Assembly (NCBI RefSeq): GCF_004010195.1 | Contig: NC_057719.1 | Span: forward strand, 28,126,710-28,190,709 | Origin: Chiloscyllium plagiosum | Taxonomy: Eukaryota | Direction of reading: 5' to 3' | Length of the DNA: 64,000 nucleotides | Part shown: piece after piece, positions 1 to 64,000 of the stretch | Layout: every line of letters begins with the position of its first letter | Position numbering within the stretch: the first letter of the stretch is position 1 | Position numbers and translations under genes: made by a program | Notes under the pieces: model-generated | The model's database searches: none | Told to the model about the DNA's origin: nothing | Seen by the model: the letters and a program-made list of their open reading frames with translations, nothing else

Positions 1-140
1 TTCCCAAAGCTGCCTTTCCCTAGGACACTGAGGAAGGTGAAATCGTCAATGCCCAGTTTACGTCGTACTTGCTGGCCGGTACTGTTCTCGACTGCATTAC
101 CCAGGGTCTCGTTTTCTTCATGGCTTTGTCGACTTTGTCT
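1..140 (-). CDS. PRKCH: PKC exon 8 (cut by window edge), hinge and kinase Gly-rich loop: RQSRQSHEENETLGNAVENSTGQQVRRKLGIDDFTFLSVLGKGSFG(K)
   Basis: Open frame ending in VLGKGSFGK. LGIDDF resembles eta LGIDNF. Acceptor cttttctcgaataaag|AGA in phase 0, matching exon 7. Confidence 0.92.
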
Positions 141-1977
141 CTTTATTCGAGAAAAGATAGATACAAAGAATTATTGTTACACACAGTGGAGTGAATAACT
201 AATACCAGCTAATTAATGCTCCTGGATTATACAACTGACAGATTGCAACAGAATGTTTTCTAAGGGACAGAAATAGTATCAAGATTATAAAGTCCGATTG
301 ACACAATTATTTCAGAAAATCACATGGTAAAGAAGTGGCCCATTAACCTGTCACTATTGTGACAGAGTAGCTCTCTGAAAGAGCTTCTTATTAATCCCAC
401 ACCCTGCTCTTGCTTCAAAACCTTGCCATTGTTTCCTTTGTATCGCTTAAACTGTACTTTGTGACTGAGTCACAGTCATCACCTGATTCTCGTAATGTGA
501 TACCAACACTAGCAATGTTTCTTTTGTCAGAATTTCTGTTTGAGAACAAACATGCAATGATATAAATTTAGTGTCCTACATCACACAAATGTCTTTCAAT
601 GGGGAATATAGTGAAAGAGGTCTGCGTCATAAAATACAGAACCTTGTGTTGCTGGTGTAGAGCTTTTTACAACAGCACAGTAATTTGGGAATAATGTGGA
701 AAATCAGGAGGTCCAAAGTCTTAAAACACGATCAGATCCTTTTTTTTCATTCCCAGAAGCTACAGCCCAGTACAGGTTGCTGCAATCCCCACTGTAGTGT
801 TGAGAAAGCCCTGAGGCTGCAACTTTGTTACTGGTTTTATACACTCGCACCTCTGTCAAGCTCTACAGTGACACCACCTGAATGCAAGGTGGGTTAAACA
901 TGCCAGATTTCTTAAGGGATTTTACTCTTCCCGTCAATTTCTTCTCTCTTCATTCCATTCCCCCAATTTCTACATATGATACAGTACAGTACTTGCACCT
1001 ACACAGCAAGGAGAATGTAACTACACTCGTGATACTCCTCAGTCATAACAAAAACTCCATTCCATCTGCATGCAGACACCTACACACACACACATATAGA
1101 TGGACACTTTCACAGACACACAGTCAGTCTGGATTAACCACTGTAACACTGAGTCATTTTCTTTTCTGTCCAATCACTTTTCTATACACTTTAAATTCCT
1201 GTTTGACTGTCTTTGCTAACCTGTCTTTCTGTCTGGTGCTTACTCATGCGCACATTTGAAACGTCACAACAGAATCCAATCCTGTCCTGTCCTTATCAGC
1301 TACCAGTGAGTTCAGGACAATGTCCTGGAAGAGAAGCCCAGGCCAGTGCCTCCCTCTCTAACCCAGCATCTGTAATGTCAGCTGCAAAAGGCTGGCCTCA
1401 GTGAAGGTCAATTAACTTAACGGCAAATGGACTGATCTGACTGGTGCACCAATAGAGATTGGTCTCTTCAGCACAGAGCAGGGATCGAATATGGGATATT
1501 CTGGAATGTCAAGCTTAATCATTCACTTAATCACCCCCTGAGCCTATGGAGTCCATCTGTGTAAAAGACAGATGTTCTTTGTTTCCAGAGCCACATGAAT
1601 TTGTACACAACAAATGTTTGACAGTTATACCATCATCAATTTTTGGTGAAGTCTAATTAAATAGAATTTTTGGGAAGTCTAATTAAAATAGTTGGCAATC
1701 ATCCACCTGAAATTCTAATGCACATTATTGCCAGGCATGGTTCCCAATGGATGTGTGCAGTTGGAATAAACAGTGGCTTATACGTCCACAGCACATTTTC
1801 CAATCTCAGCATGCCAAAGCATTTGAGCCAAAGAATAACCTTTTGAGGGTGTAATGTAGAAAACAGGACAGCCAAGGCAAGGACTGCATCACCGATAGCA
1901 TCATTGTCCATTGATTACAAGTGTAAACCTCCAACAATGTTAGAAATACCAGTGAGGCAGCTCAGCAGTATCCTTAC

Positions 1978-2117
1978 CATCTGCCTCCTCTTTAAAGTGG
2001 AGATGCCTCCTGCACTGAGTCCCATCTCTGCCAGCTTCCTAGCGAGTTCCACAGAGTTTACTCCGCAGCTTGGGGCAACGTTGTTCTCGCAGCGAATGTG
2101 AATGTTCATTTTGCAAA
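1978..2117 (-). CDS. PRKCH: PKC exon 7, end of C1B and start of hinge: (V)[46 protein letters not shown]
   Basis: Within ORF 1915..2157. Acceptor ttgacag|TT, donor ATG|gtaagg, 140 nt. [16 protein letters not shown] resembles PKC eta GVNAVELAKTLAGMGL. Confidence 0.94.
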
Positions 2118-3593
2118 CTGTCAAAAGGAGAGACATTATTTTATATAAGTGTTTCATGGAGAATAAATCCTAGTCAGGAATATCAGTTTTTAAAACAGCC
2201 AAAGGGAAAACAACTTCCCTGTGGAATTCTACATGTCCAGCATATTATGTAACACCTTCACATTGACCAGCTCTTAATAGGTATCCAGGAAATAACACAA
2301 GCTCTCTCAGTCACTCTGACTCTGTTCATATAATCATCAGCAGGCCACTGACTCTTTTGATAAAGGAGTCTGTATGATCTCAGGATTCCTTCACTGACAG
2401 GACATCTATTAAACTGCTCTGATTAAAAGGGACAACACTGTGCTGATTGTCTGTATTAGTGAGGCCATTTGACAGACACTCTATTTCTTTACCACAATCC
2501 TGTAATTAAGTCCTGGATAGAATTTATCTTTCAGTTGTGTTTTTTAGAACAATTCAGAGTTCAAGATGTATACAGCTGGTAGACTTCAACATACTGTATT
2601 CACTCCTGATTGTAACCTTCTTGTCATTCCAGTTACCATTCCAATGGCAGCAAGCTGACCAATAGAATTCTTATGTAGTCTGCCAGCAACATCTAACACA
2701 CAGCAATGAAATGTAGCTTTGGATGTAGGAAGGTTTTCTCATGTTGCCCTTTTCAAAAAAAAAATTCTATGATCTTTTAAAATCTGCTTAAACACAGAAA
2801 AAGGATCTTAATTCAGCTTTAAAAGGGCAATACAGATCAACAGAGTTCATTTTGATTTTGGTGTAGTGCCAAATGGCTGTTAGCAGATTATTTCTTATTA
2901 AAATTACCTTGGTTACATTTTAACTCAGATGAGTTCTACCTGATTGAGCTAAATTGACTCGAACAGAATTACTAATTGAGTTTACAAACAGTAATGCATT
3001 TCAGAAGCATCACCTGCCAACAACATTGAGGAAACAATTTAATGCAAGTGAAATAAATGCTTCAGGACCACATTCTCAACATAATCATCCAACTATAATT
3101 GGGATTATAGTGGGGATTGGGAGCAATTTGTTCTTTGCATCTCAGTGGCCATGGAGACAGCTACACATGAAAAAAATATAACTGCCTTCAAGTAGACCTA
3201 ATTTCCAGAACTGGGGTGTCAAAAGCACGACATATGGACTTCACACTTTTCAGGAGAAGATCTAAAGCTGCTCGAGTTCACGGAGATGTAGGGAGCTCTT
3301 TTGGACAGTTGCTATTCCCTTCTGGGTAGTTCAAAGGCCACTTCTGGGACAGGTTAAGTGCCCTGGAGGGGAAGCGCCCTTTGTGATCATTCCAACTATA
3401 AATTAATGCGTGTAAATTTGGATAAACTCATTGGTACATCAAGAGAATTGGCAAGTTGTCAAGGGAATTAAATCTGTTTTCTACACTTCTGAAAATCCTT
3501 TCTGCATTGTTAAAAATCAGTGCTTGCTATTTCACATTATCTGTTGCTCTCTATAAATATGCAAACTCGACTTTTCTCATTTGCTTTGTCTAG

Positions 3594-3797
3594 GGAATGA
3601 GCTTCCAGAGGGAAGTGGTGGAGGCTGGTACATTTACAACATTTAAAAGGCATCTGGATGGGCATATGAAATGAATGGATTTCGAAGGAAATGGGCCAAG
3701 TGCTGGCACATGGGACTAGATTAGGTTAGGATAACTGATCGATATGGACTAGTTGGACTAAAGATTCTGTTTCCGTTCTATACATCTCTATGACTCT
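3594..3797 (+). mobile_element. CR1/HER1-type LINE 3' fragment
   Basis: Encodes a degenerate NELPEEVVEAGT-TTFKRHLD end of ORF2, then a 3' UTR ending tctctatgactct shared with other copies in the window. Confidence 0.85.
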
Positions 3798-3831
3798 AAG
3801 TAATATAAGAGTGCCTTACGAACAGGATTAC

Positions 3832-3961
3832 CTTTACACTGTTTTCCTTGCCTCATCAGCCCATACAGAAGGGAGCCACAATGATCACAGAACGTTGGCA
3901 CCTTGTAGTTATGAATGTTGAATTGATGACGTACATTGATGCTAAATCTTTGCTCACATAC
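3832..3961 (-). CDS. PRKCH: PKC exon 6, C1B first part: [43 protein letters not shown]
   Basis: Manual translation (not in the ORF track in this frame). Acceptor ttcatag|GTA, donor AAAG|gtaatc, 130 nt. [16 protein letters not shown] is the eta/epsilon C1B signature. Confidence 0.95.
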
Positions 3962-4269
3962 CTATGAAATATAATAGTCAATTGTTTAAGACAGCTGTAG
4001 ACACAAATAAACATGAAGACAGACTTGCCTATTGGAGCCACTTTCTAAGGTTTGATTTTATTTTCAATATCACTTTTCAAATTTTTTTCTCCCTTTGGGG
4101 GGTGTTCTCTTCTCTCCATTTGGATAGAATGTTCTACATCCTAGCTGGAATGACCAAACAATCATGATGGGTTGTGTTACAGGCAACTGATCTGAAACTG
4201 TGCCTATAGTGGCCTGTCTATGTTGATCATTCCAAAAGATGTTTCACCCAATAGTTGCTGTGAGAGTGC

Positions 4270-4960
4270 ATAAACAAAGCATTACAAACAACCCACTAAA
4301 GAGGTAGGGCCATTGTTGGAGTCTATAATTAAGGATAAGGGTAACTGAACACCTTGAAAATTTTCAGTGAATTAGGGACAACCAACATGAATTCATGACA
4401 GGTAGGTCATGTTTGACAAACCTGATAGAAGTTTTTGAAGAGGTGACTAAGTTAGTGGACAGGAGAAAGTCTATAGATATTTATATGAACTTACAGAAGG
4501 CATTTGATAAAGTCCCACATAACAGACTGTTAATTAAGGTAACCTATGGAATTGAGGACATATTACTGACATAGCTGGGGAATTGGTTGTGTGGCAGATG
4601 ACAGAAAATAGGAATAACGGGTAGGTACTCAAATTGGCAGGATGTGGTTTCCCATTAGGATCTTTCGTCAGGGTCTCTACCTAATTACTCACATTAGTTA
4701 TTAACAACTTTGATAATGGCATAGAAAATCATATATCCAAATTGGCTGAAGACACAAGTTAGGTGGCATTGTAGACAGTGTAGACAATAACATAACACTA
4801 CAAAGAGATATTGATAGACTAAGTGAATGGGCATAACTGGGGGTAGATGGAGTTCAATATAAACAATGTGAAGTTATCAATTTTAGACCAAAAAAGAACA
4901 GATCAGATGATTTATCTAATGATATGAAGTTAAATGCATGGATGTCCAAAGAGGCTTGGG
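4270..4960 (+). mobile_element. Degenerate CR1 reverse-transcriptase fragment (older subfamily)
   Basis: Broken motifs resembling QHGF..GRSCLTNLIE, QKAFDKVPH and KFADDTK, with many stops and frameshifts. Confidence 0.8.
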
Positions 4961-4979
4961 ACTTGGGCTTGAGCCTTTT

Positions 4980-6346
4980 ACTACAATCAGCAGTAACTGA
5001 ACCAGCTGCTTCTCAGAACCAAAGTTGTACTCTTAATCTGTAAAGGTTCCCTGGTATAGGTTCTCAGTCTACCTGATGTATTCACAGACTTAAGGATTGG
5101 AGTGTAGAGTGAATGTTGTTGTAGACTGGTTCTGTGATCACTGACATGGCCACGTCAGTATCAATCTCCATTTAGAACCAGATGACCATTTAACCAAATG
5201 TTTATTTTGATTGGTTCTGATTTAACTGTTCCAAACCAGGTGTAGATGTAATTTCCAGAATGTGCAATCTCCTGGGTACCAGCTTATGGGTTCCCTTACT
5301 CAATTTAGGTCTAAAGGGACTCGTTTACTATCGAGTCCGCATACCGACAGCAACTAAAATGGCTTGCCAGACCGGATCCTGAAGAAAATTTTAACTGTTT
5401 GGTCAAGACTCCGCTTTGTATTGGGGATTTGCTATGAGCTGACCTTGAGTCCCTCTATTCAGGATATGTCCTGACTGAGGCTATGCAATTGCCTTCACAC
5501 AAATGGCTCAGTCAGACTGGTGACGGTGTCCCCTTCCATTGGAATATCCTGCAACTATTATGCTCTACTTGTGCAATGATAAAGCCAGTTGTAATGTCTG
5601 TTTGAAGTCCAGCTGGAACTCAGCTAATCGGCGCTTTTGCATGGTTACATCATTAATCCCACATACCAAACAGTGTCTCGGCATCTCATTATGGGTTAAG
5701 CCAAAGTAACAAGCCTCTCTCAGTCATCTTGACCCAGTTAAAATCCTAATATGGATTCTCCTGGTTCTGAATTTGCCGAGTAAAACCCATAGCTTCTCAG
5801 AATTACAGGAGGCTCAGGTCATAATATTCCTGAACTAAATCCATGAACTATTGGAAGGTTTTCATATCTGGTGCCTCCAGTAAAGTAAGGCTCCTAATAA
5901 CTGAAAAAGCTGTGGGTCCACATGCTGTTACTCTTTATTTTTCATCTGCCCCCCAAAAAAATGCATTCATTCCACATACTGGGCCCAGTCTTCTATGGCA
6001 GGATTGAAGCATGAAGCTTTCCAAATAACAGCATGATGCCAGAAATTACCCCAACTCAAAGACAACTGTGGCACGCAAATTTCTTTAGGAGCATGCTTTA
6101 CTCTCATCGTCACTGAAGTAACTCCACAGAGGCCGGTATCCCGTCACCAAGTCACCCTTTATTTATATATGCAGGCTCCTTGACACTGGTCCAGCTCCCT
6201 CAAAGCCAGTTCTCAAAGTGAACAGAAGCTCTGACCCTTCGGTTTATATCTGTCAGCCAGGCCTCCTAATTGGAGTTGTAATTGGTCCAATCAGGGAAGT
6301 CATATTCTATGAAGTCCACCTGGCTGACCTCATTGCAATCACTACA
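4980..6346 (-). mobile_element. Truncated Gypsy-like LTR retrotransposon: LTR 6114-6346, PBS-like sequence, degenerate gag and protease
   Basis: LTR reads TGTAGT...ACTTCA on the minus strand, followed by gtgacgatgag. Gag-like LFGKL..EDWAQYVE..CGPTAFSVIRSLT and protease-like MEIDT..AMSVI. Homologous to 47552-51113. Confidence 0.75.
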
Positions 6347-6440
6347 GTACGCATAAATTTTCATCTCCAGTGACTGTCAAACATTCTGGTCAAAAGGCTG
6401 CAGGACCTTGTTTTAATATAGGAGATGAGTAATGAACACA

Positions 6441-7359
6441 AGAAGGTTACCTCAGAGTACAATGGGACCTTGATCAGGTGGGCAAATGGGCCAAAGAATA
6501 GCAGATGGAATTTATCTTAGATAAATGAGATGTGCTGCATTTTCGTAAGGCAAATCGGGGTAGGACTGATACACTTAATGGTAATCTCATTCCAGCAGGG
6601 GGCACTGGCACATTATTTGGCTGAAAAAGTGATCATGAAGCAAAAAGGAGCCTGAAGAGTGTTGCTAAACAAAGAGGCCTTGGGGTGCAGCTTCATAGCT
6701 CCTTGAAGGTGGAGTAGCAGGTAGACAGGGTAGTGAAGAAGGTATGTTTGCTTTTATTTATAAATGCATTGAGTATAGAAATTGGGATGTCATATTACTG
6801 CTGTACAGGACATTGTTTAGGCCACTATTGGAATACTGCATTAAATTCTGGTCACCCTGCAAGAGGAAGGATGTTGTGAAATTTGAAAGGGTTCAGAAAA
6901 GATTTACAAGGATGTTGCCAGGGTTGGAGGATTTGAGATATCAGGAGATGCTGAATAGGCTGGGGCTGTTTTCCCTGGAGTGTCGAAGGCTGAGGGGTGA
7001 CCTTATAGAGGTTTATAAAATCATGAGGGGCATGGATAGGTAAATAGTCAAGGTCTTTTCTCCAGGGGAGGGTAATCCAAAACTAGAAGTCATAAGTTTA
7101 AGGTGAGTGGGGAAAGATTTAAAAGGAACCTCTGGGGAAACCTTTCCACACAGAGGGTGATGCGTGTATGGAATGAGCTGCTCGAGAAGGTGGTGGAGGC
7201 TGGTGCCATTACAACATTTAAAAAGGCATCTGGATGGTTATATGAAAAGGAAGGGCCAAATGCTGGCAAATGGGAGTAGATTAGGTTAGGATATCTGATT
7301 GCAATAAGTTAGACCAAAGGGTCAGTTTCCATGCTGTACATCTGTGACTGTGTGACTCT
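6441..7359 (+). mobile_element. CR1/HER1-type LINE, 3' ~0.9 kb
   Basis: ORF 6744..7043 (LYRTLFRPLLEYC..FWSP..ERVQKRFTRMLPGL..RRLRGDLIEVYKIMRG) plus the typical 3' UTR. Confidence 0.92.
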
Positions 7360-7387
7360 TAAAAAAATTGAATGGTGTATTGAAATA

Positions 7388-7560
7388 CAGAGGAACCTTG
7401 ATTATCCAGCATTCGATTATCCGAATATCAGATTATCCGGCAAGATCGCAAAGTCCCAATCTCAGCTTAACTATGTTATCCAGCATTCAATTATCTGGAA
7501 TTCAATTAACCAAACGAAATGCTGCCTGCCCGTGTCCTTCGGATACTCGAGGTTCCTCTG
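7388..7560. mobile_element. MITE, Tc1/mariner (pogo/Tigger-like), 173 bp
   Basis: TA|CAGAGGAACCTTGATTATCC ... GGATACTCGAGGTTCCTCTG|TA: ~20 bp TIRs with a TA duplication. Internal repeats of an attatcc unit. Confidence 0.85.
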
Positions 7561-7580
7561 TAATACTATTCCTGTCTCAT

Positions 7581-7597
7581 GCCACCAGGGGGCACTG
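7581..7597 (+). promoter_or_regulatory. Candidate CTCF-binding motif (gCCACCAGGGGGCACTg), with a second copy at 6591-6607
   Basis: Close match to the CTCF core consensus CCASYAGRKGGCRS. Motif match only. Confidence 0.45.
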
Positions 7598-7839
7598 GCA
7601 CATTATTTGGCTGAAAGTGAGCATGAAGCAAAAAAGAGACGCGGATTTGAAAACGATCAGAAAAATATCGTGACTTCGGGACAGAAACTTATTTTGTTTG
7701 CAGATAATTTCTGATTGGGAGCAATTCTGCTTCTCACTCCCAGAAGATAAGTTTGGTGTGGGCTGCTAATATGTTACAGAAACAGCGGGGAGGGGCTACT
7801 GGTCCATGTTCACACAGACTGGGACAGATTAGGCATACA

Positions 7840-8130
7840 GTTGAACAGCACGGAACAATGGTTCCATGCTGACCAATTTTCCCAAACTAAACTAGTCCCA
7901 CTTACCTGTGTTTGGCTCAAATCCCTCTGAACCTTTCCTATTCATGTGCGTGCCCAAATGTATTTTAAACATTCTAGCTGTACCTGCATCTTCCACTTTC
8001 TCAGGCAGTTCATTCCACGTACAAACCACCCTCTCTATGTAAACATTGCCCCTCAGGTCCCTTTTAAATCTTTCTCCTCTCACTTAAAATGATGATCACT
8101 AGTTTGAACTTACCCACCCCAGGGAAAAAT
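7840..8130 (-). mobile_element. CR1-type LINE 3' fragment
   Basis: ORF 7892..8083 RGERFKRDLRGN..ERVV..WNELPE. Confidence 0.88.
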
Positions 8131-8337
8131 GTGGGCAGGATTGCTCAGACCCCATTAGCTGGGTATGCCAATTTCCTGACTGGGATTATGCTCCTGGGCC
8201 ATGGAGGTAGGATAGGGGAGTAGACGGACAACAGGGAGGTACGGTAGGGTGTCTGGGGGGTGGGTTGTTGGCCATACACACATTGCGGTGTTGGTAGGCA
8301 GCTAATCACACTCATTAGACACAATCATAGAAAAATC

Positions 8338-8684
8338 ACAGAATTCCTCCAGTGTGCAAACAAACCATTTGGCCCAACAAGTCCACACCAACCATACAAA
8401 GAGTATCCCACCCAAACCCATTCCCCAACCGTTTACTGTACATTTTCCCTGACTAACGCACCTAACCTACACACTCCTGAACACTGTGAGCAATTTAGTA
8501 TGGCCAATTCACCTGACCTGCACATGTTCTGTCTGTGGGGGGAAATTGGAGCACCCACAGGAGACCCAGGCAGATACAGGGTGAACGTGCAAACTTGACA
8601 CACACAGTCACCCAAAGCTGGAAATGAACCTGGATCTCTGGCGCTGTGATACAGCAGTGCTAACCACTGAGCCATCATGCCACC
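8338..8684 (-). mobile_element. tRNA-derived V-SINE (HE1-like)
   Basis: Head TGGCTCAGTGGTTAGCACTG (A box) and a degenerate GGTTC B box, central domain ...GGTGAATTGGCCAT.CTAAATTGC, CR1-like tail. Seven related copies in the window. Confidence 0.88.
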
Positions 8685-9644
8685 AAGGACTTATGAAAGC
8701 TTATCAATGTATCAATGGAAGCAAATTGGGATTTTGCAGCTGGTTCCCAGCTTCTCAGAGGTGATGGGAGCGGGTGAGTTGCATTCTCAGATGGCAGCCT
8801 TTCAGGGCTGGGAGATTAGTGCCCTAGCCAGGCAGACAGTCACATCCCCTGTCACCCCACATTTTAGAAGTTATCTCCCATAGAGGTGAATGGCTGCTGT
8901 TTTCAATTTCTGAATTAACCTTTTGACAAAATAGTTGGGTTCATCTGAATATGAGACTTCAATTCCTAATTGCCTTGGAGGTAAGAAACTGCCTTCATGA
9001 ACCACTGCAATCTTTGGGGTTTAGTAACACCTGCAGTGCTGTCAGGAGGTAGTTCCAGGATGCTGACGCTGTGATAGTGAAGAAACAGCAAAACAATTCC
9101 AAGTCAAGATGGTGGGTGGCTTGGAGGAAAACTTGCAGGTCGTGGTATTCCCAAACGATTGCTGCCCATGTCATTCTAGAATGATAGTGGACATTGATTT
9201 GGAAGACGCTGTCCAAGGAACCTTGGTTAATTTTTGCAACATTTCTTGGAGATGGTACAAACTGCTGCTACTGAGTGTCAGTGGTGCAATGAGCGAATAT
9301 CAAAGGAGTTAGATGGTTTGCTAAGCAAGCAGGCTGCTTTGTTGTTCTGGGTTTGAGTTTTGTGGGAGCTATACCCATCAAGGCAAACAATGGTATTTCT
9401 TCAAACTCCTGACTTGTGCCTGCAGGTGGCTAGACAGGTTTTGGGGAGACTGGAGGTGAGTTACCACAGAATTCCAAACCTGTGACGTATCACCATGTGA
9501 CAGACCTTTACCTTCCTACTATACAGATATATGTTGCAAGTGCTGCTAAAACACAATTGGAAATCTCTCACATTCAAAGCCATATAGACGATTACACCAG
9601 ACCAAACTATCATTAAACAAACAGAAATTTTGTGCTGACTGTAC

Positions 9645-9727
9645 CTCCTCTTTTTTGTCCTTCTTTATTCTCGGGCATGCTGTGACAATTAACTGGTGAC
9701 AGCGTTTGTGAACCACACACGTACACA
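9645..9727 (-). CDS. PRKCH: PKC exon 5, end of C1A and linker: (V)CTCVVHKRCHQLIVTACPRIKKDKKEE
   Basis: Within ORF 9546..9728. Acceptor ctcacag|TG, donor GAG|gtacag, 83 nt, ends in phase 0. Confidence 0.93.
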
Positions 9728-10466
9728 CTGTGAGATAAACAGGAGGGAAGATTAATGCTATAAATTAACAGCCATTTAAACTGCAGACTGTGCCTATCAC
9801 AAACAGATCCAATTCTTTACATGAAAGCACAATTTTTTCAAAATATTATGAATATTTTGTTCAGCTCAATGAAGGCTTCAATGTTGTAACGCAGACAATA
9901 TTATTAAAGAATCACTTTTCAAACATGAACCACTGAACAGATGTGCCTAGAGGGCCCAGTGAGGCTTATTCCTTGAAAAAAAGCGTGAATCTATGGATAC
10001 TGACAGTTCTTCATATACAAGACGAAGTGAAGATCAAATAATGTGTGCTATACAACAAACCCTTCTAGAATTTAACAGATGAGAAAGGGACTTTATTTTA
10101 AACAATAAACTTTTCTCTGTATACTAATCATAAATTCCTAATTTGTCTGGAACACAATAAGTTACATGCCATTCTCAGATGGGTTAACACTGATCATCAG
10201 AGTTATTTACTGGCTCACTTATTTCATGAATACCATGCTGTCCCCATTTCAGGAACTTCAGGTCAGAGTGAAAATGAGCACAAACCCAGTTTTCTAAGTC
10301 AATCTGCCAGTGGTCAGATAAAATAAAGATTTTTGTTTTTCGCTGAAATCGTAGTCAGGATGAGGAACATGACTGAAAAGTTGTGTTTTTGCATGAATAC
10401 AGATTAAGGTGCATTCTTCACTGGATAAAGCCTCCTCACGCTCATTAAATTAAAATAAATGATTAC

Positions 10467-10501
10467 CTTGACACTGGTATCCCTGCTTTCCAAAAATTCC
10501 C
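10467..10501 (-). CDS. PRKCH: PKC exon 4 (35 nt), C1A middle: GIFGKQGYQCQ
   Basis: Acceptor tccacag|G, donor CAAG|gtaatc. Phases fit both neighbouring exons. GKQGYQCQ is the eta/epsilon C1A motif. Confidence 0.95.
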
Positions 10502-12166
10502 CTGTGGATAAAAGAACATGAAAGTCACCAGATAGATTGGGATGAAAGCATCCACTAATGCATTTTATCTCAACATTTTATCATTCTCCATTGCAGCATC
10601 TGATGGTTTCTGAAACACATTCAAGGTGGCAGCTCACTACGTCTTATTCTCAAGGGCATTTACAGAGGAAGAATAAATGCTAGCCTTCTCAGTAATGCTC
10701 TGGTATCAACCATCTTCCTGGCACCCTGCTCGCTTATTGATCACCCACCTTATGATGGAATATCTCCCGCAGGCTGCATTCTCTTAACTGCTGCAACATT
10801 ACTTTGATAATATGTTGACTTGCTAATCTCCTCAGTGAAGGGCTTTTCCCCAAACAACCCCACAGCCACTGGTTTCTAAATTGGTGGTCTCGATCCCAAA
10901 TACAGTCACAGAAACAGCAAAATGGCTCATAATAATTAAAATTATGTTAATCTTCCAGTGTCTCGTATTGTCTGCGAGGTGAGAAGTAACCGATCTCAAG
11001 ATGAACTCCCTTGATATCGCACACTTTGAATGGCTATAGTGGCTCCAACAAGGCATGCTGTGATATCACTGTTATAAGTATGTCAGAGATTTGTCACAGC
11101 GAGTTTGTGGACATGGATTTAGTGTCCAATGACAGCTCATTCACTGAGGGACTGGGATTTTCATTACATGATGCCATAGTTACAAGAAATTTCATACATG
11201 AAGTTTAATCATTTGTTCTGATTGTTTGGATACTAATAACATTTGAACAACGTATCTTAATTTACTGTCAATAACTGAAAGAGTTTAAGACATTTAGTGT
11301 AACAAACAACAGCCCTACCAATTGAACACTAGTTTTGTCAGCAACTTATTTTTCAAAGGACAGAATGGAATATTCCATTCTTATTTTTAACAAAACCAGG
11401 AAAGCCTACAATCAAGGATATGTTACATTGTTCTTTAGGCTGACATTCAGTTCTCCCAGTATCAGTCCGAAATGATTCTGAGCGCCAAGAGCTTGCTTCA
11501 GAAATTTTCTTTTGACAGATTTTAATTCTAAAACAGTCTTTCAATGTGGAAATTTTCCTGAAGACTTCTCCTAGCTGTAGCCAGGCAAATATTTCACCCT
11601 CACTTCAGCTCCCCACAATTTATTCATCCCAATCTGAGTGTTAGCTTCTGCCAATTTCTGCTGCAGAGAATTATAGAGACTTTCAGCCTACAATTGCTTT
11701 CTCTGTCTCTCCCTCCCCAGAAAAGCTGTTTTGCTTTTTTTTTGGCATCTGAGGTCTCATTGACTTTTAAATGTTAATGTGAATTGAATTGGAAAGTAGT
11801 TTGGTAACTGCTGCCCTAGGCCATAGTTACCAAAGCCCTATAGAAATCTGCCTTTTAATTTCAAATGACATCATGCTTGACTATTTTGCCTTTCAAAATG
11901 TTTACAAAAGATAAGCTATATTTACAACACAGGATAATGTAGCAGTAAATAAACTTCAACATCAGGGATATTTATTTGCCCAAGTGCATGAGGCAGTGAG
12001 TGGATGAGTACCCTTATAAGGTCACTGAAAGGCAGATCTTCATTTTCCTGTGTTAAAAATGTCACAGATATAAATGGCTTGGCAAGTGCTTCTTTTTTAT
12101 GCTATGTAACATTTAAACAGAAAGTACAATATTTAACACCTGTAACTTAATGCAGGAGCTTCCTAC

Positions 12167-12341
12167 CAAATGAATTCTCTGCAGTGGGAGCAGTACGTGG
12201 GCTGGCGCAGGTACGTGGCCATGAACTTATGATTGTTGACCTGGTGAATCTTTCGCCGCATTGCTCCTTGCCGTTTTCTAGAAAATATGCGCTCCTTGAA
12301 CGCTCTTTCATTTGAATTGGAATTGACTTTCTCCTCAGGAT
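12167..12341 (-). CDS. PRKCH: PKC exon 3, pseudosubstrate and first half of C1[59 protein letters not shown]
   Basis: Within ORF 12163..12384. [22 protein letters not shown] is the PKC eta C1A sequence. Acceptor ttcttag|AT, donor TG|gtagga, 175 nt. Confidence 0.95.
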
Positions 12342-15300
12342 CTAAGAAGAAATTGTAAACTGTATTATTAAAAGTGAACATCAAATTTAAAAATTAGTAC
12401 ATTTTTCAGTTGCCTCAACCAGGGTGTGCAGTGGCACCAGGCAAGGAAGGAGTTATAGAACGGAATAAGCCAGACCAATCTGCAACCTCACTGCCATGGA
12501 GATTAAAGCTCATCTTTCAGCACTTTGCACTCACCTTTCTCGATGACTTCATTTGAACAACAACTCTGCATTTGACAAAGTGCACCTCATTTTCTTTTAT
12601 CAAGCTATAAAATGACTTGAGAATCATTTTTGCTACTCGTTCAGGCTATTTTGGAAACCACACGCAAATCTCCTCAAAACATGGCTATTAATCAATGACT
12701 ATTAATTAAATGACTCTCTTTAAACAATTGGTATCATGTTTCACAAGATGGCTCTGATGGGCTCTGAAGGAGCACAAATATATTTGGCAGAATAAAAATG
12801 CTTACAAACATGTAACAATCATTACACTGTTTTCCCAACTCTTGCCCTCCCCGGTTAGATCAAAGATTGCCAACTTCTCATTGAGTTGATGGCCTTGAAT
12901 TCTTTAAAGCAGATTTATCCCTACAACCAGAAATTGTCTGAAAGAATAGAGCCTCCCATTTTCATAGATTTGGACTGTCATCTTGGTTACTGGTACATTG
13001 TGACATTTCTTTCACTAGAGAAAGGAAGGAAAGCAAGCGAAGGAAGAGAATGTTATGGTGAGATGAAGGTGACTTGCTTTCATTGCAACAGTTAAGTATT
13101 TCCTGGTCAAGCTGTTCAGAGATGTTATCACACCTCTGGAGCAGGTGAGACTTAAACTGAGGTCACCTGGCTTAGAGGTAGGACATCTACCTCAAGAGCC
13201 CTTATTGCTGTAGCTAAAATAGTCCGTTGAAACTCAAAGTGCCTGTAGCTTTATTAGGTTCTTCACCAACACTGCGTGACAGCTCATGGTCCATGTTAAC
13301 CCACACAACTTGGCAAAACTAATGCATGGCCTTAAGAAAAAATGGCTGTGTGAGAAAAGCTAATATTTCAATAAACAACTGATAAATAGCGCTGAAGAAA
13401 AGTCTCTGACCAAGGTCCCTACTCCAAGGGACAACCAAATAGATTAAATTTCTTTTTGTTGGATTGCAATTAAGGAATTTGATCTACTGTTTTGCAATCC
13501 CAAGTGATTCTGTTCACTTTTGTGTAAAACCCAATAATCTCATGTCATCTATCAAAACAATTAATTATAAATGGGAAAATGGAGGGCAACAAATGATCTC
13601 CACTAAAGCTGCAGTCGAATGAAGAATATCAATTTTTTTTGCAAATGTACAAGTTTTTTTCAGGGATAACTGGGAGCATGAACTTTCTGGAATTGCTTTC
13701 TGGTTATTTTTAATACACTATTTCCTTTTCCTCGTCTGTATTGATGCAGAGCAGATAATGAGCTGGCAAATCAACTTCAAAAATAAAGATGAATTGACAC
13801 ATTCCCAACTGAGATCAAAAACTCACATGAAATGGTGTAAATTGTATTAACACCAAACAGGTGTTCTATAAATAATGTTTTTTTCTTCTATAAAGTTTAA
13901 TAATAGTGGAAGGTGATAGAGCAAGCAAGACTGCCCATATGTCACAGAGAGGAATGATACAGTGAATCTTACTACTTGTAATCACTAAGGAGCAAGTGCC
14001 ATCCGATGGTTCTTTGTATCTAAACTGGATCCATCCACTTACAGATGGTGATAAATGTTCACAATCTAGGAGGCACCCTCACTTAAATTTTAGTCAGAGA
14101 GGCAGTAACACTTGAATCAGCCAGTGCAATCTAGTCTGATCTGAAAACTAAGCTTGTCAGAGCAGTCGAGAATTTATCCAAATCGCATCAAACAAACAGT
14201 TCCCTTTCCTTAAAATCGAAATTAGAAGTAAAGTATCTTATTTACATTTCCCATTATTGCGTTTCGGTTCTTTATTTCAAGGACAGAGCATTCCTCCCCG
14301 ACTGATCAGAAACCATTTCAGTTTCCTTTCTACATACCAACAATTCACCAGCTTGGTGAGTAAGTTATACATTAACTTCTCACTCACATGAACTGTACTA
14401 GACAAAACTAATTTGGTAAAATTCATTAAGTATACCATTCATAGCATTAATGTACTACCTCATAAACCTCACAAAGGTACAGCAAGAGAAGCAAGAAAAA
14501 TTAGTGATTGGAGCTGCACAAATATTAATAAAAGTGTGCATTTATTTTTAAGTGATTTCATTTATTATTATGTTGATGTTATTGCCTGTCTGAATGGTCT
14601 CTGGAATCTTTGTTTTCAGTTGTCTTCCTCACATTACTGATTGACAGACACTAAGTGGATGGGCAGGAAGTGACCAGCGAGCCCACGAAGCCTGCCCCAT
14701 GCTCATACTGGCCTCAGTATTATACTAGACTCTTCCCTGGCCCATTGTGGGCATGTAATATTCTGGAACAGGTGAAGAAACAGGAAAACCCAGAGCCAAA
14801 AAGGAAACAATGCCGGAGAAAATGTACTTCCCATTTTCTTAGGTCACCAAAGCAGTCCAGGATATCACGCAAACTATGAGTTTTGAGGGCTATTATTCAC
14901 CCATCTGCTACCCTCCATCTCAGGAACTTTTAGGAAGACTGCTCGATACAGAGGCGGCCCCTCTTGACACTGATACAATTCTAAAGGCAGCAGGGTGATG
15001 GTGGTAAGGTGGTTCTTAGTAATGCAATTAATTACTTCTGTTGCCTCTCCATTGGGCAGCGGCATACCTAAGGATCTCACCACTGGTAAAATGTCATGGG
15101 AGGAGGAAGCCATTGGATTCCTGCTACCCCCCAACCCATTTGAACGTCATTTTATCTGCTTCCCACCTACCTCCAAATAATAAGTAAAACCTAGTCCATT
15201 ACCCATCTACGGGGTTTCAAGCCAATGGTGCCACAATTATAATGTTTTGGAGGCTTCTAATTCTGCACATATATTACAACATTGTGTAGGTAGCAAATAA

Positions 15301-16339
15301 CACAAAATATAGTAAAATGGTAATGAACCACAGAGTTCAGCTACAGCATGGGCCGCAGGAAGGAAGCTGAAAAACATGTCCGGTTGTTACTTTACGTAGA
15401 TAGTTGTCAATCAGGGTACCCTTTTACACAAATAATGAAGACAAGGCAATATTTAGGGCAAGATCCTATGTCAGTGTGCGCTGACAAATGTCCTCTTCAG
15501 AATTACCAACTTGTCTTTTCTAGTTCTCATGGCTGGTTGCCTTGCCATGCACTTCCAATGTTTCTTGATTTTACTTTTGCTACCTGTCAAATCCAAAACA
15601 TAATTGGCAGGGTCCCATCTCCAGTGGTAATATGAGAATCCTTACCAACCCTCTTGAAATGAATATGAACATAGGTTTGAGGATGTGGAAATAAAAGATT
15701 ATTTTGGTTGTCAAACTTTATTGGTTTGTATTTATTGCCCAGCATAAACAGAAAACAAAAACTCTTCTGCACACGTGCAGAGGAGGCTCATAAGGTTACA
15801 CATTTTCTCTTGCATGCATGAACGTATCATCAAGGCGATGGTGTACTAGCGAGATCAGTTGGCTAGAAAATCAGAGAATGGTAGTCTAAATTTCATCACA
15901 AGGATTTGTCAGTTTGAATTCAGTTTAAAATCCATGATATTACAAGTCAGAAAAATATCAGAAAATAATAACTATAAAGTTGTTAGATGGATATGAATGC
16001 CCAACTGGTTCATTAATTTAGGTAAGGTAGATGCTGGCTTTACCCAGTCTGTCACAGTTATGGATGAGTCCATTCTCATGCTAACATGGTTTATCTTCAA
16101 CACTGCAGTGAATTGTCAGCCTACAGCCTGGAAGCAAGAGACAAATGTCATTTTGTTCCCTCAGTCTATTATTGGTGCCCTCACCATGCAGTGGTTCAAT
16201 CACAAGGCCTACTATAACTAGAAATGGGGAATAAATGCCAATTTGCCAACAGCATCCTTCCTTTATTCTTCACTGGGTTTTGAACCCTAAACAGAAGTGA
16301 GACAGAAGAAAAGGTGAGGTGAGTGCAGATGTTAAAGAA

Positions 16340-19318
16340 AGCAAGTTAAATAGACTAGGCAGGCAAGAGCATGGCAGGGAACAAGGGAAGACTGATGAAT
16401 GAAACAGCATTTACTTCAATGCAAGAGGCCTGACAGGTAAGGTAGGTGAACTCAGGCCACGGAATGGGAACATGGAACTAGGATATTATAGCTATAACAG
16501 AAACATGGCTGGGTGAGGGACAGGGCTTGTAGTTCAATGTTCTGGGGTACAGATGCAATAGGAAGGACAGAAGGGGAGGCAAGCGAGGAGGTGAAGTGGC
16601 ATTTTTGATGAGGGAAAACATCACAGCAGTATTTAGAGAAGATATTCCTGAGGGACTGTCTTGAGGGAAGCTGTATGTGTGGAACTGAAAAATAAGAAGG
16701 GGTTGATCACTGATGGGATTGTATTATAGCCCCCCCCCCCTCAAATAGACAGTAGGAAATTGAGGAGCAAATATGTAGGGAGATCACAGATAACTGTAAG
16801 AATAGGACTGTTGCAGTAGTAGGGGATTTTAATTTTCCAAACATAGACTGGAAACACCATAGTGTTAAGGGCTCAGATGGGGAGGAATTTGTTAAGTCTA
16901 TTCAGGTAAACTTTCTTAATCAATATGTAGATGGCCCTACTAAAGAAGGGGCAAAACTTGACCTCCTCTTCAGAAATAAAGCAGGGCAAGTGACTGAGAC
17001 ATTAGTGAGGGAGCATCTTTGGGACTAGGGACCATAATTCTATTAGTTTTAAAGTAGTTATGGAAAAGGATAGGTCCGGTCCACAAGTTAAAGTTCTAAA
17101 TTGTGGCAAGGCCAATTTTGATGGTTTTAACAGGACCATTCAAATATTGATTGGGGGAGGCTGTTTGCTGGTAAAAAGGGACATCTGGTAAGTGGGAGGC
17201 TTTCAAAAGCGAGATAACGAGAGTTCAGGGCCAGTATGTTTGTGTTAGTGAGAAGTGCAGGGCTGGCAGAAGTAGGAATGTAGGCTGACCAGAGATATTG
17301 AGGCACTAGTCAAGAAAAAGGAGAATGCATATGTCAGGTATAGGCAGCTGGAATTAAGTGAGTGCCTTGAGAAGTATAGGAGGTGTCGGAGTACACTCAA
17401 GAGGGAAATCAGGACAAAAATGCACATGAGATAGTCTTGGCAGATAGATAATGTAAAAGACATACCACAAGTATATTAAGGGCAAAAGAGCAACTAGGGA
17501 GAGAATAGGACCCCTTAAAGATCAATGAGATCATTTACATGTGGAACCGCAGGTGATGGGTGAGATCTTAAATGAATATTTCTCGTCAGTATTTACTGTG
17601 GGAAGGACATTGAAGTTAGGGAATTCAGGGAAATAAACAATGATGTCTTGAAAATTAGTCCACATTAGAGAAGAGGTGGTGCATAAAGGTAGATGAATGC
17701 ATAAAGGTAGATGAATCCCAGGTCCGGATCAAGTGTATCCCAGGACATTGTTGGAAGCTAGGGAAGAAATTGTGGGTTCCCTCGTAGAGATATTTGCAAT
17801 ATTGATAGCCATGAGTGAGGTGCCAGAAGACTTAAGGGTGGCTAATGTGATGCCATTATTGAAGAAAGGCTGTAAGGAAAGACTAGGGAACTATAGGCCG
17901 GTGAGCCTAATGTCAATGCTGACTAAGTTCTTGGAGGGGATTCTGAGAGACAGGATCGATATGCATTTGGAAAGACATGACTCACAAATTTGATTAAGTT
18001 TTTGAAAATGTGATAAAGAAGATAGATACATGGACTTTAGCAAGATCTTCAAAAGGTTCCACATGATAGACTGGTTAATAACATTAGACCACATGGAATC
18101 CAAGGAGAGCTAGCCAATTGGATATAAAATTGGCTTGATGGTAGGAGACAGAGCGTGGTGGTAGAGAAGTTGGTGTTCAGACTGGAGGCCTGTGACCAAC
18201 AGCGTGCCACAAGAATTGGTACTAGGTCCACTGTTGTTCATCAGTTATATACATTATTTGGATGACAAAGTAGGAGGCATGGTTGGTATTTTACAGATGA
18301 CTCCAAAATTGGTGATATAGTAAATAGTGAAGAAGGTTATTTAAGAGCACAATGGGATGAATTGGGCCAAGGAATGGGAGATGGAGTTTAATGCATATAA
18401 ATGCCAGGTCTTGCATTTTGAAAAGACAAACCAGGACAGGTCTGACATGGTTAATGTTGGAGCCCTGGGGAGTGTTGACAAACAGAGACACCTAAGGGTG
18501 TAAGAAGGGGTGCACCTAGGGATACATGAGCCCTTCCTGAAGAAGGGCTCATGCCCGAAACGTCGATTCTCCTGCTCCTTGGATGCTGCCTGACCTGCTG
18601 CACTTTTCCAGCAACACATTTTGAACTCTGATCTCCAGCATCTGCAGTCCTCACTTTCTCCTAGGGGTGTAAGTGCACAGTTCCTTGAAAATAGCTTTAC
18701 AGGTAGACATGGTGGTGAAGGAGGCATTTGGCACGCTTTCCTCATGGGGCAGAACATTGAGCACAGGAGTTGGGATGTCATATTACAGCTATACAAGACA
18801 TTGGTCAGGCCTCATCTGGAGTACTGCATACAATTCTGGACAACCCTGTAGAGGAAGGATGTTATTAAACTGGAAAGGGTGCACAAAATATCTAGACTAT
18901 CTATCAAGACTAGAAGGTTTGAGTGAAAAGGAGGCTACTTAGGCAGAATTTTTTTCTCCATGGAGTATACAATGTTGAGAGATTTATAAAGTCACATAGG
19001 CACAGATAAAGTGAATAGCCAAGGTCTTTACCCCAGGGCAGGGGAATCAAAAACTAGAGGGTATAAGTTTAAGGTGAGCAGGGAAAGATTTAAATAGGAC
19101 CTGAGGGACAAACGTTTTACTCAGGGTGGTGCCAGAGGAAGTGGTGGAGATGGATACAATTACAACATTTAAAAGACATTCAGACAGATACACGAAAAAG
19201 GAAAGTTGAGAGGGATAGGGACCAGACACAGGCAAATGGGACTGGATCAGTTTAGGAAACCTAGTCGGTATGGACGAGTTGGATGGAATGACCTGTTTCC
19301 GTGCTGTAGGACTCTATC
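16340..19318 (+). mobile_element. Long degenerate CR1 LINE ORF2 (APE endonuclease + RT + 3' UTR)
   Basis: YFNARGL, DIIAITETWL, VVGDFNFPNIDW, ANVMPLLKKG..GNYRPVSL, LYKTLVRPHLEYC. Many stops and deletions. Interrupted at ~18505-18661. Confidence 0.93.
18525..18661 (+). mobile_element. Hammerhead-bearing short element, family A, inserted in CR1
   Basis: CTGAAGA-aGGGC-tcat-GCCC-GAAA-CG-TC at 18537-18564, then the family A body ending CTCACTTTCTCC. Flanks cctaagggtgtaag / cctaggggtgtaag. Confidence 0.8.
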
Positions 19319-19358
19319 ATATGTATTGTTCATCTATACTTGCCTTTGAGCTGAATGA

Positions 19359-19580
19359 GGAGAAAGTGAGGTCTGCAGATGCTGGAGATCAAAGTTGAAA
19401 CTTTATTGCTGGAACAGCACAGCAGGTCAGGCAGCATCCAGGGAACAGGAGATTCGACGTTTCGGGCACAGGCCCTTCTTCAGGAATGAAGAAGGGCCTG
19501 TGCCCGAAACGTCGAATCTCCTGTTCCCTGGATGCTGCCTGACCTGCTGTGCTGTTCCAGCAATAAAGTTTCAACTTTGA
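19359..19580. mobile_element. Palindromic hammerhead-bearing element, family A (Penelope-like pLTR derivative)
   Basis: Perfect inverted arms 19389-19482 and 19487-19580 (94 bp each, ggaa spacer). Direct repeat ctttgagctgaatga at 19344-19358 and 19575-19589. Confidence 0.9.
19452..19487 (-). ncRNA. Minimal type I hammerhead ribozyme motif
   Basis: Minus strand AUUC-CUGAAGA-a-GGGC-cugu-GCCC-GAAA-CG-UC-GAAU: 4-bp stem I, intact core, 4-bp stem II, palindromic ACGU mini stem III, GUC cleavage triplet. Confidence 0.8.
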
Positions 19581-20329
19581 GCTGAATGACTTGATAAGAC
19601 ATTTCAGAGGGCAGTCAGAGTCAACCACATGGCCCTGGGCCTGGAGTAGCATGTAGGCCAAACCATGTAAGGAGGCTGATTTCCTTCCCAAAAGCATAAC
19701 AGTGAACCAGTGGGTTATATAGCAACTGATAATTGTTTCCTCATCACCATTAACAAGATGAGCTTTCATTGCCATATTTTAGTTATTGGATTTGAATTCT
19801 ACCAATTACCATGGTGGGATTTGAACACTTATCTCTAAGAGTGTTTAGCCTAAATCTCTGGTTTATTCACTGAGAGATGTAATATACCACTGTCTCCCCA
19901 AATCCTGACGATGAATTTGAAGAAGTATACAGCTGCCTATGAGCATTGCAAGTGATCAGTGTCTTTAAATCCCCATTTAACACTGGTAAACTCTCATTTC
20001 TATACCGAACCTGCAGCCACACATATGCAGAAGTAAAAACTCACAAAGTGATGTTGAGCTGTTTGTAAAGTTCTGCAGACCACAACCACAGGAAGCATCA
20101 TGTGACTAGCTTAAACAAAGAGTTGAAATGATCATCACTCTCTCAAAAAGCAAGCGCATGAAAACCGTGCCCCATCTGAACCATCTATCAAAGCTAGATT
20201 CAAAACAAAAGTGAGGACTGTGGATGAAGGATTCCGCTTGTATATGCAGCCTCAGTGGTATCAGTATAATGTGAGCACACATAACCCACAAGGCATCCTC
20301 AGTTATACTTGGAATATCTTCATATGCAT

Positions 20330-20830
20330 TTGGTATGACAGTGATTGCAATCTTCAGTGTTACAACCAATCGCTGTCTGGATCAAACACCCAACTTCACA
20401 TTCCTGCCAATGCAAGCTGAAGAAACATTAAGTCATCTTCCACTTTACAGCCTTCTGGACTCAATTATTTTGGACCATAAATTCTATTCTCCATTTTAAT
20501 CTCTTTCGACCAAGAGCCATATGCATTTTTATTCACGTATTTACTTTCAGACAGAATTGGCCTTTTTGTGTTATTTTGGACCAATAACAGTACTATTCCA
20601 GTTGCTTTTTACACCTTGACATCTTTGGTATTCAATTTCCTTCTAACCTAGTTCTGACTTTCCCTTTTGTTCTACCTGACCTTTCCCTCTTATTCAATAG
20701 CATCACCTTTCTACCTCTCTTCAATTCCATAAATGATTCACATTGGACTCAAAATGGTAACTGTTTCTCTTCCCACAAAAACTGCTACACCTGCTGGTTT
20801 TATTTCAGATCGCCATTCTCTGCAGTACTG
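20330..20830 (+). mobile_element. Highly decayed Penelope-like element 3' end
   Basis: Residual TLQPSGLN coding motif near 20445, and a tail resembling the family C elements at 39118 and 39690. Confidence 0.45.
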
Positions 20831-23004
20831 TACATCCACATGTTTTCATGTACTTGGGGCAGCAAGTCCAATGGAAAAAGTGAGGAGATCTACTTATAAT
20901 AAATACAAGGAAGGAAGGCTGCTTTCTCATGTAGGTTATCTGTCCTATACCAATGTGCTCTGAAACCATTAGAAATATTGTTCAATTTACATTTTGATAC
21001 GCATCATTCTTAAGTTGACTTCCAATTATTTTCAACTTATGTCCCTTCTATTGTTGTTAGATCTTGCATTGAATTAGTGCTCCACATCAAATCTTTCTTG
21101 TCTACCTTTATGAGGTTTCATCTCAGCAATATCCTTTGGCAACCCAATTTTTCCAGTCTTCCCTCATAGTTCAATCCATGGACATTGGAAATAAATATAC
21201 TGTATTAGTTTGATTCAGATGGAGGCACTCTCACCCCTAATCAAAACACTGCATTTTTAAGAACGACTACATACAATCTAGGGATACTCTTTAGTGCAGT
21301 GCTGAATAAGGATGGTCTTGATGGAGTTGACATTCCTTCATCTCATTTTCAAGGAAAGCATACTACAAGAGGGAGAGCTGAGGCCAACATGAAATTAATA
21401 TGAACAGTGTTAGCTGTTGAGAGGTTATCTGTGGAAAGGCAACATTCAAATTTTATGTTGCCTCATTGCCAAGACAAATATTAACCATTAGACACCTTTA
21501 ACAATGATTGTCCCTGTTTTGATCAATTCAAACAAGCTTTTGCAATAGGACATGGAATAGACGTCAGGTGACTCATTTACATATAAAATAAAGTTGCCGT
21601 AGTCCCAGGAGATGATAGGGTTTTTCTCTCTGATTAAAAAGAGATAATTGATGGTGGTTTAAACTTGAGGGTTACACACCTCAGGGCAAGGGGAGAGGTT
21701 GGGAAGGAGGGAACTTCATGGTTAATGCAGTTACATATACCAGGATTCTAACCCCTGCCTTAGGCTGTTGTCTCCAAAGTAGCCTCTCCAGTCATAGCAG
21801 AGCTCATGATGTAAGTGCAGCTACACCACATGAGGAATGTTGTGCCTGACATTGACTTGTTTTGCCCCATTTTCATCAAAATGACCAATTCTTACCTCTC
21901 TGTCTTTTGGAGGACATAGGTTTTGAATAAATTTGTTGAGGCCTAGGAAACCCTGGCCTGGCTGCATTTATTGTCCATAACTAGTTGCCTCATTTCTCTC
22001 AAACTGCTGAATGATTAAGTTCTGGGTTCAGAATGATGCTTTGCGGAGGAAATTTCAAGATATTGGTCCATGAATGAAGGTGGAATGGCAATGATGATGC
22101 ACGTCCACAACAGAAACATGTGCAGCTTGGAGGCAAGTTGGAGATGGTACAACATTGATTGCTCCTGCCAGTGGCAGGGGTTACAAAGGAGTGAAGGTCT
22201 GGTGACATTATCTTCACAAGTCACACACTCTGTCAGCATAATGTGACTGTGACATGAATGTGCTTCATTCTGGAAAGACTTAAGTTTTTACAAATGTTGC
22301 TGTAGCTGCATCCATCCATACAAAGAGTGAATATTCCGTCATATTCTTGGTGTGACACTGCACTTGGCAGAGAATCTTGGTGCTGTCAGAAGCTCAGTCA
22401 CTTATTGTAGAGTACCTAACCTCTGCCTTGGCCTTGCAGCACAGTGGTTTGTCCAGTCCATGCAAATCTGCTTTTCTCTCAGGCAAGTTTCTGGTCAGTG
22501 GTGATCCCCAAGACATTTATGTTGGGGGACTTGAAAAGACGGGTGTTATTGAAGATTGGAAATTTTGTTTATGCTATCTTTCATTTGAGTTGGCTATTGC
22601 CAAGAATCACTGTACTGTAAATGAGCGTAATCAGTAATCCAGTTCATTCATCCATGTAAGTGAAAAGAAAACTCACCAAGACCTGTGTTTGCAACCTGAC
22701 AAAGAAAAATAGCAATATGCCCCCAGTCAGACACAGACTATGAAAACAGAAACAATAATTCCTTTCCAATTTTACCAAGGAGGGGTCCTTGGCGCAGCAG
22801 GTAGCACTCTTGCTCTGGGTTCAAGTCCCATTCTGGGACTTGATAGTTATGAAGAATGTGTTCACAATGTGTCAAAAAGGAGGATTATCACCCTGGAAAT
22901 TCTTTCAAAATGTCTATGGCAGGTATAAGAGTCTCCAAGTCAGATATGTTTGATGTGGAATGGTGCCCCTAAAGTGACAGACTAATGGCCTGTTCAGAGA
23001 AGGC

Positions 23005-23440
23005 TTACTAGACTGATCACAGGTTTGGTGGGATTATCTACTTAGGACAGCGTTTGTAGATTGTAGTTTTGAATAATCAAAGATGACCTTATTGGAACAC
23101 CCAAGAATCTCAGAGGATTTGACAGGGTAGATGCAGGAAGGATTTTCTTCTTTTGGGAGAGTCCAGCACCCAACAGCATCATGTTGGAGCAAGAGGTTAC
23201 CCATTGAGGACTGAGATGAGGAAGCATTCGTCTCTCAGGGCGTGATGAATCTCTTGAATTCTTTACCACTGGGTCTTTAAGGATATTCAATGCTGAGATA
23301 GACAATTTTTTTAAATCAGTAGGGAATGGGGAAAAGGCAGGAAAGTGGAATTGAGGGTTATCAGATCAGCCATGATCTCACTGAATGACAGAGTAGACTC
23401 AATGGGCTGAATGGCCTACTTCTGCTCCTAAGTCTTATAG
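23005..23440 (+). mobile_element. CR1-type LINE 3' fragment (second subfamily)
   Basis: Degenerate DLI..KNLRGFDRVD, and tail gatcagccatgatctc..gggctgaatggcctacttctgctcct. Confidence 0.75.
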
Positions 23441-24164
23441 TCCGTTCCAGGAAGAATGAGCCATAGGAACAGACAACAACATGCGCTTATCTGCCTCAAG
23501 TGAAAGATCCAAGTGCATCTGTCCTATAGCAACTGCATTCTAACAACATATGTAGGAACCAAACACCACAAAGGTACATAAAGGTCACATTTGACTTGCA
23601 TTTTGGATGACTTGACATTCTACAGAAGTTCATGCTGGTAGGATTTTTACATATCTTTGTGATGTCAAACGGAGAAGCAAAATCAGACTCATTACTGTAG
23701 AAATCCAATCTGGAGTACCAAAGTACTGAAAACATTAACTCAATTCAAGTACACAGATACACGTACCCTCCTCTCTGCAAACATTGCTGTGTAATCCCAA
23801 TGCTTTTAGGGAATTTATTACCATTGGTGTAAAAATATGCATTCTTATTGAAATTGCATGATGATATGGATATGCTTCTATTTACTCATTAATGTATGGA
23901 AACCTATCTACTATGTCCAGCACACAGCAGTTTGCAAATACAGATGTGGCAAAGTTGCATAATGATGCAAAATAACAGAGCAATCCAGTAATATGCAGAT
24001 GCACCACTTTTACAGAGAAACAGCCAATGGCAGATGTATTATATTTGCAAGGCAATACCACAATGCATTTGCAAATAGAGCACAACAAGTGCTTCAGTTT
24101 TTAAATCTTAAATATTCTCACTGATGAAAGTCTTTCAGTAATAACAGGAAAAGATACAGTAGAT

Positions 24165-24465
24165 AAACTATTTCCATTGGTTGGGGATTCTAAAACTAAG
24201 GGGCATAGTCAAACCAATTAGGGCTTGACTGTTCAGGAGAGATGTTTGGAAGCATGTTGATAGAGATTTGGATTTCTCTTACAACAATGGCAGCCGATGC
24301 TAGATTAGTTGTTAATTTTAAATTTGAGATAGATTTTTTTTGTTAAGCAAGATGTATTAAGAAATATTGGCCCCAGATTGGAGTTAGGCCCCAGATCAGC
24401 AATGATCTCATTGAACAGTAGAACAGGCTCAAGGGGCAGAATGGTCTACTCCTGATCCTATCTTC
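24165..24465 (+). mobile_element. CR1-type LINE 3' fragment (second subfamily)
   Basis: Same 3' UTR motif as 23005-23440. Confidence 0.7.
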
Positions 24466-24944
24466 CAAGATTATTTTATGATATTATCTTGTGTTTCTGG
24501 AAAAGTTTTCTCTCAAAATTGAGTGGTTGATTCTTCCAAGTCAATCGTACACCCTAATCTTAAGTTAGTTTTTTTCCTGCCCACACTGAGATGTGTCCCT
24601 TATGGAATGGAGAGCACTGTAATTGATGCAATCTTTACTGGGTTAAATGCAGTCAAACTCTATTCCATTAAATACTCTTTAAATTAAGGAATATTAGACA
24701 CAAACCAAAGAACTAGATGCATTTAATTACAATTACAAAAGTAAAAGACAAAATACTTGCATTTATATAGCATTTTTATAACTGACGGATGTGAAATCAA
24801 GTAATAAAAAGCCCAAACATTTAGCAAACAATAAAAGTACAGATTATCTCAACACACATATAATTAGTGTTCAGATTGTACCAATTATAGCTTTGTCAAA
24901 ATGAATGGGCAGAACTGTTCCTATATTCAAAGAAAGACTCAGCA

Positions 24945-26400
24945 CAGCAGGAGGTTATTAGTTCATCATGTTTCTGCTAGGTCTTTGTAAGAACTAACTG
25001 ATTGGTCCCACTTCCATGCTTTCTCTCCCATTGTCCAGCTGCTGGTTCCTCATCAAGCATTTATTGTCCTTCATTTGGAAAGTTATTATTAAATTTGCTT
25101 CCACCGCCCTTTCAATCAGTCTATTTTAGACCATCTTAACTCACTGTCTGAAAAACATTTTCCTTACGTTACCTGTGGTTTATTTGCCAATTACATCTAT
25201 GAACTCTGATTACAGACCTGCCTGCAATTTATTTACATTATCAAAACTCTCCAAGAATTTGAATAACATAAGCCTAAGCCTGTGTAATTGCTGCATGTAA
25301 CCAATGCCCATCCAGGTACATTTCCAGGGAATCTCCTGTACATCCTTTATGAAGCCTTGACATCCTTCCTATAGTGTAGTGATCTGAATTAACACGTTAC
25401 TCTGGCCAAGGTTCGACTAGCGTAATTGTTTAGTACAGCTTCCACGTTTTGATACTGTGCGCCTCCATTTAGAAAACAAAGGATCCTGTATACCTTTTAA
25501 ATTGCTTTCACCACCACTGCCGTCAATAACTCTTGGCTCTCTCTTTGCAAAATTGTATAAGTTTTATTGCCTGTTCTTTTTTGTCCTCCTAAAAATGAGA
25601 AATTTTGCACTTGTATTAAACTTTATCTACCATGTGCCTGTCTATTTCACCAGTCTTTATCTTCACCCAGTCTGTCACTATTGTCTTCACTGTTCATCAC
25701 ATTTGAGAGATTAATGTCATCTACAATCTTTGAAGTTATGATCTGTATACCTAATCATTCATAATCATAAAACACAGCAGTGTTCCCAACAGTGACCTCT
25801 ATGTGGCATCACTGCTACCTGTATGATGACAAATAACACATTCCTTCGTTTGGAAAGTTATTATTAAATTTGTTTGCACCACACTTTCAGTCAGTCTATT
25901 CTACTCAGTCTGAAATAGTTCACTAGTATTCCTTGTTTTTGTCCCATATCCATTTTCAAAGCTATGCAGTCGCTGCCCTAATGCACTTCACTACAATCTT
26001 GCTGACAAGACTAATATGTTGTACAATATAAGACTTCTTTTGAAAGTCCATAAAATACTCATCAACTGCATTACCCTTATCCATCCTTTCCATTTCTGCA
26101 TCAAAAACTCAATCAAGGTATTAAATTTACATTTGACAAACTCATGTCAACCTTCATTTATTAACTTATATTTTAAAAATACTATTTTATATCTTCAATA
26201 TAATTTTATTTTAGATTAATATATCCAACAATTTCCCTACCATTGATGTTAGGTTAATTGTTGGGTTTATACCATTTTTCTTGTTGAACAGGAATGCCAA
26301 TTGACAATCCTCCAATCCCAATCCTCCAATCCCAATCCTCCAATCCCAATCCTCCAATCCCAATCTGAAAAGGACTGGAGATTGTGGCTACAGTCTTTCT
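24945..26400 (-). mobile_element. Old, heavily decayed CR1 LINE
   Basis: Scattered antisense RT-like motifs (MDFQK, DFKDCR, NYQL) and a 3' UTR remnant. Boundaries uncertain. Confidence 0.55.
26305..26365. repeat. Tandem repeat (CAATCCTCCAATCC) x ~4.3
   Basis: Directly visible 14-bp unit. Confidence 0.92.
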
Positions 26401-27914
26401 TCAATCACTCAAGAATCCACTCGATCAGACGGGGTGATCTTAACATTTGTCAATTTACTCCTTTAACTTGGGCAGACAGCAACAATATTGAAATGCTTCA
26501 ATACAAATGAACCTTCCACGCACACCATTGAAACAGGAAACATTTCTTTTATTATGCTCCTATTATTTGTCATCAGTTTGACTTTCACCACGAACACAAG
26601 TTTACGAGACTACAAAACAGGAGCGGGTCTGGCAGGCAACAAAATAAATGTCTATAACCTGTTTAATTATTTAGCAAAGCGAGGTTACTGGATTATCAGT
26701 TGTTAGCCTTATGTGAACATGACATTACAGGTGTCAGAATGTGGCTATTCACAAGTCTAGAGATAATTAACAAGTATTAAAACATGGTGTCTGGTGCAAT
26801 AAACATTATGTCTTTTGCACAGATGGATAGGGTACTGGAGCTAATCCATGGATGCTCAAATTATTTATAGAATATAGATTAATCTCCCTGTCACATATAT
26901 TGACAGAAATTAGCTCCAACTGATTAATTGCAGCTCAACATATGCACACTTTGGTATGATCAGAAATTCAATTACCACACAGTAAGTTTTCTCACAATTT
27001 AAAATGGTGAAGATGCATTTCTAACACTAGGTAAATCCACCCAAACATTCAATTCTACAATGTCTGGAACTAAGAAAAATTGGAACGCTTACATGATAGG
27101 TGAAGTGGGATTATGATTCTGAACAGTAAACCCTGATATTATGTTGTGAGAATGCAGGCCAATTTTCACTGATAAAGAGACACATATTGCAACTCCCAGT
27201 TCTTCACTAACACACAAAGGACCACCAGGACACTGAAGGAAGCAGCAAACAGAAAAGATAAATTTGATGCAAGAACAGCAATAACAATGCGTACTGGTGC
27301 AGAATCTAGAGCATTAACTAAAATAAAACTTCTTTTTATGCAGCATCCTGGACTAATCTTTGTTTTGCTGCTTCTGTTTGATATTAACCTAAACATGAAC
27401 AATTTATGTACAGGATTTAATTTTAAAAATACAACAGTTGTCATAGTCATTTCTGTCATATTATAAGAATTATGAAGTAAATATTTTAAAGTGGTTCAGC
27501 TACCTGGTTGATGTGTTGCCAAAGGGCAAATGATGAAATTTTCTTTGATGCTAGGAAATGAAAGTGTGTGTCTGCAAGAAATGGAGGATCAAAACTACAA
27601 CCATATAGATCAATTCATATTACTTTGAGGTGGATGTTAATCTGTAATGTGTTGTTATTGTAAGTTTGACACAAATGTTGTAAAACATACCTCCAAATTT
27701 AAATGGCCAGATAACAAAACCAGCAACTGTCTGACTGAAAGTGTTCATTTTGGTCAAACAATCAGAAACTATTGGGGGTGGGGGTGTTCCAAAAGAAGGA
27801 TGCCTCATGATGCAAGTCTTGGATATGCAAGGCACATTCCTCTCCCTTCATTGTTTTTTCTTTTTACTTTGTCTGTAAATACATGCTTGTTAATTTTTTT
27901 CTCTCTTAGGAAAG

Positions 27915-28545
27915 AGGTGTTTAAAAAGGTGTTTGGGAGCTTGCCTTCGTTGCTCAGTTGTTTGAGTATAGGAGTGGGGACATTATGCTGCTGTTGTACA
28001 AAAGACAACTTGGTGAGGCCTCTTCTGGAACACTGTGTCCAGTTCTGATCACTCAGTCCTAGGAAGGACATTATCAAGCTGAAGAGGGTTCAGAAGAGAT
28101 TTACCAGGATGTTGCCGGTATGGAAGGTTTGAGTTATAAAGAAAGGCTAGATAGGCTGGGACTTTTGTCACCGGAGCACGGAGGTTGAGAGGTGACCAGT
28201 TAGAAGTTTATAAAATAGTCAGAGTTGAAGATAGTTGTCTTTTCTCTAAGATGGGAAATTTCAAGACTAGGGGGCACATTTTTAAGTTGAGAGAGAAAGA
28301 GATTTTAAAAAGACAAAAGGCAATTTTTTTTTACACAAAGTGGTTTACATGTGGAATGAACTTCCTGAGGAAGTGGTCGATGTGGGTACAATTACAACAT
28401 TTAAAAGACATTGGAACACATACATGAATAGGATATGTGGACGGATACGGGCCAGGGGCAGGCTGGTGGGACGAGTTTAGTTTGGGATTATATTCGGTAC
28501 GGACTGGTTGGACTGAAGGATCGGTTTCTGTGCTGTATGACTCTG
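27915..28545 (+). mobile_element. CR1/HER1-type LINE 3' fragment
   Basis: LVRPLLEHCVQF, RVQKRFTRMLPG, RGDQLEVYKI, 3' UTR ending gtatgactct. Confidence 0.9.
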
Positions 28546-28641
28546 GGACTCAGTGAATCTTCGAATGTTGCAAATGCTGGGTCAATTGAATGGGTACATC
28601 TGCATGCTCTAGTTGTAATTAACAACAACTGACACTAATCA

Positions 28642-29260
28642 GGTGGGTTTGTGGGCCACCATGATGCCAAGGGGTCTGAGTAGTCCTACCAACCAACACC
28701 CACCAACACACTGAAACAGCAGCTAATGAACTTGAAAGACCCTATACAGATAATGAGCAAAACTAATGTCATTTACAAAATACCGTGCAAGGACTGTAAC
28801 AAACACTACATTGGACAAACAAGCAGAAAACTAGCCACCAGGATACATGAACACCAAGTAGCCACAAAAACACATGACCCTCTCTCACTAGTATCCTCAC
28901 GTATGGGTGAGGAAGGACGTCACTTCAACTGGGACAACACATCATTCCTAGGACAAGCCAAACAAAGACACGCACGAGAATTTCTAGAAGCATGGCATTC
29001 TATCAACAAACGCATTGAGTTAGACCCCATCTACCACCCCCTAAAAAAGGAACATGAAGTGACTTTGCCACAGGAAATGACATCAAAGAAATCCAAACAT
29101 ATAAATAGAGAGCAGGAATTTTCAGCACTGCTTCGCCTGAGGCCCACTGAAGATGTTACCTAGTAGGGTAATGAAACATGTGGAAATGAACCTTCCAGCT
29201 CAGCGAGCAAACCTACATCCAAAACCTCAACCTGAGCTACAAATCTTCTCAAAACTCACT
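28642..29260 (+). mobile_element. Penelope-like element 3' fragment: GIY-YIG endonuclease, pLTR with hammerhead-like motif, inverted 5' tip
   Basis: ORF 28726..29163 NVIYKIPCKDCNKHYIGQTSRKLATRIHEH...REFLEAWHS. CTGAAGA-tGTTACC-tagta-gGGTAAT-GAAAC at ~29147-29177. Confidence 0.9.
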
Positions 29261-29944
29261 AAGCTAATGAGATATTTTACTTTATTTTTCAAAAGAAAAT
29301 GTCTGGAATATTTTAAAGTAAATCTTTGTTGGCTTTTTCACTCTGCCATCTGATATAAGCCTGAAGGCTTTGCTGCTACATGATTAATTGCTGCTACACC
29401 ATCATCCATTATCACAGGGGGTGCCTTCCATTCCCATTGATAGCTACAAGTGTTTACATGCCTTGTGAACTGGAACTATGAATGAGTTCCAATGCTTGTT
29501 GTTATAAGGGTCTGTGCATTTGAATTGCAAGGTTTTATTCAGTTGAGGGGATGTAAATGTGTTTACAAACGTGAGATTTTTATTTGCAATGTAAATTCTA
29601 CCATAAACAATTTTGTTTTGGAGAGTTTTGCTTTGCCTCAATTCTGCTTGTGTTTTGAAATCTGCCTAGTGTAGATACTGGCAGGTATTTACAGGTAGGG
29701 AAATGGCAAAGGTTGTGAGGGCAATGAGTTGGCAACCAAGCTGGAATTGGGACTTTGAAGGGGGTTTGGGTTGAGCAGCATAAGTTGGCAGGGGTGGGGG
29801 TAATGGAATGAATGGAGCATGCAGATGGGTCTTGTTTCGTTTTTTGTTCTTTAAATTTCAACAGTGTCAGTGCACCAATTCAGGACTTTCTGCACAGCTC
29901 ATCTCAATACCTGACAGCCTCAGCTCTCATTACTGGTCAACTCA

Positions 29945-30237
29945 GAATCCCTACAGCATAGATAGTGGCCATTTGGTCACCTGTAACCCCGTATTTACCA
30001 TGTCTAACCCACTTAGACTGCACATCCTTAGATACTACGGGGTCGGTTAGCATGGCCAATCCACCAAATCTGCACATCTTTGGACTGTGGGAGGAAAGCA
30101 GAGCACCAGAGGAAACCCACGCAGATACGGGGACAATGTGCAAACTCCACACAGACAGATGGTCACCAGAGGCTGGAATCAAACCCAGGTCCCAGGCGCT
30201 GTGAGGCAGCAGTGCTACCACTAAGCCACCATGCCAC
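29945..30237 (-). mobile_element. tRNA-derived V-SINE (HE1-like)
   Basis: Homologous to the other SINE copies (TGTGGAGTTTGCACATT..CCCCGT.TCTGCGTGGGTTTCCTC). Confidence 0.88.
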
Positions 30238-30899
30238 TGTGCATCCTTGCTTATCATGTTTCCCAAGAAGCCTTGCTACACCAGGACAGGATCTGACCTT
30301 TCCTCCTACCCACACCTCCAACAACTTCATGGTCATCATATCATGTGATTAGTGGGGAACAGAAGACAACCTAGATGGACCTTAAGTGTTGCAAAGTAAG
30401 AAGTAGTAACCAATATTCCGAAAACTCAATCACCATGAAGATAATAACAAAAAAACATCTTTTTGATATGGTCAACAATTTTTCTCCATAACCATCTCCC
30501 ATTGTCCAGCTGAATGGGGCTGTCCTCATAAATTCGAATTCTGATCTATTTAATCCTAACCCAAAACGTGTCTCTCAATATCTTCACTCCACCCCGCCAA
30601 CCCCACAGATCAGTGTCTCTGGAGTCCCCAAACATCTGTGCTTGGCAACATCATCCAAACATGTGGATCAGCTGATGATGCCAACACTTAACACTTCATC
30701 ATTTCTCGTGATCCCACCAAAGCCTCTGTACGATTTTGAAAATAAAGAAAAAATGTCCTGCTCTTAAAGTTATGATGACAGGCGCCTTCAACATCAGCAC
30801 TGATCACAGAGCCTGCCACCCCCTTGTCAGGAATTACATCCATCCCCAGCCATTATATCAGGCTGAACCAATTGACCACTACACCTCCCCCCTTCAACC

Positions 30900-31510
30900 C
30901 GCAAACGCATCCCAACCGCATCTCTGCTCAAGTGGTGCTGAGATTCTCATCTACCACTTTGTCACTTCCAACACAAATATTCCCATGCTCCCCTGCCCTC
31001 CCATCTCCCATACTCTGGAAATCTTTGTCTTATTCGAATCACTACAGTCAGATGCCTAGATTGCACTTAATTCCATTCACCTTTTACTCCTTTTATTGGT
31101 AACTTACTTTGGCTCCTGGTACCCAATATCTACAAATTTAAATTATCATTGCAATGCTTTAATATGGCCTCAGACCCCCTCACTTTCTCAGCAAGTGGCC
31201 CCAATAATGAAACCTCTCCAATCCTCCAGTGGGCACATTTGGAGCACCCATTCATTTGCTTGACCACTGGCGAATGAACCTTCAGCCATCTAAGACTCAT
31301 ACTCCTTGTTAAATTCTCATATTCTCCACCTCTCCTTTCTTCTTTAAAACATCCACCAAATACACTATCTTTGAACAAGCTTTTAACCATCTCATCTATT
31401 ATCTACACATTAGTGTCAACATCGGTTTGTTTGATTACTTCACTGTGATTTCTTTGACAGAATTTTCAATATCGTAGGTGCTGTATAAAACTTGTTATAC
31501 TTGTTGTTGT
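30900..31510 (+). mobile_element. Decayed L2-like LINE 3' fragment
   Basis: Remnant AEILIYHFVTS coding motif and an L2-like 3' region similar to 57200-57735. Confidence 0.5.
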
Positions 31511-32479
31511 CACATGAGAATTGTGCTACAGAAATGACAGACGGTGTTGAAATAACTGTCCCCATGAAGGCAATGGATGGGATTGAAATTCCATCTTGAA
31601 GCAAATCACTGGTGTAACAGGCATTCTGCCTTTCAGGACCAGATACCTTTCGCTTTGTCTCATTTTGACTTTACCAATTCAAAACGTACACAATGGCACA
31701 AAACCTTTCCTTCATAATTGCACCATTTCCATATTTAAATGTTTTCTCCATTTTACACTTACAGATTTCTTATTCTAAACCACTTGCCCAGCCTTGCTTT
31801 TACTGATTTTGTATTTTCATTTGTGTTATTGTCATATCTACTACCTTGATCAATATATGCAACTTTACATGCCCACTACCACTATTGTTAATTAAATGCA
31901 ACAATAGATTTGTTGGTCATATATTTAACATATTAATGAAGACATTGAATTGTCCCAGCAAGGTCTGACTTATTTGTAAAAGTAGTATATGCAAGAAACT
32001 TTCTTGGTGAGATCGAGGTTTAGTCAATGATGGTGCATTATTTTCAGCATGATGCTTTCGGCTATTGTATTTGTTAACTATTAAAAAAATCTGTTCTTTC
32101 TTCTTGTATAAGGGAGAAAGTTAGTCATATTGTGCTGCTTCTTTATTGGATGACCAAGCACAATACTGCTCCACTTTCAAAATGTGCTAAATGCAACACT
32201 GCTAATGCAACCTGACCACTGACTCCACCTCAAAATGGGAACAATAACTCTACATCTGTCTCATCTTCCAGCAGCTAAACTGAACAGCGAGTTACCCTGT
32301 TTACACTACATAAGTGCTCAGTTAACTATTAGCTTACCACTTCCAATCATTTTGGACATAGATCAAGTTCAAAATTAAATTCAAACTTCCAGTTAATAGA
32401 AGAATAAAATGTTAAAGTTACATGTCACAAAATATTTATTGGAACAAATGACATAAAACACTATTGACTAAACATTAAT

Positions 32480-33826
32480 TTCTATTTTTCATCAACCTAA
32501 CCAAGGCTTTCGACTCAGTCAATCAGGGACTGCTTTGGAAGATTGTGTCAGATTTCCAAAATAATTCATCAACATCCTCCGTCTTCTCCACAAGATGTTG
32601 GCAGTGCTTCTCACCAATAGTAATATGACAGGATCCTTGGAGGTCAAGATGGGATGTGACATCAGCCCAAACATTTTCTCCATCTTCATCACCACCATTC
32701 TTCATTCCGGCAAGCACAAGTTTCCCAGTTTGTGGACATTATCTACAAAACATTTCAACCTAAACTGGTGGAAATCCATGGGAAAAAACAACACTGATCT
32801 TGTTTATGGACCTTCAGTACGTTGGTGACAATGGCATCTCTGCTCTCTTGGAAGTGAATCTTCAAGTCTCACTTAATGCCTTTGCAGAAGCACACTGAAG
32901 AATTGGTCTCAGCCTCAATCTCAAGAAGATTCAAATCCTTTACCAACTTGTCATAGGTATAGTTCTGGTCCATCCCTCCAATAAGATCAACAGACAAATC
33001 CTCCTAAACGTGAACACTTCCCCTACCTGGAAAGCTACCTGTCATCTAAGGCTGACGTTGATACAGAGGTTCAACATCGCATCCAATCTACAAGCACTTA
33101 AGGATGAGAGTCTTCAATGACTGTGACATCTGTGCTGATACCAAGATCCGTGTGTATAAGGCAGTCATTCTTCTGACTCTTCTATATGGCTCCAAAACAT
33201 AGACTACATATAGATGACTCCTCAAGATCCTTGAAAAGTACCGCCATTACTGATTGAGAAAAATTCTCCATATCACCTGGAAGGATGAGCGTACAGATAT
33301 CAGCATCCTTGAAGCAGTTAACAGCACCAACATCGAGGCCACAATCATCTGAAACCAACTCCGCTAGGCCAGCCACTTGCTTAGGATGCCTGAGCTCCAG
33401 TTACCCATAACAAATCTTTGCCCAGCTAAAAGAAAGGCACTCGAACAAGAGGAGGGCAGAGGAAGTATTTGAAAGATTCTCTGAAGCTTCTCCCAAGAAA
33501 TGCAACAATTGATGTGAATGTTTGGGAAACACCCTTTTTTCAGACGAAACTGGCTTGGAGGAACTTCCAGCTCGAAGGGGCATAACTCTGAGTACACCCG
33601 GCAGCAAGAGGAAGTAAAGAAAAGGAACTGGAGAAAGGAATGCCAATGATCAAGGCCAAGGTCCACTTCCACCTCCCAGAAGCAGTTGCCAACTGTGCAG
33701 CTGGAGATGTAGCTCTAGGATCGGGTTCATCAGCCACACAAGATCCCACAGAACCCAGGACCAGTAATTCGCAATTTCCTAGCTGGACAATCACACTCAT
33801 TAGCGAGTGATTGCTGATGACGATGA
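32480..33826 (+). mobile_element. Decayed RTE-clade LINE (RT and 3' end)
   Basis: FINLTKAFDSV, DLQY..DN, TKIRVYKAVILLTLLYGSKT, KILHITWKD motifs. Ends in a gat/gac trinucleotide tail. Confidence 0.8.
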
Positions 33827-33889
33827 TTCGTAGACAATTTATGCATCAAGCTAGGGAGAGGACGATTCCTCCTTTATTCTCATCAACAA

Positions 33890-34225
33890 TATGATATATT
33901 ATTATTGTCACATGTACTGACATAGTGAAAATTATTGTATTGCATGCCATACAGACAAATCATACCTTATATAAGTACATCAGGGTTACAGAACAGAATG
34001 TAGAATATAGTGTTCCAGCTACAGAGAAGATCAACTTTAATGTATGAGAGATCCATTCATAAGTCTGATAACAGCGGGGAAGAAGCTGTTCTTAATTCTG
34101 TTGGTACGTAGTTTCAAACTTTTGTATCTTCTGCCCAATGGGAGAGGGTGGAAGAGTGTATAACCAGGGTGGGAGGGGTCTTTAATCATGTTGCCTGCTT
34201 TCCTGAGACAGCAGGAAGTAAAGAC
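33890..34225 (-). mobile_element. Rex1/Babar-like LINE 3' fragment
   Basis: ORF 34037..34270 IKDPSHPGYTLFHPLPLGRRYKSLKLRTNRIKNSFFPAVIRLMN. Confidence 0.82.
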
Positions 34226-35075
34226 AATGGCTCTTATAATAAAAAGTCCACTTTTGCTTCCAGCTTCCAATGGGTTCCTACATCCGCCCTTTCATTCACT
34301 ACTAACTCTGAGTGACTATCTGGAAGTGCTTTCCTCGGTTTCAGAGAGTTTCTTAAATCTACCAACACTAATAAGCCTATTTCAATAATTTATCTTCCCC
34401 TGCCGATACAAGAACAAACTAGAAATTTAGAAGATTGCAGAATGTTCCTCCATTAGCCCCCTGCACCTGGCTGCAATAGTTTGTAGGAGTTCAGGATTTT
34501 TTTTCCCCCTCTGGTAACCACAGCAATACTCTGATGTCCATGATATTCATTAACTTGTGAGGAAGGCCTGTAACCTGATCATAGAAATGGCTTCCTCTAT
34601 CCTCTTCCCCACAGCAAAGTGAAAGACAATAACTTTATTTCAAGGTAGAAATCTAGATCATCGATCTTTAATCCCAACACTCTTTCACCTGAGTAGTAAA
34701 TGGATAGTTTACAATATGACTCCTCACAATCCAATATCAACCACACCTTTCTGGGACATTGGGAGATTCACAGTAAACTCAGTGCCTGCTGTAATTGTCT
34801 CAAATACCTTGCACCACCTTCTTAGTACCATAACCTGCACTTTCCTTTGATCTTTAACAATTAAAACTACCCAGTTTTACTGTAAGACAGATTTTAGAAC
34901 AGGTCCAATAATTCCCTTCATTTACCCTAAATTTAAAGTTACAGTGTCAAATATATAATAATCTTACAAACATCAAGTGATGTTGAACAAATGACAAAAC
35001 TGGAGTTTTAGAAATTTGAAAGCATTATTCTAAGAGATTGAAAGTAGGTCAGGGCAAGAATTTTCTCCGAGGGAA

Positions 35076-35151
35076 GCCTGGCCTGCTGTATTTTTCCAGC
35101 ACCACATTTTTCAACTCTGGTACTCCAGCATCTGCAGTCCTCACTTTCTCC
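35076..35151 (+). mobile_element. Family A element 3' fragment (no ribozyme core)
   Basis: cctgctgt..ttttccagcaccaca...ccagcatctgcagtcctcactttctcc. Confidence 0.8.
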
Positions 35152-36675
35152 TATATATTGTACTTCAGTTGTGTGTTCATGTACTCTCTGTCCATAGACT
35201 CAGCATTACACTGACTGTGCCTGATCCAGGCACAGGCTGCTTTTTTAAATTAATTAATGGAATGTCAGTATTGCCGGCAAGGCCAGCATTTACCGCCCAT
35301 TCGTAATTACCCTTTTACCAAGTGATTTGCTCAGGCATTTCAGAGGCAAACACAATATTGTGGGTCTTGAGGCTAGACCAACCAACATTGGCTGATTTTC
35401 TCTCCAAAGGCTGCTACTGACCTCAATGGGGTCTTACAACAACTGAATAGTTGCACAATTGTGAAAGTGACATTTTATCCCAATGTGTATTAATAATTGA
35501 ATTTAAATTTTCTGTGATGAGAATTAAATTCCTGTCCCTGGATGCATTAATCCAGGTCTCTGAATTACTAGTCCAGTGATATTAATATTAAACTGGAATT
35601 GTTTCTCGACTTATCCAACTGCCAAATATGGTAAAACCTAGATCATTTCCATGTCTGAGCTAACGTGCCTCACACAATTAAATAACCCGTCTGATATGGT
35701 GACCCTGACCACACACCTTCACATCCTGCACGCGAATACCAGTACCAAGTTACTCCCACTGGTGATACAATGCAAATGATTCTCGTCACTTACTCATCAA
35801 AATGTCAGTGATGGGAGACAAAAGACAGGTACATTTAGTGGCAACGACCTTTATTCATCAGTAAAGAAAGACACTGGCGTTAAACATGTGCACAGTCTAA
35901 ATTTAATGAGGATAATAACAATAATCATGGTTGATAAACTCAAACAGGAAACGGGGTAATTAGTTTCTATGCATTCATTAGTGGAAATTACTGAAAAATA
36001 TTTTAAAGGTGAACGTAGGAAGTTGACAGGAGGTGGGGAAGGGTAGGTTTGATTTGGAAACTTCCACTAAATGAGTACTCCAAGGCTCCACTGTGCCTCT
36101 TATCCTGTGATCTCAACTGCCCAGAGGTAACAGGCTCTTTCTGGATCAAATATACACAGATGAGATGCTTGTCTCTCTTTGTAACATGGATTTGGTCAGC
36201 TGTATTTTTCATGTGGGTGGTGGAACCCACATGGTGCCCTACTTTACTGAGATAAAAGTCAAATGTTGTTGTTTAAAACTAGACAGTGATCTAATGGTGC
36301 AATGAAGCTCGTTGGGTCAGATTTGCTGGATTCCATTTTGGGGCAGTCTCAGAGTTGTGATGGGGTTCTGTCCCCCAGTCTGTTTACGTTTTAATTTGCA
36401 CGCAAGTCAGAACACAAGGCTGGACAATATAAAATAGCCATGCAGAAGTACAGGAAAGGCTCGAATTGAAACTAAAGCGGATACCTGGTGACTTCCATTT
36501 GCAACAGGCTCTGAGGGATCTGCTTAGGATTAAACAGCATTTCAAAACCTGCCATGCATACCCCTCACCCACAGACACTGCCTTCCAACATTTGCCAACT
36601 CCTTGTGACCATCATTAATACACTTACAGGTGGTTCAGGGGAGAGACCTCCATTGCAAGCTGATGGTTTGAAGCA

Positions 36676-36885
36676 GGAGAAAGTAAGGACTGCAGATGCT
36701 GGAGATCAGAGTTGAGAGTGTGGTGCTAGAAAAACACAACATGTTAGGCAGCATCCGAGGAGCAGGAGAACTGACGTTTCGGTTTCAGGAATGATTCCTG
36801 ATGAAGGGCTTTTGCCCAAAATGTCGATTCTCCTGCTCCTCAGATGCTGCCTGACCTGCTGTGCTTTTCCAGCACCACACTCTTG
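36676..36885. mobile_element. Palindromic family A element, older copy
   Basis: Imperfect inverted arms around ggaatgattcc. Core CTGATGA-GGGC-tttt-GCCC-AAAA (GAAA decayed). Flanks tgatggtttgaagca / tgacggattgaaaca (12 of 15 match). Confidence 0.85.
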
Positions 36886-37833
36886 ACGGATTGAAACATG
36901 TTGGAAACTCAGAGCTGTTCGCGTGCTCCCTTAGCGCTCACTCATTTAGGACTGAGCTGCATCCATGCACTGCTTGGCTGTACCTGTTAGCAGGTAGCTG
37001 CTTTAGCCAGAACTAAAGGCCAACATTAGTTCCATGGGGGCGGGGAGGAGGGGGCTAGTCGTCAGTCAGGTGACCAGGCAGAGCACAGTGCTAGTAGTGT
37101 CCACTGGGAGCTGTGCTCACCATTACCTCTTGTTAAATACAATGTCCACGGTAGGCAGGGTCAGTGTCACTTATATGGACTAAAGCACACAGAATCTATG
37201 TCTGTTGCCTATTAGAACATTGAAGGAGCTGATACATGAAGCATGGGTTTGCAAGCTGCAGCTACGTTTCATTTGCAAATGTCCCTTCACATGTATGTAA
37301 AGCATGCCGAGTGAACATGCTGATATGGGAAATGCTGGTCGGGGTGGATTGCACCAGGCTTTTGGTGCTTGCAAAGCTAACATTGTTCATCTCAGTGATG
37401 TAGAAGTTAGCAGTTAGCAGCAAAAATGGCCCATCACTTGGGGAACTTCCAAGATTGATAAGGCACAAGGGGAACATCACTCCATCCTATTTTGTACAGA
37501 TAGGACGATGGACTCGAATGAATGCAATGCAAAGTGGAATGCTTGTGATGGGTCTGCAATGGGAAGAGGGTCAGAGGCCAGCAGACATTCCCTTTTGGAT
37601 GCAATGTGCTGATCACTCAGCTGGTGCAACCCCTTCACCACATTGGTGCACATGCTGTGACCAGGACCACGGTGGAGCAGAGGATACACCTAGGCAGCTT
37701 GGAGCAGTCTGGTGGGCCCACTAAAATAGTCCGGGCAGAGTGTGCTGCACCATCCTGGTGTACTGTTTTCTGTGTACAAGTGGAGCAGGCAATGAGATGA
37801 TGCAAGAGATGCTGAGGGTTTGAGGGAAGAGAG

Positions 37834-37926
37834 CTGAAAAATGTGTTGCTGGAAAAGCACAGCAGGTCAGGCAGCATCCAAGGAGCAGGAGAATCGACGT
37901 TTCGGGCATAAGCCCTTCTTCGGGAA
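37834..37926 (-). mobile_element. Single-arm family A element with 13-bp TSD
   Basis: TSD tgagggaagagag at 37821-37833 and 37927-37939. Core reads CCGAAGA (U to C)-GGGC-ttat-GCCC-GAAACGTC. Confidence 0.87.
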
Positions 37927-38770
37927 TGAGGGAAGAGAGTCAGTCATTCAAGGAAAGGGATAAAGACATTGAGCTGGAAGAAGCTCTCTTTGTGAATGGC
38001 AGAGCTCTGCTACATTGGGTGCTAGAAGGCAGAAGGACCTGACTGACACCCGCTTCCAGTCAAGGAGAGCTGGGGGCAGCAAACCATCTTGGACCATCAA
38101 GGTCATGGTGTCAGCATTTGGATCCCATTGTAGGAGCAAACTTCAGCCCCTACTCGTTTCCTTTGTGTTTTCTTTGTCTGACTGTCAATAAACACTCATG
38201 TTTGGAAATGTCAGATTGCTTTCCTGTATGTGATATTCCCCAACTGGACAATAACAAGATGCAGCTGACCAGTGGACACTGGGGAAAGAGTAATAATGAC
38301 TCCGGGAGAGAATTTACGTGAGATATATCCAAGGGTAGCAAAGTGGTTAAACATAGGCTGCAGTGAATGTTGTAAATATGAGGGAGTGCCAGCCACACCA
38401 GTTTTGTGCCATGGTCAGTGTCAGTTTGGAACTGCTGTGCCATTATGCTGCTGAATGGCAATGCCTAGATTGTGCACCAAGGCAAGCATTGGCAGTGGTC
38501 TTTCAAAGTTGGAATGACAAAGGTATCAGCATGTATCCGTGGAGTGGTGAGTTGTTTTGGGAAATGCACACGGTAAGATGCTGATAGAATAGCATGAGAC
38601 ATATCCTCACAGTGGAATAAGTAGTTAATGAAGCATGTTTGACAAAGATTGGACTCAGCCTCATAGCACCCAAAAACCTGACAACTCACACTTAGCCAAA
38701 AACCTATAAAAGATTCAGGCCATACAATTAACTCTTATTTATTTCACCAGGATTAAACTTTTCAATTTAA

Positions 38771-39088
38771 GGGCAGCACAGTGGCACTGCTGCCTCACAG
38801 CGCCAGAGACCTGGGTTCAATTCCCGCCTCAGGCAACTGTCTGTGTGGAGTTTGCACGTTCTCCCAGTGTCTGCGTGGGTTTCTTCCGGGTGCTCCAGTT
38901 TCCTCCCACAGTCCAAAGATGTGCAGGTTAGGTGAATTGGCCATGCTAAATTGCCCATAGTGTTAGGTGAAGGGGCAAATGTAGGGGAATGGGTCTGGGT
39001 GGGTGTGGACTTGTTGGGCTCTTCGGAGGGTCGGTGTGGACTTGTTGGGCCAACGGGCCTGTTTCTACACTAAGTAATCCAATCTAAT
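38771..39088 (+). mobile_element. tRNA-derived V-SINE (HE1-like)
   Basis: gggcagcacagtggc..GGTTCAATTCC B box, V-domain, tail with a duplicated ggtgtggacttgttggg, ends taatccaatctaat. Confidence 0.9.
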
Positions 39089-39117
39089 TTTCACTTCACA
39101 TCAATTAACACAGCTGA

Positions 39118-39262
39118 GAATGCTGGAGAAACTCAGTATCCACAAAGAGAGACTTAAACCATTAACTCAATTTCTCTCACCACAGATACTGCCAGACCTG
39201 CTGAGTTTCCTCAGTATTCCCTGTGTTTGTTTCATGTTTCCAGCCTCTGTACTATTTTGCCT
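39118..39262. mobile_element. Decayed palindromic element, family C
   Basis: gaatgctggagaaactcag ... ctgagtttcctcagtattc inverted arms, related to 39690-39785. Confidence 0.55.
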
Positions 39263-39689
39263 TTATTTGAGCAATTTTGGCAGGCATGGCGAGGTTTTAA
39301 TTCGACCACTGTGTAAGAATGTTAAGATGCTTCTCTTTTAATTTTAGAGTTGTATACCTTACAAATATTATTTACAACTCAATGGTTTTGAACACGAACC
39401 ATGGAGAACAATGTAAGTGGTGGCCAGCTCCCATAGAAAGCGTGATAGATATTATCTACAAACACAATGAAGCGTGTTCAGTAACTGGGAGTGCTGGATG
39501 GAAAGGGCTATTAAATTTTAAGATGGGCAAACTGAACTTATACACACAGAGACAAAATAATACAGGCATTGTGTCCCCTTTAATGATCTCGTGGAACAAT
39601 ATAATACAAAATACAAACTTTAAACTGTGGCTTATCCTAGACTGTTTCATTTGAGACTGCAGGGATAGACCTACCGAAACACACACACA

Positions 39690-39786
39690 CAGACAATGCT
39701 GGAGAAACTCAGCAAGTCTGGCAGCATCCATGGAGAGAGAAACAATTGTTAATGTTTTGAGTCCAGTATGACTCTTCTTTGGAACT
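39690..39786 (-). mobile_element. Family C element with decayed hammerhead core
   Basis: Minus strand GTT-CCAAAGA-aGAGTC-atactg-GACTC-AAAA-CA-TT-AAC: stems I and II retained, core mutated. Confidence 0.55.
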
Positions 39787-40206
39787 GATGAAAGTACTGT
39801 TGTCCTCAGCGAACCTGATCTCAGGGAGGAACAAATTCAACCCAGTGTAGGATGTGAAAGCTTGCTCAGCACTGAGGGAGCTCTGTTGATAAGCGCACAT
39901 ACAGAGAGGTCAGGTAAAATAGTGATGCTCCAGTACACAAATGCAGAATTTTCCCTCTGGGGACACAAGAAGAGTCTGGTTCAGTTGTTGAATTCACCCC
40001 CAGCAAGGGTGTGGGTGGAAGGAGAGACAATCAATCATTCACCAGTAATTTGCCACTGGGCAGCCTAGAAACAGATTCACCATCCCGTGAAGGGTGGCAC
40101 ATGCGTTCTTAAAGTTTCAAGACCAATCAAAAACATGGCATTTTGTCACAAGCTGGCAGGTTGCAATGAAAGGCAAAAAATAAAGCGTGCGCCTTGGGAT
40201 GGAGGC

Positions 40207-40439
40207 TGAAATAGCTCAACAGAGGCTGGTATCCCATCATCAAGTCACCCTTTATTTCCACATGGAGAGTCTTTGACACTGATCCAGCTTCCCCAGAGCC
40301 AGCTCTCAGAGTGTGCAGAACCTCTATCTTTCCTATTTATATCTGTCAGCCAGAGCTCCTTGATTGGGCCAGGTTAACAGACCCAATATGGGAACTCATT
40401 CTAGGTGATCCACCTGGCTGACCTTGTTCAGTGGTTACA
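40207..40439 (-). mobile_element. Solo LTR of the Gypsy-like family
   Basis: Homologous over its full length to 6114-6346, with TG...CA termini. Confidence 0.82.
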
Positions 40440-40725
40440 GTAGCATCCTATCTCTCATTTTAAAAAATATTTCATTCAAAAATAGATTCAGCTTGTTGAC
40501 AATAGGCTGCCATTAAAGATAGGTGGAGTATGGTCTCTCACAGCTTATGTAACCTGACAAGGCAGACAGGGAGGGAAGACCAAAGGGCACAGATTTAAGG
40601 AGATTATTAGTAAAGGAGTCTGGCTGGTAGGAGGAGAAACATTTTTATGCAGCAAGGATTGTGCTTTGGATCCTGCTGCCTTACAGGGTGATGCCTGGAG
40701 TTTCAACAGTAACTTTCAAAAGATA

Positions 40726-40950
40726 TGGTATGGAGATGCTGGTGTTGGACTGGGGTGTACGAAGTTAAAAATCACACAGCATCAGGTTATAGTCCAACAG
40801 GTTTAAATTGGAAAGCACTAGCTTTTGGAGCGACGCTCCTTCATCAGGTGATCAGGTCTCTCACCTGATGAAGGAGCGTCGCTCCGAAAGCTAGTGTGCT
40901 TCCAATTAAACCTGTTGGACTATAACCTGGTGTTGTGTGATTTTTAACTT
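40726..40950. mobile_element. Palindromic hammerhead-bearing element, family B, with 16-bp TSD, inside a decayed CR1 3' end
   Basis: TSD taactttcaaaagata at 40710-40725 and 40945-40960. Inverted arms of ~90 bp around tcaggtctc. Confidence 0.9.
40862..40896 (+). ncRNA. Minimal type I hammerhead ribozyme motif
   Basis: CAC-CUGAUGA-a-GGAGC-guc-GCUCC-GAAA-GC-UA-GUG: intact core, 5-bp stem II, palindromic AGCU mini stem III. Confidence 0.78.
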
Positions 40951-42072
40951 TCAAAAGATAAATACTTAATGGAGAAGAAAACGAAGGGGCGTGGGGAAAG
41001 AGAGGCAGTGAGAAAACTCAAAGGTGGAAAAAATATGGCAGGCCAAATAGGCTCTTTATTATTATTTTTATTATTATTATAGGATTCTAAAATGGATTCA
41101 TTGTTTAGCTAGATAATGATTTGAGGGACTAACAAGCAAAACGATATGGTGATGGGAGAGAAGGGTCACATAAGGCACTTACACAGGTGCAGACTGCAGA
41201 GTCAAACAGCCAGTTTCTGTGCTATCGATATAGTTTGGTCTGCAATGTATATATTTATTGAAAGATGGTTAGAACAAACTTAACTTACAGACTTCTGAAA
41301 TGAAAGAAAATAGTTGTGAAATTCACTTTGCGCATTGAGCTTTTACATGTGGGAAATTCTACACTTTAAAAATAACTGTGTGAGATGACACAATAGAGTC
41401 AAGGCATAAACTAGAAGCAGAGGGAAGGCTCGATCAGGCTTCGCAGCTAATTTGCCTTTCGACATTAAACTCCAACATAAAGCAGTTAGAACTGAGGACT
41501 GCCCAATTAGACTGGGTATTTACAGACAATATATGCTGGATCATAGTTCAGCATGCGAATGCTCAATGGAAAAACAAAAACATTATAAAGGATGAAATTA
41601 ATTCTCCAGTAAGGGACACTGCATGTCAACCACAAAGCTTAGCCCCCAAATTAGAATCAAAGATGACTGCCTTAATTATAGCATTAATGCATTAGCAGGC
41701 CCTGAGTCACTACATGTATCCATAGTTAAAGATGGTTTATCACCAACTGCCAGTATCCAAATACTACAGATAAAATATTAGCTCACTGAGTTATATAATA
41801 TATTTGAAAATTCTGTGAGATTTTCCTTGCTCTAAGAGAGACAGATAGGATGAAACAAATAATTTTGCATTCATATAGCAGTCACTACAACTTGAGGATT
41901 TTCAACATATTTTACAGCTAATTAAATATATTTTGAACGTTGTCAGTAATGTCAGAAAATCTGAGCACGGCAAAATCCACAAATATCTGCTTTAGGCATG
42001 AATTGAGGGATAAAAGTTAGCCAGGACAAATTTTCGACTTTCTTCTTTCAATAAGATCATTATGTCTACCCA

Positions 42073-42360
42073 AGTCATAGAGTCATAGAGATGTACAGCA
42101 CAGAAACAGACCCTTCAGTCCAACTCCTCCATTCCAACCAGATATCCTAACCCAATCTAGTCCCATTTGCCAGCACTTGTCCCATATCCTTCTAAACCCA
42201 TCCTATTCATATACCCATCCAAATGCGTTTTAAATGTAAATGTACCGTCTTCTACCACTTCCTCTGGCAGCTCATTCCATACACGCACTACCCTCTGCGT
42301 TAAAAAGTTGCCCCTTAGGTCCCTTTTAAATTCTTCCCCTCTCACCCTAAATGTGTGCCC
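42073..42360 (-). mobile_element. CR1/HER1-type LINE 3' fragment
   Basis: ORF 42157..42468 C-terminal part RVRGEEFKRDLRGNFLTQRVVRVWNELPEEVVE. Tail (ctctatga)2. Confidence 0.92.
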
Positions 42361-43950
42361 TAATGGAGGCTTCAATTTAACATTTTTTTCCACAATTGGC
42401 ACCTCTGATAGTACAGAACTCCCTGAACACTGCAATAGACAGAGTGTGAGCCAAGAATAATTGCTCAAATAGTTGAAATGGGACCTCCACCACTGACAGA
42501 AATATGGCTATCTACAGAGTCAAATCTGACATGTGAAGTTATACTCCTTCTTTACCCTACTTCATGCCAACAGGTCAGCAGAACGAATCTTCAGCAGTGG
42601 ATCTTATAAAATATTACAGACAGAAATGACTCTGTGCCTGAGGATTTTTATAATTCACATAAAATTTCTTTCTATTATGGTGTACAGAATATGAAAGGCT
42701 AGTTAAAGAAAAATGTTGAGTTTTAACCATATTGTGTATCATGATCATAAAACAAAACTTTCAGGCCATAGACTTTGTTAATGTTTCCCAACAAGTTTTT
42801 TTAAAGACATCCCTTGGGAAGGGATGTATTTCAATTGGTATTTTAAAAGGGTCTTGATAAGATGTTGCAGCAGGAGTATGTCAGTGCCCTGAAGCAAGCG
42901 ACTCAAAGGTGCTGTTTGTGAGACAATGAGGGGATGATTACATTGGTCACGTGCTTTGCAATCAGTCCCTTCTGAGCGTGTGGTCAGTGCATGCAGCAAA
43001 TGTGCTATTTATTTTCTTAAAGTGGTTTTGATAGGAAATTGAAGCTTAAGCATTTTTACAGGAGGGTAGAACAAAATGTCGAGTGCAAAGCAAGCAACAC
43101 ATTTCAATTTGCACTCTCCACACCCAGTGCACATAGAATCCATTGCATACCAGTGCAAGAATACCTGGCCAGAAATCAAGTGGGTGGTGTTTATCTAAGC
43201 TTTAGTTAATCGCACTTTAAACATGGTCTTATTTGGTTAAACAAATCCATTGGGAGCAGAGACTTTAATGTTTCTAGTTGGCTAACTACAGCATCACTTT
43301 CAAACTTTATTCTCTCTAGAAACTTTTGCAGGCTCTTCCAAAAGTTTAACTGTGAAAAATATAAATAGATCAGAATGAACTAGCTTCAAGCCCTGGCCTC
43401 AGTGAAGTTGGCTGACCTGCTCAATGCCTGAACTCTACACTCAGTATACTTAGCTAGGGAGCAGAATTTCACAAAGTTAACCAGAATTCTTAGCTCTGAC
43501 GACTCTTCAATAGCACTTGAGGAAAAAAAATCTGTACATTTGGACTGGCAAATGATTGACCTAAGAAGTGGTAGGCCCCGACCTTAATCAAATTATCCAC
43601 TGTCAGTTCCTCTGTGGCCTGAAGTCTGAAGTCACTAATTTTAGGAAAAGTCAAAAGAGTAAAATCAGGGGAGAAAAATGGTTTTCCAATCCACAGATCA
43701 GGTTCAGAAATGTTTGCCTGGGTGGGATGAAGATTCATGATATTCTTATTACTATCTGGAAACTTGGGACCAAAGTGGACTTAAAAGTTAAGACCTATAT
43801 TGTGTGGGATAAGAAAAAAAAACTAATTTTTGGTTCATTCCTGAGTTCTGCGAATGGTGCAGGGGTGCCTGAAATTTTGTTTACAAGCACTGAAACTGAG
43901 GATTTTAAAACCTTTCAGGTGATTGACTCACTCTAACAAGTAAGAGGAGT

Positions 43951-44150
43951 TAAAAATCTCACAACACCAGGTTATAGTCCAACAAGTTTAATTGGAAGCA
44001 CATTGGCTTTCAGAGCGACGCTCCTTCATCAGGTGAAGGAACAGCGCTCCGAAAGCTAGTGTGCTTCCAATTAAACCTGTTGGACTATAACCTGGTGTTC
44101 TGTGATTTTCAACTTTGTATGCCCCAGTCCAACACCAGCATCTCCAAATC
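43951..44150. mobile_element. Palindromic family B element
   Basis: Inverted arms meeting at tcatcagg/tgaagga. Flanking aagaggagt at 43942-43950 and 44158-44166. Cores mutated or truncated. Confidence 0.87.
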
Positions 44151-44723
44151 AATTAAGAAGAGGAGTGAGAGAGAAATCAAATCAGACGGTTGCATAGCAA
44201 CAAAGTGTATAATGACGCAGGGAGACATAAGTCAGTTCTTTTAGAAAGTCAGATCCATGTAAATACCAGGGAGTGGGAACATTTCTTCCTTCATTTCAGG
44301 GCAGTGCACAAGTGTCCTTCAGAGAAAAAGGCCTGTACTAGAAGCAGTGTTGTTTAGCAGTCTTCAGAGCAGTCAGTGCAGGAGAAAAAAGTCCCAAGAA
44401 GCTCCAGAAAAGGAAGTCTGTTGAAGAGGGGTTGCAAGGACTTATGTGAAGGAATAAACAAACGGATAATATAGCTCACTTAAGGGTCTTATGAAGAATT
44501 ATTAACTAAAAAAGAAAACTCATGTTGAGTGTCTGCAGGTATTTGCTAGAAATAAAGGAAATATAGCCATGGTAACTAAAAATGGAATTTTAAAGTGGTT
44601 GCAGGATGTCCTTCCATTGAGGTTTCAGTATCTATCATTTGCTGTTGAGGGTAAAAAGGCTTAAATATTTATTTTTGATAAGATCATTTCAACTACTTTT
44701 ATAGTGTAAAAGTGGTAAGTATT

Positions 44724-45032
44724 TAGATTTCTTAGTGTGGAAACAGGCCCTTTGGCCCAACAAGTCCACACCGACCCTCCGAAGAGCAACCCACCCAGAC
44801 CCATTCCTCTACATTGACCCCTTCACCTAACACTATGGACAATTTAGCATGGCCAATTCACCTGACCCACACATTTCTGGACTGTGGGAGGAAACCGGAG
44901 CACCTGGAGGAAACCCATGCAGACACGAGGAGAATGTGCAAACTCCACACAGACAGTTGCCTGAGGCGGGAATTGAACCCAGGACTCTGGTGCTGAGGCA
45001 GCAGTGCTAACCACTGTGCCACCATGACGCCC
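44724..45032 (-). mobile_element. tRNA-derived V-SINE (HE1-like)
   Basis: Full head (TGGCACAGTGGTTAGCACTG, GGTTCAATTCC), V-domain and tail. Confidence 0.9.
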
Positions 45033-45382
45033 ACTACCACCGTAATGCCCACTTCTTCCCTTTAGTGTGTAATAACTTTGGATGTTCTTTTAATAAAAGT
45101 ATATTGAGAGCCTCCTATGAATATATTCAGTGACTGACCACCACAGTAGCATAGCAACATAGAAAATAGGAGCAGGAGAAAGCCATTCAGCCCATCAAGC
45201 TTGCTCCAGCATACAATATGATCATGGCTGAGCATCAAACTAAAATCCATTTTCCATTCCTTCTGGATAACTGTGGCCCTTAGAAATCCATTTATTTCTT
45301 AGATATATTCAGTGACTTTGGCTCCACAATCATAAATGATTCTTTTCCATTCTACTTTCTCTACAGATGTGAATAACCCCAC

Positions 45383-47280
45383 ATAGAATCATTCAGCACG
45401 GAATCAAACTCTTTGGTCCAACCAGTCCATGCTGAATATAATCCCAAAGTAAACTCTTCCCAACTGCCTGCTCCTGGCCCATATCCCTCCAAACCTTTCC
45501 TATTCACGAAGTTATCAAAGTGTCTTTTAATCATTGTAACTGCACCCACATCCATCACTCCCTCTGGCAGTTCGAACCACCATCTGTGTAAAAAAATGTC
45601 CTTCATTTTTTTTAAGTCTCTCTCCTTTCTTCTTAAAAATATGCCCACCAGTCTTGAAATGTCCCATCCCGATAAAACAACACCTACCATTAATCCTATT
45701 GGTAGCCCTCATGATTTTATAAAGGTCGAAGGTCACCTCTCAACATCTTATGCTCCAGTGAAAAAACTCCCAGCCTTTCTTCATAACTCAAACCTTCCAC
45801 ACTTGGCAAAATCCTGGCAAATCTCTTCTGAACCCTGTCTAGATTAATAATATTCTTCCTATAACAGAGTGACCAGAAATGGACACAGTACTCCAGAAGA
45901 GGCCTCACTAATGTCCTGCACAACCTCAACATGACTTCCCAACTCCTACACTCAAATGACTGAACAATGAATGCAAATGTGCTGAACATCTTGTTAATCA
46001 CCCTGCCTACATGTGATTTCAAAGAATTACAGACTGAATCCCTAAGTCCATCTGTTCTACAACACTACCCAAGGCCCGACCATTAATTGTATAACTCCTG
46101 TCCCTGTTTGAGGTACCAAAATGAAATGTATCACATTTATCCAAACTGAACTCCATTTGTCATTTTTCAGCCCATGGACCAATTTAATCAAGATTACTTT
46201 GATATCTTAGAAAATCTTCACTGCCTATCATGCCACCAATTTTGGGGTTGTGTACAAAGGTACTAATCATGCCTTCTATATTCTCATCCAAATCATTTAT
46301 ATAAATGACAAAAGAGGACCCAGTACTGATCCTTGCAGCACACCGCTAGTCATAGGCCTCCAGACCGAAAAGCAATCCTCCACCATCACTCTGTCTCCTG
46401 CTGTTAAGCCAATCATGTATCCAATTGGCAAGCTCACCCTGAATCCCATGTGACCTAACTTTACTAATTAATCTACCATGCAGAACCTTGTCAAAGGCTT
46501 TACCATAGTCCAAGTAAACAACATCTATTGGTCTGCTCTCAATCTTTTTGGTAATTTCCTCAAAAAACTCAATCAAGTTTATGAGACACGATTTTGCTCA
46601 TGTGAAACCATGCTGCCTATCCCTAATAATTCCTTGCCTCTAAATATTTATAAATCTAATCTTATAGAATCACTTCCAACAATTTACCCACAACCGACGT
46701 CAGACTCCTGGGTCTATAGTTCCCTGGTTTCTCCTTACAACCCTTCTTAAACAAAGGCGCAACATTAGCCATCCTCCAGTCATCAGGCACCTCACCCGCA
46801 ATTATAGATGATGCAAATATTTCTGCAAGGGGCCTCACAATTTGCTCCCTCACTTCCCACTGCAGTTTGGGATACCTGAGACCAGGTCCCAGAGATTTGT
46901 CCACATTTATATTCTCAAAGACCTCCATAAAGTCCTCTTTTATTATGGGAACTATTTTTAAAACATCAATATTTATTTCCCAGAGTTCTCTTGCCTCCAT
47001 TCCTCCCCTCCACCCCCACAGTAAGACCTGACACTAAGTATTCATTTAATATCTTTACCATCTCTGGGGTTCAACACAAAGATGACCTCTTTGTTCTTTA
47101 ATGGGCGTTACCCTCTCTCCAGTTACCCTCTTGTTATTAATGTGCTTGTAGAATCTCTTGAGATTATCCTTAACCTTATCGACCAATGCTATTTCATTTC
47201 CCCTCTTTGCTTTTCTAAGTTCCTTCTTAAGAATGCTCTTATACTCCTTACATTGATTAAGTGATTTATTTGAACCCAAC
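45383..47280 (-). mobile_element. CR1 LINE, 3' ~1.9 kb, degenerate RT
   Basis: ORFs 46662..47000 (VPDDWRMANVAPLFKKG..PGNYRP), 46346..46576 (DVVYLDYGKAFDKVLH) and 45717..46022. Confidence 0.93.
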
Positions 47281-49006
47281 TACCAGTTTATACTGAACTG
47301 GTTCTGTATTTTCCACTCTTCCACTTGACATTGCCTGCGGCCATCTTATATTTTTCCCACCTCACACAAGCCCATCTAGTTTTGCACTGCCAAACTTAGA
47401 AACATTACATTTAATCCCCTCATGTAAATTGTTGATATGTATTGTGATTAGCGGAGGTCCAAGCACTGATCATTACAGTACTCCTATTAATCACCACCTG
47501 CCGCTCTGAAACAGACCTATTTAGACCTATTCACTATTTTGGTTTGTTAACTGAAATAGTTCCAGAGGCCAATATATCCTGTCACCAAGCCACGCTTTAT
47601 TTACATGTGGAGAGTCCTTGACACTGATCCCACTCCCTCAGAGTCAGCTCTCAGTAACAGAACCTCTGATACTCATGTTTATATCTGTCAGCCCGGGCTC
47701 CCTGATTGGACCAGGTTAACACAGAACTCATGTTCGAGGAGGTCCAACTGGCTGACCTCGTTACTATCACTACATTCCCTCGCCCCTTCCCAGAGTTTGA
47801 GGACATAGGCTGGATCTTTTCTCTTGTAGCTCTTGCTGGCAGGTTTTAGCATCAGATCAAATTCCTCTAACTCTGCTTCCAATATGGACAGCATGTAACG
47901 TGCAGTAGTTCACCTCTTACACCCAGAGTGTCTCGGAAGAAATTGATATTCCTGTTCAGGCAGCAATTATGTCAAGGCTGCAACATCCACTGTATCTGCG
48001 TTTGTCTCAGATTCCGAGATATCTTCAACGCCTGATGGTGAGGGAGAACCCATGGGTTCTGGAACAGTCGGAAGGGCAGTCGAGGAGTCATGTAGGTTTT
48101 GCTCTCACACTGTTTGCGAGTTTGTAGCTTTCATACAGTCCACATCCATGTTTAGGACTGTCACACCTACCCAAACTGGACCTGACCTTATATCAACCAC
48201 ACCTCTTGCCTGTGCAGGATCATTCCCAGGGTTCCTACACAATACCTCATCCTCTGAATTAAACTTCTCTCTCATTTGGCAGAGTCTTATGTTTGACATT
48301 ACCTTTCCTGATGCTGTTTCATTCTAACTACCAACTGGTAATTGAATGAACCTAGTATTTGAGTCCACTGCTGAATTGACCTGAAGTTATGGGTGGCCCT
48401 GCCTTCTCCCCTTTAATTAACCTAGCAGGGCTTTGTGGTCCATTATTATTAAATCGTGAATCTTTCTCAATTAATTGCACTCCACCAAGTTTGGGTCTCA
48501 ACGTTCTACAACAATCAATGGGAACTAAACTGGCTGCTTCTCGTAAGAGACCGAAACCGAAGTTGTACCCTTAATCTGTAAAGAGTTTTTGATATACGTT
48601 CTCAGTCCAGCTGAGATCTTGCACAAATTTAAGGGTTGGTGTCCAGAGTGAATTTTGTTAAAGAATGGTTCAGCAATTGCTGAAACCGCCATGCCTGTAT
48701 CAACCTCCAATGGAATCGGGTGACCACTTAACCAGACATTTATGTTGATTGGCTTTGATTTGGATGGTCGCTACACAATTTAACTGTTGCAAACCAGATG
48801 TAGATCGATTTTCCAAGGTGTACAGTCTCCTGGACGCTGACCTATGAGTTCTTGTATTCAATTTATGTAAAGTGGGACTGTTTTGCTGTCTCAAGTCCAT
48901 ATACTGGTACGAACAAAAAAGGCTTGTTAGCCCAGATCCTGAAGAAAGTTTTCATCACTTGGCTGAGGCTTGGCTTTATTTTGGGGTTTTGCTGTGGGCT
49001 GACCGA

Positions 49007-49884
49007 GAGTCATAGAGTCATAGAGATGTACGGCATGGAAACAGACCCTTCGGTCCAACCCGTCCATGCTGACCAGATATCCCAACCCAATCTAGTCCCA
49101 CCTGCCAGCACCCGGTCCATATTCCTCCATACCCTTCCTATTCATATACCCATCCAAATGCCTCTTACAAGTTGCAATTGTACCAGCCTCCACCACATCC
49201 TTTCATTCCATACACGTACCACTCTCTGTGTGAAAATGTTGCCCCTTAGGTCTCTTTTATATCTTTCCCCTCTCACCCTAAATCTATGCCCTCTAGTTCT
49301 GGACTCCCCAACTCCAGGGAAAAGACTTTGCCTATTTATCCTATCCATGCCCCTCATAATTTTGTAAACCTCTATAAGGTCACCCCTCAGCCTCCGACGC
49401 TCCAGGGAAAACAGCCCAGCCTGTTCAGCCTCTCCCTGTAGCTCAGATCCTCCAACCCTGGCAACATCCTTGTAAATCTTTTCTGAACCCTTTCAAGTTT
49501 CANNNNNNNNNNNNNNNNNNNNNNNNNNNNNNNNNNNNNNNNNNNNNNNNNNNNNNNNNNNNNNNNNNNNNNNNNNNNNNNNNNNNNNNNNNNNNNNNNN
49601 NNNNNNNNNNNNNNNNNNNNNNNNNNNNNNNNNNNNNNNNNNNNNNNNNNNNNNNNNNNNNNNNNNNNNNNNNNNNNNNNNNNNNNNNNNNNNNNNNNNN
49701 NNNNNNNNNNNNNNNNNNNNNNNNNNNNNNNNNNNNNNNNNTGACTGTACCTCTTATGCTCGCATCCAAATCATTTATGTAAATGACAAAAAGTAGAGGA
49801 CCCAGCACCGATCCTTGTGGCACTCCACTGGTCACAGGCCTCCAGTCTGAAAAACAACCCTCCACCATGGCCCTCTGTCTTCTA
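49007..49884 (-). mobile_element. Young CR1/HER1-type LINE 3' fragment spanning an assembly gap
   Basis: [27 protein letters not shown] on the right of the gap, near-consensus 3' end and (ctctatga)n tail on the left. Confidence 0.92.
49503..49741. other. Assembly gap (239 N)
   Basis: Run of N. Confidence 1.
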
Positions 49885-50522
49885 GTCCCTCTGTTCAGTA
49901 TATGTCCTGTCTCAGGCTATGCCTTTGCCTTCACATAAGTGGTATTCCCCAAGTTCAGTTGGACTGGCAAGGGTGCCCATTTCCATTTAAATACACTGCA
50001 ACTCCACTTGCTGAATTTTCCAATGATAAAGCCATTTGTAGTACCTATTTGAAGTCCAGTTGGACCTCAGCTATTAGACACTTTTGAATGGTTACGTCAC
50101 TAATCTCACAAATCATACTGTCTATCAGCATCTCATTAAGGGATAAATCAAAGTCACATCCCTCTGCCAGCCACCTTAACCAAATCAAAAATCCCAATAT
50201 GGATTCCCTTGATTCTTGAATTGCTGAGTAAAGCTGATAATATCTCAGAAATAAAGGCTGCTCAGGCTTGTAATATTCCTTAACAAAATCTTGAACCATT
50301 TTCGTATCTGGTGTCTCCGGTAAAGTTAGGCTCCTAATAACCAAAAAGGCTACGGTTCCAGAAGCCGTCAGGAGAATTACTCATTGCTTTTCATCTGCCC
50401 CAATGTCATTTCCCTGGAAACAATAATATTCTTTCCACATACTGAGCTCAGTCTTTGATGACAGAATTGAATGAGTCAAGCTTCCCAAGTAACAACATGA
50501 TGCCAGAAACGTTTACCCCACA

Positions 50523-50845
50523 GGGCGGCACGGTGGCTTATTGGTTAGCACTGCAGTCTCACAGCACCAGGGTCCCAGGTTCAATTCCAGCTTCAGGCAG
50601 ATTGTCTGTGTGGAGTTTGCACGTTCTCCCCGTATCTGCATGGGTTTCCTCCGGGTGTTCAGGTTTCTTCCCACTGTCCAAAGATGTGCAGGTCCAGGTG
50701 AATTGGCCATGCTAAATTGCCCGTAGTGTTAGGTGCATTAGTCAGAGGGAAATGGGTCTGAGTGGGTTACTCTTCAGAGGGTCAGTGTGGACTTGTTGGG
50801 CCAAAGGGGCCTGCATCCACACTGTAGGGAATCTAATCTAATCTA
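50523..50845 (+). mobile_element. tRNA-derived V-SINE (HE1-like) inserted in the Gypsy leader
   Basis: gggcggcacggtggc head, GGTTCAATTCC, tail (aatct)3. Confidence 0.92.
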
Positions 50846-51113
50846 AAAGACTCAAAAATGACCATTGTGAGCAAATGTCTTCGTGAGCTTGCTTTTTTCT
50901 CATTACCACACAGGCTGATATCCCATCACCAACTCACTCTTTATTTACCCTTGAAAAATCTTTAACACTGATCCAGTTTACTCAGAGGCAGAACCTCTGA
51001 CACTCCTCTTGTTATCCATCAGCCAGGGGTCCACGATTGGAGCAGATTAACAGTCCCAATCAGGGAACTCCTTCTATGATGTCCACCTGGCTGACTTTGT
51101 TACAATCGCTACA

Positions 51114-52100
51114 CTAGCCGATTCTCAATCCATTCCAGTATATTATCCCTAATCGCATGTACTTTGATTTTGCAAACTAAACACGTAAGACACGCAGACA
51201 CGCATACACAGGTTCTCTATCAAAAGCTTCCTGAAAATCCAATTACATCATTTGTATTATTTCTCCTTTATCTATTCTATTAGTTATAATCTCAAAAAAC
51301 TCCAGCAGGTTTGTCAAATGTAGTTTTCCTTTCATAAATCCATGTTGACTTTGTTGAACCATGTTGATATTTTCTATGTGCTCAAATGTTCTGTACCACA
51401 TCCTTTATAGTCGATTCCAGTATTTTACCTACTACTGAAGTTAGGCTAACCAGTCCATAATTCTCTATTGTTCCCTCCCTCTTTTTTTTTAAAAAATAGT
51501 GAGTTATCTTTAACATCCGTGAATCTAGCTAAATTGTTACAAAACCTACAGAATTTTAGAAGACGAAAAACCAATGCATTGACTATTTCCATGGCAACCA
51601 CCTTTAATATCCTGAAATGTAGATTACAAGGGGATTTAGCAGCTTTAAGTCCAATTAATTTGTCCAGCACTTCTGTTTTTACTATTTTCCTTCATTTTTT
51701 TCTCCTCACTGGACTCTTGGTTCCGTAGAATTTCTGGGAATTGTTCATGTCTTCTCCTGTGAACACGGAACCAAAATAGTTGTTAAATTGATGTGCCATT
51801 TCCTTGTTCTCCCTTATTAATTCTCCTGTTTCATACGGTAAGGACCCACGTTTGTCTTCACTAAATATTTGCTTTTCACTCCGAAAGACTTTTAAAGTCT
51901 TTTATGCTGTACATTTGCCCTCATGCTCACTTTTTCTCCTCTGAATCCATCTCTTGTTCCTCCTTTGCTGAATTCTAAATTCTCAATCTTAAAGGGTTTG
52001 CTATTTTTTCCTCAATTTTAGATCATTCCTCTTTGGATTTAATACTACCCTTAATTTATTTTGTCAGCTATATGTGAGTCACTTTTTCTCGTGTTTGCTG
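51114..52100 (-). mobile_element. Old CR1 LINE split by the Gypsy element (continues at ~47380-47551)
   Basis: RT-like reading GIIYWNGLRIG / DFQEAFDR, which resumes across the LTR element toward a [16 protein letters not shown] remnant. ORF 51446..51670. Confidence 0.7.
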
Positions 52101-52114
52101 TACCAGAAAATGTA

Positions 52115-52331
52115 CAAGTTGTTCTGCTATAACACATGCTCGTTAATGTGAATTCGTTGTAACACGATTGACAAAGTGGGGACACTGTCTCTAAAGCTGA
52201 ACCTTTAATACATGTATTGGCTGTATTGTGATCACATCACCAACACTTTAAGTGCGGTATCTAAAGCACAATTTTTCTATAATGCAAGATTGCACAAGAA
52301 CACAACCATCACCTCATAGAAGAACTACCTG
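52115..52331. mobile_element. Decayed Tigger-like MITE
   Basis: TA|caagttgttctgctataac ... ctcatagaagaactacctg: imperfect TIRs. Right-hand TA not preserved. Confidence 0.55.
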
Positions 52332-52448
52332 TCTGTACAGCTGTTGCAATGTACACATTCATTTCTTAAATATTCGCCATTGCCTTCTAACCTTTCATGA
52401 ACATATCACCCTCATTCTTTTACAGTTTCTGTTAGACTAGATTCTAGG

Positions 52449-53171
52449 AGATTAGATTAGATTCCCCTACAGTGTGGAAACAAGCCCTTCGGTGCAAAAA
52501 GTCCACACCGACCCTCCGAAGAGTGACATTATAGAGGTTTATTAAATCACGAGGGGCATGGATAGGATAAACAGACAAGGTCTTTTCCCTGGGGTGGGGG
52601 AGTCCAGAACTAGAGGGCATAGGTTTAGAGTGAGAGGGGAAAGATATAAAAGAGACCTAAGGGGCAACTTTTTCACGCAGAGGGTGGTACGTGTATGGAA
52701 TGGCTGCCAGAGGAAGTGGTGGAGGCTGGTACAATTGCAACATTTAAAAGGCATCTGGATATGAGTAGGAAGGGTTTGGAGGGATGGGGCCAAGTGTTGG
52801 CAAGTGGGACTAGATTGGGTTGGGATATCTGGTTGGCATGGATGAGTTGGACCAAAGGGTCTGTTTCCATGCTGTACATCTCTGTGACTCTGAGTAACTC
52901 ACCCAGACACATTTCCCTCTGACTAATGCATCTAACACTATGGGCAATTTAGTATAGCCTATTCATCTGACCTGCACATCTTTGGATTGTGGGAGGAAAC
53001 CAGAGCACCCGGAGGAAACCCACACAGACACGGGGACAATGTGCAAACCTACACAGTCGCCTGAGGCTGGCATCGTACCTGGGTCCCTAGCATTGTGAGG
53101 CAGCAGAGCTAACCACTGAGCCAAGTGCTACCACTGAGCCAAGTGCTGCCCTTGAGCCACCGTGCCGCCCC
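52449..53171 (-). mobile_element. V-SINE interrupted by a plus-strand CR1 3' fragment (52525-52891)
   Basis: SINE tail ...accctccgaagagt | CR1 | gagtaactcacccagac... resumes. gagt is duplicated at 52521-52524 and 52892-52895. Confidence 0.9.
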
Positions 53172-53602
53172 TTATTTAGATTTAGCACCCTTGTATTGAA
53201 TTAGACTACTTCACTTTCCATTCCAAAGAATAATGTTATTGTCACTCTTCTCTCAGGGACCATATAGATCAGGATTATTAATCAAACCTTCTCATTGTGT
53301 ACTTGAAAATGCTTTCCACTCTTAGGGGCAGGGCAAGGAAGCAGGGCTCCAAATCTACCTCAACTGGAACAGGAACAGAATCTACATGTTGCTGTTATAT
53401 TGAACCACATACAAGCCTTCCAGCCAAATGAGCTAACCAGCCTCCTTATCTGAAGTGTAAAAACTAAACATATGGCCTATCAAGTTAGGTTCAATCTGGG
53501 ATCTGTCTTTTCATACATTACCATCAGTTGGGATCGTAACATATATGATTAGAGTCAGAAGGTTTCAGGGCCAAAACACATTTTCAATACTTCAGCACAT
53601 TA

Positions 53603-53922
53603 GTGGCATGGTGGCTCTATTGTTAGCACTGCTACCTCACAGTGCTAGGGACTCTGGTTTGATTCCAGCCTCGGCGACTGTCTGTGTGGAGTTTGCACAT
53701 TCTCCCAGTGTGTGTGGGGGTTTCCTCTGGGAGCTCCGGTTTCCTTCCACAATCCAAAGATGTGCAGCTTAGGTGAATTGACCATGCTAAAGTGTTTGGT
53801 GATGTGTAGGTTAGGTGCATTGATCAGGGGAAATGTCCAGTAATAGAGTAGGGGAATGGGTCTGGGTGAGTTACTCTTTGGAGGGTCGGTGTGGACTTGT
53901 TGGGCCAAATGGGATTCTATGA
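53603..53922 (+). mobile_element. tRNA-derived V-SINE (HE1-like)
   Basis: Homologous to the other copies. Confidence 0.88.
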
Positions 53923-54257
53923 TTGTGTAGTGAGAGTAGGATGGTGGATGAGTGGTGCCTGGTCAAGCTTTTAAGTGAAACAAATTATGGCATAAGAATA
54001 TAAGGAATTACAGCACAGATAGGTCATTTAGACTCTCGACACCCTTGTGAATCCAAAATCTGGCCAACTCATTTCATAGATTTGCAGTGATCTAGTGTCC
54101 ACTACTAACATGGGAAGAAAACTGCAAAAACAAAATGACCCTCTTCAAATTTCATGCATTCAACTTCATATTAATTGGGGTTTTTGAAACAGTGACCCTG
54201 ACATCTAGATTCCTCACGCACAGAAGCATTGTGTCAGCATTTAGCCTGTCAAGCCGC

Positions 54258-54960
54258 TTCCAATGGAGAACACGGCCCATCTACGTCAATGGAGCTGAGG
54301 TTGAAAGATTCAACAGCACCAAGTTCCTAGGACTGACAATAACCAACAATCTGTCCTGGACCTCCCACATGGACGCCACGGTCAAGAAGGCACACCAATG
54401 CCTCTTTTTCCTCAGGCAGCTTAAGAAATTCAGCATATTCATCAGGACCCTCACCAACCTTTACAGATGCACAACAGAAAGCATTCTATCAGAGTACATA
54501 ATGGCTTAGTCTGGCAACTGTTCTGCCTCGGACCATAAGAAACTACAGAAAGTTGTGTGCACAGCCCAGACCATCATGGAAGCCAACCTCCTATCCATGG
54601 ACTCCATTTGCATGTCTCATTGCTACGGAAAAGCTGCCAACATCATCAAAGACCACTGCAATCCTTGTAATGCTTTCTCCCAACTTCTTCCAATAGGCGG
54701 AAGAGACAGAAGCTTGAACACACGCACCAACAGGTTAAAGAACAGCTTCTTCCCTGCTGTCATCAGACTGCTGAACAGACCTCTCTAATTTCAAATAATG
54801 TTGATCTTGCTTTGGGTACTTCTTCTTCAGTCGTAACCTTGTATGCCTCGGTATAAGCACCCCATGATCATTATGTTGTTGTTTACTATGATCTGCCTGT
54901 ACTGCTTGCAAAACAAAATGTTTCACTGCACTTAGATACATGTGACAACAATAATAAAAA
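54258..54960 (+). mobile_element. Rex1/Babar-like LINE 3' fragment
   Basis: ORFs 54135..54509 (KFLGLTITNNLSW..VKKAHQCLFFLRQLKKF) and 54555..54788 (RTNRLKNSFFPAVIRLLN). Confidence 0.85.
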
Positions 54961-56902
54961 TTCTTATATTTCAATATAATCACCACTCATTTGTCATTAT
55001 ACATGTATTACATATATAGTGGTGCAGTGTAGTGTCTGCATCTCTGAGCCAGATGGTTCAAGTCCCACCCACTCCAGAGGCATGTCTGACAAGGTTGATT
55101 AGAAAATATCAACAGGCAAGGGTTTGTCTGAAGTTCTAGTAACATTAGGTGGCATTGTTCCCAATTTGGAACTCTGGTGTCTATCCAGGAGACTAACACA
55201 CCTTGAAGGAGGTCAATATTTCATTACAAGGCACAATTTTAAGGACAGTATTCCTTTGCATTCAAGAATTATCCCACGGAGCCCAGAACTATGTAAAATG
55301 TAAACACAAGTGGAAATATTCAGCAGCTCTGGCAACATCTGTGGTGAGAGAAAAACATAGTCAACTTTTGGAATCTCAGAAATTTTAAAAAAGTCATATT
55401 CAACTCAAAACATTATATTTTTCTTGACAGCCATACTGCTGGTCTCGACTCAGTTAGCTCACTTGGCTGGACAGTTTGTTTGCAATACAGAGTTATGCAG
55501 ACAATGCCCAAGTTGGTTTCCCAACCTCACCCTCAGCTGGGGCATGGTGACCCTCTACTTAACCCATCAGCAGTCTTTTCCAAAGAGACAGCAGGACTAT
55601 GGTGACTTCCCTGCTGTGTATTTTCATCACTTGTGTTTTTATTACAGATTTCCAGCAGTCACAGTATTTTGATTTTTTTGCAGGATTAGGGAGCACAAGA
55701 TGTTGATATTTCGAGAATCAACTATGAGCCAGCTAGGCTCAATGTGCTTGTTGATGGTTGCTGCTGGGTCTTTCCAGAATCAGGGACCTTCCAAAGAAGT
55801 AATGGAGCAGAACGACCAACTAATAAAAAAAACATTCTGGACATTACACAAATAAAACAGCTGACCAAAATGCCTGTGAAAATCTCATGTCCCTCTGTAA
55901 CCTGCTTTACCAACTGAGATCAGCAAAATTCCTTCAGAACTTCAACAAATGTTTTGACAGCTAAAGGAAGTGGCTACAAGTCTGCTCTTTTAGGAAGGAA
56001 ATTCCAGTCTATAACAGAGATAGAAAGGTTGAGGTGTCATGTGTATTACTAGCCGGAGTCCTTAAAGGTAAAATCTCTTCAAGGCAAAGATATAAATTCA
56101 ACATAAATCTGGATGGTGGCTGTGTGAATATAACTGTCGTCAATGGGGAGCTATTTGACATCCTTTGTCTGGTGTTAATTGACCAATAATACCCCCAAAT
56201 AAGTCCAGTGGCTGGATTTTTTTAAGGATTAGGAAATCATTATTGTTGAAGAATTCTAGTTAAACATGGCAAAAATCACAAAGGCTATCATGAGGAACAC
56301 TTCTACTTGAGAATTTTCCAGCCAGCATTGCTAGAAAAGATTTCTCTCAGAGATCAAACGATTCTCATGGCTTGGTCTCTATTTCCTGTATTAAAATAGA
56401 AGGAGGACTAGATAGTGTGCATTACTTTTCAGTACAGATCAAGGACTACCCTCTTCAAACCATTGTTTTAGACCATAGAGACTCTGTAATATGAAAGAGG
56501 CCATTTGGCCCATTATGCCTATGCCTGCTGTTTGTTGGAGCAATCCCTCTATTTTGTTCTCTGCACAATCCTGTGTCCTCCTTCGTTTCAAGCAGCTACT
56601 AATTTTTCCCTTTAAAATAATGCAACAGTCTCATCACTCCTTATTTGGGATGGTACAACATTCCATATTCCAAAGGTATGCTGCAAAATTTCTAACACAT
56701 TTCCTCATTCTCTATAACACTTTTAAGTTGATGACTTCTCATCACTAACCCTTCCCCAAGTACTGTACCGCCAAATCAGGTATCTTTCCTGTTTACCTCT
56801 GCCAAAAGTATTTAACCTCTAATTTTCCTGTTCCAGTGCAAGTATTCTCAGTATCCTAACTGAACTTTGCCATCCCTGGGGTAGTCCTCGTGTGATCTCT
56901 TT

Positions 56903-57112
56903 GGAGAAAGTGAGGACTGCAGATGCTGGCGATCAGAGTCGAGAGTGTAGTGCTGGAAAAGCACAGCAGGTCAGGCAACATCCGAGGTGCAGGCGAATTG
57001 ACCCTTCAGGCATAAGCCCATCAGGATTCCTGATGAAGGGCTTATGCTCAAAGCGTCGATTTTCCTGCTCCTCGGATGCTGCCTGACCTGCTGTGCTTTT
57101 CCAGCACTACAC
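56903..57112. mobile_element. Palindromic family A element, decayed cores
   Basis: GGAGAAAGTGAGGACTGCAGATGCTGG start, inverted arms around catcaggattcctgatg, cgtgtgat repeated in both flanks. Confidence 0.85.
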
Positions 57113-57199
57113 CCACGTGTGATTCATATGCGTTTTCTAAGTTGAGATACTCAACAAAGCATACAGTATGTTAACTGTAACCAAAATAATGTACAATTA

Positions 57200-57735
57200 C
57201 CTCTTTGCTAGCTCTAGATGTAACTATTCAATATGCTCTTCACTAGTCTCCCATCACTCTCCACAAATTCAAGGTTCTGGTGCCCATTGACTTAAGCTGC
57301 AACAAGTCCAGTTAACCTTTTTCATTGTGCTGGGTAACCTATAATGGCTCCTGGTTGAGCATAGCTTGGTTTTAACAGTTATTTCTATGTTTATAAGTCC
57401 CTCCACGGTCTCAACTCTTCCTCTGTAATCTCCTTCAACCTCATGACCTTCCAGAGATTTATACGCTGCTATCATTCTGCCCCCTGGAATATTGCTGATT
57501 TTTATTGGGTGTGCATCAGCTGCTGGGTCAAACGCTTGGATTTCTCTCCCATACATCTGTGTCTCAAGCGGATGTTCTTCCTTTAAGCATTTCTTAAAAC
57601 TAACCTCTCTGTCTAAACTTTTCATCATACCGACCTACTATCCTCTTATAGGGTTCAGTGTCGTACACTGATTCACATTGTTTCTGTGATGTGCCTTGGC
57701 ATTTTTAATTATGGTAAACATGCTACAAAAATATA
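57200..57735 (+). mobile_element. Decayed L2-like LINE 3' fragment
   Basis: Pyrimidine-rich remnant with L2-like motifs, similar to 30900-31510. Confidence 0.45.
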
Positions 57736-58369
57736 TGTTGACAGTGATTCCTCTTATATTGAACATATCAATATGTTGTGGATGTTATCAATAAAAACAG
57801 TAGGCTTTGATGAAAGTTGTGCAGGAGCTTTGAAGTTTTTTTTAGAAAACACACACAGACAAACTAACACACACCACACCCCCGACGACCCCCTCCATCC
57901 CTCATTTTGACTCTAAATTCCCAAAAATATGATTTACTTATTCCACATGATACTTTTCCAGCCAAACGAACAATGAGGACTTTAAGATTTTATTGTATTA
58001 GCTCAACTAGTGGGATTTGACGTATTTCTTTAAAATTGATCTTGTAATTGCTTACAGAACTAACAAACTCAGGGCTACAATATTTCTAGATGGTACTGAT
58101 TTACTGAATTATTTACTAAATTTAAAAAAACACTTCTTTAAAAATGACAAATTAAATGGCTTCCAACTCAAAGCTATAAAACTTGCTGCAAATATTCTGC
58201 ACTAGCTGCCATTTTGTTTCAAAACAGGGCATATGGATTTCCACTGGCTTTTATTAATAGCACAAAATGAAAACCAAATGGCGAGGAATAGTTTGTTAAT
58301 TGGCTCGATCAGCAAATATAGTAGTGGTCTCAAACATCAGCATTGTTTTAGCAACAGGTTGGGTCTTAC

Positions 58370-58433
58370 CTTCAGAAGTCATCTCTTTCATATCTATCAG
58401 GATATAAAGCTTACCCTCTGGCTCCAAATCGAC
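58370..58433 (-). CDS. PRKCH: Novel PKC (eta-like) coding exon 2, end of C2 domain: VDLEPEGKLYILIDMKEMTSE(D)
   Basis: Manual translation matches the PKC eta/epsilon motif VDLEPEGK/R. Acceptor ttgttag|GTC, donor GAAG|gtaaga, 64 nt. The phase-1 end joins the exon at 12341 (G+AT=Asp). Not in the ORF track. Gene symbol is the best match, not proven orthology. Confidence 0.9.
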
Positions 58434-58766
58434 CTAACAAAAGAGCATGAGGAGAGATTAAAATATAAACTAATACAAGTAATATGTCATACACTCATAT
58501 GTAAAGAAACATAATGAAGCCTAACCAAGATGAATTCTCATACCAAAGCCTTAAATTGATGCATCCATAGAAGTTTTATGACACAGAAGATTGCCATTCT
58601 GAGCAACCTAAATCTAAACCCAGTGTCTATTTTCTCTATACTAGCACATTTCTTTTGATGTTAATGTTTACTTTTGTTTCTCTATATTATTAGAATTACA
58701 AAGGTTTATAAATGGCTAAGTACTAGAATTGTACCTTTTGACTTATACAAATACTACATTTTTGAT

Positions 58767-58985
58767 GTTAAAAATCACACAACACCAGGTTATAGTCCAA
58801 CAGGTTTAATTGGAAGCACACTAGCTTTCGGAGCGACGCTCCTTCATCAGGTGATTGTGGAGGGCTCGATAGTAACACAGAATTTATAGCAAAAATTTGC
58901 AGTGTGATGTAACTGAAATTATACATTGAAGAATTGATTGTCTGTTAAGCCTTTCATCTGTTAGAATACAGTGATAGTTTCACTT
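58767..58985 (-). mobile_element. Single-arm family B element with 9-bp TSD and extra 5' sequence
   Basis: TSD atttttgat at 58758-58766 and 58986-58994. Near-identical to the arms at 40760-40950. Confidence 0.87.
58819..58853 (-). ncRNA. Minimal type I hammerhead ribozyme motif, sense to the PKC pre-mRNA
   Basis: Minus strand CAC-CUGAUGA-a-GGAGC-guc-GCUCC-GAAA-GC-UA-GUG, identical to 40862-40896. Confidence 0.78.
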
Positions 58986-59145
58986 ATTTTTGATCCGTTA
59001 CATTAAATTTAGGGTAGATTAAGATGTCATGTGATCCATGCTGGATTCTGCCTGAATGCAATGGTTTATTGTTTAGAAGATTTAAGCAAGGATCATATTA
59101 GTTTATTGAATGAGTGGCACAAGGTGCTGTACTTTGCTTGGGGAC

Positions 59146-59385
59146 TGTAGTCATTGGAAGGTAGTCAGCCAGGTGGCTGTCTCAGAATACGAGTCAGCTA
59201 ACTCAGAATACAAGATTCACAGCCCCAATCAGGGAATCCTGGCTGATAGATATAAACATAAGTGTCAGAGGTTCTACTCACTCTAGAAACCAGCTCTGAG
59301 CTAGCTGGGTCAGTGTCATATATTGAGTATATGTAAATAAACGGTGACTTGATAATAGGATACCGGCCTTCATGGAGTTATTTCA
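59146..59385 (+). mobile_element. Solo LTR with perfect 5-bp TSD
   Basis: GGGAC|TGTAGT...ATTTCA|GGGAC. Reverse-complement homolog of the LTR at 6114-6346. AATAAA near 59336. Confidence 0.88.
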
Positions 59386-59555
59386 GGGACAATGACAGCA
59401 GTGTCTCAGTCCACAACTGATTAAGCCGTCCAATGTTCTAGAAGGATGTCATAGTTATTATTTTGTAAAACATTAGACAGTAAACTTTACTTAAGAAGAA
59501 AGGAAGTTGGGATCAAGGATAACTACTCGACATTTCTAATTTCTAATGTTTATAT

Positions 59556-59664
59556 CCCGAAATGTCGATTCTCCTGCTCCTTGGATGCTGCCTGACCTGC
59601 TGCGCTTTTCCAGCAACACATTTTTCAGCTCTGATCTCCAGCATCTGCAGTCCTCACTTTCTCC
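59556..59664 (+). mobile_element. 5'-truncated family A element
   Basis: Starts inside the core (cccgaaatgtc) and ends ctcactttctcc. catttctaatt is duplicated at 59531-59541 and 59665-59675, with a short filler. Confidence 0.85.
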
Positions 59665-60249
59665 CATTTCTAATTAAATGCAAAACTAATATTCTTCCAG
59701 TTTCCTAGGAGATGAATGTAGGAAATTTGTCAGACATTCAAATCCTTTTATTATCTACATTGTTTTTAAAAGTTTCTATGCTTTATGTTTTCCTCTTGAA
59801 AGCTGAAGAACCCAGTTAGGGATTCCTGGTTCCTCACAGAGAAACTATTAAACAACAGCAAAGGAATTTCAGTTGAAAGGTTATGCTTGTCTTTTGGTTT
59901 CCTCCCTTGTTTCTCTGTTCCCCAGAAAATAGAGGCATTTATTTAATAAGAATAATGCGTATAATCAATGGCCATGAGTACTGCTCAGGGGAATCACATA
60001 ATTAGTGGTTCAGGTAATGCCAGAAAGCATAGCTTTATGGCTGGAACAGGTTACATTGTAATTAGAATCTAAGCATTAGGAAATTGTCAACGGCTTGTCA
60101 TTTTAACTTGTTTTAATTAACTATTTCATTTTTGAAAGGACTGAAGGTTCTTTGATTATAAGAGAATCAGATGGACTGCTCGGGTAGCTGTGAGTCTAGA
60201 TGCTACTCAGCTGAATAGCTAAGGCAGATAGAAGGTGACTAATTGTGTG

Positions 60250-60435
60250 CGTGAGGGGGAGAGGGGGTGAGAAAGAGGAAGGGAGGGTATGAGTGTGAGA
60301 AGAAGAGAGGGAGGGAGTGTGAGTGAGAGAGAGGGAGGGAGGGANNNNNNNNNNNNNNNNNNNNNNNNNNNAGGGAGCAAATGTGAGTATGAGAGAGAGA
60401 GAGAGAGAGACAAAGAAAGAAAAAGAAAGGAGGAA
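60250..60435. repeat. GA-rich low-complexity/microsatellite region with a 27-N gap (60345-60371)
   Basis: Directly visible. Confidence 0.92.
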
Positions 60436-60959
60436 ATGAAAAACAATAATTTTAGAATAACATACTGAAACTAAGGACTGACATGTAGCACAGTGAGATA
60501 GGTGGAGTCTGACACTGTCAAGGTTGACTCAGCAATCAGATGTACAGTGACATCATTGTGTTGCCTATTTAGGATTAATGACACACAGTTCAACTTTTCA
60601 CAGAATAAACACACATCCCTGGAGAATTTGATTCAGCTGCAATGAAGCCATTGCAGCAGGTTGTTTAGTGTCATAATAACCAGCTGAATAAAATAAATGC
60701 CCCATTTACACTAACTTGCCATGATGAGTTCAAGGGAGTCCCACTTCATCCAGATGGAACTCTAATGTCATTTGTATTTGTTTCAGGTAAACAGACTGAC
60801 AGGTTTTGTAAAATATTATACTTAAAGTGACTAATCCGACAAATCACTGCTCAGGGTCCCCACTATCCAAACATTGGGATCCAATGGGACCACAGAGTCC
60901 TCTTGGGTTCTTGTGCTGTTGTTTGTAATACATCCTTGCAAAGACTTTGATCGTAAGGC

Positions 60960-61560
60960 GAATAGGATGCAAGTCAGCCATTCAGCCCATTGACTCTGCT
61001 CTAGCATTAAATGGCTGATTCGATAATACTAGACTCTACATTAATTTTTCCTCCCCATAGTCCTTAATACCCTTCTACTTAAAAATGTAAATCCACCTTG
61101 GATATATTCCAAGATTCAAAGCTCAACACCCCTCTGCAGTGAAGACATCACAGATTCACCACCCTCAGGGAAGAAGTTCCTCCTCACCTCTGTTTTAAGT
61201 GAGTGAACCCTTACTTAGTGATTATGCCTTCTGGTCCTCAACTGTCCCACAAGGGGAAATAACCTCCCTACATTGACCATTGAATCTTACAAGTTCCAAT
61301 AAAATTGTCTCGTTCTTCTAAATTCCAGTCAGTACACACCCAATCTACTCAGCCTCTCGTAATATCACATTCCTTTCATGCCCAAGATCAGCCTAAAGAA
61401 CCTTTAAGACTGCCGCCAATACCTGAACATCTTTCCTTAGAAAAGGGGACCAAAACTGTTCACAGTATTTCAGATGTGGTCTACATTGCCTTAGCAAGGC
61501 TTCTCTGCATTTATACTCAATTCCCATTGAATCGAAAGTCAACATTCTAATAGCCTTCTC
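60960..61560 (-). mobile_element. Decayed CR1 3' fragment (second subfamily)
   Basis: Antisense of the tail gccattcagccc, plus an EILXTVLVPF-like coding remnant. Confidence 0.65.
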
Positions 61561-62454
61561 TGATCGGGTTATCTGATCAAGGAGGAAGTGCAGGATGAGG
61601 AGGAAGCAGTACAGCTTTGGAAGAAGTGCAATGTGGTTTGATTTGATAATAGTTTAGAATCTTCTAAGTTCATACATCCTATTTTTGAGAAGGTTAAGGG
61701 ATGACTTGATTAAAGTTTTAAGATTTTAAGCTGCAAAGATTGAGCTGATAGAAAAAAAGAACATCAGCAGTTAGAGTACTAGAAGGGTTATAGTTTAAGA
61801 AATAGGGATGGACCCTTTCAAAAGTGAAATGAAGAAGTACTTCCACCCAAAAAGCCTTCGGTTTGGCAGTGGGTCTATGACAAGGTGGAAAGTTTGAGGC
61901 AAGCCTGCCTTCTTTTGCCAGAGTAACCCCACAGCCATTTAACAGTCATTAGGTCATTAACTGGCTCATTGTGAGGTCAACACCCCATCTGACACAATCA
62001 AATGCCTGGCTGCCCTCCTGTCTAAATAGGGCCAGTAGGAGTAGTGGCCATTGCAAGGACTGCAGGAAATCTGCTAAGAGGTAATACATTGCCAGATCAG
62101 GAAGGAAATCTCGGATCAGGTTGGCAGGCCTCAGTACAACAGAATGGGTGACCAGGAGCTGCAGGTTAGAGGAGAAGGGAACACAAAGGATGGCAGAGAA
62201 TTACTTCTAATAGGCACAGGGTGTCCACACAGGAGGGATCCCCTCCTCAGCTTGCAAAAAGCCACCATAATGATCCCACAACTGGATAGAATGCCACATA
62301 ACCAGCCTCAATTGGCCCAAGGCGGGAAGCCTCCTGATGCCCAGTTGATGGTTGAATTCCAGGTGAGACAAGTAAACAATATGTACTTTGCCACTGTTGC
62401 TGTCATTGTATCTGATTTCACTGTATCCAACAATGGTAATTGTGGGTGGAGAAA

Positions 62455-62467
62455 TAGAGTGAAAGAG

Positions 62468-62513
<46 letters not shown>
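62455..62513. repeat. (GA)n microsatellite
   Basis: Directly visible. Confidence 0.95.
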
Positions 62514-64000
62514 TGTACTAAGGGAGTGGGGAGAAAATGTACATAAATTTCCACCAAGGGAAGAATTCTACAAGTTTGCAATACTTCACAAAAAGCTAGT
62601 GACTCTGGGTCAGTTGCTAATTTTATATCTGAGATTGACAGATTACGGTAAACCAAAGACATTTTAGGATATGGGACAACGGTGAACATGTGGAGTAAAC
62701 TTGCAGATCAACCATGATCATATTAAATGGTTGAATAAGCTAAATAACATTTTACTGTTCCTATGTTTCTTAAGAACTAAAATAAATGAAGCCAACTTGT
62801 TCAAAGGATTTTACCAAGTAATGTTCAGTTAAATACAGGAACTGTTTTCTGCATCCCTCATTCCGGTACTTTTATTGAACAATGAGATAATGATATTCCG
62901 GCTAATAATATAGGAATATTTTTACATGACAATCATTATACATTAAATCCGTGTTCTCTCTGATATTGGCTCAGGTCCAGCAATGATACAGCTGAGTTAT
63001 ACACGTGTACATTTTGGTATTTTTAATGGTCAGTTAATTCACAGTTAATAAAAGAATGAAGTAATTTTGCAATATTTTTCTTAGTAATTTCTCAGATTTG
63101 CTGGATGCACTGCAGCTTGTGTTTTGGTTATAATCTAACAGGTAATTTGATAGAATCAAATACAAAACGGCACTGCAACTTATTCCTATTTTAGTTTCAA
63201 TCTTATGATTTTCACCAGTTTTCTGTGGAAGAAATAAAACTTAAATGTTAGCTCATTAGGGTTATGTAGAAGGATGGCATCTTCAAATGAGGATTAAAAC
63301 AAAAATCCACACACTTCCAAATTGAAGTCTGACTTCTAGACAACTTCATGAGAAATCATCAGCAGTGAACTGGCCAATTCAAAACCAGCTTGCAGCAGGT
63401 ATTGTTCTCAAAATTGAATCAGTGAAATACTTAAATATTTTCATTAAAGCCATGATTTCAATGAGAACCAGGGAAAGAAACAATTGAAAAATGTTAGTCC
63501 ATTAGTCATAAGCCTGGAGTTACGTGTGATAACTGAAAAAAAATGCTACTGATGACTATCTTTTAAACGATTAGAAGAAACGGCTGACCATTAGATGAAG
63601 TTTGAGCACATTTTGTGTGCTTTAACCAAGTGTTAGTCTCAAGTGAATTGTTGTCTACCCGTTGCATACAATCCTATCGAATGTGGTTTTTGTTTCATTT
63701 CTGCTCAACATCCTTTATTTGTGGTGTGGTTTTTATTTACTGCTCTCGGCATACTTTATTTTTGAGATCAGAAGTTGAAACAAATAAAGCTGAAATTTTG
63801 GAAACCGTAGCTCCACTCCTGTAGAATGTCATTATTCAGCAAGCAATATTGAAATTCATTCGACATACATGTCAGCAAAAGGAATGCTTCAGTTCACCAA
63901 GTTTACAAGAGGGACATACACAACCTAATATAAGGAGTAGACCTGAAGATCTGCATTAAATAAAGTTAATTAACAGGCTTCAGTAATAGTGTTAGAGCCT

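Follow-up and report, generated by a model that had tools for sequence, protein, structure and literature searches.

Short repeats that carry a hammerhead ribozyme motif are dispersed through the stretch of Chiloscyllium plagiosum DNA considered here (64,000 nucleotides, hereafter the window), and they raise the question of whether such sequences are mobile entities in their own right or parts of something larger and, if the latter, how pieces of such recurrent shape come to be made. A preliminary description had named 12 loci in three families, A, B and C, and had taken them for a separate, non-coding and retrozyme-like system consisting of pseudo-LTRs (pLTRs) only. All 12 loci are present and belong to the families to which they had been assigned. 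In a pattern search of the C. plagiosum genome there were 75,212 exact matches to the A core and 14,739 to the B core, with 0 for a reversed-pattern control, and a minimal-hammerhead descriptor gave 34 matches in 864 kb as compared to 0 in the reversed sequence. Judged from sequence, families A, B and C are the terminal parts of protein-coding Penelope-like elements (PLEs) and not free-standing ribozyme elements. The account that we consider probable as a whole joins this identity to an origin of the short copies, likely as run-off cDNAs of the capped 5' leader.

Coding parents of the repeats

The arm, i.e., the ~125 nt from the hammerhead to the end of the tail, lies at the 3' end of elements that encode a reverse transcriptase (RT) and a GIY-YIG endonuclease, and in partial tandems it lies directly before the start of the ORF. 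The A and B arms of the window are 98-99% identical to the ends of Neptune-type PLEs encoding GIY-YIG, the RT being shown in other copies, and coding-linked copies ending in the same arms were found for both families (e.g., L093, L240 and L143). A B parent (L162) has a 480-aa frame with RT and endonuclease end and the arm downstream, its Pfam RVT_1 match (E=6.9e-6) falling below the cut-off; nearly all of 107 longer relatives carry PF26215 and most carry PF00078. For the A parents, GIY-YIG is above the cut-off in L126 and RT is found in L114 by tblastn, and no single unbroken full-length copy was seen among them, because ten long "open frames" proved to be N runs. The C parents include one with decayed RT and endonuclease (L289) and three with the endonuclease end (L305, L304 and L297), and family C is an older relative. 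The order of RT and then GIY-YIG in one ORF upstream of the arm is that of EN+ PLEs, and pLTRs with hammerhead, partial tandems and inverted 5' copies are also present (L163, L165, L021, L176, L213). In the B copy L165 the tail runs up to the ATG of a frame that matches the N-terminus of a full-length relative (P0003), and in the A copies L021, L176 and L213 the first ATG comes ~40 nt after the tail.

The CX2-5CxxC linker before GIY-YIG reads CHRRNCKTC in the A parent and CHGRRCKTC in the B parent (CX4CxxC), and by this motif, which defines the Neptune group (PMC8557442), rather than by a tree, A, B and C would be placed in Neptune and a further family, D, in the Penelope/Poseidon group. Family D is represented in the window by a 5'-truncated PLE end at 28698..29262 on the + strand, comprising a GIY-YIG relic (28726), a TATA-like box (29100), a decayed hammerhead (29147) and a tail. 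The relic had been suggested as a trace of the machinery that mobilised the short repeats; it does exist, its match to Pfam GIY-YIG being below the cut-off (E=0.0011), but its descent does not make it the mobiliser of A and B, as the CX4CxxC linker was not seen in it or in family D and it carries its own, different hammerhead end. It is, by these features, a member of a different, Poseidon-type family.

Loci in the window and their hammerheads

Five of the window loci are head-to-head pairs, each consisting of one tailed and one tail-less arm. The A2 pair at 19359..19574 has a tailed left arm on the - strand with an intact hammerhead (89/90 identical to L240, a copy preceded by an open GIY-YIG frame) and a tail-less right arm, and is bounded by a 15-bp target site duplication (TSD; 19344-19358 / 19575-19589). 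Two A4 pairs, at 36676..36886 (core decayed, no exact TSD) and 56903..57115 (8-bp duplication), are tailed on the left, and their tail-less right arms start with G+ATTCC, at the inferred start site in the former. Of the B pairs, that at 40726..40944 is tailed on the left and has an intact hammerhead in its tail-less right arm, with a 16-bp TSD, while that at 43951..44150 is tail-less on the left and tailed on the right, with a 9-bp TSD (43942-43950 / 44158-44166).

The remaining loci are solo arms and fragments. The A1 arm at 18525..18661 (+) is tailed, has an intact minimal hammerhead (CUGA at 18537) and is 85/86 identical to the coding-linked L093; it opens with a 12-nt fold-back filler, in which stem II is copied in inverted orientation. 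At 37834..37926 (-) a tail-less A1 arm begins just above a hammerhead whose core has mutated to CCGA, with a 13-bp TSD, and at 59556..59664 (+) a tailed A1 arm starts inside stem II (+17), with an 11-bp duplication (59531-59541 / 59665-59675) and filler. A family A fragment at 35076..35151 (+) runs from +51 to the tail end and has no hammerhead. The solo tail-less B copy at 58767..58985 (-), with an intact hammerhead and a 9-bp TSD, reaches ~135 nt upstream through the TATA-like box and is 214/219 identical to the coding-linked L143. Family C is represented by a decayed fragment with approximate ends and a short inverted piece at its start (39118..39260, +), and by a decayed arm (39690..39800, -) with stem II GAGTC/GACTC and a mutated core, 75-80% identical to genomic C copies.

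The hammerheads are real as minimal hammerheads, although the core is less well kept than had been thought: it is intact at only 4 of the 12 loci (18537+, 19483-, 40865+ and 58850-), and the CUGA half is gone at 35076 and 59556. Similarly, TSDs had been reported for most copies, and exact duplications of 8-16 bp stand at or near both ends in 7 of the 12, while 18525 has only an offset 9-mer and 35076, 36676, 39118 and 39690 have none that is convincing. As described, stem II differs among families yet pairs, and stem III is an ACGU/AGCU palindrome. Among 346 copies with core and a stem II of at least 4 bp, at loci picked partly by core patterns, 15.2-16.2 is paired in 306 and the first stem I pair in 312, and stems swap between families. 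The conserved core, the extra base before stem II, the palindromic stem III and the compensatory stems point to a minimal type I hammerhead. An Rfam scan of the window (E<=5) returned 10 matches, none to a hammerhead family and all hairpin-driven miRNA/snoRNA matches below the cut-off; the catalytic form of the dimer did not appear when two copies were cofolded in silico, and the arm folds no better than its shuffles (z=-0.53).

Paired arms and the one-tail rule

The 3' ends in A, B and D are bimodal, with two sites ~35 nt apart, a distance in keeping with the 30-40 nt tail of PLEs, and head-to-head insertions carry one of each. Exactly one arm is tailed in 39 of 41 pairs of an unbiased set and in 84/92 of a second set that was selected by motif searches and is not random (67/68 where a TSD bounds the pair). 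For all TSD-bounded pairs the figure is 94/95, and the rule holds across A, B and D; it is broken in 10 of 133 pairs defined by proximity, 9 of these 10 being without a TSD. In 51 clean pairs the 5'-longer arm is the tailed one in 18 and the tail-less one in 33. The loop variant agrees between the two arms of a pair in 27/27 cases as compared to 0.23 expected, a concordance that could alternatively come from subfamilies active at different times.

Where the arms begin

Arm 5' ends pile up within +10..-10 of the hammerhead 5' edge (61/123 in A and 17/35 in B), at a per-base rate of 0.043 and 0.039, respectively, as compared to <=0.013 in other bins. The cleavage site was considered as the source of these ends and rejected, since few arms start near it (+25..+31; 3/123 in A, 1/35 in B) and palindromes centred there number 188 (anchors covering A1 only) versus 7,363 at the hammerhead 5' edge (anchors covering A1 and A2). 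A small excess at +28 is conceivable, because CG microhomology gives an identical junction. Reference gaps were likewise set aside as a cause of the pile-up, with upstream similarity in only 1/81 arms, as was an intron end, inspection having revealed no common upstream exon in the short copies.

Above the hammerhead, at a distance of 34-40 nt, is a TATA-like box, with the pile-up ~30 nt below it and an initiator-like A at -4 in A and C and at -8/-6 in B; the family A "TATA" is a weak match (TTTATC/CTTATC), and the short copies lack the box. In hand counts of 100 listed starts each, the base ahead of the start is G57/A30/T13 at -4 versus G19/C39/T42 at -3, and a scripted count of the first 30 loci each gave G22 versus G4 (G-versus-T Fisher p=5e-5). 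Of the 57 G, 24 possibly derive from the opposite arm, and after their removal the G:T ratios are 32:9 versus 14:34 (p=6e-6). The loci L365 and L370 consist, at this end, of TSD, a single G and ATTCC. In family B, G precedes A(-8) in 5/6, A(-6) in 4/8 and pyrimidine starts in 0/14, counts that are small, as are those for A3. In three public runs from three studies the leading upstream loose end is at -4 and its consensus begins with the equivalent of the G. Against a start near the hammerhead stands Penelope of D. virilis, in which the start was mapped ~120 nt above the hammerhead (46 nt plus a 75-nt intron; PMC2377424), the intron ending at helix I (PMC4209133). The box of family D, at -47, predicts a start near -17 and none was seen there, the short D copies being few.

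One short-read single-cell polyA run (X19) has 1,341 and 811 matching reads, on both strands, which show no pile-up of beginnings or ends, the loose ends mostly reflecting genomic junctions; a second run (X20) has 0 element reads, and an expression search listed no RNA datasets containing the element.

How the short copies may arise

From the fixed start point, the extra G and the pairing of one long with one short end, it seems likely that reverse transcription of the first ~125 bases of the capped element RNA, from both cut target strands, gave rise to the short copies. Transcription would start at the initiator-like A, and the hammerhead would therefore be the first thing in the mRNA. The endonuclease would cut both target strands ~13-16 nt apart, and two RTs, plausibly a dimer on one RNA, would prime at two internal sites, one per strand, with the capped mRNA leader, still uncleaved, as template. 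An RT that primed in the arm's 5' copy would run off the cap, leaving the extra G, after ~95 or 128 nt, and the two cDNA ends would be linked in head-to-head orientation, through microhomology or end-joining and in many cases with a short fold-back filler between them; where one side aborted, a solo arm would result. Long copies might, more speculatively, be made when the RT primes in the arm's 3' copy or jumps between templates. The copied RNA is likely to be mostly uncleaved, so self-cleavage would not be what makes these elements, and the short copies, lacking the upstream box, are predicted to be dead. Run-off explains about half of the arms, because 30/123 A arms end inside the arm and 32/123 extend beyond -10.

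We would go further only tentatively, to a reading that we rate at slightly under an even chance, in which asymmetric double priming, by an RT dimer at two fixed leader sites, one per target strand, is obligatory, so that a retrovirus-style strong-stop cDNA must jump to the 3' repeat to yield a full element, and failed jumps leave the ~100,000 short hammerhead scars in the genome. The scars would therefore record the start site, the cap and both priming sites, and regeneration of the pLTR would be explained by the same reading.

The strongest alternative, which we nonetheless regard as unlikely, is that randomly 5'-truncated PLE insertions acquired an adjoining inverted copy by cDNA fold-back or self-priming on antisense RNA, that endonuclease resolution left the tail at one end and that RT pausing, or microhomology, at the 5' border of the hammerhead accounts for the pile-up. 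Such events have been described for PLEs (PMC8557442, PMC3846280), snap-back after full-length cDNA has been seen for R2 (PMC11371274), fillers templated by stem II and hairpin-like junctions are common (18525 and 19359 in the window), and about half of the arms end away from the pile-up. An RT pause would not, however, lead one to expect an extra G ahead of purine starts that lie 30 nt below a TATA-like box, and an arm copied from the other arm cannot be tail-less and yet 5'-longer than the tailed one, as in 33/51 clean pairs, unless centres were later deleted.

Far less probable are independent non-coding families of the retrozyme kind, transcribed, self-cleaving as dimers, circularised and mobilised in trans by PLE proteins. 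The very high copy number of the short forms, the covariation of stems between families and the tandem non-LTR retrozymes related to pLTRs that are reported in a preprint (bioRxiv 10.64898/2026.07.22.740005) from vertebrates including one chondrichthyan would fit them. For the present copies this interpretation, which was that of the preliminary description, is largely refuted: the window A and B subfamilies match the ends of coding PLEs, there are no tandem hammerhead arrays in the window and, in 864 kb, nothing beyond small partial tandems (e.g., L176 and L213), the inverted junctions are almost all different from one another (79/81), the upstream box is absent from the short copies, just 3/123 A arms start at the cleavage site, and re-copying of a palindrome would not preserve exactly one tail. 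MITE-like DNA transposons whose TIRs mimic a hammerhead have a negligible chance of being right, even though the five pairs are inverted repeats of 200-220 bp, in view of TSDs of 7-17 bp rather than fixed length, unequal arms, variable centres and an arm shared with the ends of RT/GIY-YIG elements; the preliminary description was right to see here hammerheads of the minimal PLE type, which PLE RT/GIY-YIG had inserted with TSDs of variable length, and not the TIRs of a DNA transposon.

Comparison with known systems

The class of element is already known, and the interest of these copies is mechanistic; a search of titles and abstracts, chiefly of open-access papers, found no earlier description of the one-tail rule, of run-off copies or of these shark families. 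Three earlier papers (PMC8557442, PMC2377424 and PMC11167929) treat as open questions how tandem and inverted PLE insertions are built and what role the hammerhead plays. The tens of thousands of natural products in this genome lead to sharp predictions, i.e., a capped start at -4 or -8, an uncleaved template and, on each target strand, a single RT start site. They are also a caution that a short hammerhead repeat in a vertebrate genome may wrongly be taken for a retrozyme or a MITE.

With the EN+ PLEs of the Neptune and Penelope/Poseidon groups (Craig et al. 2021, PMC8557442; Arkhipova et al. 2013, PMC3846280) the shark elements share RT followed by a C-terminal GIY-YIG, pLTRs with hammerhead, partial tandems, an adjoining inverted copy, a 30-40 nt tail that is often at one end only, and variable TSDs. 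In those papers short pieces are 5'-truncated and the tail is optional, whereas here there is a sharp 5' site with an extra G and one tail in 94/95. The minimal hammerheads of metazoan PLEs (Cervera and de la Pena 2014, PMC4209133) share CUGAnGA, the extra base before stem II, G10.1-C11.1, a palindromic 15.2-16.2 and a short stem I, and solo motifs and opposite-strand pairs were found there to be widespread and attributed to truncated PLEs; in the present elements, whose hammerheads are predicted from sequence, arm starts are not piled at the cleavage site. Non-LTR retrozymes (Li, Clavereau and Pollet, the preprint cited above) share the type I hammerhead, kinship to pLTRs and a non-coding nature, but are defined as tandem repeats with a hammerhead per unit, whereas the shark copies stand alone or in head-to-head pairs and correspond in sequence to the ends of coding PLEs.

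Closest in biochemistry is the Poseidon element PAc of Anolis (Frangieh et al. 2024, PMC11167929), in which RT starts at two internal sites, which define the tail, and the arm overlaps the region of the ORF start; in vitro, both strands were cut and extended, uncleaved RNA was used and a dimer was predicted. In bulk, the start sites did not differ between the strands in that study, and its main text describes neither run-off insertions nor the pairing of one site with each strand. L1 twin priming, as summarised in PMC11702581, shares priming of both target ends, discrete TSDs of 12-18 bp and an extra G at full-length 5' junctions, where it marks capped full-length insertions. The twin cDNAs of L1 copy adjacent parts of the RNA, whereas the shark arms copy the same overlapping stretch from two fixed sites.

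Occurrence of the repeats and their hammerheads

All 12 of the loci named in the preliminary description of the short hammerhead-bearing repeats (families A, B and C) are present in the window, and exact matches to their core patterns number 75,212 for A, 14,739 for B and 237 for a strict form of C genome-wide (3.56 Gb), as compared to 0 for reversed controls. Most of these loci had been credited with a minimal hammerhead and with target-site duplications (TSDs); the core is intact at 4 of the 12 and not at the remainder, and exact duplications of 8-16 bp occur at 7. As observed earlier, stem II differs between families and still pairs. Across 346 copies that retain both the core and stem II, from loci chosen partly by core patterns, stems I, II and III are exchanged between families; the 15.2-16.2 pair forms in 306 of them, and stem I keeps its first pair in 312. 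Additional decayed family C-like arm fragments lie at 20721-20800, 55311-55353 and 55604-55665, and a lone CUGACGA...GAAAC hammerhead-like string at 4671 on the minus strand, outside families A to D, failed a stricter hammerhead descriptor. Other abundant dispersed repeat families, presumably shark-type SINEs and the 3' ends of LINEs, are found at 3606-3803, 7041-7299, 19012-19329, 28364-28495 and 52568-52897, together with inverted relatives.

Links to coding Penelope-like elements

The element class, that of the Penelope-like elements (PLEs), is a known one, and the proposal that the short repeats derive from it is borne out by RT/GIY-YIG copies that carry A and B arms downstream, an arm being the ~125 nt from hammerhead to tail end. 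Several of the first 30 family A loci continue upstream into common sequence and a GIY-YIG end, and a search with the A-linked GIY-YIG peptide returned copies with an A arm ~230 bp downstream (strict core in 12 of 30 loci); among family A parents, GIY-YIG scores above the Pfam cut-off in L126 and RT is present in L114. In family B the arm lies downstream of the endonuclease end in most of 42 loci, one copy (L162) has a 480-aa frame spanning RT to endonuclease, and the family frame is 93% matched, across 20% of the protein's length, by a protein annotated as Chiloscyllium punctatum, which points to a bamboo shark, or some relative, as the likely host. Window arms are identical to coding-linked copies at 85/86, 89/90 and 214/219 positions. 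Family C copies have decayed RT or endonuclease upstream; the window C pieces are only 74-80% like genomic C copies and are therefore tied to the coding copies by similarity. The parents of A and B carry the Neptune-group linker motif CX4CxxC, as defined in PMC8557442. The relic at 28726, mentioned earlier alongside this derivation, is indeed a GIY-YIG remnant, but it lacks that linker, and its Poseidon-type family (D) has its own hammerhead and tail.

Long family B copies, including L065 and L134, have a variable CA-rich tract in the 3' UTR, downstream of the stop codon and ahead of the promoter-like region. PLE-derived RT/endonuclease segments also occur within gene models annotated for turtle, shark and newt (P0005-P0009, P0057, P0091; zinc finger, PPP1R12A-like, V2R-like), and may be annotation artefacts or exonisation.

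Tails and head-to-head pairs

In an unbiased sample of 864 kb (the window and 80 stretches of 10 kb), the mapped arms that cover the arm core number 123 in A, 35 in B and 11 in D; their 3' ends are bimodal, with two sites ~35 nt apart that differ by the known PLE tail. Exactly one arm is tailed in 39 of 41 head-to-head pairs (p=8e-10 against 0.5; 42 were found and 1 edge-touching pair left out), including 27/27 with a TSD of at least 7 bp (control TSD rate 6/300). In a second set, drawn from 262 motif-selected loci minus edge pairs and duplicates, this one-tail rule holds in 84 of 92 pairs and spans A, B and D; where a TSD bounds the pair it holds in 67 of 68, the sole exception falling on the D cut-off. 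TSDs are 7-17 bp long, mostly 13-16. The stem II loop variant is common to both arms in 27/27 pairs versus 0.23 expected, and among 51 clean pairs the 5'-longer arm is tailed in 18 and tail-less in 33.

Frequent fold-back fillers indicate that snap-back of the cDNA does occur, but as the sole source of the second arm it is insufficient, being unable to give both one arm's tail and the other arm's longer 5' part. That the repeats are pLTR-only, retrozyme-like derivatives, as first suggested, is not upheld: animal retrozymes are defined as tandem hammerhead repeats in a bioRxiv paper devoted to them, and we do not class these as such because the window has no tandem hammerhead array, inverted junctions are distinct in 79/81 and short copies lack the upstream TATA-like box.

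5' ends, promoter-like sequence and the extra G

Positions are numbered from the C of CUGA (0), with cleavage just before +28 (A) or +29 (B). In the 864-kb sample 61/123 A and 17/35 B arms have 5' ends within +10 to -10, a per-base rate of 0.043 and 0.039, respectively, with other bins at or below 0.013; 3/123 A and 1/35 B end near the cleavage site. Missed upstream similarity, re-tested in 81 arms, was found in 1. Genome-wide, with unequal subfamily coverage, 7,363 palindromes centre on the hammerhead 5' edge versus 188 on the cleavage site. Judged against the promoter consensus, long B and C copies have TATAAA or CATAAA at -34 to -40, long A copies a weaker box (TTTATC or CTTATC), and initiator-like words in long copies place an A at -4 or -8.

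In the family B tandem L165 (G000:C27:9364200-9370700) the tail stops at the start codon (ATG) of a frame that matches the N-terminal end of a full-length relative (P0003), and in family A the first ATG lies ~40 nt beyond the tail; the arm therefore doubles as the element's 5' leader. In the partial tandems L165, L021, L176 and L213 the tail enters the ORF start and then switches to downstream element sequence, possibly recording template jumps. The tail end of L021 and L176 (family A) has a splice-acceptor-like pyrimidine tract and AG ~40 nt before the ATG, with no clear donor seen.

By hand count, the base before -4 starts is G in 57, A in 30 and T in 13 of 100 listed copies, and before -3 starts G in 19, C in 39 and T in 42. 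A scripted count of the first 30 loci each gave G22/A5/T3 versus G4/C13/T13 (G-versus-T p=5e-5), and without hand-judged opposite-arm bases G:T is 32:9 versus 14:34 (p=6e-6). L365 and L370 read TSD, single G, ATTCC, and in subfamilies A3/A4 G stands ahead of ATTCC in 5/6 starts; in family B a G precedes A(-8) in 5/6 and A(-6) in 4/8, and starts at -9, -7 and -4 in 0/14. The upstream loose end leads at -4 in three public runs from three studies, its consensus starting with the complement of G.

A model of integration and comparison with known systems

According to PMC11167929, a PLE protein cuts and extends both strands, two internal RT start sites bracket the tail, the template RNA is uncleaved and a dimer is predicted. 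Joining this biochemistry with our tail, 5'-end and G counts, the most economical model is one in which RT, plausibly as a dimer on a single RNA, would prime as a pair at two leader sites, cDNA synthesis would run off at the RNA cap, and the two cDNAs would be united by end-joining; long copies would arise from the arm's 3' copy or by a template jump. The putative transcription start site is placed by end distributions. Counting against run-off, half of the arms end elsewhere, family D has no obvious fit, and in D. virilis the Penelope start lies ~120 nt upstream of the hammerhead (PMC2377424). The PLE end copies of this genome make PLE integration directly testable.

We found no account of a near-invariant one-tail rule or of capped run-off copies in titles and abstracts of mostly open-access literature; published PLE accounts, in the portions available, treat the tail as merely optional at one inverted pLTR (PMC3846280, PMC8557442). 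In capped full-length L1 insertions an extra G is a recognised mark (PMC11702581). The hammerhead features of A, B and C agree with the PLE minimal hammerhead described in PMC4209133, where solo motifs and opposite-strand pairs are already ascribed to truncated PLEs.

What the first reader, a model, noticed from the sequence alone, without database searches (positions are those of the whole stretch)
19344..19589. Perfect 94-bp-arm palindrome with head-to-head hammerheads and a 15-bp TSD
Arms 19389-19482 and 19487-19580 are exact reverse complements, which is why the ORF track gives the same peptide on both strands. Unmutated CpGs and an intact TSD indicate a very recent insertion. The minus (pre-mRNA) strand holds a complete hammerhead with a 4-bp stem I. 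The plus arm lacks the C of CUGA. In the intron RNA the 94-bp hairpin should sequester the ribozyme, and it would be a dsRNA substrate for ADAR or Dicer. In DNA it could form a cruciform.
Basis: partly seen in the sequence, partly recalled or inferred. Interest (0 to 1): 0.7.

Follow-up and report, generated by a model that had tools for sequence, protein, structure and literature searches.

The report
Mirror-image Penelope insertion in kinase intron
This roughly 220-base mirror-image repeat is a real, young insertion of the ribozyme-bearing end of a Penelope-type jumping gene, one of thousands like it in this genome, and its sister copies suggest it was likely built at the landing site from two short DNA copies of the element's RNA, one started from each cut DNA strand.

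Summary
In detail: perfect 94-bp arms, GGAA centre, 15-bp TSD. The site is empty in a related organism, and the right junction is present in three samples of this one. The sequence is the hammerhead-bearing end repeat (pLTR) of a Neptune/Nematis-type Penelope-like element, in an intron of a minus-strand protein kinase C gene. It is not rare: this junction occurs 1,009 times, and 51 of 90 sampled young copies are inverted. Inverted pLTR, one-sided tail and TSD are a published PLE layout. Sister copies argue against a simple fold-back. One arm ends at the tail and the other about 35 nt inside (68 of 71). Centre orientation is 31:37, and the tail-less arm usually reaches further 5' (25:7). Best reading (inferred): both target strands prime reverse transcription on one uncut RNA, the copies usually stop just 5' of the hammerhead, and they are joined head to head. 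The hammerhead is a minimal, dimer-dependent type, masked by the hairpin, and probably inert here. This scan has reported the same layout and mechanism on other DNA, including this genome. Interest is low to moderate.

The parts
19344..19358 (+). Left target-site duplication (15 bp); its last 2 bp also match the element's continuation
   Evidence: one copy at the empty site in organism B; 13-16 bp in 56 of 68 sisters
19359..19388 (-). PLE 'tail', present on this arm only (element positions 95-124; position 1 = 19482)
   Evidence: long-arm ends at 124-130 in 85 of 90 tail-selected copies
19389..19482 (-). Left arm: pLTR copy, sense on the minus (pre-mRNA) strand
   Evidence: 100% over 128 nt to the pLTR behind the ORF end in L195
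19452..19487 (-). Minimal type I hammerhead: 4-bp stem I, core, extra A before a 4-bp stem II, 1-bp stem III with a palindromic 4-mer; predicted cut between 19456 and 19455
   Evidence: sequence; stems I and II are the MFE of the isolated 36-mer, -7.1 kcal/mol; features match min-HHRs of PMC4209133; activity untested
19483..19486 (.). 4-nt centre (element positions -3 to 0 on the minus strand), inside a head-to-head junction with up to 3 nt of microhomology
   Evidence: the same junction occurs 1,009 times, 221 times in this subfamily
19487..19580 (+). Right arm: tail-less pLTR copy lacking the core C; the last 6 bp overlap the TSD
   Evidence: short-arm ends at 87-91 in 48 of 68 sisters
19402..19407 (-). 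AATAAA hexamer of this subfamily (mirror copy at 19562-19567 on +)
   Evidence: sequence; 26 family-level RNA reads have a poly-T loose end at 19393
19575..19589 (+). Right target-site duplication (15 bp)
12342..58369 (-). Host intron (about 46 kb) of a protein kinase C gene, likely epsilon/eta type, between exons 58370-58433 and 12167-12341
   Evidence: splice sites and phase read from the sequence; weak match to the PKC-epsilon C2 end (E 0.17); match to PKC chains at E 3e-12; a further C1-type exon near 3900

Best explanation
This is a single insertion of the hammerhead-bearing end repeat of a Penelope-like retroelement, likely made at this site by two reverse-transcription events, one primed from each cut strand of the target and joined head to head. 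Shown: identity with the pLTR of an RT + GIY-YIG element; TSD; empty site in a relative; one tailed and one tail-less arm; even centre orientation; variants shared by both arms of an insertion. Inferred: the endonuclease makes staggered nicks about 15 bp apart; one 3' end primes at the tail site (124-130) and the other at an internal site (88-91), probably on the same RNA. The RNA is copied across the ribozyme cut site, so it is uncut or rejoined. Both cDNAs usually end at -3 to -6, likely the RNA's 5' start at an initiator-like sequence (consensus recalled). One cDNA end then anneals to the other through 1-3 nt and is extended; either cDNA can keep the centre, and here the tailed one did. The ribozyme is predicted to be inert at this locus, and the copy most likely has no host function.
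For: Element: L195 has the ORF end followed by the window's arm, 100% over 128 nt; the L197 frame carries RVT_1 and GIY-YIG above Pfam cut-offs, with a CX4CxxC linker. End pairing: 68 of 71 exact-junction loci have one tailed and one tail-less end, none is clearly tail-tail, and 3 are neither; about 50% mixed is expected if ends were independent (p 2e-17). Centre orientation is 31:37 overall, 18:22 among perfect-arm copies and 14:15 in 30 mixed-subfamily loci. In the B type the tail sits on the arm that a fold-back would have had to copy from a tail-less arm. The tail-less arm reaches further 5' in 25 versus 7 inverted copies (p 0.002), and ORF-reaching arms end tail-less in 19 and tailed in 8 of 39. 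Seven variants are shared by both arms of one insertion; four of them occur in no other of 286 young arms. Arms of one locus are closer than arms of different loci (4.4 vs 10.8 differences, permutation p 5e-5, 27 of 30 loci). 55 of 78 arms that reach -3 stop at -3 to -7, and only 2 stop at -8 to -12. In vitro, an anole PLE cuts and extends both strands, starts at two internal sites that bound the tail, and uses uncleaved RNA (PMC11167929).
Against: The mechanism is inferred from finished insertions only. PMC11167929 saw no difference in start site between strands in vitro, so the strict pairing seen here is not shown biochemically. Shared variants could arise by later arm-to-arm conversion. 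The 5' pile-up is not absolute: 21 of 78 arms run past -13, 72 of the first 100 listed matches continue as template, and 46 RNA reads cross the site into the upstream body. A copied-cap G was not established: G:T was 44:11 in the first 100 matches (tallied by eye), but partner-arm letters can supply the G, and only 2 of 9 solo copies have it. L088 may be tail-tail (it reaches 104, then an N gap), and L181 is tail-less at both ends. 38 of 90 tailed copies are solo, so double priming is not obligatory.
Confidence: 0.68

Rival explanations
1. Single cDNA fold-back: one cDNA primed at the tail reaches the hammerhead front, snaps back on a 3-bp hairpin and copies itself; centres later flip by recombination between the arms.
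For: At this locus the centre can form a 3-bp hairpin with a GGAA loop on the tailed arm. It explains variants shared by both arms.
Against: It predicts the centre on the tailed arm in young copies, but perfect-arm copies are 18:22. Flipping tends to 50:50 and cannot give the 25:7 excess in which the tail-less arm reaches further. It gives no reason for the second arm to stop at 88-91 whatever the target (37 of 51).
Confidence: 0.08
2. Self-priming on an antisense RNA template, as proposed for head-to-head PLE palindromes (PMC3846280, Discussion passage).
For: It is the published reading of the same layout. About 30% of family RNA read pairs over the left arm lie in the minority orientation.
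Against: It does not by itself explain why both outer ends sit flush against the TSD at two fixed sites like the sense-RNA start sites shown in vitro. Nor does it explain solo copies ending at either site (7 tailed, 6 tail-less among 30 arms, read by eye).
Confidence: 0.08
3. Both strands are primed, but on two separate RNA molecules (for example a hammerhead-paired RNA dimer), and/or the 5' pile-up is an RT arrest at the ribozyme fold rather than the RNA's start.
For: Minimal hammerheads need a partner copy (PMC4209133), and tandem units exist (L148). The pile-up coincides with the 5' strand of stem I. Many arms and RNA reads cross the site.
Against: Two independent RNAs would not force one tailed and one tail-less end, nor share private variants unless both came from one locus. 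The gap in 5' ends between -8 and -12 fits two RNA classes at least as well as a leaky block.
Confidence: 0.12
4. The palindrome moved as a ready-made unit (a MITE-like DNA element, or a retrocopy of a palindromic master).
For: Three copies (L038, L048, L145) share one junction and the same upstream flank, so a palindromic source can be re-mobilised. This exact junction recurs 221 times.
Against: Junctions are diverse: the commonest recurs in 4 of 51 copies. The exact-junction copies come in both orientations with unrelated flanks and varied short-arm ends. TSDs vary from 11 to 18 bp, and the termini are asymmetric.
Confidence: 0.04

Closest known systems
Insertions of endonuclease-positive Penelope-like elements with inverted pLTR, one-sided 30-40-bp tail and TSD (PMC3846280 passages; PMC8557442 passages)
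   Same: Head-to-head inverted pLTR, tail on one end only, TSD, hammerhead in the pLTR, and a parent with RT then GIY-YIG and the CX2-5CxxC linker of the Neptune/Nematis clades.
   Different: No ORF: only about 125 + 89 nt of pLTR. The TSD is longer (mode 14-15 bp, against 8-10 bp in the rotifer passages). Targets here are not microsatellites. The published explanation is antisense self-priming; the copies here favour priming from both strands.
Anole Poseidon (PAc) in vitro, PMC11167929
   Same: Two internal start sites that bound the tail, both target strands extended, template copied uncut.
   Different: Different clade. That study saw no strand-specific use of the two sites and, in the parts read, did not address inverted insertions; here the two sites pair one per end.
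Minimal hammerheads of metazoan PLEs, PMC4209133
   Same: Short stem I, extra nucleotide before stem II, palindromic minimal stem III, predicted need for a dimer. That paper notes pairs 100-700 bp apart on opposite strands.
   Different: Stem II is 4 bp rather than 7-8 bp; the two motifs are back to back, and one lacks the core C.
L1 twin priming (recalled; search found no paper applying it to Penelope)
   Same: The second target strand primes on the RNA and gives an inverted 5' part with junction microhomology.
   Different: L1 arms cover mostly non-overlapping parts of the RNA from a variable internal site. Here both arms cover the same segment from a fixed site, which would need strand displacement or a second RNA.
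Non-LTR retrozymes (bioRxiv 10.64898/2026.07.22.740005, part 1 of 5 read)
   Same: Short, non-coding, type I hammerhead, related to the PLE pLTR.
   Different: Retrozymes are defined there as head-to-tail tandems with a complete hammerhead in each unit; this is one inverted pair.

Membership tests
EN+ Penelope-like element insertion | Sequence belongs to an element with RT followed by GIY-YIG endonuclease | tested here: met
   (L197, L195)
EN+ Penelope-like element insertion | Inverted 5'-truncated pLTR adjacent at the 5' end | tested here: met
EN+ Penelope-like element insertion | 30-40-bp tail at one end only | tested here: met
   30-36 nt here, depending on the TSD overlap
EN+ Penelope-like element insertion | TSD with a single copy at the empty site | tested here: met
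   (organism B also lacks 19334-19343)
Neptune/Nematis clade | CX2-5CxxC linker between RT and EN, plus cysteines inside GIY-YIG | tested here: met
   sequence against the definition in PMC8557442
Neptune/Nematis clade | RT phylogeny places it in Neptune rather than Nematis | not tested
   no named reference set was fetched
Minimal PLE hammerhead | Core, stems I and II, extra nucleotide before stem II, palindromic minimal stem III | tested here: met
   minus strand 19452-19487; not met on the plus arm (core C missing)
Minimal PLE hammerhead | Self-cleavage (as a dimer or protein-assisted) | not testable with these tools
   needs an in vitro assay
Canonical hammerhead (Rfam) | Match to an Rfam hammerhead model | tested here: not met
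Non-LTR retrozyme | Two or more head-to-tail units, each with a complete hammerhead | tested here: not met
   inverted pair with one incomplete motif; tandem units of the same pLTR exist elsewhere (L148)
MITE / DNA transposon | Symmetric terminal inverted repeats and a fixed-length TSD | tested here: not met
   asymmetric termini, TSD 11-18 bp
miRNA precursor | Rfam match above gathering score; processed small RNA | tested here: inconclusive
   only generic hairpin hits below gathering; no small-RNA data laid

The most novel reading that the evidence does not exclude
Penelope-like elements integrate by coordinated two-ended priming on one RNA. A dimeric enzyme starts a leading cDNA at the internal site and a trailing, strand-displacing cDNA at the tail site, one per nicked strand, and joins them head to head. 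This would explain the inverted pLTR, the one-sided tail and the TSD in one step. In this subfamily the internal site would also be the mRNA's poly(A) site.
Probability: 0.45. Interest if true: 0.55.

Novelty: new member of a known kind. Interest (0 to 1): 0.28.

Why it matters
The locus itself is one ordinary copy among thousands. The value lies in the family. How PLEs make their inverted ends and one-sided tails is described as undefined in PMC8557442 (passages), and this young burst gives testable rules: one tailed and one tail-less end, either arm can keep the centre, and the tail-less cDNA runs further. The existing in vitro PLE system could test these directly. The family also scatters thousands of perfect hairpins of about 90 bp through the genome, introns included, which may feed dsRNA pathways (untested). 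The mechanism was not found in print in eight searches of the held library, but this scan has proposed it many times already.

Tried and rejected
Rfam: no match at gathering score in the window; only generic hairpin hits at the locus. Polymorphism: X7 and X8 gave no cover at 19590-19669 at 97% likeness and no empty-site joint was listed, which is inconclusive; X14 (organism C) gave no bridging record. Expression and editing: one search listed no RNA holder. In raw RNA run X21 (about 2% read) no read lay on the unique flanks; family reads cannot be assigned to this locus, and the 97% filter would drop heavily edited reads, so ADAR editing was not testable. That run showed no pile-up of molecule ends at the ribozyme cut site, but a poly(A)-primed single-cell library is a poor test. 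Cap-derived G: inconclusive. The bacterial promoter/terminator scan found nothing and does not apply to this organism. The Pfam check of the host exons and of the ORF at 28684 was not obtained, so the gene identity rests. The TSD script found TSDs in only 13 of 38 solo copies; this is a lower bound, since by eye several have offset or compound junctions. Rejected readings: assembly fold-back artefact, MITE, retrozyme, miRNA gene, unique locus.

Full report
Numbering: element position 1 is the U of the hammerhead CUGA core (window 19482 on the minus strand, 19487 on the plus strand); the core C is 0.

1. Observation. The arms 19389-19482 and 19487-19580 are exact reverse complements (94 of 94) around GGAA, inside a 15-bp direct repeat at 19344-19358 and 19575-19589. 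The minus-strand RNA folds at -207.7 kcal/mol, z -25.7, with 0 of 200 shuffles as good. Six CpGs are intact against a window o/e of 0.24. The left arm continues for 30 more bases (19359-19388). The last 6 bp of the right arm are also the first 6 bp of the TSD, so the copied arm is probably 88-90 bp.

2. It is a real insertion. In contigs of four public runs, 3 of 3 samples of organism A have a contig from 19553/4, inside the right arm, through the TSD to 19850 with no difference. The one run of organism B has a contig that joins 19333 to 19575: the element and one TSD copy are absent, as are 10 further bases, and the flanks differ at 13 of 374 letters. No record spans the centre. Two more samples of A and one of organism C were uninformative. 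The copy therefore post-dates the split from B; polymorphism was not shown.

3. What it is. The window holds six further copies of the family, two of them older inverted pairs (36676-36874 and 56903-57109). In the genome the 26-nt junction occurs 1,009 times, control 0. The window's subfamily has 9,709 exact tail matches, 221 of them with this junction. Longer copies run upstream into an ORF: L195 has the ORF end followed by the window's arm, 100% over 128 nt, and the 589-codon frame of L197 (its first 55 codons undetermined) matches RVT_1 (E 4e-8) and GIY-YIG (E 1e-4), both above cut-off. It has the CX2-5CxxC linker that PMC8557442 gives for Neptune/Nematis (passages). The finding is therefore two copies of a PLE end repeat. 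The host is a protein kinase C gene on the minus strand: exons 58370-58433 and 12167-12341 join in phase, with a weak match to the PKC-epsilon C2 end (E 0.17) and a strong match to PKC chains (E 3e-12).

4. The hammerhead. On the minus strand, 19452-19487 has a 4-bp stem I, the core, an extra A, a 4-bp stem II and a 1-bp stem III with a palindromic 4-mer. In isolation stems I and II are the MFE (-7.1 kcal/mol). These are the features of the minimal PLE hammerheads of PMC4209133 (parts 1-2 of 4 read), which showed no cleavage as monomers and low cleavage as dimers. Rfam has no hammerhead match. The plus arm lacks the core C, and any transcript through the locus would fold into the 94-bp hairpin. 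The ribozyme is predicted to be inert here (inference).

5. Sister copies, selected by the tail. I parsed 90 tailed young copies, from the first 100 places listed on contig C1; the last six were not fetched, and two loci each held several places but were counted once. 51 are inverted, 38 solo and 1 tandem. The long arm ends at 124-130 in 85 of 90. The inverted partner ends at 88-91 in 37 of 51. TSDs of 11-17 bp were found in 42 of 51 inverted copies. Junctions are diverse: the commonest recurs 4 times. The tail-less arm reaches more than 5 nt further 5' than the tailed arm in 25 copies, and the reverse holds in 7 (p 0.002); it is 23 versus 7 if three copies of one re-mobilised source count once. 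Among 39 of the 40 listed ORF-reaching hits, the ORF-bearing arm ends tail-less in 19 (10 with an inverted tailed arm upstream) and tailed in 8 (1 with a possible partner); 12 are broken or end earlier (tallied by eye).

6. Sister copies, selected by the junction. I parsed 70 of the 221 exact-junction loci plus the window's own. 68 of 71 have one tailed and one tail-less end, 3 have neither, and none clearly has two tails (L088 is ambiguous; L181 is tail-less at both ends). Tailed arms are about 48% of all arms (10,727 of 22,414), so independent ends would give 50% mixed (p 2e-17). The centre belongs to the tailed arm in 31 and to the tail-less arm in 37; among perfect-arm copies it is 18:22, and in 30 loci of mixed subfamilies, three of them also in the young set, 14:15. 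44 of 68 have identical arms, so the window's perfection is typical of its subfamily. TSDs are 13-16 bp in 56 of 68. Seven variants occur in both arms of one insertion, four of them in no other of 286 young arms; none is A>G. In the mixed set the two arms of a locus are closer than arms of different loci (4.4 vs 10.8 differences, p 5e-5, 27 of 30 loci used).

7. Where copying stops. Of 78 arms that reach -3, 55 stop at -3 to -7, 2 at -10 or -11, and 21 pass -13. Genome-wide, 2,328 arms stop exactly at A(-4) before a non-template letter. That A lies in a sequence matching the initiator consensus (recalled); PLE pLTRs carry internal promoters with an initiator (PMC2377424 and PMC3846280, passages). 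Run-off at the RNA start is the likelier reading. I took this idea from earlier scan notes and then tested it; arrest at stem I is not excluded. Against an absolute start: 72 of the first 100 matches (6,412 in all) continue as template, and 46 RNA reads cross the site. The cap-G test was inconclusive. Few copies stop at the ribozyme cut site (2 of 38 solo copies at 26), which fits an uncut template.

8. Mechanism. Both outer ends abut the TSD at two fixed sites about 35 nt apart. The anole PLE enzyme cuts and extends both strands in vitro, starts at two internal sites that bound the tail, uses uncleaved RNA and is predicted to be a dimer (PMC11167929, parts 1-2 of 4 read, supplements not read). 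The simplest model (inferred) is staggered nicks, two primed cDNAs on one RNA with the internal one leading, stops near -4, and joining by microhomology with either cDNA keeping the centre. A single fold-back predicts the centre on the tailed arm and cannot give a 25:7 excess the other way. The published antisense self-priming model (PMC3846280, passages) does not explain the paired end sites. Two-RNA priming and later arm-to-arm conversion remain possible.

9. Comparison and novelty. Inverted pLTR, one-sided tail and TSD are described as the typical PLE structure (PMC3846280 and PMC8557442 passages; PMC8969392 passage). It is not a retrozyme by the tandem definition (bioRxiv 10.64898/2026.07.22.740005, part 1 of 5). 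Eight searches found no paper stating two-ended priming for PLE inversions; the library lacks most subscription journals, and no supplements were read. This scan has reported the layout and the model before: 153 findings in at least 29 genomes match the words, and 2,233 notes in this genome fit. These are unchecked and not independent support. My two-ended reading was noted, before I saw them.

10. Verdict. A new member of a known kind. The locus is ordinary; the family statistics make an open mechanistic question testable. Interest 0.28.

Noticed in passing
L038, L048, L145 (contig C1): Three insertions share one longer palindrome and the same non-element flank upstream (over 140 nt in L048, about 290 nt or more in L038 and L145): a palindromic copy re-mobilised with its host flank. 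L048 joins that flank to a piece of the PLE ORF.
   Followed up: partly
window 19393 (element position 90), run X21: 26 family-level RNA reads end in poly-T here, 9 nt past the subfamily's AATAAA and exactly at the tail-less end site; it may be the element's poly(A) site. Agreement is 0.67 and the source loci are unknown. Older subfamilies lack AATAAA yet end at the same site.
   Followed up: no
L148:1950-2810: Head-to-tail array with 224-bp units (pLTR, tail, about 80 nt of downstream leader), retrozyme-like, inside a TSD; one unit carries what looks like the start of the ORF.
   Followed up: partly
window 36676-36874 and 56903-57109: Two older inverted pairs of related subfamilies in the same intron, each with one tailed arm; solo copies at 18534-18661, 35076-35151, 37838-37929 and 59556-59664.
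   Followed up: partly
window 40865 (+), 44032 (-), 58850 (-): A second short repeat family with its own hammerhead-like core and a different stem II.
   Followed up: no
window 28684-29200 (+): Open frame resembling a GIY-YIG endonuclease end, followed by a hammerhead-like core at 29147: probably a third PLE family.
   Followed up: no
bins 19386-19440 and 19568-19593: The subfamily's diagnostic segment is far less covered in organisms B and C than in A, which suggests a lineage-specific burst (contig depth is a crude measure).
   Followed up: no
L114, L111, L112, L100: Inverted copies with extra sequence at the centre, from about 13-28 nt up to 136 nt in L114.
   Followed up: no
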